A stretch of 64,000 nt of DNA from Thalia democratica (lineage: Eukaryota): the NCBI GenBank assembly GCA_965202585.1, contig OZ241829.1, positions 33,480,001 to 33,544,000 on the forward strand, read 5' to 3'. Numbering within the stretch: position 1 is the first letter of the stretch; the number at the start of each line of letters is the position of its first letter. Shown here in pieces: positions 1 through 64,000 of this stretch. Below the pieces are notes generated by a model that was not told the origin of the DNA, ran no database searches, and was given only the letters and a program-made list of their open reading frames with translations. The position numbers and the translations under genes were made by a program.

Positions 1-860
1 AAAATTATAAAATGTTAAATAATAAAAACGTTAAAAAAAGCAAAACTACTGAGATACTATAGGGAATTTTTTTATAACTTGAATTATAAACGAAAAAAAT
101 TAGACAAACGACTATTATGTTTTAAGTATCAAGTTTTTTTTAAATAGTTATGTTATTTATGGCAACGCATTTAGTAACAAAACTACGCTAAATTGAGATT
201 TCTTTAACGAACAAATTTAAGTTCTCTTATGGTTTAATAACATCTAAATTTAACTTTTTTTAAAAAATAAGTGAACTTTATTGCTTCTATACTTGAGTGT
301 AGATTTTGCAAAAAAAAAAAGCTTTATAAAGTGAAGGAAAACTAGAAGATGTGCTAATCGAGTAAGTTTATAGTGCAGTCCAATACTCTTTTTTTTTTTT
401 TTTGTAAAAGTTGAGTTAAAGTAAGAAAACTATATAAACTTTTCTAATATTAGAAAAAAAACGCTTTCATTAATCGTTCAATTTAATACTTCAAATAATA
501 TTTTATTTTTCAAAACTAAGAAGTTTCATGTTACAACTTATAAAACAATGATTTTACTTAGGCAAACTTTTATTTCAGAAAAAAAAAACTTTGACTTTAC
601 TTTCAGTATTGAAATAATCCAGTAAATTAACTTGATTTAATTTTAATAGTTTATAAGCTTATTAATCCTTTTTTAATTTCAAAATACCTGATGCTTACAA
701 CAGAACATCGAACTTATTTTACGACACAGTTACATTTTTCTATGTTTAACGTATTAATAATCTAACTTAATGATCATTTCAAAACAACTTTACTTTCAAG
801 ATAAAAAAATGGTAAACTTTTCCAAAATTACGTGTTTAGTTTTTTATTACTTTATCATTT

Positions 861-1228
861 GTCGGCAGGCTATTATTAGTCGCTGGCCAGTTTTTCTATA
901 ACTGCTTGCTTGCGGGCCGCACCATTAAATAAAATATTTGTTAGGCTGCAGTTACTTTAAAATTATTTTAGTAACTAATAATAAAATATACTTAAAAATA
1001 TATATAGAAAATAAGATAAAACAGAGCACTTGTAAAGAAGAATTACTATTTTAAGAGTCTAATTGTATGTATTTTACCACGTAAATAATTAACTAATTAT
1101 AGTAACTAATTATAAAATTTACCATTTTATACTACAATTTAAATTTGTATATTATTCTTTTTAAGAAGTTTGTTTTTTAGCTAAAAAATACTACAATTAT
1201 GACTTGTGAGCTGCAATTTACTGACCCC
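861..1228. mobile_element. Degenerate hAT MITE (gtcggca...gcgggccgca...tgacccc)
   Basis: Decayed termini and gcgggccgc motifs shared with the copies at 2027 and 40246. Confidence 0.45.
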
Positions 1229-2026
1229 TTTACTAGTCTAATAACTTTTAATACTTTTTTTAAAGAAAAGTAAATTGCATAAAGAATTGTAAAAATACAA
1301 AATTAGTCAGTAAAATGATTAACAATACCACAAAAAAAAATTTTGTTTGCATAGGTCAAATAAACTTTAAAAAAACCAAAAGAAACTAGAAAGTTCTTTC
1401 TCTAATATGATCAAAATAATTAAAAAAAAAGATATGATAAAAGGGGTTTATTTGTATAAGATTTATTCAAACTTTTTGAAAGTATAAAAATGTTGATTTT
1501 TTAATTCAACTTAGAAATTTTCGCATATGAGCTAATTGTAAATTTATGTTTGAGCTTAAAAAAGTTTAGAAAACGTTGAAACTGCTGAATTTTTGTGTCA
1601 CAACAAAAAACAAAAAAGGGTTAAATAGCTGTGGTTAATTAAAAGAGTTAAAAATAAAATACGTGCAACTTTACCGCAATGTGCTACAACTAAATTTAAA
1701 GCGTAGGCTACATACTTTAGTAGTTATTAAGAAAAATAAATTAGAGTTTATATGAACTCACTTAATTAAAACATAAACTACACCCACTACTGTTTAACTT
1801 TTAGCTCAATAAGATCTCTACAGTTTATTAGTTGCTAAAACACCATAGTTTATTAATTATCTAAGTTTTTCAAAGTTTAAGAAAAAGGTTAAAAAAAAAA
1901 CTTATATTTTTTTGACAAAAAAAAAACGGACGAAATCCATTGTGTTCTCAAATCCTTTAGCTAACTATGCAAAATAATTCTATTACAACATTTTTTATTT
2001 TCAAACATCTGCTTACTTCTTTATAT

Positions 2027-2371
2027 CAAGGGTCGGCAGGCATTTGGTTGTCGCGGGACAAATTTCATAAATAAAAATCTTTGAGGGCAGCCGTTGTAAC
2101 TTTAGTTACAACGTGGAATGTTTTACTCTTCACAACACACCCCGGAATATCCACTGTAAGTTTTAAAGACTTCGTCAACAATACCTGGGACTTTTTTACT
2201 CTTTGCTTCAAACCGCAAAATATTTAGGATAAATTTCGACAGTTTCTTTAGCGGGCCAACTTTTCTTGCTCACAAACCGCAGTTTTAGCTTTCGCGGGCC
2301 TTGTCCCAATTAAAATAAAATCATGCTAGCGGGCCGCATTTGGCCCGTGGGCTGCAGATTTCCGAGCCCTA
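2027..2371. mobile_element. hAT MITE (MER58/Charlie-like ends)
   Basis: caagggtcggca...gcgggccgcatttggcccgtgggctgcagatttccgagcccta; TSD not preserved. Confidence 0.65.
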
Positions 2372-3020
2372 AATTAAAATAACATGCTGCATTACCTAGT
2401 TTCAATTCTAAATAAATTATGAAGCTTCTATCTATGATTTTTCACCAAATCATTTAGTATGACATTTTTCAACGGATACAATTTTAACAAAATTGCATAT
2501 TAAACATTAAACAGCTTTATTTGTTAGTAACAATCACTTTTATTACATAGTCTAGGGGTTTTCAAACTTTTAAAAATCTGTGCAAAGTATTTCACTAATA
2601 ATTTTTTTTTAAAGTTTTGAGCGTCTTAATATAAATAAACGTATTAAGAAGTGCTGAAATATGATGTAATTTTTTTTTTCAATAATACTAAACAAACGTA
2701 ATTTTTAAACATCATCATAGTAAGTTTTCTGCACAGAGCAAAATAACTACTTTGTGCACTACTTTGAACGCAGTTAATACTACTGATCTGATAAGCACTA
2801 CTGTGTAAATTAAAACCACATTTAAAAATATTTGATATAAAAAAGTTCTTTTTTTATTTGTTGTTTACCAGTTGTTTTCAAGCTAAACTGTGCGTTGCGG
2901 ATCGTACGTTGCTCCTACTTAGTTTATTTAACTACTTTATGATTAACTATACTACTTTTCGAAATAGTCACATAAAATTTCAAGAACAATACAGAAAGAA
3001 TTGATAAGTTGTCAATAGGT

Positions 3021-3143
3021 CTGTCCTAGACAAGACATTAAGCTTTACTTGTGGTGCTTGTCTCCTTAACCGAAAGGTTTTTTCCACCAGGTCCATGAAT
3101 CAAAATTTTTAAGCGTATTTTTTGTCGTTCAATAAACGACAAC
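3021..3143 (+). repeat. SINE-like dispersed repeat copy
   Basis: gtcctagacaagacattaa...taaccgaaagg...ccaggtcc...tcgttcaataaac; related copies at 9368, 9681, 33322 (-) and 35591. Confidence 0.6.
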
Positions 3144-4964
3144 AAGTTTAAAACAATTTACTGATTAAAAATAATTTTGTATTAATAGTATTAATTTAAT
3201 ACTATTAGTTCAAATACTGAACTTAATTTCGACTAGTTTTTACGTATCTTTGAAATGATAAGACATGTGTTCTATAAACAATATCTTTTTAGCTGTTATT
3301 CTACTTGGTTTCTGTTTACAACTTGGTTGATTTTTTGTTTATCTTTAATATTAAACTTAATTTTTTTAATATACTACATACGTTATTTCAATTTAAGGAA
3401 ATGGTTATTAACAGCAATATTTAAAAAACATTACACAGCCTCTCTAAAAATGAAAATGTCATATCCTTTTTGAAAAATAAAGTTTTAAAAAATTTGTACC
3501 AGTTTTTTGTATGTATATTTTTTAGGCCATTTTATGGTTCAATGCATTAACATAGGCTCTCAGTTAAAAGTATGTACAAAAATATAATTTAAGCTTTAAG
3601 ATAACGCCACTTGTATTAAAAAACTGTTATTAAACGCATAGATGGCGGGTTGTAATGTCCAGTTATGCCAGAGTTTAAAAAGTTCATTTAAATTCTATTT
3701 GCTTATTTGTTTTGAGCTAGCGACTCCTTGGTAAAAATTCCTATAAAAGTTATAGACAGTTCACACATTTAGTTATATACAAAAAGTTAGTGGCATAATT
3801 TTTCTAAATAATTTATGTTTCAAAAACATCTTTTTCAGGTTACAAAGGTTACGAATTTTAAATAAATAAAAATTTGTTAAAATTAAAAACTGTGATAATT
3901 TAAAGTGAAATGGTTTAAAGTTGCACGAAAAGATAACTTTCTAAAAAAATAGTTTTTGTCTTTCAAGTTTGCACCTTCTATATAAAAACTATTGAAATTA
4001 TTAACTTTTTTCTGTGTATCTCAAAACCTTTTTTAACTTCTGTTATGCAAAAAAAAAATATAGTAGCTTAGATAAGAACCTTTAAATTAGACCAACTTTT
4101 AAAATTAGTTAAGAATAATCTAAGACCTTACTTACATTCATAAATCATAACTATTAAACTAAACTTTCAGATGAACAATGTTTATATAAAAATAAGTCAT
4201 ACAAAAAAAGTATATATGACTTGTTCAAAACTTACCAAACTTTATAAAAAATTTCAACAATATTTCAGGATTCGAGGGTTTTCGGCCACCTTGATATATT
4301 CATAAGTAATAAATTGAAATATGGTTTTAAATAAAAAAACTTTAAGATTCAGTTTATTAGATTTTAACATATTACATTAATAAATCATAAGACCACTGCA
4401 AAACATTAATATAAAAAGATAGGAACCAACTTGAAACTAATTACAGTCCCCAAGATAAAAATATCAAAACAAATAGTTGTTTTAATTCAATAACTATTTT
4501 GGAAATAAAGTAACTATTAGACTGCAGACAAACATAATTAAGTCTGTAATCTTCCACCATAACTTTTACTGGTAGCTATATTTGGTTTATTTTACTTTTA
4601 GATGTTACTTTTTAATTTTAAAGCCAAAACAGTTGTAAAAATGGTAAAAAGTTACAAGTATTTAAGAATAATGATAGATACTAAACTAAGTTGGGCAGAA
4701 CTCATTGAAATGCTAAAAAGTAAATAATTAAAGGAAATTAGTGTTCTTTATAAAACAAGGTACTTTTTTAATAAAATATATTTATTCTTAATTTTTAATT
4801 TACTTTTACGAGCCATTTAAGGTATGGTCTGTTATGTTGGGAGAGAACTAATTTAAAAAAAGTTAATAAAATCAATGTACTCTTAGATAAAGCACTCAGG
4901 TGCGTTCACTATAAAAAGTACAACGTGAGTGTAAGTAATTTGAAAATAAGAAAAAAATATTAAT

Positions 4965-5235
4965 TGTTGAAAACTTATTCAAATATGAGTTGGGAGTTTT
5001 TATGTATAATTAAAAAAAAATTACAGTAAATTTTAAGGTACTTTAAAAGTATAACTAGTACATAGCCATTCAACAAGGTCCTCTAAACAACTTTTTTCCT
5101 ACCAAGATTCAAAAACAATAATGGCCATAAATCACTGGCCTACCAAAATAGTAAGCTTTGGACAGACCTACCTATTAGTTTAAAAGACCAACGCCATCTT
5201 GGAATGTTCCAGAATGAACTAAAGGATAATTTGTT
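4965..5235 (+). mobile_element. CR1/L2-type ORF2 C-terminal fragment
   Basis: LFKYELGVFMYN...FFLPRFKNNNGHKSLAYQNSKLWTDLPISLK. Confidence 0.6.
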
Positions 5236-6220
5236 AAATGATAAACTAGTTAACTAGAGTTTACATAAGGTGAACAGAATTATTTCTTTATAAACAGTAG
5301 ACTAGCATTCATTTTCATCTGAGGTATTCATATTTTTTTGAGTATATTAATTGGGTTTCAATAGCACTGGTCCAGTCTAGTTTGTAGAAAGTTGTAATAT
5401 GTATTTTTTTGTTTATACTTTGTTAGTGTATTAGTATAAATTCATTAAATAGTCTACATTTTATCTGTGTAAATAAACTTATTAATCTTTAGATATATAT
5501 TTGCCAAAAAAAAAGATTAAATATTTAAATCGTAAGCTGAAATTACTTATAACATTTGAAATTATTAATAGGTTGACTCTTTATATTTATTATTGTTTTT
5601 TATAAAGAAAACTGATTCAATATTTTAAGTTTTTTTGTGCTTGTTTACAATATTATTTTGGTTTGGTTAAACTATGATAATTAGATATTTATTCAAATTT
5701 GTAAAACCTGATAGCTTTAAAGCAGGGTTTCCCAAAGTGGGCGATATCGCCCCCCTGGGGGCGATTTTAGTAAGTCGGGGGCGATAATTAGTAAGGGGGC
5801 GAAAGGGTGGGCGATAACTAGTAAGGGGGCGAAAAGGGGGCGATTATGAAATTTTGGGCTGTCATAAAATTTTTAATTTTTAAATTGCTAATTTACTAAT
5901 TTTAGCTTGGTAGTAATTATTTGACCCTGAAGTAAAACTTAAACAAAACAAGTTTATTTTATTTATGTAAAATATAGAGAAAAAAATCAAGTACTTATGA
6001 CTCCTACTTTCAAGTAAATTACATATTTTCATTCATATATTTTCTTATTTAACAACTACATAGATCATAGACGATCGGAATCCCTCTCACCATTTTATAA
6101 CCTGACATATATGTTATTTGGGATCATAAATTGTTCATAAAAATCTATGTTATATTATATATTATTAAGTTTCTAGGTAAATTGGCAACCCTGTATAGTT
6201 TTATTTCTTAGTCTAACTTA

Positions 6221-6306
6221 GTGACTTTTCAAAAAACAATTGGAAATATCATGAGGTGATAGTTATATCACCTCATGATATTTCCAATTGTATTTTGAAA
6301 AGTGAC
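6221..6306. repeat. 41-bp-arm palindrome with a 4-nt loop
   Basis: Arms 6221-6261 and 6266-6306, 2 mismatches. Confidence 0.9.
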
Positions 6307-6583
6307 TGACCTTGAACTAAAAGTGAATTTTTCAAAAGAACGAAATGAAAGCTTTTGGACTCAACAAAAACTAAGGCAAAAGTATCCAATCATTTGAGAG
6401 TAATATAGATTATTGTTTATAGTTTTTCCTTCTAGCTTTGTTGTTGAGAAAGCTTTCAGATCAGTTATCAACATCTTGAGCAAAAGATCTAATCTAGATA
6501 TTTGTAAAGGAGGCTTTTTTTTACTGATTAAGAATCAGATTAGAAAAACTTGCAAGCAGTCATGAACCTCATCCTTCACATTA
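6304..6583 (+). pseudogene. hAT transposase C-terminal dimerisation-domain remnant
   Basis: Translates TDLELK..FW..QKYP..*..LFIVFPSSFVVEKAFRSVINILSKRSNLDI..G...LEKLASSHEPHPSH with stops and a frameshift. Confidence 0.85.
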
Positions 6584-9367
6584 TATTAGACTTCAGTAGC
6601 AGATATTATTTTATGAAATTTTTTTGTTTTATTTAATCTTTTAAAATACTTTTTATTTAACCTGGTTTGTATTGTATTTAAATAGTCTTTTTATAATAAA
6701 ATTTTATTAAGTTATTTATTCTACAACAGGTTTGCATAATGCCTAATAAATATTAATTACGGTAGACTTCCTCTTGAGTTCGCACTTTTTACCCAAAAAA
6801 TTGCAAATTCATGTTTTCTAAAATTTAACTTAAATAAAGTCTATTACTAACTAAGTATTAATAAAACAAAAAATCATAATATTTAATATCTTATATAGAT
6901 CTACTTTTTTAATGAATGTTTGTTTTATGTTTTAGTTGATTTTATGTTTTTGCATAACGTTATTGCATATAACATATTCAAGTTTATCATTTTGTAAAAA
7001 AAAGGTAATAATTTTTGAGTTTGCACTTTTTTATTTCGTTCAAAGTGCCAACTCAAGCGGAAGTCTACTGTATTTATTAAATCATTTATGTTTTAAATCT
7101 GTTATTAATTTTATTTTGACCTGGTTATTTTCGTAGTTTATATTTCGTATTACATTACATTGAAAGTTTTTATAGCATAGTGATTAAAGTGTTTGTTTGA
7201 AAGAAATTTATTTGAACTATTTTTGTTATTACTTGTTTAATCTGTATAAATAAATAAATCTTGATAACCATTTAAGTTTTTTTTTTAAGTTTTTTTTTGG
7301 TTTTAAAAGAGTATAGATTTAAGGTCTCTATTTGAAATTACTTCAAATTTTTCATTTAAAAGACTCTTTAACTCAAACTTGATTTGTTATTGTCAAAAAA
7401 CCTATACATTAAAGAATTTTAAACTATTAATACAAATGTTTTTTGTTTTATCTTAATTCTTAATATATTAGCAATTAGAATGTGTTGTTTATTTTGTTAG
7501 TTAAACACTAGCTTTTCGTTTTTCACTCTTTTCTTCTGGTAAATTATTATAGGCTAATGACTAGAGAAAAAATAAATTTAAACAGTATTAAATAAGCCAT
7601 TAAAAGACTGCTGCAGTTACAAAACAAAATTTTAAGCTAATTAAAAGAATTTTTTAATCGATTGCTTTCTGTTCACAGAATTAACTGTAAAATTTTTGAT
7701 TTTTTTTTGAATTTAAACTAAAAAAAAAGAAAATGTTAAAACTAAGGTTTAGTTTCCTAAAGGTTATTCCAAGTCAAATACTGTTTAATGGTATTCTATT
7801 ACAAAACATGTAGTTTAAGAGTTTAAAATTAAGTTTTTAACTTTACAACTAACTTACTTATAATATATCTTAGCATTAAAATTAATAACTTTACTACATT
7901 ATCTGAAGCTGTTGATGAAACCACTTTTCATGTGATATAATCAACCAGTCGGTCAAACTTCCTTAAACTAGATCAGAAATTATGTTTTATTATTTATTTT
8001 GTTATGTGTAAAATAAACTGTTCATTTTTTTATAGTTTCTTAATCTCTGGTATAGTAATTTTAGAATATGCCTATTTATAAAATAATTTTAGTACTTTGT
8101 GCGGTTTAAACAAGTTACTTAGTATTAACTTCTAAATGTCTGAAATTCGTTATTTGAGAGATTATTATAATGTCAGGTTTAAATTAAGATTTCAGATGGT
8201 TAACGTACGGTTAAGATCCAGTCAAATATCGACATGCTAAGTAACTTGGAAGCTACTTGTGCAAAAGAAACAAAATTTATTTTTTTAATACTAAATATTT
8301 TGAAATACACTTTCAATTTGGTTTTCAGTTCACAATAGTATTTCCTAGATCACAATAATACTAAATCATTTTATTACAATTTCGCTCGAGTTTTTCAATT
8401 TTCTTATATGTTATTTTTTTAAGTTATGCAGCCCGCAATTACATTTTTAAAGGCGTTGAAACTAGAAAAGATTTTTTAGTAAATATGAATTGATGACTAC
8501 AAAAGTTGTCCACCACTACCCCAAAAGTTTGATTAGTTTCAAAACAGTTCATATCTAAACAGGATTAATTACAGGTTACACAAGGCTTTTTAATAATTAA
8601 ATATTATAATACACTTAACTGGGCTTATAAGAAAACAAATGTAACTTATTTTCTCAAGCCCTGTAAACTACTTTGAACACAGCTCAAAAGTGCATGCATA
8701 AGAAGTACCAGACTAAATTACATTTCGAACACAACTTTTTCGGCTCAAAAGTTTCTACTCAAGAGAAAAACTACTTTGTAAAATCGTGGGGGGCGATTAT
8801 TTTCCGAATTTCTGAAAAGGGGGCGATTTAGAAAATGAGTTTGGGAAACCCTGCTTTAAAGGGTATATTTATTTATTTAGTTTAAGCAAGGTTTTTTTTT
8901 TGGATACAGCTTTATTTTACTATATATGTATTTTATTATTATTACAGCTTTATTTTTTTTACTTTTTTATGTTATAGCTTTGTCTTATTATTACTTATTT
9001 TTTGATAAGTTCAAAGTAGAATCCAAATTCTTAAACATACATTTTAAAACTTAAATTATTTTTTAAAATCATATAACATGAATAAAAGGTTAAACTATTT
9101 GCTAAAATTATTGATAAATTTTTAATTCAAAATATTTCAGATTAAAACTTTACCTTTTAACGTAGAGTTCAATATATATTTTATAAGTGTTTAATATTAG
9201 ATACTATTATACAGTTTTTTTTTTTTGAATATTTTTGTTTATGAAAAATTATATTTTGTGTAGTCTAACAGTCTCATTTTTCATAGAGTTTTTAATTTTA
9301 CAGTTTAGTTTTAGCTGTTAAGTTTTTTTTATTGTTTTAGCTCAGTATAATTTTGACTAAAGTAAGG

Positions 9368-9495
9368 TATGTCCTGGACATGACATTAAACTGTATTCTG
9401 GTGTATGACTCGATAACCGAAAAGTTTTTTTGTAAACCAGGTCCTTGGACCAAATTTTTGAGCGGTTTTTGTTTTTTTCGTCTGTTCAACAAACT
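9368..9495 (+). repeat. SINE-like repeat copy
   Basis: gtcctggacatgacattaaactgtat...taaccgaaaag...ccaggtcc. Confidence 0.6.
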
Positions 9496-9680
9496 ATTAG
9501 TTACCTTTAAAAACAAGTTATGCGTTTTTAAACAACTACGATATGGTGGTTTTATAACAAAGTTTTCAGATTTTATTCAAAATAAAATATTTATTAATGG
9601 TTAGCTATAGAGTTAAAAAATGATTTTAAGATTGTTTAGAATATAACTATTTAAAAAATATTTATTAAATATATGTATAT

Positions 9681-9782
9681 TATCCGTGGTGTATGACGCA
9701 ATAATTGAAAGGCTCCTTTGTACATCAGGTTCTTAGACCAAACATTTTAAGAGCTTTTCTTTATCGTTCAATAAACAATACA
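9681..9782 (+). repeat. SINE-like repeat copy (5' truncated)
   Basis: tggtgtatgacgcaataa...tcgttcaataaac. Confidence 0.5.
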
Positions 9783-10203
9783 TTACTATTATTTCTAGTA
9801 TAACTTTTTTTAACTTGGTTGACTGCTGTAGATATATAAAAAAAATCATTTAAAAAACTACAATTTTGAGAATTTTCTTATATACGCACAAACAAAAAGT
9901 CCAAAAAATAAAAACTTTTAAATATGTCAAATTTGTAGTAAATTAAATAGTTTTAGGCAGTCTTACTTTGCTAATTGATTTATTACAGTCTAATATTCGT
10001 TAATGAATATTTAAAAAAAATTTTTAAACTAAACTCAGTTAGATTAAAAAAATAAGTAATGTTGAAAACAACACCACTTCATGTTTTATAGCAAAACCTT
10101 ACCTGAAAAATAAAAACAAAAAATTTTGGTGTTATAACTTGAAAAAATTGATTTAATGTTTAAAAAGGTAATTTTGTCACAGTCGATTTTTCATGTAAAT
10201 ATT

Positions 10204-10407
10204 GGGACACAATTCCGACCCGCGCACAATTCCGATCCAAGTTGTTCTAAATGTAATAAGAGGAAAATAAATAAATAAAAAGAAAGAAAATTAAACAACC
10301 GATCAAGGGTAAGGGGTAAAAGTAATAGGGAAAAAAACAAAGAAACAAAATCGGGTGGGAACTGATTCGGGTTGGAATTGTGCGCGGCTGGGAATTTTGA
10401 TTATTAC
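10204..10407. mobile_element. Short inverted-repeat element, possibly a Mutator-like MITE
   Basis: aattccgacccgcgcacaattcc versus ggaattgtgcgcggctgggaatt; 9-bp direct repeat gtaaatatt on both sides. Confidence 0.5.
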
Positions 10408-10651
10408 GTAAATATTAAATACAAATAACAAATATTAGCATTTAAATAATCAAATACATCGAATAGCTCAGTTTAGGAGTCAAAAACGTTTGCTTAAATC
10501 GGTTCAAAAAACAAAAAGAAAGTCAACCCCCTAAACAAAATAACCACGAGCCTTAAAAAAAAAAGCCACTAAATCAAACTGCAGCTAAACCCGCCAACAA
10601 ACCACCGACCAATCGCGAGCCTCTAAACGCAACCCGACAGCCAATCGCAGC

Positions 10652-10904
10652 TCAGGAAAGTTCGAATCCCGTGTTGTTCGCAATCGCCTGCTTCAGCTTC
10701 TCCCTCAACATTTCCTTGGACGGGTAGTTTGGCAACTTCAGCAGGTTAAAGCATGTGGAGGCGGTGGGGAGCCGGTACTTCCCCGAACTGGTCGCCCCCT
10801 TGGACTTTTTCGACGATGACGTTATGCTGGGCATGGTGAAGAAGCCCCGGATCACCGTGGCAACCGTGTCGCCGGTGTCTTCGTCGTCAGGTACGTCTAC
10901 GCAT
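10652..10904 (-). CDS. UBE3B: UBE3B exon 22 (catalytic Cys in [11 protein letters not shown], stop TGA)
   Basis: caacag acceptor; ends NTGFELS*. Confidence 0.95.
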
Positions 10905-13900
10905 CTGTTGGTGAAAAAGTTTAGGATTATAAAATTTTGACGGATTAAAAATAATCAATTACGTTTTTGATAAAAAAACAGCACTCTTTATATAAAACAA
11001 ATGTTTTTTAGGCTCGATTAATTAAAAAAAAACTATTAAACACTAGCTTATATTGATGAAACATAATAACAGCATATTGAAGTTTTTCGAACCGTCAAAA
11101 ACAAAACAACAATTTTAATGATGTTAACAACCTGATAGAAAAATGGGGATGGAGGTGCGCGAACCCGAGGAGGGGAGGCTTGGAGCAGGAGGTGACGAAT
11201 TTGAGGAAGTTGGAGGACTGCTTCGGAGTGAACTCCTTCTCGACCACCTCCCACAACCACCTGACCACCCGGTGCGATCCGTGGAACCCGCCGTAGTATA
11301 CCACGTGACTCCTTGAGATTACACGGTCGGTTGGTTGTTATTTTAATTAAATTTTTGCTTATTAAAAAAAACTGTTAGTTTGATATGGTAAATGTGAAAA
11401 GACTAATTCAAAATAAGTTGAACAATCTTTTCTGTAATTGAGGAAAACACGAACAAGTAAACATGCTTGGTTAACTTCCTCTTGTGTGAAACATGCTTTG
11501 AGAAAAAAAAAAGTTGTTTAAAACTAACTGTTATAAAATAATTTTTCAAAAAAAATTATTGCTACATGAAACAAATTCATTAACTCGCATTTTAAGAAAA
11601 CAACAAAACCATAAATTTTGTCAAACTTGAGGTCTTGGAAGTCGATGCCGACGTTGTCGCCCGAGATGAGGCGCTGAAACTCGGGGGCGGAGAACATTGC
11701 GGTCCACTTGAAGGGTATGATGGACCTGAAGCCGCGCAGGAACGCCCTCGTCTGCCGCTTGATCTGCGTGTGGAGGCGGAAGTGCGCCAGCGTGTGGATG
11801 TACATGAACCTTTATAATTTCAATTTGTAACAGAAGAGAAAGAGTTTAAAGTTTGTATGTTTGGTTGCTCAAACAATGTTCAAAACACTTTGTTGAGCAT
11901 TAAAGTCTGAACAACATAAGTTTATAATTTAAAGTGCACAGTTTTTGCACAAGTTCTCCTATAAAAACTGAACACTCCCTTCTACCTGTTGTCGTTGGTA
12001 ACAGGAATGGAGGAACCGCCGGGAACAAGTTCCGTGGTGACAACCTTGCCCATGAAGTCGTGCTCGTAGGTGAATGTGAGGCACAGCTGCGAGATGTCGC
12101 CTTCCGACCACCGCTTCATCCAAGTCAGGTTCTTGTAAAATTCAAAATCCAACGACGGCAGCTCGTCTATCGGGCTGGTGAATAAAAAAAAAGCGTTGTT
12201 TACCAATTAGTTTTTTTTTGCAACAACACACTTGATGTTTAAGATGTCTGTTAATAAAGTATATAACATCACTAAAGCAGTTTAAGAAAAATTTAGCTGT
12301 TTGCCAAAAAAAATGTATTGATTTACTTTTTTCACCTGTGATTTTTTTTATTATTTCTATTTGAATTTCTACGCGTTGTTTATGTATTTACGTTCTTAAG
12401 AGATTTTGATGTTCAGGGTTGCCATAGGTTTTTGAAAAACTTCCTCCAGGCTTTCTGATTTTTTTAGGTTTTCAAAAGTACAAGTTTTTTGTCTATTTTT
12501 AGCATAAAATAAGTTTATGGTAGAGAACTGTCCTAATTAGTATAATAACATTGATAGTATAATGTAAAACGACTTGAATTGTATTTTTAATAAAACTAAA
12601 ATTAATAATAAAAAATGTTTGCATCTATGACGAATTTTTTGTATCAGATCGAAATTTTATAACTTTATATGTTAAAATTATTTAAAATTTAAGTTTTTTT
12701 TATTGATTTTTGTTCAAAATTCCAATTTTTTTTTTTTAATTCAAAGTTTTTCAGCCTAAGTTACCAAATTCCAGGTGTTTTGGCAGCCCTGATAGATCCT
12801 ATTTTAAAACCAATCGTTTTTACTAGGTCAACTTTTGGTACCTATCAAATAACACATAAACTTTATAAGTGCGAGCTAAAATGCTTACATACAAAGGTTA
12901 CCACTGTGAGTTAATTAAAATACTAAATTTAGACTAACTTTAAAAGCAAGTCCAAAGTAAAAACATATTTTGAAGATGATCACGACTAGTGTTTACGTTA
13001 AAAACAATAAAAACTTTAGTCGTTCAAGCTATGTAAGGATCTTAACCTGTGAAGAGGCTGGTTGTTGTTGTTGAGGAGGTGCCGGAGGAAGAAGTTGGCG
13101 ATGGGAAGGTCGAAAAGTATTCCTTCGTACAGCGCTTTCGCCAGCATGCATCCCGCGAAGTGGAATATGACGTCATCTTGCGGGAATGACGTGGGTGACG
13201 GGTACATCTTCGCATCGCTCGTCACCTGTTTGTTTGTTTGTTTTGTACGTATTGCACACGTTTAAACAGGAAACTTTTAACCAACTGGTGAGTTTGGAAT
13301 TGATACTGTTATAGTTTGAGAAATTTTTAGTCACCTTATTTGACAAATTTTTACAATTAGTAACCTTCAGAAACATATTTGAAACATTTATATGTGTTTA
13401 TTTTTCGTACAAGTTGAAACAAAGATAAAACAGGACCTTTATAATTATCTGATGAACGAATACAATTTCTACGGCAGGGTTTTTCGTAAAATTTTGATTA
13501 AAAACTTGTCAACTAACCTTGAACAAGTTCATGTCCGGGTTGAATATTTTAGCCACGGTCTCCTCCAAAAACTCCTTGAAAACCCCGTCCTGGTCGATTC
13601 CCGCCTCGTCCAAGCCCAAATTGTTGACAAACTTCACCCTGATGGTCCCCTAGCGGATAAATGTAAAGTTTTCAATTTGCTTTGTAGGCGAAGATTGTTA
13701 AAAAAGGTGAATAACAAAGTAGGTAAACAAAAACTTTGCGCGAAATACTTTAAAAATCATATTATCACCATGGTTGTATAGCTTTTCACCTTGAGTGCTT
13801 TTGAAGACAGTTTGTTGAGTTGTTGAAACCCGTCTTCAACCAGCCTGCTCCTGTGGATCTTTATGTAAGCAGATGTGTTGTCCGGTGTTATTCCTGTGAT

Positions 13901-16900
13901 GTAAAAATTTGCTTGTTTTTGTTAAACAAACTAAAAAAGGTAAACCAAGCTTTCTTTAACAACTTCAAGTCATACTTTCTTGACAGTTAACAAAGTTGTC
14001 AAAATCAATAAAATTTTTCGAACAAAGGACAAACAAAGTCATAATGGTCATGTTTGTTTCAAACCGAGTTTTTCTTTGTCTCGAGCAACGAGCGATCTGA
14101 AGTAGATGACCCGGTCCTTGTGCGAAATGACGAACGGCATCTTGTTGAGGAGGAGCAGCGCTCTGGACGTTGATTGGTTCAACTCGCTCCTCAGCGTTGA
14201 CGCTTTCACTGATCTTTATAACATTTGTTTTTCACATTTAAGTTGTTGTGATGTTCAACTTTGATAAAAATTACAGTCAACTATGTGTATTGTAGGCGCA
14301 CAAAAATTTAACACTTAAAGTTCATACAAATGTTTTAGTTTACGCAAAAACTGCCCATTCAAAAAAACTTAGCTTTGAAAATTTACAAAAGCTCGACTTT
14401 AAGACAAACAGCTTATCAAAAAAACTTGAGAAAAATAAAAACTTTAATTTTGTAGAAAAGAACTACTCAAATTTTAAAACAACTACCAAACTATGCTTGA
14501 ACAAAAACCAACTTGATAAGCCAGTGGCTGTGAGGAGTGAAAGGTTTTCTGGAATCTCTGTCATACAAAATGGTCAAAAGTGAGTGGGCTGAATCGTACA
14601 CCAGCCGCAAATAGCTGCCTTCACCTGTTGAAGCTTAACTTGAATAAAATGTTCTGCGTGTTTTATATTAGACGTGTTATTTGTCACTATTTTTATTAGG
14701 AGACTCAATGCTTTTTTAAACACATAAGTGTTCAAGGTTGCCAAAGGTTTCTTGAAAATTCTTTCAAACTTTCATTGGTTTGTAAAAGTACGTGTCTTTT
14801 GTCCATTTTAAGTATAAAATTGAATTTAAGGTACTAAACTGTCCTAAATAAAAAGATGCTATAATATTTTTTATAGTAAATAAAATTCTAAATGATGCAA
14901 AAAACGGTATTTAATTTATTTTTGCATATAATCAAAATTATACTATTACACATATAAAAATTGTTTGATATTCCATGTTTTTGGACAACCCTGTAATGAC
15001 GTACCATTTCAAATAATTTCCACTACTCATATAATTTAAAATATAGAGGCAAAAATATGTGAGCTATATTTCGATTAGAGCATAAACTTTCAATTGTAAC
15101 TCACCATTTGTGGTTTTTTAGTGGTTTGCAAAGTTAAAGCTTCACAGGGGTCACATTAAAAATTAATCAAAAAGTATTAAACTAAGAATAAATGCATAAA
15201 AAATGTTTCTTATTATTTTGATATATAAAATAACTGCAACAAAAACTCAAGGCCTAAACCAGGCTTTGGCAACATTTTACAAATAACTAATCAAAAGAAC
15301 CTTGAGAAATGTAAAAAAATTAACTAATGCGTACCATTAATGTTAACAATTGTATAGAATAAGTATTTAGAAACGTAACAAGGCGTTTGTAGGTTTTTGT
15401 GTTCAAAAAGTCATTGTTTCAGATGGTAAATTTTTCTACATAACAAAATGAGTTTTATAAACAAATTATTAGAGAATTCGGAAAGCTATAAAAAAAAAGT
15501 ATCAACTAATTACACATAAATGAATTTAAAGTAACTTCAATAAAACAAGATTTTCTTTTAATTAAAAAAATGAAACGTTTTTTTGCACAAGTTGTTTTCA
15601 AACAAAAAGTAAGTCGGATCCGCAAACTCACACACTACTGACTTTACAAAAGGGTTACCAAGCAAATTTTAATAATAGTCCCTCTGCAGAAATTTTAAAC
15701 TACAATCGCCTCCTTTTAATAGAAATCACCCCTTTACAGGTTAATTTATACTTTATTTTTCACCCTCTAACTATCTGCTAGACCTGGTAGCCAAAATCAT
15801 ACACTTTATTGAACACTAATTTTGAGCTTAAAAATTGAAATGTTATAAGTCACCATGTTAAGTGATTAAATTAGAAACGATTTGATTTTAAACCCTATAG
15901 TTAAATGAATTTGACTCGAATAAATACTTTTAAATGTAATTAAGCGTTTGTGGTTTTTTTTTTCTGTGACTTGAAAAATAATTGCTATAGAAGGTAGAAT
16001 TTTCTACATAACCAAATCAAGTTTTATAAAAATGTAGATAACTAGAGATATGTGTAAATTAGGCAGTTCTTATTTTGTATAATTACTTCATATGACTAAT
16101 AAAATTCTTAAAACTCTTTAAATGCAAAGCTTAAATAGGTTCATCATTTAATACCAATACTGTTTACACAAAGTAAAAAATATAGAGGGCAAATTTGATT
16201 ATGCGTTATATGAATAGTTTTAGTTAATTTTCCTCAACTTTAAGCGGTTAGAATTAAAGATCGATTTTAAGACACTTTGTGTTAATATCGATTTGACTCC
16301 AATATATATGTTCTAATATTATAAGTATTTGTGTTTACTTTTAGCAATTTGCAAAGTAAATGACTTATAAGGTATTATTGCATTTGATAATAATTAAAGT
16401 GTATGAAGAAATTAGCAACAACAAATTAGTGCAATAACTACAAAGTTTTAAAATGCGCTTGTGTTTTTTCTATTCGAAAGTATTACAACATACAGCAACA
16501 CTCTAAAAAACTTAATAAATCAAAAGTATAATAAACTAGTTTCAATAAATGCAATTGGAAAATAAGCATTACGTGCTAGTTTTTTCTGTTATATTTTAAA
16601 TATATCATTTATTGTTATTAGGTTATACAATTTTAAGAACAAAAAACAACGGTTATTATATAAAAAACATTCATAAAACCAGTTTTTGTAATATTATAAG
16701 AATTTTTTTTTAATTGTCTACAAAAAATGTTTTCCGCATTTACTAGTTATATATCATTTTAAACAAACATACTTTTATCATAAAATCCCTCCCAGCAAGC
16801 TTTGAAGATGAATTGTTTGAGAAAAGTGGATATGGTGAGAAGCTCTTCCAAATGAAAGGGAACTTGCTGTTCGTAAAACTCCACATCATCTAACATTCTG

Positions 16901-19900
16901 TTAAAGTATAAAACAAATAATTGCTTTAATCATTTCCAATATCGTTAAAATAAATTGTTTTAAAAAAGTAGAATTTAAACACACTAGTAACTAAAAACAT
17001 AAAACTTTGTGAATAAAAACAATACTAAAAAGTGTGATAAAGTTCATTAGAACCATGTTTTATCAAAAAATAAGTTCACAACTTGTAATGAAAAAATTAA
17101 CAGCAGATACATTTTCTGTGTGACTCAAAGAAGGATGTTAAGGTCACGTGACAAACTTAACAACAAGCATGTAACAACAAACGATGCGATGTGGGCAGTC
17201 ATGTCGCAGAACAACGTGAACACCGCAAAGTACGGTCTGGATTGCCCAACGTCGAAACTCATCGCCTTCAGGAACAGATCCAGCCCGCCCTTCGGCCCCA
17301 ACTCGCATATGAACCTCCACAGCTTGATCAGAACGTCGTCCATGAATATCAGTCCTGCATTATTGTGAACACTTGTTTGAAAATAGTTTTAATACTTTTT
17401 TGATACACAGAAGTATATCTTAAATAGGTCAGTTGTTAATGTTGTTCTCAAACACCAAACTTAACTTGACATTCTTTGCATGATTTTATACTAGTTGTAA
17501 TATTTGTTTCAAATCCTTTATGTTTCAAATAAATAATCTTAATTGATGTACAAAATAGAAAACTAAAAGTTTTTGTGAACTTTCTTGCATATAATTTTAC
17601 CTTTTTTGAAGAAAAAGTTGTACTAAATTTTAGTTTTAACAACAAGTGTTTAATGATAACTTAAAATAATTTTCTTTGTGGTTTTTATTTAGTTTACATC
17701 TAATTTGAACTTATAAAACAACTTAAATAAAAATTTTGTATAATTTCTTTTGTATCGTTCATTATAACTTCTTCAACCTAATTTAAATTATTAGTCAAGT
17801 TGGGAACAAAGTTTTTTAAGTATTCATGTTGGTTAGTAATAAAAAATCAATACTTGAAGAAATTTTACAAAACTTGAATTTCAAACCGGTGAGCATCTCC
17901 ATTTTGAGCTGATTGGTGAATATTTGCAGGCAGGTGGTGAGGAGTTGTGACGTCATGCACACTGACGTCACCTCCTCGTACTCCAACTTTCTCCCTCCGC
18001 ACGGAAGCTGCACTCTTCCGTCCGTGTCGTCCCTTCCCACTATCATCCTGCGCAGGTACGAACTTATCTTCGTCGTCACTGGAAATGTTTTTTGCGAATG
18101 ATTTTACTTCAATAAAATAATTCAATAAAAGTTCTTATTTTTTATTTAAACTGAACATTGGTGTCTGTATTTCTGTGCTTTTTTTTTTTTGGAAAGTATA
18201 AACAACTGCCGTTCAAACCAAACTGATTTTTGTTACTCATAAAATTTAGTTTCTTTACTAAATAAAACATTAATAAAGGATTAGTACAGCAAAGGAAAAA
18301 TTAGTATATTCCAAATACCATATATAACAAAATAAGGGTTGATTTCTAGAATACAAACAAACAAAACCCTTCGTAGAATCAAAACAAATATTTTTTACTG
18401 AGGTATAAATGGCTAAGACTAAGTCCGACTTTTTTTTACTTTTAGTCTATTTTTTAGTCAACTAAATACTTAATAGAAACAGAATTATTAAATTAATGAT
18501 AAATACTTTTTTGTTTAGGTGGTTCCCCCTTGGCAACGATCTGTTCGGCGGAGGATGGGGTGGTGGTGACTTCGTGGAGAGGCTGCAGAGTGAGGAGGGA
18601 GCGGAAGATGGCCCGCACGAAATCTGGTTTCCATAGAAACGCCAGCTGCTTCCTCACCAGAGGCGTGAGAGAGTTTGAAACTCTGAAATTTGAAAAAAAT
18701 ATAAATATTTTTTTTTGAAATTAACTAATAAGTTATTAATTTTGGAAACTATAACTTTTTTGAAAATCTAGTTTTTTTTATCATTTTGAAAATATTTGAA
18801 GAAATCACATATTGACAGAAGGCGAAAAACTTTCTATAATTAAAAAAACAGGATACAAGTATAAAAGCTTTTAGTTTGAGTGGGAAATTGTACAACAAAA
18901 AATTAATGCTTTTCTATTGGATTTATATGTTAGAAAATTATCTGATAAGAAACTGAGGGAAAATTTATAACCAAGTTTTTATTAAATATTATTATAAACA
19001 GGGTGGCAACTGATTTTTTTTTCTTCTCGGTTTTCTGATTTTATTCCAGTTTTTTAAAAGTACAAGTTTCTTAATCTATTTTTAGTATAAACTTAAATTT
19101 AAGGTGAAAAACTGCTTTAAATAGTAATTAATATTGAAAAAATACAGTAAGGTACTTTAAAGGTGTTTTACAATAAATAAAACTCTAAAAATTGAAAGAA
19201 ATTATATTGTATATAATACATATTTTGTATAAAACTAAATTTAAAAAATTGTTCAAAATTCTTTTTTTTTTATATCTTTTTTACAGGTTCTTTTTTGCCC
19301 AAAATTTCAATATCCAAGTTAAACCCTGTATTCATTAACTGTATTTATCAACTTAAAATTTAATGCTTTGAGTAAAAAATTTTTAAGTTTTAAATGACTA
19401 TTTTCACAGTAAATCAACAAAATTATAAAAAAAAACAATAATAATGCAAAATTAAAACAAACTGATTAGATGTTTGTGGAAAATGTCCGAGTACCGAATG
19501 GTAAGTGGAAGTGGTCGAGTTGTTTTTGTCTTTTGTGTTTGATTCAATGTACACCAATATTTTCGTCAGTACTATCTGTCATAAAATTAATAAAACTCAT
19601 ATTAAAATTATAGAATTAAATAACAAAACAAAAACAACTTATTGCAAAAGTTAGAACCTATGTTTAATTATTTACGATAATATGGGCAGGCACTTTAAAC
19701 TTCAAAAACGATACTTTTAAATATATACAATCATTTTTAATACCAAAAAACTAAATTATTTATATGTACTTATTTTAATTACTTCAAAAAATATAAACAC
19801 GTAAAGTAGTAACGTTTATTGAACTCAAAAAAAAAACGATTTAAATGAAAAAACTCACAACGCAGTGTTTAGTGTGAGCTTGCAGCAGGTCGGTTCTACT

Positions 19901-22900
19901 CGCCAGAATTTCGACCAGATTGGCCAGCAGCGACAGGCAGCCAATCACCGAGTTGCTGACGTCATTTCTATGCAACGCCTGTATGACGTCATCAACAGAC
20001 AGATCCTTAAAAATTCTGGTTATGACGTCGTCTTTTTTAAGAAACGCACCGAACTCCTGTATGTTGTTTTAATAAGTTTAAATGATGGAAGGCACATAAA
20101 AATGAGACCATTCATCTTGTACATAATAATAATAATACAAAAACAGTTGAGAATTCAACCTTTAACGAACTTTTTAAATACTGTTTGGATTTTCAATACT
20201 TGTTTTTACTATAAAATTACCTCAAAAACTAATCTTAATTTTTAATAGAACGTTAGTTAGTTTGAAGAAAAATATATTTACTTTTTTTTTGGTATATACA
20301 CAACAACTATAAACAATCATTAGTGTTATTATTTACTAAAATTTAAAAAAAAATTTACATAAGTGTTTGAAATTTTAAAAATTATCTTGGTCTGGCTGGA
20401 TTTTGATTTGAAAAAAAAGATCTTGATCCAGTAGATCAATAATTTTGATGTTTTATTTTATTTTAAGTATTAATTCATCTAAGAATTTTAATCTAAGAAA
20501 TTCAGTAAAGTTATGTTTATAAACTACTAATCATAGGTACTATTATATTCCACATACCATAAATTTCATTAAATCATTAGAAAACTTTGTTATAATTAAG
20601 TCTAAGGTTTTTAAGTTTTAAAACTGTAAGTAAACTATAAGTATCTACTACCGTTATTATTTGATCTATTTTTTTATTTAAAATAATTCAAAGTAGCAAA
20701 TACTTACTAATGAACATAACTTAATACTTGAAATTAAAAAAAAAAACATTTAAATTATTGATCTACTGGATCCAGATCTTTTTTTCAGATCAAAAACCAC
20801 CCAGACCAAGATAATTTTTAAAATTTAAAGCAGTTTATGTTAAATTAATTTTTTCAATATACTGTTGTTATGTGTTTTTATTTATTATTATGTTCTAGTA
20901 AATAATTTAACAAATTTGATAAATAATGTTTTGTATAGTGATTTAAATCAACTTTGAATAAAGTATGCAAAGGTCAATTGATTAAGAATAAAAAATTTCG
21001 CCAAAAATAAAAACAGTACAAAAAAAAATGTTGTATCATGAAACGAACAAAGCAAAATGACAATGAATCAATTAATCAACATGCTTATATTGATCCCATT
21101 AAGTAAAACATATGCCGATAAAATAATGCATGTTGAAAAAATTTGCTTTGAATTTTTTATCAAATAATTATTAAATTTCTAAAGCTACGAAAACATATAT
21201 ATAAAAGTTTGCAAACTTATATATAATAGATCAATTACTATTTCTTAATGTGTCTAACACCATGGATTTGTTTGTGTTTGATAATTTGCCTAGATTTTGT
21301 GTTTTTTTCAGGGATTTTTTCGTTATAAATTTAGTGTGAATATTTTTGAATTATAAATGTTTAGTTTATACAAAAGAAGTTAACTTTTTTTCTTTTCATT
21401 TAGAGAGGTCCGCATCTTTCTAAAAATCAGAATCCGGTAGATTACTAATAAAACCTAAGTAAATGTTTTCAAAGGGTTTCAGTACAACAATTACACATTC
21501 AATTTATTTAAGAACATTCACAGTATAGAAAAGCGAATTTTTCTATGCATTTTATTACAACTTTTTATTAACTTTTAAGGGCTTAGTTTACTCAACAAGT
21601 TGTTTCCATTTATGATATCAGAATGTTGTAAGTTTCATAAAATAACTCTTTAAAGTAAAAAAATATTTATAAAATAAATAAAAATACTTTCGCGACTATA
21701 TATAAGAGCCCTTCAAATCCAGCTACAAATGTAAAGATTTCACAAAAAAAAAGTTCTTAATTAATTAAGTTAACGTTTTCAACTTTTTAAGTTGTCTACT
21801 ACAAACTATCTTCAAATGTATATTATCATTATTTGGTATACAACCTAAACTTATTATTAAATTTTTGTTAAGTGTCATTATTTTAGTTTGAGTAGTTCAA
21901 CAGTAAAAAAATAATGCTTAGTACAAATTTGAAAACTCAACATACTTTCGCAGTGATGAAAAACAAAAAATTAGAATGTAAAAATAAATTTATGGAAAAT
22001 AAAAGATATAGTACTTTAAATACATAATATATTTTTATAATCTTAAATTGTTTCCCTTATTTGTTTTTTATTAAAAATACGTATCACTTTTAACTGTTTA
22101 TTGTTGTCGTGCTGCTTGAAGTAATTTTAAATTTTTGTAAAAAATCAGTTAAATCAAATCAAAGTTAAAATTTTTATTTTACAACGTGAACAAACTCAAA
22201 ACATTTTACTATTTCTAACTTGCTTAACACAAACTTATCGTTTGAAAACACTTAACACTTTTACAAACACTATAGCAACAAACAAGTACTACAAATACAG
22301 CTTTTAGTACATTTTTTTTAATAAAAAAACTGTAAAGAAGGAGTAACCTGAGGTGCTCGCGTTCGAAGTTGCGTTATGAAGGAAGGGATGGTAAGAACGT
22401 TGATTAAAAACTGAAATGATGCCTCGTTTGACCACCTCACCGCCGATAACTGCCTGTTGTTTGGAGCACATTTTTTAATACAACATTCTGATATCATACA
22501 TACACAAAATTTGATGTTTTTAATAGTAAATAGTTTACTAAAACTTTTTCAGTAGCTTTAATATTTATACACTGACTGTTAATAAGTTTAAAACATTAAA
22601 GCTGCGAAAAGTAAGTTAAAAAATACAAAAATGATAACAGCTGTTTTCATTTAGTACTTATGACTGTAGTGATAGTTAGCACAGGGTTACCACTCGTTTT
22701 TTCAAAATTTTTTCCATGTTTTTAAAAGTACACATTTTTGGGTCTATTTATAGTTTAGAGTTAAGTTTAAGGTAAGAAACTGTGTTAAATAGTATAAAAA
22801 TATTGAAAAGATACTGTAAAGCTACGTTAAATATGTTTTTTAATAAAAAATTTTTTGATGATGACAAAAATTTTCTATTTATACCATAAATTTTTTGAGT

Positions 22901-25900
22901 CAAATCGAAATTTTTCTACTAAACATGTGAAAATTGCTAAAATTCAAGGTTTTTCCAGGTATTTTTAGTGGTTTTTGTTCGAAATTCCAGGTTTATCCAA
23001 AATTTCTCAAATTCTAGGTTTTTCCAGATTTTTTAGCCGAAACTGTCAAATTCCAGGTTTTTCAAGGTTTTTCTGGGTTTCCAGGTAGAGTGGCAACCCT
23101 GTTAGGAATAATCAAAGGAATTTTTCTAGAAAAAATATACATACAGTTAGAACTTTGATTAAAAGTATTTAGTGATGGTAGAAATTAGTTTTATTTTTCT
23201 ACAGTCAAATGTATTGGCCTAATATTTAGTTTTAAAAAAACATAAACTTTTTATTAAACAAAAGCAAACGAATAAACAATTAAATTTTTTTAGAAATTTT
23301 AAGAAAATGTAAAGTTTAACTTTGTAGTCTAAATTAAAGAGTACTTTAAGACAGTTTTTTTTAACATTTAAGTCATCGATATCAAAAAATTATTACAACT
23401 CTGAAAAAATCTTTATGAATTTTAATTATATATTCAAGCAATTTAACACTTTGATAAACAATAAACATTTACGTAAAAATAATAACATTTATGCTTTTAT
23501 TTAATTAGCTTTATAAATTGTAAACTAAATTTTATTAATTCTAAAAGACTATGAAAATAAACCAATTTTACTAAATGCATTTTGCATAAACATGAGATAC
23601 CAAAAACTTATAAAATAGTTTAGAAACTTATGTTTAAAACTACCAAAAGTATAGTTTATATAAACTTTAAAAGCTCTACTACAAACAACTATCAAATTGT
23701 TATCTTAAAATATAAGAAAAAGTAAAAAGTAAATCTTATAGTAACACTTTATTTAGTTAGGGCGTTAAAAGTGTTTAATAAACAATAAAAAACAAAGAAA
23801 ATTTATTTTTAGGTGAAGTTTCTTTTTAAGACTGCATAGGAATAAAAATTAAAAACTACTTTATTTTTTTTAACTGTACGTTGCCCACCCCTAATCTAAA
23901 TTATATATCTTATGCTCTTGTATAAACTTAACTAAGTCTTGTATAAACTTAATTATTATCTCTGTAACATTTTTGATAACAAAAGTTTCAAATCAAACTT
24001 ATAAGTAAAACAGCTTATTTTAAATTTGTTTGTTTTTAAACTTATTCAATTGAATTTTAATAAATAGTAATTTGTAAAAATAGATGCATACATATTAATT
24101 TTAGCCCTTGTTATTCTTTTGATTTTGTTTTTAAGAATATTGCTTTAAGAATAAAATATTTATTTACTTTTACTGTTTTGCATACACTTCTACCCACATC
24201 TTCTTATAGATCTAACCTTTTAAGTTATTAGCTAAAACAATGATTTATTTAAATCAAGACAAGTTTTTATTAGTTTTGCTTTAAAATACAAATCTATATT
24301 GATTTTTATAGAAACCTTTTTTGCTTGGGTTTTTAAAAATATGCTTATTTTTATTGGTATTTATGTTTGTAATTTTTTTTTTTCATTTTAACTTTGTTTT
24401 TATTAAGTTAATTAGTCAGTAATAGAAAATTAATTTCACCTGAACAAAAAACTGACAAAGCATTTAAAACTGGTCGAGTTCAAAGAGGTTATACAAGATG
24501 CAAGAACACCTCCCATTATTTGAAGGTTGTCTTTTTTAAAAGCATCAAGTAGAATATTTGCGCAAATTGCATTCAACGCCTTGTGAAGTTTTGATTGTTT
24601 CTAAAAGTATTTTATATACCATAAATAGTATCACTAATTTGAATATTCAACACTTTAAATATATATTTTTATCAGATAGTTCTTATAATATATTCTTATA
24701 ATTATAACTTAAAAAAAACCTATTTCAAAGGGTAAACTGGTTTTTCAAACTAACAAGTATATAGAAATACTTTCAACCAAACATTTTTTCATATTTTAGT
24801 TCGTTAAACAAAACAGAGTAAAAATAATTATAAATAAAACTTAAATTTCTTATAAAGTAGATTAAACATTTTTTCTATAAAATGTTTTGTATTCAATACT
24901 AAATTAAGAATAACTAATATTTTAATCTTGCTTTCAAAAAATTAGACATAAAATTAAACACAATTTAATTAAACTTGTTTAAATATTTTAAATTTATCAC
25001 CTGTAATGATTTCCAGCTTTTAATTTCAGTAAAACAAGCAAGCGTTTGAGTGTAAAGTTGGATTGAAGAAACCTTTTTATCCTCTTTCTGTTACAGTTAA
25101 AGTATGCATATTTGAAATTATATTAAAATAAGTTAAAAACATTTTTAATTCTTTTCAAAAAAGAGCTGTGATCTTCTTATTGCAACATACAATTTTAATC
25201 AACAAAATATTTATAAAACTTTACCACAAAATATTTCAACTAAGTGTACCTCTTTGAGCAAACATTTTGAGACAAGAGTGAGAAATTGCTTTATTTGAGA
25301 AACGCACCTCAAAGCATGTGTTTTTGTAACACACAAAGACACATATGAAGTCTGCAGTACATAAAGTGTAAGTGAATTTATAATTAACACTTTTGTGGAA
25401 TTTGAAAGATAAAAAAAAAGTAATTGCTATTTAATATATAATTCACGCCATTTTATTTTGTTACTTGATTATTTACTCATTTAAAAAAGATTTGTTTTTT
25501 AGAAAAATGTTTGTACACATCAACTCTGGTGCACAAAAAATACATTGAAATATTTTAAACCTAAATTTATATTACAAGAAAAGTTAAAATTTGTTATACG
25601 ATATATATTTTTTTATTTAATGAAAAAAAGACTAATAAAATACCAGACTTTACTGACTTTTAGACTTTCTTCATGACTAGTGTTTTTGACAAGAAACAAG
25701 CAAAAGTTTTGAAAACGAGACTTGTCTACCGAATGATCATACACCAACAGCATTTTTACCATTGCTGAATAAATTTCTGTTGCATTTTTGTTTGTATCAA
25801 TTTGCAAAGTCGTGGTACTTTTAGCTTTCTTGTTATGTTTTTCATTGGCTAGCTGGACTTGTTCATTTTCATTGCTATCATCTGGTTGAAGTGAGTTGTT

Positions 25901-28336
25901 TTCATTAGAAAAATTACCGTATATGCCCAATTTGTTGCTTCCAAAAGATGCAAATTTCCAATCATTATTTTCTTTGCTAGTTTCTTCATGTTTTTCGATA
26001 GATTCTGTAGAAAAAAATTGATAGAAATATAATATAAACTAATTTAAGATGTTCGTTGATTTCCAACAACTTTAATTTAGTGTTAAAAATATTTTACACT
26101 CTTAATTTTAATGTATTTTGTTAAGTAAACGCGATTATACATGCCAATAGTTTTTGTTACATAGTTTTCAAAGATTGCAGACCAACTTAAACTATAAACA
26201 TTAGTTATCAAAACTAAAAAATAGAATCTTGTTCTCCTTAAAATATGATATTTCCTGATTTTTAAAAGTAATAATAATAACAATAATACTAGTAATAATA
26301 TATCAATAACAATTATTATTATAAAAAGTCTTCCGTCTGAGTTGTTTTGAAAATTCAATTAGTATTTTCAAAAAATTTAAAATCTTGCAAAAGTGCAAGA
26401 TTTTAATATTCAAAGAATTATGCTTTACACCTCAAAAAACTCTCTTTTTATTTTATTTTTTTTATAACTTAATTATCTTCAAGTTTTACTTATTTTTTTT
26501 ACTCTTTTTTTTAGTTTATTTAAATATAATATTTAATTTAATACATTTTTAAACTTTTATATTAAATCATTGATTTGAACTAAGTTACTTTTTAAAATAA
26601 TTGTTTTCTTATATAATTTCTTATAACAGTAACCTCTCGCTTATTTACGCACATCATTGTGTCCATTGCACATTGTATGAGAGATCGTAAAGATACAAGA
26701 GGTACCAAATATACTTACTATAATGGCTGTTTTATGATATTGCTTCTAGTTAAAAGCAGACTGGGGACTTATCCATTTTTAACAATTTGTCTACTTTATT
26801 TATAAATATGAAAAAAGATAAAATTATACATATATTAAAAAAAGGATTTAAATTTATATAAAATAATGATACTTGTAGAAAAATTTTATTTACTTTAATA
26901 ATATAAGTAGATTTTATCTTTGTTTATATGTGACTTATTTGATACTTAACATTTATATTATATTCTACTTAGCAAATTCAATTTATAATTTAGCATTTGT
27001 TTACAATTAAGAAATGATGTTGTGTCTATATTAAAATTTGTTTCTATAGTCTTTTACAAAAATATGCGTTTGGTGCTGTAATGGATTTCTTTATTTTGAA
27101 CAAAAATATATAAAATATAAGAAAAATATTTAATAAAAATTGTTTATGTTAAAAACTTTTTTTATTTAGACCTTTGCCCACATAAGGATAAACTTGTCTT
27201 GCATTGTATTAAAGATATATTAACTAAATGTTTATCAATAAGTCAAGGAACATAAGTTTACAAAGTCTAAAGATATAGAGAGGTGAGTTAGCATTTAAAA
27301 GCATATTTTAAATAAAAAATATACAATAAACCTATTTTGTGCAATATTAACAAAATTAAAATTTTTATTTTTTGAATTTTTTAGAGTTCTAAAATGCTAA
27401 CTAAACGAGAGTGCGTAACGTCACGAATGCGTAGATATGCGAGAGGTTACTGTATATATATTTTAGCCTCAACTATTTTTGAACAACTCTTTTAAGACAT
27501 CAGCAATATAAAAAGCTGCTAAATTAAAGATATGTTTAGATTAATGATGTAGTGTTTTTTGCTTATTTAATGAGGGTTTTAACTATTAGGATAACAGCAA
27601 TAAATGATATACCAAACATGAAAGAGTAAGTTGTATAAAACAATTTATTAAACAAACTATAAATTTATATAATAGGGGATATAGTTTTATACACAACAAC
27701 GATAAAATTTTATATAATAAAGTTTGTTATTAAACATTTTTTAGTAACTACAATTACACTCTACTAAAACGATAGTTTTACACTTTTTATATGCATACAT
27801 ACATCATAATATATTGCTTAACTAAAAGAAATTAAACTATAATGATTTATTTTTTATATTATCTAAACCTTGACTTTCTTCTTGATTACTTTTCTGAACT
27901 TTCTTTTTTATTCCTATAAGCTTGTCTATTTCACTTCTCCATAGATTAAATTGTTTTTTTCTGTGTTAAATGCATACTGAAAACAAATATAACAGTATGG
28001 TATACAAAACAAGTTTTAATTTCAATTTATATACAACAGAAGTTGTGAAAAAATACATTAGTAGACTCCTTTAATTTAAACAAATACATTTTAATCTTTA
28101 ATTATTTATTAACTTATGTTATACTAATTCAATCATACAAACATTTGTATAGTGGTTTTATGTCAAAACTAATTTTTTCAAAGTAAATTGATAAAAAACC
28201 TTGTTAAATACCCTCTTGCAATCTTCTGTATTTTTAAAACATATTTTTCTTGAGCCTTTAATTTTTCTCTTTGTATTCTTGCTAAACGTGCTTTTTCAAT
28301 AACATTGTTTTCAGATGTATTACTGGTGTTGTACAT
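10652..28336 (-). CDS. UBE3B: HECT E3 ubiquitin ligase UBE3B orthologue, 22 coding exons, 3489 nt, 1162 aa
   Basis: Hand-assembled GT-AG model with consistent phases. N-terminal IQ motif [11 protein letters not shown]; HECT motifs [41 protein letters not shown]; C-terminus NTGFELS. The DTGDT..V.RGFFT segment resembles UBE3B rather than UBE3C (from recalled sequences). Confidence 0.93.
11132..11311 (-). CDS. UBE3B: UBE3B exon 21 ([15 protein letters not shown]...[13 protein letters not shown])
   Basis: ctcaag acceptor, AG|gttgtt donor; HECT C-lobe. Confidence 0.94.
11627..11809 (-). CDS. UBE3B: UBE3B exon 20 ([19 protein letters not shown]...)
   Basis: tataaag acceptor, gtttga donor. Confidence 0.94.
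11986..12174 (-). CDS. UBE3B: UBE3B exon 19 ([14 protein letters not shown]...VTNDNR)
   Basis: caccag acceptor, AG|gtagaa donor. Confidence 0.95.
12414..12791 (+). mobile_element. CAGGGTTGCCA MITE family A copy
   Basis: TIRs cagggttgcca...tggcagccctg; internal sequence shared with 14733, 18999, 22682 and 54933. Confidence 0.8.
13047..13225 (-). CDS. UBE3B: UBE3B exon 18 (MYPSPTS...[10 protein letters not shown])
   Basis: caaacag acceptor, AG|gttaag donor. Confidence 0.94.
13518..13649 (-). CDS. UBE3B: UBE3B exon 17 ([28 protein letters not shown])
   Basis: HECT N-lobe motif; gctag acceptor, gttagt donor. Confidence 0.95.
13790..13893 (-). CDS. UBE3B: UBE3B exon 16 ([16 protein letters not shown])
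   Basis: tcacag acceptor, AAG|gtgaaa donor. Confidence 0.93.
14065..14213 (-). CDS. UBE3B: UBE3B exon 15 (...[16 protein letters not shown]...)
   Basis: tataaag acceptor, G|gtttga donor. Confidence 0.92.
14513..14624 (-). CDS. UBE3B: UBE3B exon 14 (...[19 protein letters not shown])
   Basis: caacag acceptor, gttggt donor. Confidence 0.92.
14733..14993 (+). mobile_element. MITE family A copy (degenerate)
   Basis: caaggttgcca...ggacaaccctg; shared internal core. Confidence 0.7.
16773..16897 (-). CDS. UBE3B: UBE3B exon 13 ([14 protein letters not shown]...)
   Basis: tttaacag acceptor, gtatgt donor; LDD.EFYE.Q.PF motif. Confidence 0.92.
17183..17354 (-). CDS. UBE3B: UBE3B exon 12 ([24 protein letters not shown]...)
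   Basis: atgcag acceptor, gtttgt donor. Confidence 0.92.
17887..18078 (-). CDS. UBE3B: UBE3B exon 11 (TTKISSY...QLKMEMLTG)
   Basis: ttccag acceptor, G|gtttga donor; same frame as ORF 17816-18079. Confidence 0.9.
18507..18682 (-). CDS. UBE3B: UBE3B exon 10 ([17 protein letters not shown]...)
   Basis: tttcag acceptor, gtattt donor. Confidence 0.88.
18999..19328 (+). mobile_element. MITE family A copy
   Basis: cagggtggcaa...aaaccctg; shared core aaaagtacaagttt..ctatttt. Confidence 0.7.
19463..19575 (-). CDS. UBE3B: UBE3B exon 9 (IVLTKIL...[10 protein letters not shown])
   Basis: tgacag acceptor, gtttgt donor. Confidence 0.88.
19859..20056 (-). CDS. UBE3B: UBE3B exon 8 (EFGAFL...[10 protein letters not shown]...)
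   Basis: catacag acceptor, gtgagt donor, 66 codons open. Confidence 0.88.
20351..20846. repeat. Long inverted repeat (foldback or MITE) in UBE3B intron 7
   Basis: Arms of ~95 bp at 20351-20445 and 20752-20846, including a perfect 26-bp block aaattttaaaaattatcttggtctgg. Confidence 0.8.
22348..22453 (-). CDS. UBE3B: UBE3B exon 7 (QLSAVRW...[18 protein letters not shown])
   Basis: caacag acceptor, CAG|gttact donor. Confidence 0.88.
22682..23101 (+). mobile_element. MITE family A copy with 6-bp TSD
   Basis: cagggttaccac...gtggcaaccctg; flanks ttagca/ttagga; repeated ttccagg motifs. Confidence 0.85.
24440..24600 (-). CDS. UBE3B: UBE3B exon 6 ([16 protein letters not shown]...)
   Basis: cttttag acceptor, AG|gtgaaa donor. 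Confidence 0.88.
25001..25087 (-). CDS. UBE3B: UBE3B exon 5 (KEDKK...[11 protein letters not shown])
   Basis: taacag acceptor, CAG|gtgata donor, phases 0/0. Confidence 0.88.
25250..25351 (-). CDS. UBE3B: UBE3B exon 4 (TSYVSLC...CLLKE)
   Basis: ctgcag acceptor, GAG|gtacac donor, phases 0/0. Confidence 0.88.
25658..26004 (-). CDS. UBE3B: UBE3B exon 3 (Asn/Glu/Lys-rich linker ...[10 protein letters not shown])
   Basis: tttctacag acceptor, open frame overlapping ORF 25613-25930, donor gtcagt. Confidence 0.85.
26627..27452. mobile_element. Tc1/pogo(Tigger)-like MITE in UBE3B intron 2
   Basis: TIRs cagtaacctctcgc...gcgagaggttactg; TA on the right flank, AA on the left. Confidence 0.75.
27869..27960 (-). 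CDS. UBE3B: UBE3B exon 2 ([16 protein letters not shown]...)
   Basis: acacag acceptor, G|gtttag donor, phases 2/1 fit the neighbouring exons. Confidence 0.85.
28200..28336 (-). CDS. UBE3B: UBE3B exon 1 (MYNTSNT...[11 protein letters not shown])
   Basis: ATG at 28336-28334; IQ motif; donor AG|gttttt; acceptor-like tttttag 21 nt upstream of the ATG. Confidence 0.85.
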
Positions 28337-28469
28337 AGTAAAACAGTTAGTTTATAACTAAAAACTACAAATTTAAAAAACTAAAATTACTGAGATTGAT
28401 AAACTTGTAAATATAGCATTAAGGTGCATTCATTTTAAAGGTTTGAATGAAAGTGTTAACAATATAAAA

Positions 28470-28760
28470 TTAGAAATGAAAATATTAAATGTTGAAAATA
28501 TGTTTAAGTATGAGTTAGGAGTTTTTATGCACAAATTTAAAATAGATACTTTGCCAGTTAACTGTAATCCTTACTTAAAAAGAGTAAATTCTAATTTAAA
28601 GATATAAATTTTTCCCAAAATAAATATCAACTAAGAGGAAATAATTTGAAAATAAAATGAAACATGATTTTCAAAACAGTCAGTGGCAAGGCGCATTTTT
28701 TCACAGAGCAAAAGCTATGTGGAACAGACTACCTCAGGATATAGTATCTTGTGAGAGGGT
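28470..28760 (+). mobile_element. CR1/L2-type ORF2 C-terminal fragment
   Basis: KILNVENMFKYELGVFMHKF; similar to 4970-5230. Confidence 0.6.
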
Positions 28761-29234
28761 AGAACAATTTTGTTTAAAGCTAAAAGATTTGATTTAAATA
28801 CAATAAATACCAGTAAAATTCACTCATTTTCCACTATAAACAAAAGAAAAAATATTCATTTCCCTACGCCTCCCCCCTACAAACTATTAGTTTACTTATT
28901 TTGTTATTATGAATTTTGTTTTATGCGCGATGATTTTAGACAAACTTCTTTATTGTGTGTACTAAGTAATATATAAGTTTGAATTTTTTGAATTGAATTT
29001 TTAATTTAGTTCATTTGTATATCATATTGTGTTTAACTTTGTGTTTTCATTTAATTTATGTTTATATATATATATAATTTATCTTAAAGTTTTGAATATA
29101 AGTTTATTTTCTTTTTCTCTTTTTGTGTGTCCTGTTAAAGTGGCTCAGGTTTTGATGCATGAGTCCAACATTGCACAATAAACAATATATAATATAATAA
29201 ATAAAATTCACATTCATTCAATAAAATTTTCAGA

Positions 29235-29400
29235 GACAAATTATTATATCCCTAGAGTAAATAGTCTTTATGGTTCTAAAACCTTATCCTATCTTGAATG
29301 TAAAGTATGGGAGAAAATTCCAAGAAACTTAAAAGATCAGAGCTACCTTGAATCCATTCAATCTGGACTAAACATTTTTTTTACTTAGAAATCAATCAGA
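29235..29400 (+). mobile_element. CR1/L2-type ORF2 extreme C-terminal fragment
   Basis: NYYIPRVNSLYGSKTLSY...VWEKIPRNLK. Confidence 0.6.
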
Positions 29401-30715
29401 TACAAGTGAAACTTAATTTTCTATATATATTTTAACAACTAAGATAAATTTTTGGTATTGGTATATTTGCAATCTATTTTTGGGCAGAGATGTCTTGGTT
29501 TTGGTTTTTTAAATTTTGTATTTAGTGTTATTGTTTTGTCTCCATTGACAATGTGGCTAAAAATAGGTTTGTTTAGTTTTTATTTTACTTAACTTAATTC
29601 TTATATTAATTCATGAGTTAGATGAATAGATTTTTTTACAGAAGTACATTATTATATTTAGCTATCTTTAATAATTTGAAACTTATTCACTTGTTAGATT
29701 ATTAATATTATTATCTAAAAAACAGCTGATAAGTCCACTATACAATAATAAAAGTACAGTATTATTATGTATAGTATGTACAGTATTATTTGATAGCATA
29801 CTTTTTTTATTGTGATTTTTTTTTGACTAATTTTTTTTTCCTATGATACATTATTAAGTTTACCCTATTAGTTAAGTTTCACTTTTTAACTTGTTTTTAT
29901 ATAAAGTTTATTAGATATTACTAAGTTTTCTTCAAAATCTATCTGCACATTAAAAAGTATGATTTCTTTTTACGTAGATATTTACATTGCCATAAGTTTT
30001 TACAACAATTGTAGTTATGAGAATTAGCATTGATAATTGAGTTATAACATATATTAGTAGTACTAAATATTATTTTTTAATACATTTAACCACATATCAA
30101 GAAAATTTACAGATTTTATTAAAGTATAGTATTATTTACAGTTTTTGTTTTATACTCATGTTTATTCTCATTTATATATTTAAAGAAGAGATATATGTTT
30201 TCATTTTTCTTAGCATTTTTACCACTTCTCCCTTTTTATGTTATTATGAAACCTTAAATTGCATTTTTTGTGGTTGTTCTTGTGATAAGAGCAACAAGAA
30301 ATTTTTTACGTACCTGATGGTAAAAATTGAAATCTAAGGGAGGAGACGGTGTGGTGCCCATGGTAGACTATGTTTTCCATAGTCAATATTGGCAGAAATG
30401 GGTATAAAAAAGAGTTCACACTATTTTTTCCTTTAAAAAAAATGTTTTGTGTTGAGTCAATTTAAATAACAATACTTGAAAAAATTAAAATAACTATTAA
30501 TTAAAAATAATAAAACATTTATTTTTCAATGATCTTAAGTTTCTTTTTTATTGTTTTAACTAAAACTGCTCAAAAAATGTTATAAAATGTATGGTGTGAG
30601 GCTCGGTGATCAAAAGGTCTTTCTCTACACCAACCCATTGACCATAGTTGTGATGGTTCACTTACTTTTTTCTTTTGTTCTTAATTTCAAAAATGTTTGA
30701 GTTTTTAGTGTGTGA

Positions 30716-32100
30716 GAGATTGAAAAATTACTTTTGTTGAATGAAGTACTACATGAGAAACAGTATGGGTTTAGAGAAAATAGCACAACTGAATTAATTA
30801 TGAATCAGATTGTTGATGAGTTAATTGATGCTGGTGAGAAAAAAAATTAATAAATTGCCTTGTATTTTTGGATTTGGCTAAAGCATTTAACACATTTAAT
30901 CATAAAAGTTTAATATCAAAACTTAAAAGTTATAACATAAAAAGTTTAGTGTAAAATTTACTAAAAAACCATTAAAAAGATAGAAGCCAACAGCTGTCAT
31001 AAGTAATGTTGTGTCTGAGCATGAAATTATGAATGTTGGAATACCGCAAGGTTCTTGTTTGGGTCCTTTGTTGTTTCTTGTGTATATTAATGATATTTAT
31101 TCCTCTACTGAAATAAATATGAGATTGTTTGCTGATTATGCCTGCTTAAGCTACCAACATAGTGATCCTGAGTATTTAAATAAAGTTATTAATAAGGAGT
31201 TGGTTAAAGTTGATAAATGGTTGCGTGCTAACAAACTTTTCATTAATTATTCAAAAACAAATGTTTTGCTTTTCAATAAAACTTCAAAAAATTGTGAATT
31301 TAGTGTTAAGATTAATAATTTTATTATTGAGCAGAGAGATAGTATAAAATACTTGGGTGTGGTTTTGGATGATAACCTGAGTTGGAAGAAACATTTGGGT
31401 TCTCTGAAATCGAAATTGTCTAGGAGTTCTTATGTTCTGTCAAACTAGAGATATTATTTGGACTAAATTACACTTAATATGATATATTATAGTTTGTTTT
31501 ATCCGCACATCCAATATCGTATGTCTGCTTGGGTCAATGCTGCTTACTGTTACTTAAAACCAATTGTTTGTATGCAAAAAAAGAGTAATCAGGTATGTTT
31601 GTCATATTCCCGCCTTGACCACAACAAACTCTTTGTTTGAAAAAACTGGTGTGCAAAAATTAAATAATCTGTATAAATTGCAAATTTGTAAATTGATACC
31701 TAATACTATTACAGGGTTTGATGTGGAGCACATTAAATTTACTTTTGATAGCTCTGTTCACTCACACAACACGAGATTTTCAATAAAAAAAAAAATTTAT
31801 AACCAAAAGACCTAACACGAGACTTGGCCTAAACTGCTTTAGGTATTTGGATCTCAAGTTTTGGTCTAGTGTCCCTGAATATTTTAAAATCTTTAAAAAT
31901 AATTTGTTTTAAATTTAGATATAAAAACTTTTAGTTAAATAACTACAAGGAGTTGATCTAGAGTGCTTCTGCATGTATGTTTTGTTTGTGTTGAAATTTG
32001 ATTCATGTTATATGGGCATCAGATCGTGATATGTGGGTCTTTTATTTTATGAATGACCTGGTAATGAAAGAGTGATTGTTATAAATTATTGAAATAAATT
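30716..32100 (+). mobile_element. 5'-truncated CR1/L2-group LINE, degenerate reverse transcriptase
   Basis: QYGFRENSTT, FLDLAKAFNT, GIPQGSCLGPLLFLVYINDI, LFADY, IKYLGV motifs with frameshifts and stops (ORFs 31011-31448, 31564-31815). Confidence 0.92.
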
Positions 32101-32583
32101 TTGTTTGTTGTTAATTTATTTTATTTGTTATCATTATGTTTCTGTGTTAGATTTAAGATAGTTAATTTTATTGATCTAATTTTTTTTTTCAAGTTAGAGA
32201 TAAAAGTAAAAAGGTAGTAAAAATTCATTATTTTTATTAATTTTTAAGTTTTATGTCAAATTAATACTTTCAAATTTATAAAATACCTATTATTTTATTG
32301 ATTTTAGTGTTGATATGTTTTTTTGTTTAAATACAAACAGTATCTCTTTTTTCCTACTTACAGTATTTCTTTATTCTAGTTTGTTTTTATAGAACTTAAT
32401 ACTTATAACTAGATACTGGTTTATTTGAGTTTGCAACAGCTGATTGTGAGTTCACACTGGTGGCAGTGATCACATGATTGGATTGTTGATATGTTTTTTG
32501 TTGTAGTGTCGGCAAATACTTATTTAAGAATTTGAGCTTCATAATTTTCCTACACTTTAAGGTTTTTGGTGTTGAGATTTTAA

Positions 32584-33041
32584 CAGGGTTGTCACTCTTT
32601 GAGTCTAAAAATTTTCCCTGAGTGACCAGAAACTTCCCTGATTAACCTTAAACTTCCCTGAGTTTTTTATTAATCCTTAAAAGTTTTATTATTTATTAAA
32701 AAATTACAATGATAATTCCAAGAATATAGAAGAACTAGCAGCAAGGCTAAAAAAGTTCTAAATAAGCACTTAAAAATAAATAAAATTAACTTTTTTGAAC
32801 AAAATATTGAAACAGAATTAACTAAATCTCATTCTAGACCTAGTAAAAATATTCCCTGAGATTTTTTTTAAAATCTTAAAATTTCCCTGAAGTTTTTAGA
32901 AAAAACCAAAACTGCCCTGAGTTTCCCTGAGTTAAAAAAAAAGAATCAAAATTCCTTGAGTTTCCCTGAGATTTTCTATAACTTGAAAATTCCCTGAGTT
33001 TCCCTGAATTCCCTAAGTTCCCTGAGTGTGTGGCAACCCTG
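32584..33041 (+). mobile_element. CAGGGTTG(T/C)CAC MITE family B copy
   Basis: TIRs; 6-bp TSD ttttaa; many ttccctgag repeats; highly similar to 41087-41496. Confidence 0.88.
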
Positions 33042-33321
33042 TTTTAACCTTAAGAGTGTTTGCCAAATGACGTGTCACCAGGGGTTTTTTCAATAAAGGG
33101 TTTAGACTAGTTTTTATTTTGTTTTTTGATTTTGTTTATAGAAAGATTTAGCTTTATTTTTAATTAAAAGGTAATTTTTTCTTGATAAATTTAAAGATAG
33201 GGCAGGTGGAATAACACGTGATGAGCTCTAACTCACTTGCTTGACCTTCAGAAAACGTTTATTGTTGCTGAGGAAAGATAAAGTTCTGATGTTTTTTTAC
33301 AAAAAAAATATCTAGTATATA

Positions 33322-33450
33322 GTATTGTTTATCAAACAACAAAAATAAATCGCTCAAAATATTTGTCATAGGACCTGGTGCACAAAAAAAATCTTACGGT
33401 TATCAAGTCACACACCACTTGGATACCTTTTAACATCTTGTCTAGGACAT
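33322..33450 (-). repeat. SINE-like repeat copy
   Basis: Reverse complement of gtcctagacaag...taaccgtaag...ccaggtcc. Confidence 0.55.
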
Positions 33451-35590
33451 GTATAAGTTTCAAAACTACCCTTAATTACTCCTAAGACATATATTTTTTT
33501 GCTCTTCCTCATCAACTCCAGAATATCTAGTGTAAGTTTCAAAGTATAGCCTCATAGCCCTCCTGTGGCCCCTTAACTACTCAACTTATAAGGTTACTTT
33601 TATAATCATATTTACCATAATTATGAAAGTTCATATATTGTGTTTAAGAAACTAGTAGGCTTTTCTTTATTTATGGGTTTTCCCCACTTTAGAATTAATA
33701 AACATAAACATGCATAACTATCCTCCTGCCATCTGCAAGTTTTAGGCACTTCTGATTTGCTGAAATGTTCGCTTGTATTTAATTAAAGTTTTAATTATAC
33801 AATTTTTTTCAATTTATATGATAAATTTTTAAGTAATACTTTAAACTAAAAACTTTCGGTAAATGGATCAGGAATAGTGGCTTAAAAAATATTAGTTATA
33901 CTCTTGTATTTTTAGTTTAATTCAATTGCATAATGTTATGAACAAAACAAAGTTAATTTTTATAACTGAAGCGGACTCGTAACTCCAATTTATAACATTT
34001 CCAAATTCAATCGCCAAAACTTCTGCTAGCTGCGATAGTACTGCTCAAACTTTATTAAATAAAACTAGATATCTAACTCTATATAGTTAAACAAACTTTT
34101 GAGCTTTTCTGTTTAATCAAAAATACTACTTGTTATATATCTTGGTAAGGTGGGTTAAAACAACCTAGGTTAGAAGCACCGTTAGAATTGTTAGAAATCC
34201 CCGGCGGTAAGATTTAAATTAATTAAACTAATAGTTTAAATCCTACTGCCAGGGATTTTTTAATGATACTCACAGTGCATTTTAGCAAATCTGGTTAGGG
34301 GTTGGGGTTTAGATTTTAAATTTCGGATAAAATTGGCAAGGAATAGAGGCTTTAATTAAAATACTGTACTACTACTATTTCTCATTTTGGTAAAGGAAAT
34401 ATATGAATAAATTGTCAAAACAATAATACTGCACCCTCCCCCTCAGCTCAACTGCAAAACGGATTCTTTAAGTAATATCCTAAAAGTATACATAACTTTA
34501 AAATTTAATTTTTTATCTTATAAATTTATTTTTGGTTTAATTAATACTATTTAATAAGACTGGTTCAAGACTTACTTGAGCGTTGATTTTTTCATCCGGG
34601 TTCAATAAATGATGCAAAAAAAAAATACAAAAATAATGTGTACATTTATTTTGGTAAAATAATTTACAGAAATAACTTCTCTGATCTTTTAAGCTAGTAC
34701 TATATCACTTGACATTGTAGGAAAACTTCAATGTTTAAGAGCTAAATTAATCCCACAACAAGATAATTTAGAGATACTAGGCCGAATGGTGCGCTAAAAT
34801 GGTTGCGCTTCCATATAAAAGCGACCCTTTGATAATTATAATATTTTGGTTTTCTTGTCAGGCGTAGAAAGTTTTGAAACCAGTTGGGCAGTTAACAGCT
34901 ATAGTTGGTATCTTATTAGATAACTTTTAAAAGAATATCTTTTTACTCGAAGACTGTTTAAGGAAAATGTTTGGTTTTTAAGGTTTGTTAATTTGCACAA
35001 GAAATAAACAGACCAATTTCTATTTAGAATTTTGACAGTTAACATCGTGTACACAATTCCATCATCTATTTTCTTATAAAAACTAATCATGTTTAAGACT
35101 ATTTTTATACTCAAAATAAAATAACACACCCCTAGTGATTAATGCCAATTAACACCTAAAACAAGCTTTAAAATCTTCAATGCCTTTAAACTGATACAAA
35201 TGTAAAAAAAAAGTTATTATTTTAGCAAAAATTAAACCTTAGATACTAAATCGAAACTATAATTAAATCAAAGTTATTAACTAATTAATGCTTAAAAAAA
35301 TTGATACAGATTTGTTTACTGCTCTTTCATTAGCAGTGTCTTCAAACCAGAACTCAGACATTGTAAGAAATTTTTCTAGTTTTAAGACGATTCAAGCAGA
35401 GTGGTTTTTGCAGCTTGAAAACAAAAAATAATCAAAAAAACTGAAGCGTTTCAGAAGATGGAATTAGTAAGAAATAGAAAGGTGATACTGTAAGAGATAG
35501 TTCACAACCTTTATCAATTTGAAATTGTCCCCCTCACTTACTTTTTTCATACTTTTTTTTTATTAATCAAAAAGGAGGTTAGAAAAAGTA

Positions 35591-35703
35591 GTCTTGGAAA
35601 AGAAGTTCAATTGTATCCGAGTAGTGTACGGCTACGAGGTAACCGAAAGGTTTTTTCGTGCACCGGTCCTCGCATCAAATATTCCGCTTTTTTTTGTCGT
35701 TCC
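35591..35703 (+). repeat. SINE-like repeat copy
   Basis: gtatccgagtagtgtacg...taaccgaaagg...ccggtcc...gtcgttc. Confidence 0.5.
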
Positions 35704-37549
35704 TAGACTATTAGTCACTCTCATAAATAATAATAAACTTGGCCTTTAATATAAATAAAAACAGTTTAAGAAATAAGTCAAATCCTAACTTTAAGTTGCA
35801 AGTAAACCGAATTGAACACAATGGTGAGTTTATGTTGGGAATTCTGATAAAGTTATATTCTTATATAAGCTAAAATATGATATATAAGAAAAAAAAGGTG
35901 TGAAATGTTTTTTCAAAGGTCATCTTACAACTTATTCAAAAAAAAACTATCTGAATTATTCTAGCCTTGTTTTTTGTCAAAACTTATGTATATTAAAATT
36001 AAACTAATTAAAAACATGCAACTTTTGTTACATATAAAACTGGTGTTCAGTTATTTTAATTAATTAATTTAAAACTAGTTGCCTTAAGAAAATTCTAAGC
36101 TAAGTTGGTATTGTTAGATTTTTTCTTCTTGCTTAACTTGAAACTAAAATTAAAAGAAGGTGTGTAAAAATACATAGGTTAAGGAAATTAGATGATAAAA
36201 TTACACCTTGTAAAATATGTGACTTAAAATATTTATCAAATTTAAGTTAAAAACAAAAAACGTATTTGCAAAAAAAAACCAGAAATGTGTTCTTCATAAT
36301 TTTAATAGTTGTAAATGTACAATAAAATAAAATTGTCTAAAATCAATCACAAAAAAGCAAGGTCTATAAAAATAACAAATCATTGCAAGTAGAAATCATT
36401 ATTCATCATATTAATTACTAAACAGATTTTTGTTTTGTTAGTGAAACTCATAGACTTAAATTAAAAAGTATTAGACCAAAATTTAGGTTGTAGAAGTGAA
36501 TAAATAATACAAGAGCGAAGAATTTATTTAGGCGGTCACTTACTTTTCAAATAGGAAAACAGTGCCAAATATCTGCCACACAAGTCAACGTTTTAAAGCG
36601 TTGAGTCTGATAAAGTTTAATAATTTAATGCGTAGTAGAATATATCGATTAAAAGACAATTATTTTTAGATTCAATGCTATTGATACGGTTAGTAAAATA
36701 AAAACATAAAACTTGCCTTTGAAGCAGTAAAACTTTTGTAAATTGTTTTCTTTAGTCCATAACATTTGCTCAAGCGTCTTAATATATATAAACTAATAAA
36801 AAAATCATACTAAAATTTTTAATAAATTTTTTATGATAAATTGACATGTAAAATTGACATGATATATTAACCTAAAAGTATACTGAAAAAGTGAAACACT
36901 TTATACTTTTTATAGACCTTTAAGATATTTAAATTGTTAGCAATTAAAACTATAGAACTTCTTTAAAACTAGATGCACTACAAGGTTTATAAATTTGGTT
37001 AAAACACTAATAAAGAATTGTATTTAAGTACTAATTTTAAATTATTCTACCTTTTTTGTACACGTTCAAACAGTATTTTGTATACTAAACATATAGTTCT
37101 TAGAATAGCAAATATCGCAGAGAAAAATATGGTACTTGAAACTACATGATCAGCCTGCGAGACGCGCAAAAAAAAATAAATGAACTGTAAGAACCGAACA
37201 AAGAGTAGAACGTATTTCAAACTTTTGATAGAGAAATGAAAAAGGCACGGTTTAAAGTTTGAGAAAACTAACAATGTGTGAAAGCCTCAATGTAATCGAG
37301 ACTCGCTCAAACTTTGGATCAGGAAACGCGATTGTTGAAAGAAGACGATTAACTAAACTTATTTAGGTATTTTCCAATTACGGCCGAAAGAGTGTCGGCA
37401 TTTCGTCTTTTTGGACGGTGATTTTTGTTTTTGCGGTTTGAAAGTCATCGGTCAGCTCTAAGAAACTTTTGTGACATCACAGTCGACAATGATGTCACAA
37501 TCGAGGTGTTGCTGTTATCTTCTGCTGGAACTTTTCCGTCCAAAACAGA

Positions 37550-37558
37550 TCATTCCCC
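37550..37558 (-). CDS. WDR20: WDR20 putative terminal exon (GE*), followed by a 3' UTR-like stretch to about 37050 or further
   Basis: aaaacag acceptor at 37559-37560, then GGG GAA TGA and a moderately GC-rich stretch; inferred. Confidence 0.45.
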   Translation of the reverse strand, partial: GE

Positions 37559-40500
37559 CTGTTTTAATTATTTCGTTTAAAAGCATACAAACACGATTGA
37601 AAGTAAAACTTTTTTTTTAAACAAAATCAAACTTTTTATTGCTAGTTTTAATTTCAACCAGCTAGAAATTAACAACAAGTACGATATGAGAAAAAAGAAT
37701 ACATTTAAAAAGTTTTCAGATATATAGCTTTTAAAAGCCTAATATATAAGCGAGTTTTAAACAAAAATAAACTATCTATTTTATCAGTATGTATTAGCTA
37801 CATTTACCAGCCCATATCGAAACGAAACAGAAACCAAGCGGCTGCAACAAATTCGCTTGCGGCTGAACATCAACAGCAAACGAACGCAATCAATTAGCTG
37901 ATCAATTAGCAGCTGGTGGTTTCGTTGCGACCGCGCTTTTTACTTTGCAGCTGAACTTGAACGAAACAGCAAAAAGTCTCGAACGCGGTTGAAGCGGCTT
38001 AGAAGCAAGCACACACGTATACATATATATATATATATACGTGAGGCGAATTAATCGCGAGCACTTTGCAAAGATCAATATGAAGAAGACTTTCTGCTCC
38101 GTCTACTGCGCATTGTTGGCGGATCAATAAAACACAAGCGCCTTACTCGCGTTGTGTTTTGATTGCGCGCAAACGCTCGCCAGTCGCAATAAAATATTAA
38201 AAAACATGTCTAATTTAAAAATAAGTTGCGCATCATTTAAATTTGTTTGTGGCATCATTTAAAATTTACTGTAAAATTACAATTTAATGAAGTACAGTTT
38301 TGTAAATTTTTCAACGTTCAAATGTAATGTTACGTTTAAGAATTAAATCAAAATATAAAATTAAGAAAATAAATATTTTATTTTTGGGTGCTAAATGCTT
38401 AAACATAAATTAGTGTAAGTAACCATTTAAAATAATAACTATGGACAAGTAGAAAAAATCGGCATGTATCTTAACTTAGTTTTATTATTATTATCAAACT
38501 AAACACAGCTTGAGTTTGTCGTATCGATTATGCATGTAGTTTAAATTAAACTGATAACTCAAGTCTGATCTTAAGAATTCATTTTCTAACAACAGTAATT
38601 AAGCATAAACATTATAGTTACAAAATTGAAATAAAACTAAATTATAGTGTTTTTACATTATTTGAATATTTATTAAAAACTCTTTATTAGGAAACAATAG
38701 ATTTTACTACATAGTTTTTCTTTTATACCATTTTCTAAACTTTTGCTTATTAAATATTTCTAGGATTCATTCAAGCATCCTATTATTATATTGATTATAT
38801 AGGACGTATATAGTTCTAATTGAAGATAAGTTATGCAGTACAACAATAATACTTTATACTGCATTGTTACTCTAATAAATACACAGTTTTATTTTAGCAA
38901 AAACATTTTTTATACTGAAAGTTTTCAGAGAACCTTTTGTAGTTAATTTACTAGAAGCACTCTGTAGGACATTAAAAACTATCAAAAACATTGATCCTTT
39001 CATTTTTACGTGTAGCTAATTGTATATCTAACATAAAATTTTTTTGTTTGAAATAAGTAAAACTAAACTATGTTGGATTTGAGTGAAAATTCAAAAAAAA
39101 AAATGACTGGTTTTTTATAGAAAAGAAACATAGTTCTATGTGAAAACTTACTTGACACTAAGATTTTTTAGAATTTTTTTTCGTACAAATTTTGTAAACA
39201 GTGTAAAGCATTAACTTTATTCGTTATATTAGCGTAACGTACAGCATTTTAATAACAATACTTAATTACAAACAACTACAAAACAAAGTTATTTTCAAAA
39301 CTTACAAGTTTAGTTTTTGTATATTTAAGTTTTAATTTAAATTTGTTGCTTATTACATTATAGTTAAAAGAAATGCCTGAACTATGGTGCCTAAACTATA
39401 ATACCTGAACCTAAATAGCACATGTATAATTACCGTCTTAAATTATAAAAATTTGTGGTATAGAATGTGTGTTTGTTAGGGACTTATAAAACCACATTTA
39501 TTTAATTAAAACTTGCAACGCATTATATTTAACCTGAAGCAAAACAATAGTTACTCATTTGATATAAAAGTGCAATAAAGTACCAGAAATCAAAAACGTT
39601 AATGTACTTTTATCAATTTGTGATAACTTTTTTAACTAGTAATGTTTTTTTTATTTACTAGATTTTTTAACTTAACATCAAATTAAACCTGAATGTTTAA
39701 CAAAATTCTAATAAATATAAGCCAGTCTTAAGGTATATCAATAAACAGAAGTTATGAAATAAATAAAAATTTAAAGTTTTAACACAAATAAAAATCAAAA
39801 TTACAATAAAATAAAAGCTTTCCGCATAAAATACTTTTAGAAAATTATATTTTTGAGGTTTTCATCCAATAAACTTAAGTTATGTAATAATGATAAAGAT
39901 TATTTGTGGTAAAAATCTAAATGGTCAAATACTTAAAAAGAAAAAAGTTTTTTACTCTTTTATTCTTAATTAACAGGAGTTACTGTAAAACTTTTCACTC
40001 GAAAATAACTTAAACTTATATAAACAACTATTTTATTAAATTTATATAATTTTATTATTAATAAACAATTCGTTTTTTTAACTAATTTCTATACTTAATT
40101 ATGTTCGCACTTCCCTGCGTTGGTATACATTTTCAACTGACTGGTTTTTCATGAACAAAAATATGAAACAAAAACTCAAAATTTCAAATCAGTAAGCGCA
40201 ATATAAATTAAAGTATTTTTTTCAACTTTGTACAAGTTTATAGAACAGGGGTCGGCAGCCTTTAACATGTACCGGGCCAGTTTTCCTAAAAAGACTTTCA
40301 CACGGACCGGACTGTATATAAAATATCTTTTATTGGTCGCAGTTATTTTGAAATGCTTGTAACGATATATATAAGTATACCATTTTAAACCGAAAACGTG
40401 ATACAATGAGTAGTAATAGAGCACAAACAAAGGATGATCACTAAATTATAGTCTAATTTGAATTACCGCAAAAAATGTCTTCTTATGGTTTATTAAGCAT

Positions 40501-43500
40501 AATTTTAGAGCTATAAAGTACCTCGCGGGCCGCAGACTTTGGCTTTGAGAGTCGCATTTGGCCTGTGATCTGCAGTTTTCCGACTGTTATAGAACAACTG
40601 TTATATTTATTATATATTCAAATTTCGTTATACAAGTTAAACGTTTATGTGAGATGGACTTATACCACTTGGTATCTTAGTCTATAAATTTCTCATACAT
40701 GCCCATAATTATAAGTAAACTTGATAAAACCATGACAAAGAAATAATTAATAACAAAATCAAAAATGGCTAAAAAGAATTCTAGCAATTTTCAACATTAT
40801 CTAAAGAATTTCCGACAAAATTAAACAACGATTTTATTAGAATGATTGTAAAATTCTTGTATAAATCTAACTATAATTTTCGTAAAAAAAAATCAGTATA
40901 GACTTTAGCTAAAAAAAGTTAGCCTGAAATAATATAAAAAAGCCTAATCAAAGTTTTCTAAAAATCAACACAATCACAAAGTATTGGAACAACCACCCTA
41001 TACAAACAATACAAGCCAAGACCATTCAAGATTCAAGCTGAGCGTTCTACCCCATTCAATAGCATATGAAAGTTTATTAGCTAAGTCAGGGTTGCCACTA
41101 TTTGAGTCAAAAAATCTTCCTTGAGTGACCAGAAACTTCCCTGAGTTTTATTCAAATCCTTAAAAACTTTATAATTTATTAAAAAACTACAATGTAAATT
41201 CTAAGAATATTAAAGATCTAGCCACAAGGCTAAAAAATTTCTAAACAAACACTTAATAATTAATAAAATTAACTTTTTTGAACAAAATATTGAAACTGAT
41301 TAATTAAATTTCATTCTAGATCTAGAAAAAATTTCCCTAAGATTTTTTTTTAAATCTTAAAATTTCCCTGAGAAAATTTCTCTTAAAAAAAACCAAAACT
41401 GCCCTGTTTTCCCTAAGTTAAAAAAAAAAATTCCCTGAGATTTTCTACAACTTGAAAATTCCCTGATTTTCCATCTTTGAGTGTGTGGTAACCCTGCTAA
41501 ATGTTAATACATTAGCATAACAACTGTTAATTTTATAAGTCATGTTTTACTTTTTATTTTCGATAATAGCTTTATGCTAACTATTTCTGATAATTTCTTT
41601 AAAAGTTTTATTCATAGTAGTCTTGAGCGTTTCTACCAGTTTTTATTAAATTTTTGTCATGCGTTTAAATAAAACCTAAGCTACGCTTTAATGTCTTCTT
41701 AATCGATTATTTTCATTATATGATTATCACTATAACTAAAGGTAACAGTATTTATCAATCGAGCGAAACATTGTCTTATAAATAAACTTGTGAACCAATA
41801 ATTTTACGAGTCTATTTACTAGATTTTTATAACTCAACATCAAATTAAACCTGAATGTTTAACAAAATTCTAATAAGTATAAGTTAGTCTTAAGGTAAAC
41901 CAATAAATAGAAGTTATTAATTTTACGAGTCTCACAAACGCGTTCAAAAGTCACCTCGGGCCTCCTCCACAGCTGTATGAAGCCGTCCTGGCAGGTGGTG
42001 ACGATGCCGTCCGGCGTGAAGTCGATGCCGGTCAGCCGCCCCGACGCTATCTTCTTGCACACGATCGGCTCCAGCATGTGCGTCTGGTCGATCCTCGGGC
42101 ACAGCTCGCTCCCGAGGCTCATCACTTCTTCCTGTGTCGAAAAAATAAACAAACGATAAAAATCTACAAGTTCATTGCATACGAGTTCGAATCGATTTCG
42201 GACAACAGCCCTTCATCGGTGAACTTTAAACTAGCACAACTAAAACACATTCATGCAACTAAGTAAATAAAAATAAAATAAATAAAAAAAATTATTATGA
42301 CGTAGTAGTTCAAAACTGTTCACTTCTTCCTGTTGGTCGTTATATTTTTTGTTTTATTTGTAGTTTTTGTTTTTTTTGTTTTTTTCATTTATTTTTTCAA
42401 CTGACTTTTTTCAACTGACACACTTCTTCCTGTGTCAGTTGTGACATTTTGTTAAGTTGTTTTTGTTTTACGTGCAAAACGTTTATTTTGTGTTTGTGAG
42501 GCAGGGTGCTAGTCTGTAAAGTGCGGTTGATTTTTTTTTTTTAACGGTTTGTTTTTTAGCGTTTTTTAATACGATTGGAGTGAGTATGAATTTCAAGCAA
42601 CAAAGTAAACTTTGAGTTGCACAGTTCCGTTAAATAATTATTATTACACGTTTCATGTATTTATTGATCTACCTGATGCTTCGACTCAATTGATATCGTG
42701 AGCAAGTTGTTTGCGAAAAAAAATATGAATGATTAAAACGAATAGTTTAATATTTTGACTTTTATTTCTTAAACTCTACTGGCCTTACGAGTTTTGATAT
42801 AAGCGTTTAACTCAAGAGTTGTTAATAAAATGTTATTGTTTTATAACTTGAAACTGTTTTGTTTAAACTTTATTTCAAGACAGGGTGTAATACTAATTGT
42901 TTATTAAATGCATTTAGTAAAACTTCAACTTCTTTGGAATGTATTTTTTGCTATTGAAGCTTTAACATTTTTATTAAGTTAAGTTATGCAAAACTAACAT
43001 TGAAATCATTTCGCTTGAGTCATGCAAAAACAAAAAGAAAAGGCTACCAATACTTTTGGACGAAATAATACCAGTAGCTACCTTACATATTATAATGTTC
43101 ATAAAAAGTTTTCAAAAAAAAAACAACTTTTTTTTGGATTTACATACAACAATGTACTATAATTTTGAAGTAAATCAGGTTTAAAACACCCATATTAAAA
43201 TTATAAACAACAATATGATAAAAATACATCATGTTGTATACAATATAATAAAAACGTTAGTTTTATTTCTTTAATATTTTGCATTAAATTTCTTTTGAAC
43301 TTATCATGAAAGATTTTTTTTTATTTGTATATATAGAAGTGTAATTTTTTATTTAACAACAGCATACAGTTAGGAAATCTTTCAATTCTAATAAGTTTGC
43401 TGAAAAAGTGAATAAAATTTTTTAAAGGAAGATAGTGAATATATTTCACAGTTTTCATTGTATCAGTACTTTAGTGAAACTGGTGTAATTTATACTTAAG

Positions 43501-46500
43501 ATTAATTGAAAAATAATTTTGACATTTGAACTTTTAAAACATTTGAAATTTTTGGTGTTTTAAGTTTTTTTACGAGAAAAAATATTGTGTTTTTTAACCA
43601 TTGTAGAAAAACTGACTATTCAAACTCAGGCTGCAAAACGAAAATAATAAGAAATTTACTCAAACTAATCCAATAAGATAAACGTTGTACAAGTTTTTTT
43701 ACAACTTTCAATTGCTTTTTCACCATTGCAAAAACTTCAAGCTAACCTTAAAGAAACACTTCATGCTGGAAATTTTTTATGTACTATTTTATACGGTAAA
43801 ACAATCGAGAAAAGTCTACAGAAAAAAGCAAAACTAATCTAATAAGTATTATCATCAAAGTTTATTAACGATATTATGTTTTTGTAAACAAAAATAAAGT
43901 GTTTACAATAAAAGTTGGTGCCAAACAATAGTTGTTGACCACGTCAAATTAATTACAAACAAGCAGTAAAGTTCAAAGACGAATTATGAAAGTTGCTTGG
44001 AATGTTCTCAAGTGCAAGCTATATGCACCATGTGTAATTTGTCACATATTTGCGATAAAATCTATTAGCAACTGGTATTGTTTATCAGATGAAAAATTTT
44101 AACTAGTGCTTCTTTTCTAATATTATTTCTTTTAGGTTGACCTAGGACCATTTATGTAACAAATTTGAATTGAAAAGATTAAACGAATTTGTTTGTTTAA
44201 GGTATTAAAAATAATTTTAAGTTTAATTATTTATTGTAATAAAATTGTAGAAACAAAATATAAGGTTTTCAACATTATTAAGCATTTACCAATTGCACCA
44301 GTACAAATTTTAATTAAATGATTACTTATTAGTTTTTAAAAGTAAATAATAACCTTTGTATGATAAAGATTACTTTTTGACTTGAATTTTTATAATTGCT
44401 CTATAAACAAAACATAGACTAACTAAAACTTTCATATAACACTTAATTTACTAACAAAAACATAAATTACAGTTAAACAGTAGACAATATAAACAACCTT
44501 TACAGCTTCGCGACTGCCGTTCTTTTTTTCCGCTTGAGACTTCTTGTTCTTGTCGTGGCGAAAGCCCTGAAAGAAGGGAACCGAAGCATTCCTCTTGTGA
44601 ATTTTCTTCTCCTTCCGGGTTCCCCTCCGTTCGGCGCTGCCCAATGTGGCGAACTTGCCGGCGAACGAGGGCCAGCTCTTTTTCTTCTTTACCTCTTCCC
44701 CATTTCCGGGCAACTGCGGGTTGCTAAGCGACCGGTTGCTCAGCGAGCCCCCGTCGACCTCAAGGGTTGACTTGGCTCCGTTCGTCCCTCCGCTGCTGAC
44801 GGAGGCGGAGGACGAGTTGGGAGCTTCCGACAGGTCGTCCTCTGAAGGTGCCGCGTTGCCGTGGCTACCGCCGCGGAGGGGCAGGAAAGTGCACGTGGCG
44901 CGTTTCTCCCTGGCGCACGCCAGCACGTTCGAGTCGACTTCCCACAAGCACAGTTGCGAGTCTTGGCCGACCGAGCCGAAGCGGTACGAGAGGGAAGGAA
45001 CTTCGTCGGCCGTCGACAGCCGCGACAGCTTGGACACGTTGCTGAATGTCCGCAACCGCCGCATGGACGGCCGTTCCCCGTTGCCAAGTAACGTACCGTT
45101 GACCTTGGCGCCTTCCTCCTTCACGGTGAGCTTGGCGGCGAGCTGGTTCGTTACGTCATCGACGCTGGGGAGGTCGTACAGGCTGCTGACGTCATCGTCC
45201 GACGGAATTTCTGTGCAGTGCGGGTCGAAGGCGACGTCGGTGATCCACGAGCTGTGGCCCGTTCCCCTGGCCACGACGCAGCCCTGGCAGAAGCTCCAAA
45301 CGGTGACAAGGTCGTCCTCGCCGCCCATGGCAATGAATCGGCCGTCCGGGGACCAAGCGCAGCAGAGCAGCCCCCCAAAGTAGCTCTTCATCGAACCGAC
45401 CAATCGGAAGGAGGAATGATCGAACACCCGCAAGAACCCGTTCTAAAAAAGGTTGCTACTTTAAATGTCTTTTTTAATAAAAAAAATTTGATGATGACAA
45501 AAAAAAGTTTATCAAATCAAAATTTTACTACTTTACGTTAAAATTGTTAAAAATTTCAGGTTTTTCCAGATTTTTTAGTCTAAATTGTCAAATTTCAGGT
45601 TTTTCCATGTTTTCAGGTTTTTGCTATTAAAGTTGTTTTTAAAAATTCTTAAGTGCTTTCAGAAAAAATATTCATTATAATTAAACAATCGCCTCCCATT
45701 GAAAATGAGTTTTACGAAAATTATTTGTTTAGGCATTTAACTGTTGCAACAATGTTTAAAACTAGGTAAAAATCAAAAATTCTATACAAGCGGAAGAAAT
45801 TATAAAGAGCAATAATTTTAAAAATAACATCATTTTTCATTAAACCATAGAAAGTATACTATATAATGAACATTTTGATTATTAAACTTAAAAATATATT
45901 TATAGACGTTACAAAATACTCAAAGCACTTTAAACAGTGAATAACAAATTTAAAACAGACCTGCTAAAAATTGTATTTTTGTTTAAAATGGCAACATGTT
46001 TATAGTGAGCAAAATACATAAATTAAACCAATTACTTGCGTTACGACGGCCAGGTACTTGCCGCACGGGGAAAACTCCACATTATTCACAGCCGACCCGT
46101 CCTTGGTAACCACCCATTTGTACAGCGGGTTGTTGGCGCTTGGCAACGCGTCGCTACCCGCTTCCGACGACCCGTTGCTATGGGAAACGGCGGTGGACTG
46201 GGTGGAAGAGCTGGCGTTTGAGGACTTCTGGCTGACGTCGAGTTTGAAGACCTCGAAGTCGCCGTCGCTATGGACTGGCTGTCAACATTTTATAAACAAC
46301 TTTGTTTTGTTGTCATGATGTATGTTGAGATAGAATAAAATGTTAAGTGTTAAAATTAAAATAAACTAAACTTAAAATCAATAATTTACGTAAAATAAGT
46401 TTAACTTTTTTTTGTTTCGTGTTAAAATTAACTTCATAACTCAGAAAAAGTATTAAACAAAACACCAATTAATTTTTCATTTATTTTGATTGACAGCTCT

Positions 46501-49500
46501 AATTAAACATATAGAGAAAAAAATCAGCAGTTTCATAAACAAAACTCAAATAAATGCAAACTTTTTCGTGGTAGGTGAGCGACACGTTGCTGCACTGCTG
46601 TGTGACGTCATAGGTGTACATTGTGCCGTTGTTATGGGAGGCTAGCAACAGCTTGTCGTTGCCAGGGTACCACTTGACGCAGGTCACCCTTGACTTGTCC
46701 ACTGACCGCTGTTTAAAATGAATACATAATAATTGTTTTTTTGTTAATTTCTAATTTATTAGAAATCATTTTCTAGTTTTTTTGAAATAATACTTTTCAT
46801 AGCTCAAATATAATTGTCAAATGATCTTGTATGACTATGAATTGAATACACAACGATTTAAATTCTGAAATTTCAAATTTTAATTATTGTAATTTATATA
46901 CTTTAGTAAACATTTATTACTACACAATCTTGTCAATTAGACCTTCTGGTACACTTCTTGTTTTATTTAAGTTCTTGTTAACTTTAAACAAATAGTTTAT
47001 AAAATAATTTACAACAATTTTAATGTTTAATTAACTATAAGTTTTAAGTACGCACTTCCAGATAAATATGCATTCTGAGTACACATATTTTGACAAGTAC
47101 GCATTTTAGTACGAACTTCTTATTCAGTACAAATTTTTGAACCAAAATAAAAACTTTCTGTCAGACTTCTTTTTATCTAGACTAGTAACTTTTAGCTACA
47201 AACGTTCTATTGAATAGCTGCTGTGTTCAGAATGTGCACTTCAGCGAAAGATAACTTTGATAAGTAATTGAAATGTTAAATAAATAATATAAATCTAATT
47301 ATTAAAAATTTTGCAATGAACTAAATATACTTTTTCTCACTGCTTACCTCTTTGCAAATAATCTCTAAAAGTCACAAATGTGAAGTAAACTACTGGCAAT
47401 TAATTTCCAATTAAAATACTTAAATTAAACCATAATTAGTTCTGCTAAACGAAAAATTATGTAAAATAAATTTTTGAGTAAATATCAAAGTTTTACTATA
47501 GAAGTGTCCTTGATCATCGATACTAAAAAGATTACATACAACAACTACTTGTTCAAAGCAACCTGTTTCTACTTTAATGGTTCAACATGTTTCTGGAAAA
47601 AATTCGCAATTTTAGTCTGACTTTATTAAGGATTTTCTTATCTAATTTTACCATTTGAAAGCTTTGGAATTTAATGGTTATAAAGCAAATTTCTAAGAAA
47701 ATTTTGCAACTTTAGTCTTACTTTAAAGGGCTAATGTTAACTTTTACCGTTTTAAGGTTTTGAAAATTAAGGAATTTAAAAATTAGAACTGACAAATTCT
47801 GACATTTTGCCATTTTGACCTAAAAAAGCTGACTTTTGGTCATTTAGACCCCAAAAAACTGACTTAGCCTGATTTAGCCAGACCCGTGGCAACCCTGTTT
47901 TAGTCAAACGTTTTTATCCCAAATTGATGAAAAGGTAAACAGCAATACTAAAAATTTTGCTCAAAAGTATAAATAAATTATAGCAAAAAAAGTTATTAAT
48001 AAAAAATACATTTTGCATTTTTTAAGTTTGAAAAAACTATCTTATAAAACTGCTTTATTTCTAAGAAGGGTTTGCATGCAACATATTTACTTAATTTAGT
48101 GAATTATTGCTAACATTTCAATTTGCTTTTGTATAGTTTACTGTCATAATTCCTTATAATTTTGCACATAACGGTGAAATTATTATTATTCAACTTCAAT
48201 AGAAACTTCGAATAACTCAGATGATTTCACACTACAAAACGTATATATAGATGTTTACAATTAAAGATTTATATAGCTGAACGAGATTTTACAGATAATC
48301 TTGAAAAAATTTTGAACCGTTTTAAGTTTTTCATCTTTTAAAATAACAAGTGATTATATAATTTAAAAAGATAATAGTTAAAAACACAAAATTAAATGAC
48401 ATAAAACTTAAATAAATTAAGGTTAAATAAACATAATGTCAATTACAGTTCAGTATTCACTCTACCTCTACTACCTCATACTAAAGACAAAAAAACCTCT
48501 GACTCACTTTTTACTAATAAAAATCTGATTAGTTGATATTAAATCAAATAAATTTAATTTTTTAATTTGAAAATTGGAAACTTTAAATTTTTTTATATAA
48601 AGAATTTGACATCTTTAAGTTATCAATAAAAGAATAAAAAATGGTCAGCTGAGGTATTTTTCAAATTTAAAAGAGAAAACAAATTAAAGCTGTAATATTT
48701 TCAAATTACCTCAAGCAATATACTACAAACGTATCCCAAATTTACAGTTTCGCAAAACAAACTAAAACGCAAAAGGAAATCAGGCAACTTATGTTAACAA
48801 AAATCTTATTAAGTGTAGCTCTCTGCGTTTACACTCAAATCAATAAAACTCGAGCTCAACACAAGCGCATTCTTAGTACACATTTTCAGCCGTGCTCCTT
48901 ACATCTGTGCAAAGCTAATCAATACATCAACAAAGGCGACACTGATTTATTGCATTGTGACACATCACACTGCGAACCAGGTTGAAATCAGATCGCAAAA
49001 TGACTGATTTCGGTGTCAACGAAAAAACATTGGCAAATTTCTAGTCACAATACACAGCTTTGTCATAAATAATTCAGGCGCAATCAAAGCATCTGCTTAT
49101 TTATATCAAGCTCTCGCCTCCCAAAAGTCGTGCAACAAAGTTTTTGATATTTGAACGAGCAAGCTGTTTTGATTTAATTCTTGAATGGGCTCCCAAAACG
49201 GGTGGGCTTTTTTTTCTTAAGACAAAGCATTAAGCATTAGAGAAAGCTTATAAATTAAAACAAACTGTCAGGTTCTTATTGAATGTTTTACAGTTTTAAT
49301 GCGATTTACAAAGAAATACTTTAAAAGGTTGTTAAATATTATTTAACATATAATTTTTTAAATTAAAAACATTAAAATTATAGATTAAGGACTTATTTAT
49401 AAAAAACTAAAAGTAAAAAGAAAGCCAAAGCATCATTATCAGTTTTTCACTATAACAAAATTATTTAAATTTATCATGTTTATTCAATATACTATACACA

Positions 49501-52500
49501 ATACATAAATTACTAAGAAAGTAAATAATCAATATAACTAAATCGTTAATTGATTTTTTTAACTTTAAATCAAAAACACATGTTTGTAAATATTATTTTG
49601 TTGAATAATAATATTAAATTAGCAGTTACTTAACATAAATTTTATACCGCAAAAAATTAATTATTTCAAATTTAATCTAAAAATATGTTTTTAACTGATT
49701 CCATTCAAACTACAAAAATATGTTTAAAAATTGTTTTGGAAAATTACTACATAATGCTAATAGTCTAAAATTTATTTAGACTCTAGTTATTATAAAAATT
49801 ATTAATGAGCTTTTCATATTTCATTTAGATTTGTTTATACAGGCTATTTAAGCAAAAACAAGAAAGTAGGCCAACAAAACAGTTAAAAAACCACACACAC
49901 AACAACACAGTCCACGCTGAAAAATTTTAATCAAAGGACACAGAAAATTACAACCGAAAAGCGAATTTCCAACAAAAAAAAGCAAACTAAACCACTAACG
50001 TCTTCGTTCATGATGTGGAGGCTGCTCTTCGTCTTCACGTCGATTATCTGCACCTGCCCTGCCGTGAACCCCACCGCCACCCTGACCGACGTGCCGCTCG
50101 CAGTGTGCTGGTTGATGTCGTGACAGGTGGGCGCCACCCCGCGGTACGTCCGCTTGTCTATGAAGTCCAACTGCTGGTTCTCCTGATCGGTTGATATTTG
50201 AACTTAAAGTAGTGAGATTGAGTTTAAATTTATACGTTTATCTTTATTTTTGTGATAAAATTTTTTAACGAAAAAATTTTTAGAGATGAACTACTGCAAA
50301 GTGGTAATTATTTCAATAACATTAACATTAAATGAAAATTTTTTGAAACAGTGAAAAATGTTTGAATAAAAAATGACCGCTTTTATATGAAGTCCAATTG
50401 CTGATTTTCCTGATTGATAATATTTGAACTTATAATGGTAAAACCTATTTAAAATCGTAAAGGCTTGGAGAAACTTTCATGGTGCTATATGCATCACTAA
50501 AACATATGTTTTTATTTTTATAATGAAGATTTGAAAAAGGAAAAGTTTTTAGAGATGAAATACTACTAAGTGGTATTTATTTCGTAAACATGGAATAACT
50601 AAATATTTTTTGAGACTATGAAAAATTTGAAAATAATAAGTTAGAATTCGAAATTTTTAATTTTACAATGCATTAGACAAGTAAAATTACTTTGGTTAAA
50701 CTATTTTAAATTCTTGAAATATGTAACTAATATTATAACGTGCAAACAAACTTTCATAGTAACTATTCTGAAGAATGCATACAGAAAAATTAAATTTATT
50801 GTAATATAAAGTAAACCGTTCGTTTTTTTTTTTTAACTTCTAATTAATACACACTAAACATGCTGTTAGATTATTTTTGAGTAAAACTTTGTACATTTAA
50901 CTTATAAAGTATTTTTTAAAGTCTTAAAATAACCCATTTTCGTTCAAATTAATATTATCTTAGCTTTCGCAGTACTTTTTATGTTTTGCATAGTTATTTG
51001 TAGTTTATTGATTGCTATTTTGTAGTTTACTTCTATTATTTGTGCTTGATTGATTAGTTTTTAAAATAAAATTTTATTTTCATAAAAGAATTACTTTAGT
51101 TTAATTAAAGCAATACTTAGTAAATTTAATTTTTCAAAAAGGTTTTATTTGTAACTAAATGGTAATTTAACACATTTTAAGTCTTCCAATACATTTTATT
51201 AATTATTAGAGCTATCCAGACCTTTTTAAAAGCACACTAAACCATTATGTTTAAAACAAAAAATTAAACAGTACACAATATTTTACTTTCTAATTTAACC
51301 CTAAAACGGTCAAACTACTTAAAAAAGTGTGTATTATTTTCAAACCAGCAAAATAACAAAATACATTAACAGTGTATTTAAAAGTATAAGAAGAACAAAA
51401 TTAAATAACTAACTATTTTTGAGACCATAAAAAGTATATTAGTAAAAAGTAAAATAAAATTCAATAAACGAAATAAAGTAGCATCAACAAAAAAAATCAA
51501 TTGAACTTAAAAAATCATATTCTTAACTCTAAAATTCAACTACTACCTGCTGTATTGCTTTATGCAAAAAATAGAAAAGTTCTCGGCCAATAGTGAGGCA
51601 AATACAGTCTTCTTCTCCGTTCCCATTGTCAATTTTGACAAATGAGGTCTTTACTGGAGTGGAATTTGAAGCTGTGACCTTTAAAAACATGTTAACAGTG
51701 ATATTTTTTAACGGTCATTGTAGTATATCAAAGACAATATAGCATACTTTTAGAGCAAGTTTATAAAGGACAACTTTCCTATAGATTTAGTGAAAGCAGT
51801 GATAATAATAATTTACTAAATATTGATATAATTTTTATACGTTTATCTAATCTTAATTTCTGAGAAGACCTTATGCAAACAGGTTTTAAGTTTTAAAATT
51901 CAGGGATGTAAAGTATTTATTAAACGTTGGTATTTGTAAAATTCTGCTTAGTGGCAAATATGTAAATGAATTTTAGAAACCCAGATTCCAAATTCAACAC
52001 TCTATGAATATGTGTGGACAGGTATAAAATATTAAAAATTACTGAAAATATACCTAATTTTAATTTTTGGCCATATTTACTTAAGTTATAAGTTTATAAA
52101 AAAGAGTAATGATGTATTTGCTAAAATCATTTCATATAAATTATTATTGGAAAAAATATTATAAAAATTTTTGGAAAAAAATTCTTTCTTGAAAACTTTA
52201 TTTTTAAACTTTTCAACTAACTGGTAAATGTTAGAATGTTCTTAAATAATTTTAAAATATAGCACATTTCATAACTAAAATTTTTTAATCTATTTATTTT
52301 ATTACAACAAAATTCAATACAGAATTTTCACTAAAACTTAAGAAAAAAAATACAATATTGGAAAACAAAACTCTTTTTTTTTCACAATAAGGCACTTTTG
52401 TCCAAACTTTTTCTTTTAAGTTGTTATAGTCATTTTTACTTGATAGTTTTTACAATTTATTTAACATAGCATAGATAAATAATGTTTTTATAACAACTTA

Positions 52501-53169
52501 TTTCTGTTACTTACTAAAACTATACTTCAAACTTTAAAACATTTTTTTTGCTATTGTTTTTAGTAAAATAAACTTTTAATAAAATAAAAAAACAATGACA
52601 ATAATTTATTTAAATTCATCAAGACTTTTAATAAAATTGTTTATACATTTTAAAATGATGAATTGAATAAAATTACATTGTAATAAAGTATATTTTTTAA
52701 TAACTTTTACAAAGTAGTAAAACTTAAATCATCTCTAATTTTCTTTGGTTTATTTATGTAACATAACTTCAGTGATTTTTTAACTATAACTTTGATATGT
52801 AAACTCTACAAAATAACCTTAAAAAACTTGGAAATATGGAAAAATTAAAAACACACTTGAAACTATTTAGCTTATAAATCAAAATCTCAAGTTTTTTTCA
52901 TACTTTATAAAAACTAATAGTCAAGTTTATTATATAAATGACAACAGATGGTCAAATATTAAACTTATTTTTGTGATAAAACATTTGCAATTTATTAAAA
53001 ACTAAAAATTTTCAGACAAAAACAAAAAACTTACTGTCTGCTGTGAACTTGAGTACTGTGGAGTTTTTCCATAAAAGCTTTCAGCGAGATGCATTATTTT
53101 GTACTTTCCTTCTCTAGTAGTGAAATGTGACTTCACCTGGTTATTTTTTCCAGCATTGTCTTGTGCCAT
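37550..53169 (-). CDS. WDR20: WD40-repeat protein WDR20/DMWD orthologue (USP12/USP46 activator family), 8 coding exons, ~656 aa
   Basis: Motifs [79 protein letters not shown] and LEPIVCKKIA are characteristic of WDR20/DMWD. Phase-0 GT-AG introns throughout. Confidence 0.92.
37790..38200. promoter_or_regulatory. CpG-rich non-coding island, candidate cis-regulatory module or internal promoter
   Basis: GC/CpG-elevated, no coding match; tandem atcaattagc, two cagctg E-boxes, (TA)n tract. Confidence 0.35.
40246..40586. mobile_element. hAT MITE in WDR20 intron 7
   Basis: caggggtcggca...ttccgactg with perfect 8-bp TSD ttatagaa. Confidence 0.85.
41087..41496 (+). mobile_element. MITE family B copy
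   Basis: cagggttgccac...gtggtaaccctg; flanks ctaagt/ctaaat. Confidence 0.88.
41955..42131 (-). CDS. WDR20: WDR20 exon 7 (EEVMSLGSELCPR...QLWRRPE)
   Basis: gacacag acceptor; GAG|gtgact donor (alternative donors lie just downstream). Confidence 0.88.
44498..45442 (-). CDS. WDR20: WDR20 exon 6 (NGFLRVFD...GSREAVK)
   Basis: ttttttag acceptor, AAG|gttgtt donor; ORF 44432-45433. Confidence 0.93.
46036..46278 (-). CDS. WDR20: WDR20 exon 5 (...NPLYKWVV...FSPCGKYLAVVTQ)
   Basis: tgacag acceptor, gtaatt donor; 81 open codons; absent from the ORF track. Confidence 0.92.
46562..46708 (-). CDS. WDR20: WDR20 exon 4 ([13 protein letters not shown]...)
   Basis: taaacag acceptor, gtttgc donor. Confidence 0.92.
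48790..49210. promoter_or_regulatory. GC-elevated intronic island, candidate enhancer
   Basis: tgatttat, aacaaag x2 and atcaaag motifs in otherwise very AT-rich WDR20 intron 3. Confidence 0.3.
50000..50182 (-). CDS. WDR20: WDR20 exon 3 ([15 protein letters not shown]...IMNED)
   Basis: gatcag acceptor, gttagt donor. Confidence 0.92.
50150..50640. repeat. Diverged tandem duplication (period ~227 bp) spanning the WDR20 exon 3 acceptor
   Basis: Units start ccgctt at 50150 and 50377; shared blocks tgaagtccaa, atatttgaactta, tttttagagatgaa. Confidence 0.85.
51547..51678 (-). CDS. WDR20: WDR20 exon 2 (PVKTSFV...ICLTIGRELFYF)
   Basis: tttaaag acceptor, CAG|gtagta donor. Confidence 0.9.
53035..53169 (-). 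CDS. WDR20: WDR20 exon 1 ([24 protein letters not shown]...)
   Basis: ATG at 53169; donor gtaagt; tttcag acceptor at 53246-53247 in the 5' leader. Confidence 0.9.
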
Positions 53170-54932
53170 AGTATGAACAATTTCCAACCTCAAGCATGAA
53201 CCTCAAGAACATAACTAAAACACCTCAAAATAATTATGTTTTAATCTGAAAATTCAAATTTTTTTGAATGTGCACTAAAATTAACTTTTTTGGATTAGGT
53301 TACAGTATATTTGATGATTGGAGATAGGTATAAACAATATACATAACAGCATTTTTTATTACACTAACTCAAACTAATTTTTCTAACACACTATAACTGT
53401 GTTGTATATGTTTGAAAACTTCATTAAGTTCTTTGCTAAATAAACTTTTGCTTTGATAATTGTCAGCAACACAATAGTTGATTTGTATTCAAATAGTTAC
53501 ATATTTATTTTTTTAACTAATTTTATTCACAAACAAAAACCGTTTTATACAGTAATACTTTTATAGTAACAGAACTCAACAGTTTAAAATAAAAAAAAAC
53601 TACATTTTATTTATAATCTGTTTTATTTAAAAGTTTTTATTTTATAACATTAGTAATCTTAAAATGTTTCTTGTTTCATGAACTTAATTATCTATATTAA
53701 TTAAAATGAAATTAATTCTAAAACGCTTGATAGAAAAAATAATAAACACAAAAGTAGAGAATAAGTTTTTGATAAATATTGTAAAAGAAGAATTTATGTT
53801 ATTACTTAGCAATCAACTTACAATAATAATTTACAATAATAAACGATGAAGAAATTTAAAATTTAGAATGAACATGAAAAAAAAAACTAAATGTATACAC
53901 TGCAGACAAGAAAAATATTTTTTTATTGGTAACCAGAAAGACAACATTCTAGTGCATAAAGACCAGTCAAAATCAAAAAGTTTTGTCTACAACCAAATTT
54001 ATGTCAGTTGGCAGGTTTCTCATTAAACTAAATTCTGATATCTTAAACATTTTTAAACTTTTAACTGTACAATTATAAGTAAAGAATATTCTGATAATTA
54101 TTTATTTCAAAACTGTAGAAGATATATTTTTAATGAAATAGTCTTTTATTGACTTTTTATTTTGGCCCTTTAATAAGGATTCTACTAAACTTTATGACTG
54201 TGTCCCTTCATATATAAAAATAAAATACATTACAAGAAATAATAAAAAACAACTTTTAGTTAAGTTTAAGTTCTTTAAAATAAAATCAACATGAAAAAAG
54301 TGCTTTAACCCCCCTCTGCCCTTAATATAAGCTTAAATCCTTTTAAAAACTTCAAATCAAGCTAAAATACCTAAAACCACACGAAATTTGAGAAGAAACT
54401 ATTTGAAAGTCAAAAAAAACTAGTCTGGGATTTAGTAAAAATATCCAAATTATCCTAATCTGGCCCGTTTTCAAAAAAAATTAAACTAGCCTTAGTATTC
54501 CTGAGTAGCCTGTGTGTGTAGCAATCTTAAATAGTATAGATACTTTTCAAATCAATCAAATTTTTAAATAAAGTTAGCTTTGTAAAAAAATTTACAATTC
54601 AAACATATGGAAATGAATTTTTGATAAAACATTTTCTCAGAATTTTTAAAATTTGCTAGAAGCATATCTCCTATTACACTTTAAAAGCAATCTAAAATGT
54701 CAGAAAATGTTTGTTTCAAAACTACTAAGAACTTGAAGAAAGCAGATTTTTTCTATAAAAAAGTATAAATTTTATGACAAAAATTGTAAAAAAAACAACC
54801 TTTTTGTTAACTTTTTTTTTTAGTTTAAAATAAGTTTTCTAGAAATTATTCAAAATTTATTTAAAACTATTTTTTTTTAAATGCTCAAAAACTGTAGAAG
54901 GGTTAGATTTTTAGTAAAAATTTTAGAATACT

Positions 54933-56032
54933 CAGGGTTGCCGAAGGTTTTTTGAAAGTTTTATCCAGGTTTTCTAAATTTCTTCCAAGTTTATTAAAAA
55001 ACAAGTTTTTGATCTATTTATAGTACAAAATTAAATTTAAGGTAAAAAATTGTCTTAAGGCCATAGGGGGGGGGGGGGTCCACTTTGTTTTTTACAACTT
55101 GATCTTATTTTGTAGAATTTAATCTGAGCTATCAGACACTTTTAACTGCTTAAAAAAACTCGAAGTAATTTTTGAGATATAAGCGATCAAAGAAAGGGCA
55201 TTCAATAGGTTCCTTATCGAAGGTGAAAACTAAAAATGCAAAAAAAGACTATTTCACTAAAAATCTATCTCCTCCTTCATTTTTTGAGTAATCTTTCTCA
55301 AATTTTTACAGAATGTGTATCATTAAACTTTAAAGAGATCTATTGTAGGAATTTTTTTAATTTTGAGTAAAAAAAAAATTATTGTCAAAAAACTACCCTT
55401 TTTTTTAGTTTTTTGTGGATAAAATTTTTATTTTTCAAAATTTCAAAAATTCCAACAATAGATCTCTTTAAAGTATTAAAAGGAACATTTCCTGAAAATT
55501 TGAAGTCTCTAGGTCAAAAAATGAAGGAGGAGATAGGTTTTTAGTGAATTTTAAAATTTTCGAGAAAATTGACCCCGAAAAATTTGCGGTCCATACGTTT
55601 ATATTGGAAAATTTTTACAAAAAGTTAAATATCTTAAAAGTTAAATGATATTTTTGAATTCTATAAAAACTGGCTTATAGTTTGTACTTTAAGCTTTCAT
55701 ATAAAAGCCAAAGTTAATTTAAGTAAAAAAAAATGTTGGACCCCCCCCCTATGGCCTTAATTAGTATAATAACTTTGAAAAGATGCTGTAAAGCTACTCA
55801 AAATGTGTTTCAAACAAAAAAAATTCAATGATAAAATATTTTATTTTTCTATATGATAGATTTTTGGTATCTTTGAAATTTTATTGCTCAAGATGTAAAA
55901 ATTATTCGGAATTTTTTGGTTTTTTAAGCTTTTCTGGTGGTTTTTGTTTGAAAATCTATGTTTTTACAGGTTTTATTCAAAATTTCTTAAATACCAGGTT
56001 TTTCAAGGATTCCAGGTTTTTTGACCACCCTG
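54933..56032 (+). mobile_element. MITE family A copy interrupted by a nested TTAA element
   Basis: cagggttgccg...gaccaccctg; core sequence resumes across 55059-55756. Confidence 0.8.
55059..55756. mobile_element. Kolobok-like non-autonomous element (TTAA TSD)
   Basis: TIRs ggccatag(G)nttc/cca...tgga(C)ntatggcc; TTAA on both sides; ~100-bp internal inverted repeat (about 55252-55355 and 55445-55550). Confidence 0.8.
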
Positions 56033-56169
56033 ATACAATAGTGAAAAGGAAAAAATTTTTTATTGTTCTTAAGCTTTTTATTTAAAACAAAGATACCAGT
56101 TTTTTTTTAATAACTTTTAAAATATAACAATTAAAGTTTTGTCTATGCCATGACATTAAACTGATAGTC

Positions 56170-56416
56170 GTTTTTTTGCTGGACTAAATCAGACTGGACA
56201 AAATTTTCAGCTTGATATTTGGCTAAAAATACAGTAAGTTCAAACAAACTAAAATGGAAAATTTTGAAATAAACAAAAAAAATTAGTGGACAATTTTAAA
56301 ATAATTAAACCAAAAAATGCACCATTAAAAGAAATATTAAATAGAAATAAAAACATTAAAAATATTAAATAAAATAGAAAACTTTCTCCAGTCTGATTTT
56401 ATCCAGCAAAAAAAAC
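56170..56416. repeat. Inverted repeat of ~38 bp (MITE-like)
   Basis: ttttgctggactaaatcagactgga versus tccagtctgattttatccagcaaaa. Confidence 0.65.
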
Positions 56417-59400
56417 AACCATTACTTCTTAGGTACACACTTCCTATTTAGTTGCAGATTTGGGCTGTATTTAAAGTGTGTACTACATAAAAGAATTACT
56501 GTACTTGTTTTTGTTACAAACATTACAACAGTTGATAGCACACTTTTAGATTCAAAGAGTCAAGTATTGTTTAACTACTCAAAAAATTACAAAAGTAAGC
56601 AAACTTTGTCTCACATATTTTTTGTTATTTTAAAATTACTATATTATTGTTGCCAGCTGACTGTAAACACCATTAAAAAATGGTAAAAACCATTTTTTTA
56701 TATTATTTATATATAAATAGTTATTATAATTATAATGTATATATATATACATATTTATTCATATATATATAACAACTAACAATTTCATGACAATTTGTTT
56801 ATTTGATAGCAGCAAATTAACCTTATTGCAATGTAGGAACAAAACTTTTTCACTTATAATTTTATATATTTCTAAAATGAAACAAACTAAGTAAATAGAT
56901 TATAAGTCATGTAATACATAAATGTACAAATTATTATGTAAACATAACACACAAAACTTGAGTAAATAGGGACTGACCAGAGCAATAAAAACACAATACA
57001 ACTAGTTCGCAAAAAGAAACTGCAAAATTTATTCAAAATTTTAGTTATCAAAAAACTAAGCAATTTAGTAGCGAAAAACTAAAAACAAGTTCTTTTGGAA
57101 AGTAAAATTTATATTTTTTGGAAAACTTAGTTCAGTATAACGTAAAAAATCCAGATATTTTTTTTTAACAATATACCGCCTAAAACCCATAAAACTGTTT
57201 TTAGTAAATTTTGTCAGAAAATCCAATGTGAAAATTGGCATACGAAAGATTTAAATTAAAATTATTGAAAATAGATTAATTTTAACAGATTTGAAAATTT
57301 TTCTTGGTGATAAACTAACCAACTTTAACAATATGGTTTAGTTTATACTTTATACTAGTTTAGCTGAAAATTATAGTAAAATATAATCAAATACAAATTG
57401 AAGACAATAAATTAAAGCAGCCTAAATAATGTTGAACCATATTAGTAGATAATTTTTGAATATTCATTTAAATAAGCAGAAATTATTTTTATTAAATTTC
57501 AAGTAAAACTAATTTAACTTTGTTACACTTTTACATTTAAAATATAATTAAAAGATAATAAAACAAAATAATTTTGAAAGACTAATTACAATCTACATTA
57601 CTTGTTTTTTTAAATATTTCTCACTAGTAATGTCTAGTTTTTTACTTAATACTATTTGTAAGCACTTGTACAATTTAGTATGTTTAATTCTTTACAAAAC
57701 TATATTTTTTTCTTAGAAATTACTAAATAACTTGGTCTATCGCTTACAAATAAACTTGCACTTACTTTTTAAATATTGTTTTTTGACAAATATACTATAG
57801 TTGAAAACTATTGTTAGTATTCTATCAACTAGGCTATTAAAGTTTTTACTTCAAAAGATCACATCTTACTAATATGATTGTTTCATAAATTCAGATTTTA
57901 AAATAATTCGAATAGTTATTTTTGACGATGAATAATTTTTTAACTTAAACTTTCTATTTACCAATCTACCAATCAATTTTGAGTAATTTTTAATTTTATA
58001 AACTTAAACTTTGATATTTATAAGTTTCATTTCTTTTAAAATACTTAAAGTTTTAGGATTTTAGACCATTACTACTATAAAAAGTAGTATGAAAGATAAT
58101 CCCAACTTTTTTCAAAAACCTTAAGATATAGTGTTTTATTTATATTATAGTTTTAGAAAACATAAGCTTTTATAGATCTTTAAACTGTGAGTGTTTACAA
58201 GTAGTTTTGCCAGAGGATAATATTTAAAAATAAGAAATAATTTTTATAACATACAATAAGTTTTTACACATTTTTGTATAAAACTGTACTTGAGTGTTAA
58301 ACTTTTTATAGCATAGTTTTAAACGCTAAAGTCGTGATGAATTTAATTTCAACAGACTGCTTTAAACGTTTGAAAGTTTAAACTAAATTTATTTAAACAG
58401 CATATCATTTTTTTATTGAAGTTTTATTCATAACTACTTAAAACAAAGTCGTTAAGCTTTGCCTTACTTATTAAACTTTTAGATTTTTGCTTATATAAAA
58501 ACAGTAAGTCATTTAGCTTTTTTTATTAATTTTTAACACATTAAACATAACACAACTGCCTAAAAAAAATTTCATAAGTAAATTAACATTGTAAACTAAG
58601 TTAATTTGTAACCTTCATAGAGTTAAAAATATAGTTTTACTAGTTCTGTAACTATCAAAGAAAACATCGGTGAGATTCAACATAGCCTAAGCCTGGACTT
58701 TCGTATGCCATGAGAAAAGCTCAAGTTAATATTAAAGTTTGATCGTTCCACCAAAGTTCTGTAACTAGTGATAACTATTCGATTTAAAATTTAATCTTTA
58801 TTTATTTACTATCTCTTCTTTTTGTCTAGACTTGTTAGATACTGCTTGTTTTATAACAACCTTATTTACCATCTTATATCACATCAGTAAGTATATTAAA
58901 AAGTTTATATTATTCATCGTCGTTATAATTTAAAAGTAAAAGTCATGTGTTAAAACTATACTGTGTTTTTTGTTAAAACTATACTGCGTACTTTTATAGA
59001 AAAGTATACTTATTTTAAAAAGGACTTTGTTTGTTAAGTAAAAAGTTACAAGCTACACTACTCAAACTTTACTTTTTTGTGTAAAAGAGATTGAAATTAA
59101 GTAAAATAGCTAAAATTTATAAAAGTTACAATGAATTATCGATGAAATTTACTAAACACCATTCTGTAGCACATACATTTGAGTCCGATTTTAAAGCAAA
59201 GGTGTTTCTTCTAATATTTGCTGAATCATCAATTATTATTTTTTTTTACACCCTTAACCCTAACCCATCTTACCCAAAATATTTTTTTTTCATTTATGAC
59301 CTTAGCCCTAACCCACTTTACCCAAACATATTAAAAACTAATTAAAATATAAAGTTTTTTTTTTTTTATGCTCACTCAGCAAGTATTGGGGGATTTCTGT

Positions 59401-62400
59401 TACATCACAAAAGGACTCCATACATTTGAATCCAAACAGGCTGAACTAAAATTAGAAATTTTTAAATTGAATTATTGTAAACTAAATAACATTTTCAAAT
59501 TTATTAAAAAATAAATATAAAGTAACTAAAGATTTTATCAAAATGGTTCTTTAAGCTAAATAAAAAAAGTAGACGAAATTCATTTATAGATGAATTTTAG
59601 TCTACTTCGTATATCTCAAATGATAAGATAGATAGTTATGTTATACATTTGTCAAGTATAATATAAATTACACTATGTTTTGAAATTTCAAGTATTATAT
59701 TATTATGAATGCTTGTTTAATATATATGTTTTTTTGCTCAAAAACTTTTAATATAAACAGTTTTTTGCTCAGTGAACACATCAGTATACAAAAATCCGTT
59801 TTTTTAATTAAAAAAATAATTTTAGCATTTGTATGGCACTTTTAAAAATAAAAGTTTTCGCATTAAACTTAATTAATAAATCTAAAGTATCTTTAAATAA
59901 GAGAGAAACATAATACATTTTTAGTAAATAACATTTTGAAGAAAATATTGAAATATCACTATATTAGTAAGGTGGTCGATTAGTTAAAATCGGCAGTTAT
60001 TTAATGAATTATAAGAATCAAAACTTTATGATGAAAATTAAACATTATGATGAAAATATCAAAGTAAAAGACATGTGGTAAATACTTTGATATAACCTAT
60101 TTTTTAAGAGCTTAATAACTAAAATTAAAAAAATTTTCTTTCACATATGTTTATTTTCAACTAGTTACTAAATGTAGTTAAACTTTGGGAATCAACATTT
60201 ATAACATTTTAAGAAAAATGGTGAATTGTTATTTAATAACAAACATAACCATCATTTTTTAAATTATATTAGAACTGTCAATTGTAAACTTCAAGCAAAT
60301 AATTAAAAACTTTTCGTATTAAATAAAAGCTCTATTATAACATGAATTGAATATGATATCGCAATAAAATTTTACTTTAAAAACCTCTTTCAGCTGACTT
60401 TAATTCAACACCAGCAAATAGTGAAACTCTCTAGCTAATATTTACTTCTTAAAAGCTCAACAATCTTTTTTTAAATCTAGCAAAAAAGTTTAATCAAACA
60501 TGTTAACACAAGTAAAGTTTCTTGTAAGACAACATATTTTTGAATAATCAAACATTTATAAGGTGTATCACAGGCAACAACACTATTTCAGTATCATGTA
60601 ACAAAATAAATATTTTTCGGTAAAAAATATTTTATATCAATTTTCGATAGCAACGTAATAATCTAAATTAAACACATTTAAATGGACTTTATTTTATAAC
60701 TCTATTTTACAACTAACAACTATCATTTCATTTAAACAATGTTTATTTCAAAACCTTTTAAGGTAGCTCATCTAGTTTTTTTTTTTTTTAATTTTTGTAT
60801 TAATCCCTAAAATTTTATTTTTTTAACTTCGATAGCTACTTCATAATTAAATTATCCACATTAGAATTTACTTCAACTTATGACTTATACCACTAACAAC
60901 TATCGTTTTATTTAAACGATGGTTATTTTTTAAAGCTTGCAAGATGAAAAAAAGCCTATTATTTGTTATTCTAATCCTTTTGACTATTAACTACTAAGCA
61001 AAAACAAAACTAAAGTTTAAATTTTACCATACATTTAACCTTAAGATTTAAATTTAGTTGCTTCGTTTTTTAAGTAAAAAATTATTTTGTTCAGTTTTTT
61101 AGTTTGGTTTACATACTATTTTCTATGATTGTTAAACATAGAAAATAGTTAAACAATGATTGTTAGATTTTATGTAAGTACTGTCAAGGTCTTTGACAAT
61201 AACTTAGTTTACCAGATAAAGTCTTAAAATAATTAACTATATACATTTCCTCTAGAAGTATAAATTTTTGCATATTGTTTTCAATAAATCAAAACATATA
61301 ACAACAAATTTTTCAGTAATGAATTTATATAACGTAAAGATCAATTAGAGTACCTTAATTTGCTCAATTTGTAAGTACACTATCTTCTGAAAAAACTAAA
61401 TATTTTTACAAAGTAACTTTTTAATCTTTTGAGCTTGATCTTATTAAGCTAGATACTGTTTATGTTATTACTATTATTGTTAAATCTTATTTATAATACT
61501 AATTTTATATAAACTTGTAAACTGAAACTTTAGCATTCGAGTACAAAGTTTAACTAGTTTAACAAGCATTCTATTAAAAGATGCTACAAAAAATATCGTT
61601 TTAATTATCTTAAAAATCGCTATCTCACTTTAGAATTTAGATTCGCCCCTGTTTAATTTTAAAATATAATTGGTTAAATTTTAAGTTTTGATATAATAGG
61701 TCACTAAAAATCAACCGTGACGTTTCGGCTACTTGATGAAAGCACTAATATTGTGACAATTAGAAAATATATAATTTACATAAAAGCCTGCTTTATCTTA
61801 AAAATATTGTAATACAAAAAAAATCTAACACCGTTAAGGTTTTTATGATGACATTTTTATTTTTTTTTATTTAGACTGCAAACTTAAAAAAATTGCTGGT
61901 AAAGTAAATTTAAAGGAAGAGTTAGAGTTTTAGAGATAAATTTTGAAAAGCGCTTAAACAAAGTTATTATATAAAAGATTTTTAAAGTTAGCATTTTATT
62001 TATAAGAATTTATAAAATTTTACACTATGTGTTCTTAACTCAAAGACTTACTTTTATCAGAGTAAGTAATATGTCATAAAATGTTTGTATCTCTTCAAGA
62101 AATCAAACACAGTTCTTAAAAAAATGAAAATAAGATAAGCTTGTATGATTTTTTTATTTTGTTTATCTTAAAATTGATTATAAAACATTTCAGAAGACAG
62201 CTAATTTGTTTTATGAGATGAATAAGCTAATTTCAACTCGTTATTGGTTCGAAATCCTGCTAGTCAATACCTATATATTTTATGTATTTTAACAAAGTTA
62301 GTTAACTACTAGTTTTATTTTTAATTTTTATGGATAAAATTTTACTATAACAAATCTGGCTATTTAAAAACAACAAACTACCTTCTAATTGTGAAATTTT

Positions 62401-63879
62401 CACATGTAATCGATGTGACAAAAGAAATTGCTTGTGTTTAAACATTGTTTCAAATAAAAAGCAACGCAACCTGAAATACCCTGTGATCAAACTAAAAATC
62501 TTTAATTACATGATTTTAATTTTAATATAAATTTAATTTTTTCCAAGGTAAATATTGATGAAGAACTGACTACGCAAATAACAAATAATTAATTGATACA
62601 CGTATCCAATTAAAAACGCACAACTAACTGAGCTAAATATTTATTTAAATCTTACCTGAGCTACACCTTATGGAACAACTGACCATGAAAATAACAAATT
62701 ATTATGTTTCAGTAAAAGTTATTATTTTTGGGTGGTCTGATGGTATAGGGGTCTTAATGACCGCTTTAAAACTCTCTGAGTTGAACTGCTAAATTGAAAC
62801 TTAGTGGTTGACAGGACAATAAAGTCATGTCCAGGAAAAACTGTGCATATTTTTATCGTTACATAGTTTTTTTTGGGCTAGTAACTTTAAAAGAATAAAA
62901 CTTTTTAATAATATCAAAAATATCCATTTTCTTGTTTTTATGTTTTAAAGCTATGACATTTGTTTTTAACTTACAAGTTTTGACATTGGTCCTTACTAAA
63001 ATCAAAGCATATTTTGAAGGTTTAATTTATATTCTTCTTTGACAACTCAACCATACAAATTTCTCAATTTATGAAGCCTGGAGTGAAATGTCTTAATAAA
63101 GACACAGAGTCAATTATATGTATTGTATTGGAGAAAAGAAGAACATTGAGGTATTAACATTCTAAATACATTCACAAAACTATGAAAGTATACATAGTAT
63201 TTGTTTAAATTCTATTTGTTATTATATAAATATTATCAGTAGAATTTGAAAAAATACTATTTATATATTATAGAAAACCATAATTTACAAAGTTAATATT
63301 TAGAAAAATATATTATGTTAAGTCATTGCTTGCTAAGTTATTTTAGTTTTTATATACTTTATAATTTCTATTTACGTATATTGCATACAAATCTTACAAC
63401 AATTGTGTTTTTGATAGATTAATTGTCTTAATTTTGATGACCTTTAAATTTGAAAAAATACTTAAATTCTAGATCTATTTTCTTTATAATTTCTATTGTC
63501 ACATCAGAATAATTTTTTTTAATCAATTATCTTAATATTTTTGACTTCTGACTTCATTCAATAAAGTCTAACTAAAAAAAACCGTAATTACCTAGCGTGA
63601 TATTACACCAAGATCAAACTGATTTTTTATTTATTTTAGGTCTATTTTTACAATAATTTTAAGCTAAATTATGAAATGTTATAAATACATAAATAATAAA
63701 ATAAAACTTATTTATCACAAAAAAATAAAAATTGAATATTTTATTGCTTTCATTTTACAATATAAATACAGATTATAGCAATACAATATTTGGTAAATAC
63801 GTAGGATGATGTTGAACCAATATCAAGCTGAACTTATATTTATTTAATGTCTTTTATAACCATAATTTTAGGCTAAAAA

Positions 63880-64000
63880 ATATTGATCTACCAAGTCCAA
63901 AAATTTTGGATTTGACCAAATCCGAGTCTTATTTTCAAATTAGGATTTGGCCAAGGCCGAGTCCAAATCCAAATCTTATTTTTAAATTAGGATTTGACTG
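63880..64000. repeat. Internally repetitive element (ccgagtc/ggattt units), cut by the window end
   Basis: tcttatttt..aaattaggatttg occurs twice; aaatcc and ccgagtc repeats. Confidence 0.45.

What the first reader, a model, noticed from the sequence alone, without database searches (positions are those of the whole stretch)
10905..53034. Strongly non-standard 5' splice-site usage: GTT at 15 of 28 introns
Donors read from the two models. UBE3B: gttttt, gtttag, gtcagt, gtacac, gtgata, gtgaaa, gttact, gtgagt, gtttgt, gtattt, gtttga, gtttgt, gtatgt, gttggt, gtttga, gtgaaa, gttagt, gttaag, gtagaa, gtttga, gttgtt. WDR20: gtaagt, gtagta, gttagt, gtttgc, gtaatt, gttgtt, gtgact. T at +3 occurs in 15/28, GTTTG in 6, and GTAAGT only once, whereas animal U2 introns normally have a purine at +3 in the great majority of cases. 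Of the 15 donors lacking +5G, 13 have exonic AG|, the known U5-versus-U6 compensation. In the +5G class, +4 is T in 7/13. Inference: this lineage may have variant U1 snRNAs, altered U1-C/LUC7 specificity, or changed U6 ACAGA-box m6A (METTL16).
Basis: partly seen in the sequence, partly recalled or inferred. Interest (0 to 1): 0.75.

Follow-up and report, generated by a model that had tools for sequence, protein, structure and literature searches.

The report
GTT splice donors with matching U1 variants
In this very AT-rich, salp-like tunicate about half of all introns really do start with GTT instead of the usual GTA/GTG, and the genome holds, beside normal U1 snRNA genes, two further intact U1 gene families whose splice-site-reading arm is changed, one of them at exactly the base that faces the odd third letter.

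Summary
UBE3B (minus strand, 28333-10655) and WDR20 (53169-41860) were rebuilt from orthologue profiles using only GT/GC..AG, reading frame and homology. RNA contigs from three runs confirm UBE3B introns 12-20 to the base, and 6 of these 9 start with GTT. 100 further introns in actin-family and HSP70-family genes elsewhere in the genome give the same picture. Over all 126 donors, +3 is T 47%, A 37%, G 13%, C 2%. T matches the intronic GTN background and only C is depleted.

The scan had already reported the GTT shift on other DNA of this genome (s1-313713), cause unknown. New here is that U1 genes fall into three intact classes:
- canonical arm ACUUACCUG, about 45 copies;
- ACUAACCUG, at least 20 copies, where A6 pairs with +3U so that GUUAGU is a perfect match;
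- ACUUACUUG, at least 14 copies, where U9 pairs with -1A.

All three score as full-length U1. They differ by compensatory stem changes and share an upstream TGACGTCA box. The U6 ACAGAGA box is canonical and METTL16 is present. Expression of the variant U1s could not be tested.

The parts
10655..28333 (-). UBE3B coding region, 21 coding exons
   Evidence: HMM of 24 orthologues, colinear exon chain
41860..53169 (-). WDR20 coding region, at least 7 exons
   Evidence: tblastn and HMM of 48 orthologues
25875..28199 (-). UBE3B intron 1, donor GTTTTT
   Evidence: homology only, margin 2.5 bits
25352..25657 (-). UBE3B intron 2, donor GTCAGT
   Evidence: homology only
25088..25249 (-). UBE3B intron 3, donor GTACAC (near-tie with GTTGAA at 25240)
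   Evidence: homology only, ambiguous
24601..25000 (-). UBE3B intron 4, donor GTGATA
   Evidence: homology, margin 11 bits
22454..24439 (-). UBE3B intron 5, donor GTGAAA
   Evidence: homology, margin 5 bits
20057..22347 (-). UBE3B intron 6, donor GTTACT
   Evidence: homology; donor fixed, acceptor 20054 or 20057
19576..19858 (-). UBE3B intron 7, donor GTGAGT (near-tie with GTTTTT at 19854)
   Evidence: homology only, ambiguous
18683..19462 (-). UBE3B intron 8, donor GTTTGT
   Evidence: homology, margin 6 bits
17995..18506 (-). UBE3B intron 9, donor GTATTT
   Evidence: homology only, poorly fixed
17355..17886 (-). UBE3B intron 10, donor GTTTGA
   Evidence: homology, margin 8.5 bits
16898..17182 (-). 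UBE3B intron 11, donor GTTTGT
   Evidence: homology, margin 10 bits
14625..16772 (-). UBE3B intron 12, donor GTATGT
   Evidence: RNA contigs X2 and X6: the loose end behind 14624 equals 16773-16802
14214..14512 (-). UBE3B intron 13, donor GTTGGT, acceptor AAAG
   Evidence: RNA contig X2 record 7 joins 14213 to 14513
13894..14064 (-). UBE3B intron 14, donor GTTTGA
   Evidence: RNA joint in X1, X2, X6
13650..13789 (-). UBE3B intron 15, donor GTGAAA
   Evidence: RNA joint in X1, X2, X6
13226..13517 (-). UBE3B intron 16, donor GTTAGT (perfect match to the A6 U1 arm)
   Evidence: RNA joint in X1, X2, X6
12175..13046 (-). UBE3B intron 17, donor GTTAAG
   Evidence: RNA joint in X1, X2, X6
11810..11985 (-). 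UBE3B intron 18, donor GTAGAA, acceptor AAAG
   Evidence: X6 record 16 and loose ends of X1 and X2
11312..11626 (-). UBE3B intron 19, donor GTTTGA, acceptor CAAG
   Evidence: RNA joint in X1, X2, X6
10905..11131 (-). UBE3B intron 20, donor GTTGTT
   Evidence: RNA joint in X1 and X6
51679..53034 (-). WDR20 intron 1, donor GTAAGT (alternative GTTCAC at 53048 scores higher)
   Evidence: homology only, ambiguous
50183..51546 (-). WDR20 intron 2, donor GTAGTA
   Evidence: homology only, three near-ties
46709..49999 (-). WDR20 intron 3, donor GTTAGT
   Evidence: homology, margin 4 bits
46198..46561 (-). WDR20 intron 4, donor GTTTGC
   Evidence: homology only, ambiguous
45443..46035 (-). WDR20 intron 5, donor GTAATT
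   Evidence: homology, margin 11 bits
42132..44497 (-). WDR20 intron 6, donor GTTGTT

Best explanation
These are ordinary U2-type GT-AG introns of a salp-like tunicate in which the near-universal purine preference at intron position +3 has disappeared genome-wide. The base at +3 follows the T-rich intron background, and only C is avoided.

I propose (inference) that 5' splice sites here are read by a mixed population of U1 snRNPs. The genome encodes three structurally intact U1 classes that differ in the recognition arm:
- ACUUACCUG, which pairs with GUAAGU, and by wobble with GUGAGU;
- ACUAACCUG, whose A6 makes a Watson-Crick pair with +3U, so GUUAGU is a perfect match;
- ACUUACUUG, whose U9 pairs with an A at exon position -1.

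A, G and U at +3 each have a partner in some U1, and C has none, which fits the depletion of C alone. Donors still need U1-type pairing on one side. Those without +5G carry exonic AG|, and those with +5G mostly do not. +4U, common after +3U, is matched by no U1 class. It could instead pair with the canonical U6 ACAGA.

Shown: the donors, their composition, the U1 gene classes and their structural conservation. Inferred: that the variant U1s are expressed and act on GTT donors.
For: - RNA contigs confirm 9 introns, 6 of them GTT. Homology fixes the rest.
- Independent loci agree: actin-family donors 28 T of 61 and HSP70-family 17 T of 39.
- Over 126 donors, +3 is T 59, A 47, G 17, C 3. Against the intronic GTN background (T .50, A .29, G .12, C .09), T gives p = 0.53 and C is depleted at p = 0.007.
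- GTTAGT (12) ties with GTAAGT (12) as the commonest hexamer.
- U1 census: 69 matches to U1 nt 1-32, of which about 45 are canonical and 18 have A6 with a linked G17. Two more A6 copies turned up later, and 14 copies have U9.
- All score 97-132 bits as full-length RF00003, gathering score 69.5.
- 98.5% of cells pair. 11 of 40 pairs carry compensatory double changes that separate the classes, against 0-3 pairs in slid controls.
- TGACGTCA sits about 75 nt upstream in all three classes.
- The arm is invariant within each class in the 23 aligned copies. In the wider census only degenerate class-1-like copies depart from it.
- The nt 6 to +3 and nt 9 to -1 pairing register is established knowledge of the U1 / 5' splice-site duplex.
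Against:
- Within GTT donors, +4A is not enriched (23 of 59) although U5 of the A6 arm would pair with it. +4A is enriched in GTR donors (42 of 64; p = 0.004).
- -1A and +3T are not anti-correlated, as strict partitioning among U1 classes would predict.
- T at +3 sits at background, which neutral drift without any special U1 would also give.
- A6 genes are about a quarter of U1 genes, whereas GTT is about half of donors.
- The donor sample is 126 introns from about 35 genes in three sets, many of them paralogues, not a whole annotation.
Confidence: 0.6

Rival explanations
1. Drift without special machinery. Strong AT and T mutation pressure in introns, together with weak selection at +3 and +4, has eroded the donor consensus. 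Canonical U1 tolerates the +3 mismatch because AG| or +5G/+6U supply enough pairing. The variant U1 genes are silent or minor copies, like most human variant U1 genes.
For: - The +3 composition equals the intronic GTN background for T and G.
- There is a strong AG| versus +5G seesaw (p = 1.6e-5 over 126 donors).
- +7 and +8 are also at background.
- Organism B differs from the window at +3 of one donor (places 13041-13046), so the site is labile.
- Thaliaceans are reported to lack several base-excision-repair genes and to be very AT-rich (PMC13746493).
Against: - It does not explain why two U1 classes with arm changes are kept in 14-20 copies each with compensatory stem changes, an invariant arm and an intact promoter box.
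- It does not explain why C alone is depleted at +3.
- By my recollection, other very AT-rich genomes such as Plasmodium or Dictyostelium keep GTA.
Confidence: 0.28
2. U6-centred recognition. GUUUGU-type donors are favoured because positions +2 to +6 can pair continuously with U6 ACAGA, as proposed for Entamoeba and as with +4U in yeasts, perhaps with lowered m6A on the ACAGAGA adenine.
For: - +4T is frequent after +3T (26 of 59), and GTTTGT and GTTTGA are among the top hexamers.
- The Entamoeba preprint notes this pairing potential (10.1101/2022.06.08.495308).
- The tunicate paper reports that lower U6 m6A favours +4U, and that larvacean tunicates have altered snRNA m6A (PMC13326754).
Against: - The U6 sequence is canonical and a METTL16-type gene is intact.
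- +4T in GTT donors is at background rather than enriched.
- This reading explains +4 better than +3.
- It may act together with the U1 variants rather than instead of them.
Confidence: 0.1
3. Annotation artefact: the true donors are nearby GTA or GTG sites.
For: Some WDR20 junctions and UBE3B introns 1, 3, 7 and 9 are not uniquely fixed by homology.
Against: All nine junctions that could be checked by RNA are exact, and six of them are GTT. In the conserved half of UBE3B and in the actin and HSP70 genes, GTT junctions win by 8-50 bits with no GTR alternative.
Confidence: 0.02

Closest known systems
Entamoeba GUUUGU(U) donors with a co-evolved U1 snRNA (arm AACAAAC); bioRxiv 10.1101/2022.06.08.495308
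   Same: U at +3 (and +4) of the donor. A U1 arm substitution restores Watson-Crick pairing. An A precedes the arm, which could pair with +7U. The U6 ACAGA is unchanged.
   Different: Entamoeba is intron-poor, with one almost invariant donor (about 88% GUUUGU) and a single altered U1. Here an intron-rich animal has heterogeneous donors (47% GTT), only nt 6 is changed (no ACAAAC copy), and the variant coexists with canonical U1 and with a third class changed at nt 9.
Human variant U1 snRNAs (vU1); PMC5159530, PMC8457000, PMC10870369
   Same: A multigene U1 family with transcribed-type variants interspersed among canonical genes, some with changed arms.
   Different: By my recollection, human donors keep the canonical consensus and vU1s are minor species. 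Here each variant class is about a fifth to a quarter of the U1 genes, is uniform in its arm, and matches a large class of donors. Expression was not tested here.
Non-canonical introns of larvacean tunicates (Fritillaria, Oikopleura); PMC13326754
   Same: Same subphylum, and the same theme of a major spliceosome with shifted splice-site specificity.
   Different: In larvaceans the terminal GT/AG themselves are replaced, the snRNA sequences stay canonical, and U2AF duplication and snRNA m6A are implicated. Here GT-AG is kept, +3, +4 and -1 are relaxed, and the U1 sequence itself varies.
GUAUGU lineages (Saccharomycotina, Giardia, Trichomonas) as summarised in 10.1101/2022.06.08.495308
   Same: An atypical pyrimidine inside the donor hexamer.
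   Different: In those lineages the change is at +4, with no compensating U1 change, and in intron-poor genomes.

Membership tests
U2-type (major) GT-AG spliceosomal introns | GT at the 5' end and AG at the 3' end of the excised stretch | tested here: met
   All nine RNA joints read CT..AC on the + strand. All 126 modelled introns were required to be GT-AG; GC donors were allowed but excluded from the tally.
U2-type (major) GT-AG spliceosomal introns | Donor consensus with a purine at +3 (GTRAGT) | tested here: not met
   +3 is a purine in 64 of 126 donors. This is the departure under study; the other consensus positions (-2A, -1G, +5G, +6T) are kept.
U12-type (minor) introns | Donor /RTATCCTT | tested here: not met
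   None of the 126 donors has ATCC at +3 to +6.
U1 snRNA (Rfam RF00003), for the A6 and U9 classes | Full-length match above the gathering score | tested here: met
   A6 class 97-119 bits and U9 class 108-122 bits, against a gathering score of 69.5, model positions 1-166.
U1 snRNA (Rfam RF00003), for the A6 and U9 classes | Four-stem structure kept by compensatory change | tested here: met
   98.5% of cells paired, 11 pairs with double changes, 0 of 500 shuffles reach the covariation score, slid controls give 0-3 pairs.
U1 snRNA (Rfam RF00003), for the A6 and U9 classes | Loop I and loop II protein-binding motifs and an Sm-type site | tested here: met
   GATCAGGCAG and CATTGCAC are invariant or nearly so, and a U-rich single-stranded stretch precedes the last stem in all classes. 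They are identified as binding sites by analogy only.
U1 snRNA (Rfam RF00003), for the A6 and U9 classes | snRNA-type promoter | tested here: met
   TGACGTCA box about 75 nt upstream in all three classes; missing or mutated in two A6 copies, L057 and L060.
U1 snRNA (Rfam RF00003), for the A6 and U9 classes | Expressed, capped, and assembled into snRNP | not testable with these tools
   The single reads search and the single laying call were used on the window. A metagenome pattern scan found nothing.
Co-evolved U1 and donor pair of the Entamoeba kind | U1 arm substitution complementary to the atypical donor base | tested here: met
   A6 opposite +3U; GTTAGT is a top hexamer.
Co-evolved U1 and donor pair of the Entamoeba kind | The atypical donor is near-universal and the altered U1 is the only U1 | tested here: not met
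   47% GTT. Canonical U1 is the largest class.
METTL16-dependent U6 m6A system | U6 with UACAGAGAA, and a METTL16-type methyltransferase gene | tested here: met
   U6 core is canonical in 8 of 8 top copies. PF05971 scores 229.5 bits in an open 447-aa frame. The modification itself is not testable.

The most novel reading that the evidence does not exclude
This would be an animal spliceosome with a split 5' splice-site code. Three co-expressed U1 snRNA isoforms with different recognition arms (U6/C9, A6, U9), possibly paired with three U1-C paralogues, divide the intron population among them. That would have freed +3 and -1 from the constraint seen in other animals, giving a natural in vivo equivalent of the engineered suppressor-U1 experiment.
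Probability: 0.4. Interest if true: 0.9.

Novelty: new variant of a known kind. Interest (0 to 1): 0.8.

Why it matters
The purine at +3 of the donor and the ACUUACCUG arm of U1 are among the most conserved features of eukaryotic gene expression. Arm changes that track donor changes have so far been described for intron-poor protists.

- An intron-rich chordate relative with roughly half GTT donors and multi-copy U1 classes whose arms match them would show that the 5' splice-site code can broaden by diversifying U1.
- It would offer a natural system for asking how U1 isoforms choose their introns.
- It matters for annotation, because gene finders trained on GTRAGT will misplace many exon ends in thaliacean genomes.
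- It bears on therapeutic suppressor U1s, since it shows which arm changes a whole transcriptome can tolerate.

Tried and rejected
- Closest UBE3B relative (P0123): no contig on record, so orthologous introns of a relative could not be compared.
- WDR20 relative P0002 (locus L040, 35.5% GC, unknown organism): shows GTGAGT and GTATCG donors with clear pyrimidine tracts, but its identity is unknown and its junctions are weakly fixed, so it was not used.
- Metagenome scan with a pattern covering all three U1 classes: no match.
- Entamoeba-type arm (non-T at nt 5, or ACAAAC): none found.
- Low-scoring U6 copies: degenerate. Some copies (L072, L073, L078) keep ACAGAGA; the weakest have it degraded along with the rest of the sequence. 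None is an intact U6 with a changed ACAGAGA box.
- U1-like copies at C10:26715836 and C10:26722117: one scores 49.5 bits (below the gathering score) and one has no match, so I take them as pseudogenes.
- The intronless actin-family gene on C7 is an Arp4/BAF53-like protein and was a poor reference. An actin reference was instead assembled from the exon ORFs of L029.
- PRP8 was considered as a source of introns, but its PROCN domain lies in one 744-aa frame.
- Test for depletion of the -1A with +3T combination: none found.
- Papers: no paper in the library mentions thaliaceans together with U1 variants, and none describes salp splice-site composition.
Full report
**What the window is.** The window is 26.8% G+C. 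It lies on contig C5 of an 802-Mb genome in 1833 contigs. Earlier notes of this scan call the genome a tunicate. RNA that matches the window occurs in marine metatranscriptomes. The size and G+C agree with the figures published for the salp Thalia democratica, 790.7 Mb and 25.3% (PMC13746493). I treat the organism as salp-like without naming it. Only two genes are evident, both on the minus strand: UBE3B (coding 28333-10655) and WDR20 (53169-41860).

**Checking the donors.**
- I built profiles from 24 full-length UBE3B and 48 WDR20 orthologues and found the exon ORFs.
- For every neighbouring exon pair I listed all GT/GC..AG combinations that keep the frame open, and scored the joined peptide against the profile. 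Nothing in the scoring looks at +3.
- In the conserved C-terminal half, the GTT junctions win by 7-13 bits and no GTR alternative exists.
- WDR20 is less well fixed: introns 1, 2, 4 and 6 are ambiguous.

**RNA evidence.**
- The one reads search returned two RNA runs from a marine metatranscriptome (X1, X2). It also returned a small run of organism A (X6) that covers exons only.
- Laid on 10700-16699, their contigs join exon to exon at exactly my introns 12-20 of UBE3B. Every skipped stretch reads CT..AC on the + strand.
- The two junctions seen only as loose ends were checked letter by letter.
- The nine donors are GTATGT, GTTGGT, GTTTGA, GTGAAA, GTTAGT, GTTAAG, GTAGAA, GTTTGA and GTTGTT, so six are GTT.
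- The DNA run X5 shows none of these joints, which is what introns predict.

**Is it more than chance, and is it genome-wide?**
- In the sense strand of these introns (T 39%, A 37.5%), half of all GT dinucleotides are followed by T (T .50, A .29, G .12, C .09).
- The window's donors (T 14, A 7, G 4, C 1) do not differ from that (p = 0.79). What is unusual is the absence of the purine preference that other animals show at +3.
- For independent loci, I modelled the actin-family genes against an actin reference assembled from this genome's own exon ORFs. I modelled HSP70-family genes against two long ORFs of this genome.
- I kept only junctions that beat any other donor by at least 8 bits and removed duplicates. 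Actin gives T 28, A 24, G 8, C 1. HSP70 gives T 17, A 16, G 5, C 1.
- All 126 donors together give T 47%, A 37%, G 13%, C 2.4%. T is at background (p = 0.53), A is slightly up (p = 0.04), and C is depleted about four-fold (p = 0.007).
- -2A, -1G, +5G and +6T remain informative.
- Donors without +5G carry AG| in 30 of 40 cases; donors with +5G do so in 28 of 86 (p = 1.6e-5). In the window alone the figures are 11 of 13 against 1 of 13.
- +4A is favoured after +3 purine (42 of 64) but not after +3T (23 of 59; +4T 26 of 59; p = 0.004).
- The commonest hexamers are GTTAGT 12, GTAAGT 12, GTTTGT 11 and GTGAGT 10.
- An earlier follow-up of this scan reported the same shift in another window and left its cause open (s1-313713).

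**The spliceosomal RNAs.**
- The best U1 hits have the arm AAACUUACCUG, which is canonical from nt 3 to 11 with A instead of U at nt 2.
- A pattern search with U1 nt 1-32 and up to three mismatches gave 69 copies. About 45 have the canonical arm.
- Eighteen read AAACUAACCUG, 17 of them with a linked A17-to-G change. Two more of this class turned up among the Rfam hits.
- A third class, AAACUUACUUG, has 14 copies.
- No copy has a non-T at nt 5.
- In the U1 / donor duplex, nt 6 faces +3 and nt 9 faces -1 (established knowledge). A6 therefore pairs with +3U, making GUUAGU fully complementary, and U9 pairs with -1A.

**Are the variant U1s genes or debris?**
- All score as full-length U1: 97-122 bits against a gathering score of 69.5.
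- In an alignment of 23 copies, 98.5% of cells form standard pairs. Eleven of 40 pairs carry changes on both sides, and these separate the classes. Examples are G-C to A-U in helix H; A-U to U-A in stem I; two adjacent pairs in stem III; three in stem IV.
- No shuffle reaches the observed covariation, and sliding the partners leaves 0-3 such pairs.
- Compensated differences also occur within classes, in stem II.
- The arm is invariant within each class in the 23 aligned copies.
- All three classes have TGACGTCA about 75 nt upstream at the same spacing. Two A6 copies lack it and may be dead.
- The classes are interleaved in the same clusters on C4, C5, C6 and C9.
- This is the signature of maintained genes. 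Expression itself was not testable, because both reads tools had been used.

**Other factors.**
- U6: the eight top copies read are identical (twelve loci share the top Rfam score) and canonical through the ACAGAGA box and beyond. Weaker copies are degenerate; some still keep ACAGAGA, and none is an intact U6 with a changed box.
- A METTL16-type gene is present as one open 447-aa frame.
- Two LUC7 genes are present.
- Three loci encode near-perfect U1-C zinc fingers. One is an intronless 220-aa gene.

**How I think it works.** The donors are recognised by U1-type pairing. That is what the AG| versus +5G seesaw and the kept -2, -1, +5 and +6 positions show. With both U/psi6 and A6 arms available, A, G (by wobble) and U at +3 each find a partner and only C does not. 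This would let +3 drift to the T-rich intron background while C stays rare. The U9 class would likewise ease -1A, which is 18% here. +4U is matched by no U1 class. It may instead be tolerated or helped by pairing with U6 ACAGA, as argued for Entamoeba (10.1101/2022.06.08.495308) and for +4U generally (PMC13326754). The weak points are listed under evidence against. In particular, +4A is not enriched in GTT donors, and plain drift predicts the same share of T.

**Comparison with what is known.**
- The nearest case is Entamoeba: GUUUGU donors and a U1 with arm ACAAAC. It is intron-poor, with one donor type and one U1.
- Human variant U1s are a multigene precedent, but without a matching class of donors.
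- Larvacean tunicates change GT/AG itself, with canonical snRNA sequences.
- I found no paper on thaliacean splice sites or U1 variants in the library.
- I therefore rate this a new variant of a known kind, of high interest. The key functional step, expression and use of the variant U1s, is still to be shown.

Noticed in passing
window 13168, 17948, 17963, 19957, 19984, 45187, 46603; loci L028, L033, L034, L097: TGACGTCA is the commonest 8-mer in the coding exons of both genes: 7 sites in 5.2 kb, all exonic, with about 0.1-0.4 expected. Three of them continue as TGACGTCA[CT]ACAG. Several actin and HSP70 introns start GTGTGACGTC and/or end ATGACGTCACACAG. These look like terminal inverted repeats of an intron-creating mobile element, and the same box is the snRNA promoter element.
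   Followed up: partly
window acceptors at 14214, 11810, 11312, 13226 and others: The 3' splice sites are relaxed too. The mean pyrimidine share at -23 to -4 is 0.54 against 0.50 background. Three of the nine RNA-confirmed acceptors are AAG, and one follows a CAAA repeat (pyrimidine share 0.25).
   Followed up: partly
G000:C5:42821417, C6:6713584, C1:93578412 (L069-L071): Three loci encode near-perfect U1-C zinc fingers (75-80 bits). One is an intronless 220-aa gene. Two have C for T at residue 11 and A for T at residue 23. That is three U1-C paralogues beside three U1 classes.
   Followed up: partly
all U1 loci, e.g. L001:1501-1664: Every U1 class starts AAAC, not AUAC. The AU dinucleotide is described as highly conserved and tuned to the cap-binding complex (PMC5766165). 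A2 could pair with +7U, but +7 is at background composition.
   Followed up: partly
G000:C5:38935362-38936207; C5:48224320-48225537; C5:51476567-51477274: Several splicing-related genes sit in long uninterrupted frames: METTL16-type in 447 aa, the PRP8 PROCN domain in a 744-aa frame, and one LUC7 in 329 aa. This suggests intron-poor or retro-copied versions.
   Followed up: no
window 13036-13046 in run X5 (organism B): The related DNA sample has a 6-base insertion and substitutions right at the donor of UBE3B intron 17, which would read GTCAAG instead of GTTAAG. The metatranscriptome contigs differ from the window by 3-5%, mostly T-to-C and A-to-G changes inside exons, so a sister lineage is in the ocean samples.
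   Followed up: no
window 30984-31815 (+): A fragment of a LINE-type reverse transcriptase lies in the 13-kb gap between UBE3B and WDR20.
   Followed up: no
G000 contigs C26, C37, C79, C100, C141, C208: Identical U5 genes recur every 15-16 kb on unplaced contigs, so they sit in a long tandem repeat unit.
   Followed up: no
G000:C4:40948404-41072497: Six tandem HSP70-family paralogues share intron positions and have nearly identical donors.
   Followed up: no
G000:C6:57864269, 57935357, 57962337 (L072): A U6-like gene (89.5 bits) with a replaced 5' stem-loop but an intact ACAGAGA box is repeated three times next to U9-class and canonical U1 genes.
   Followed up: partly
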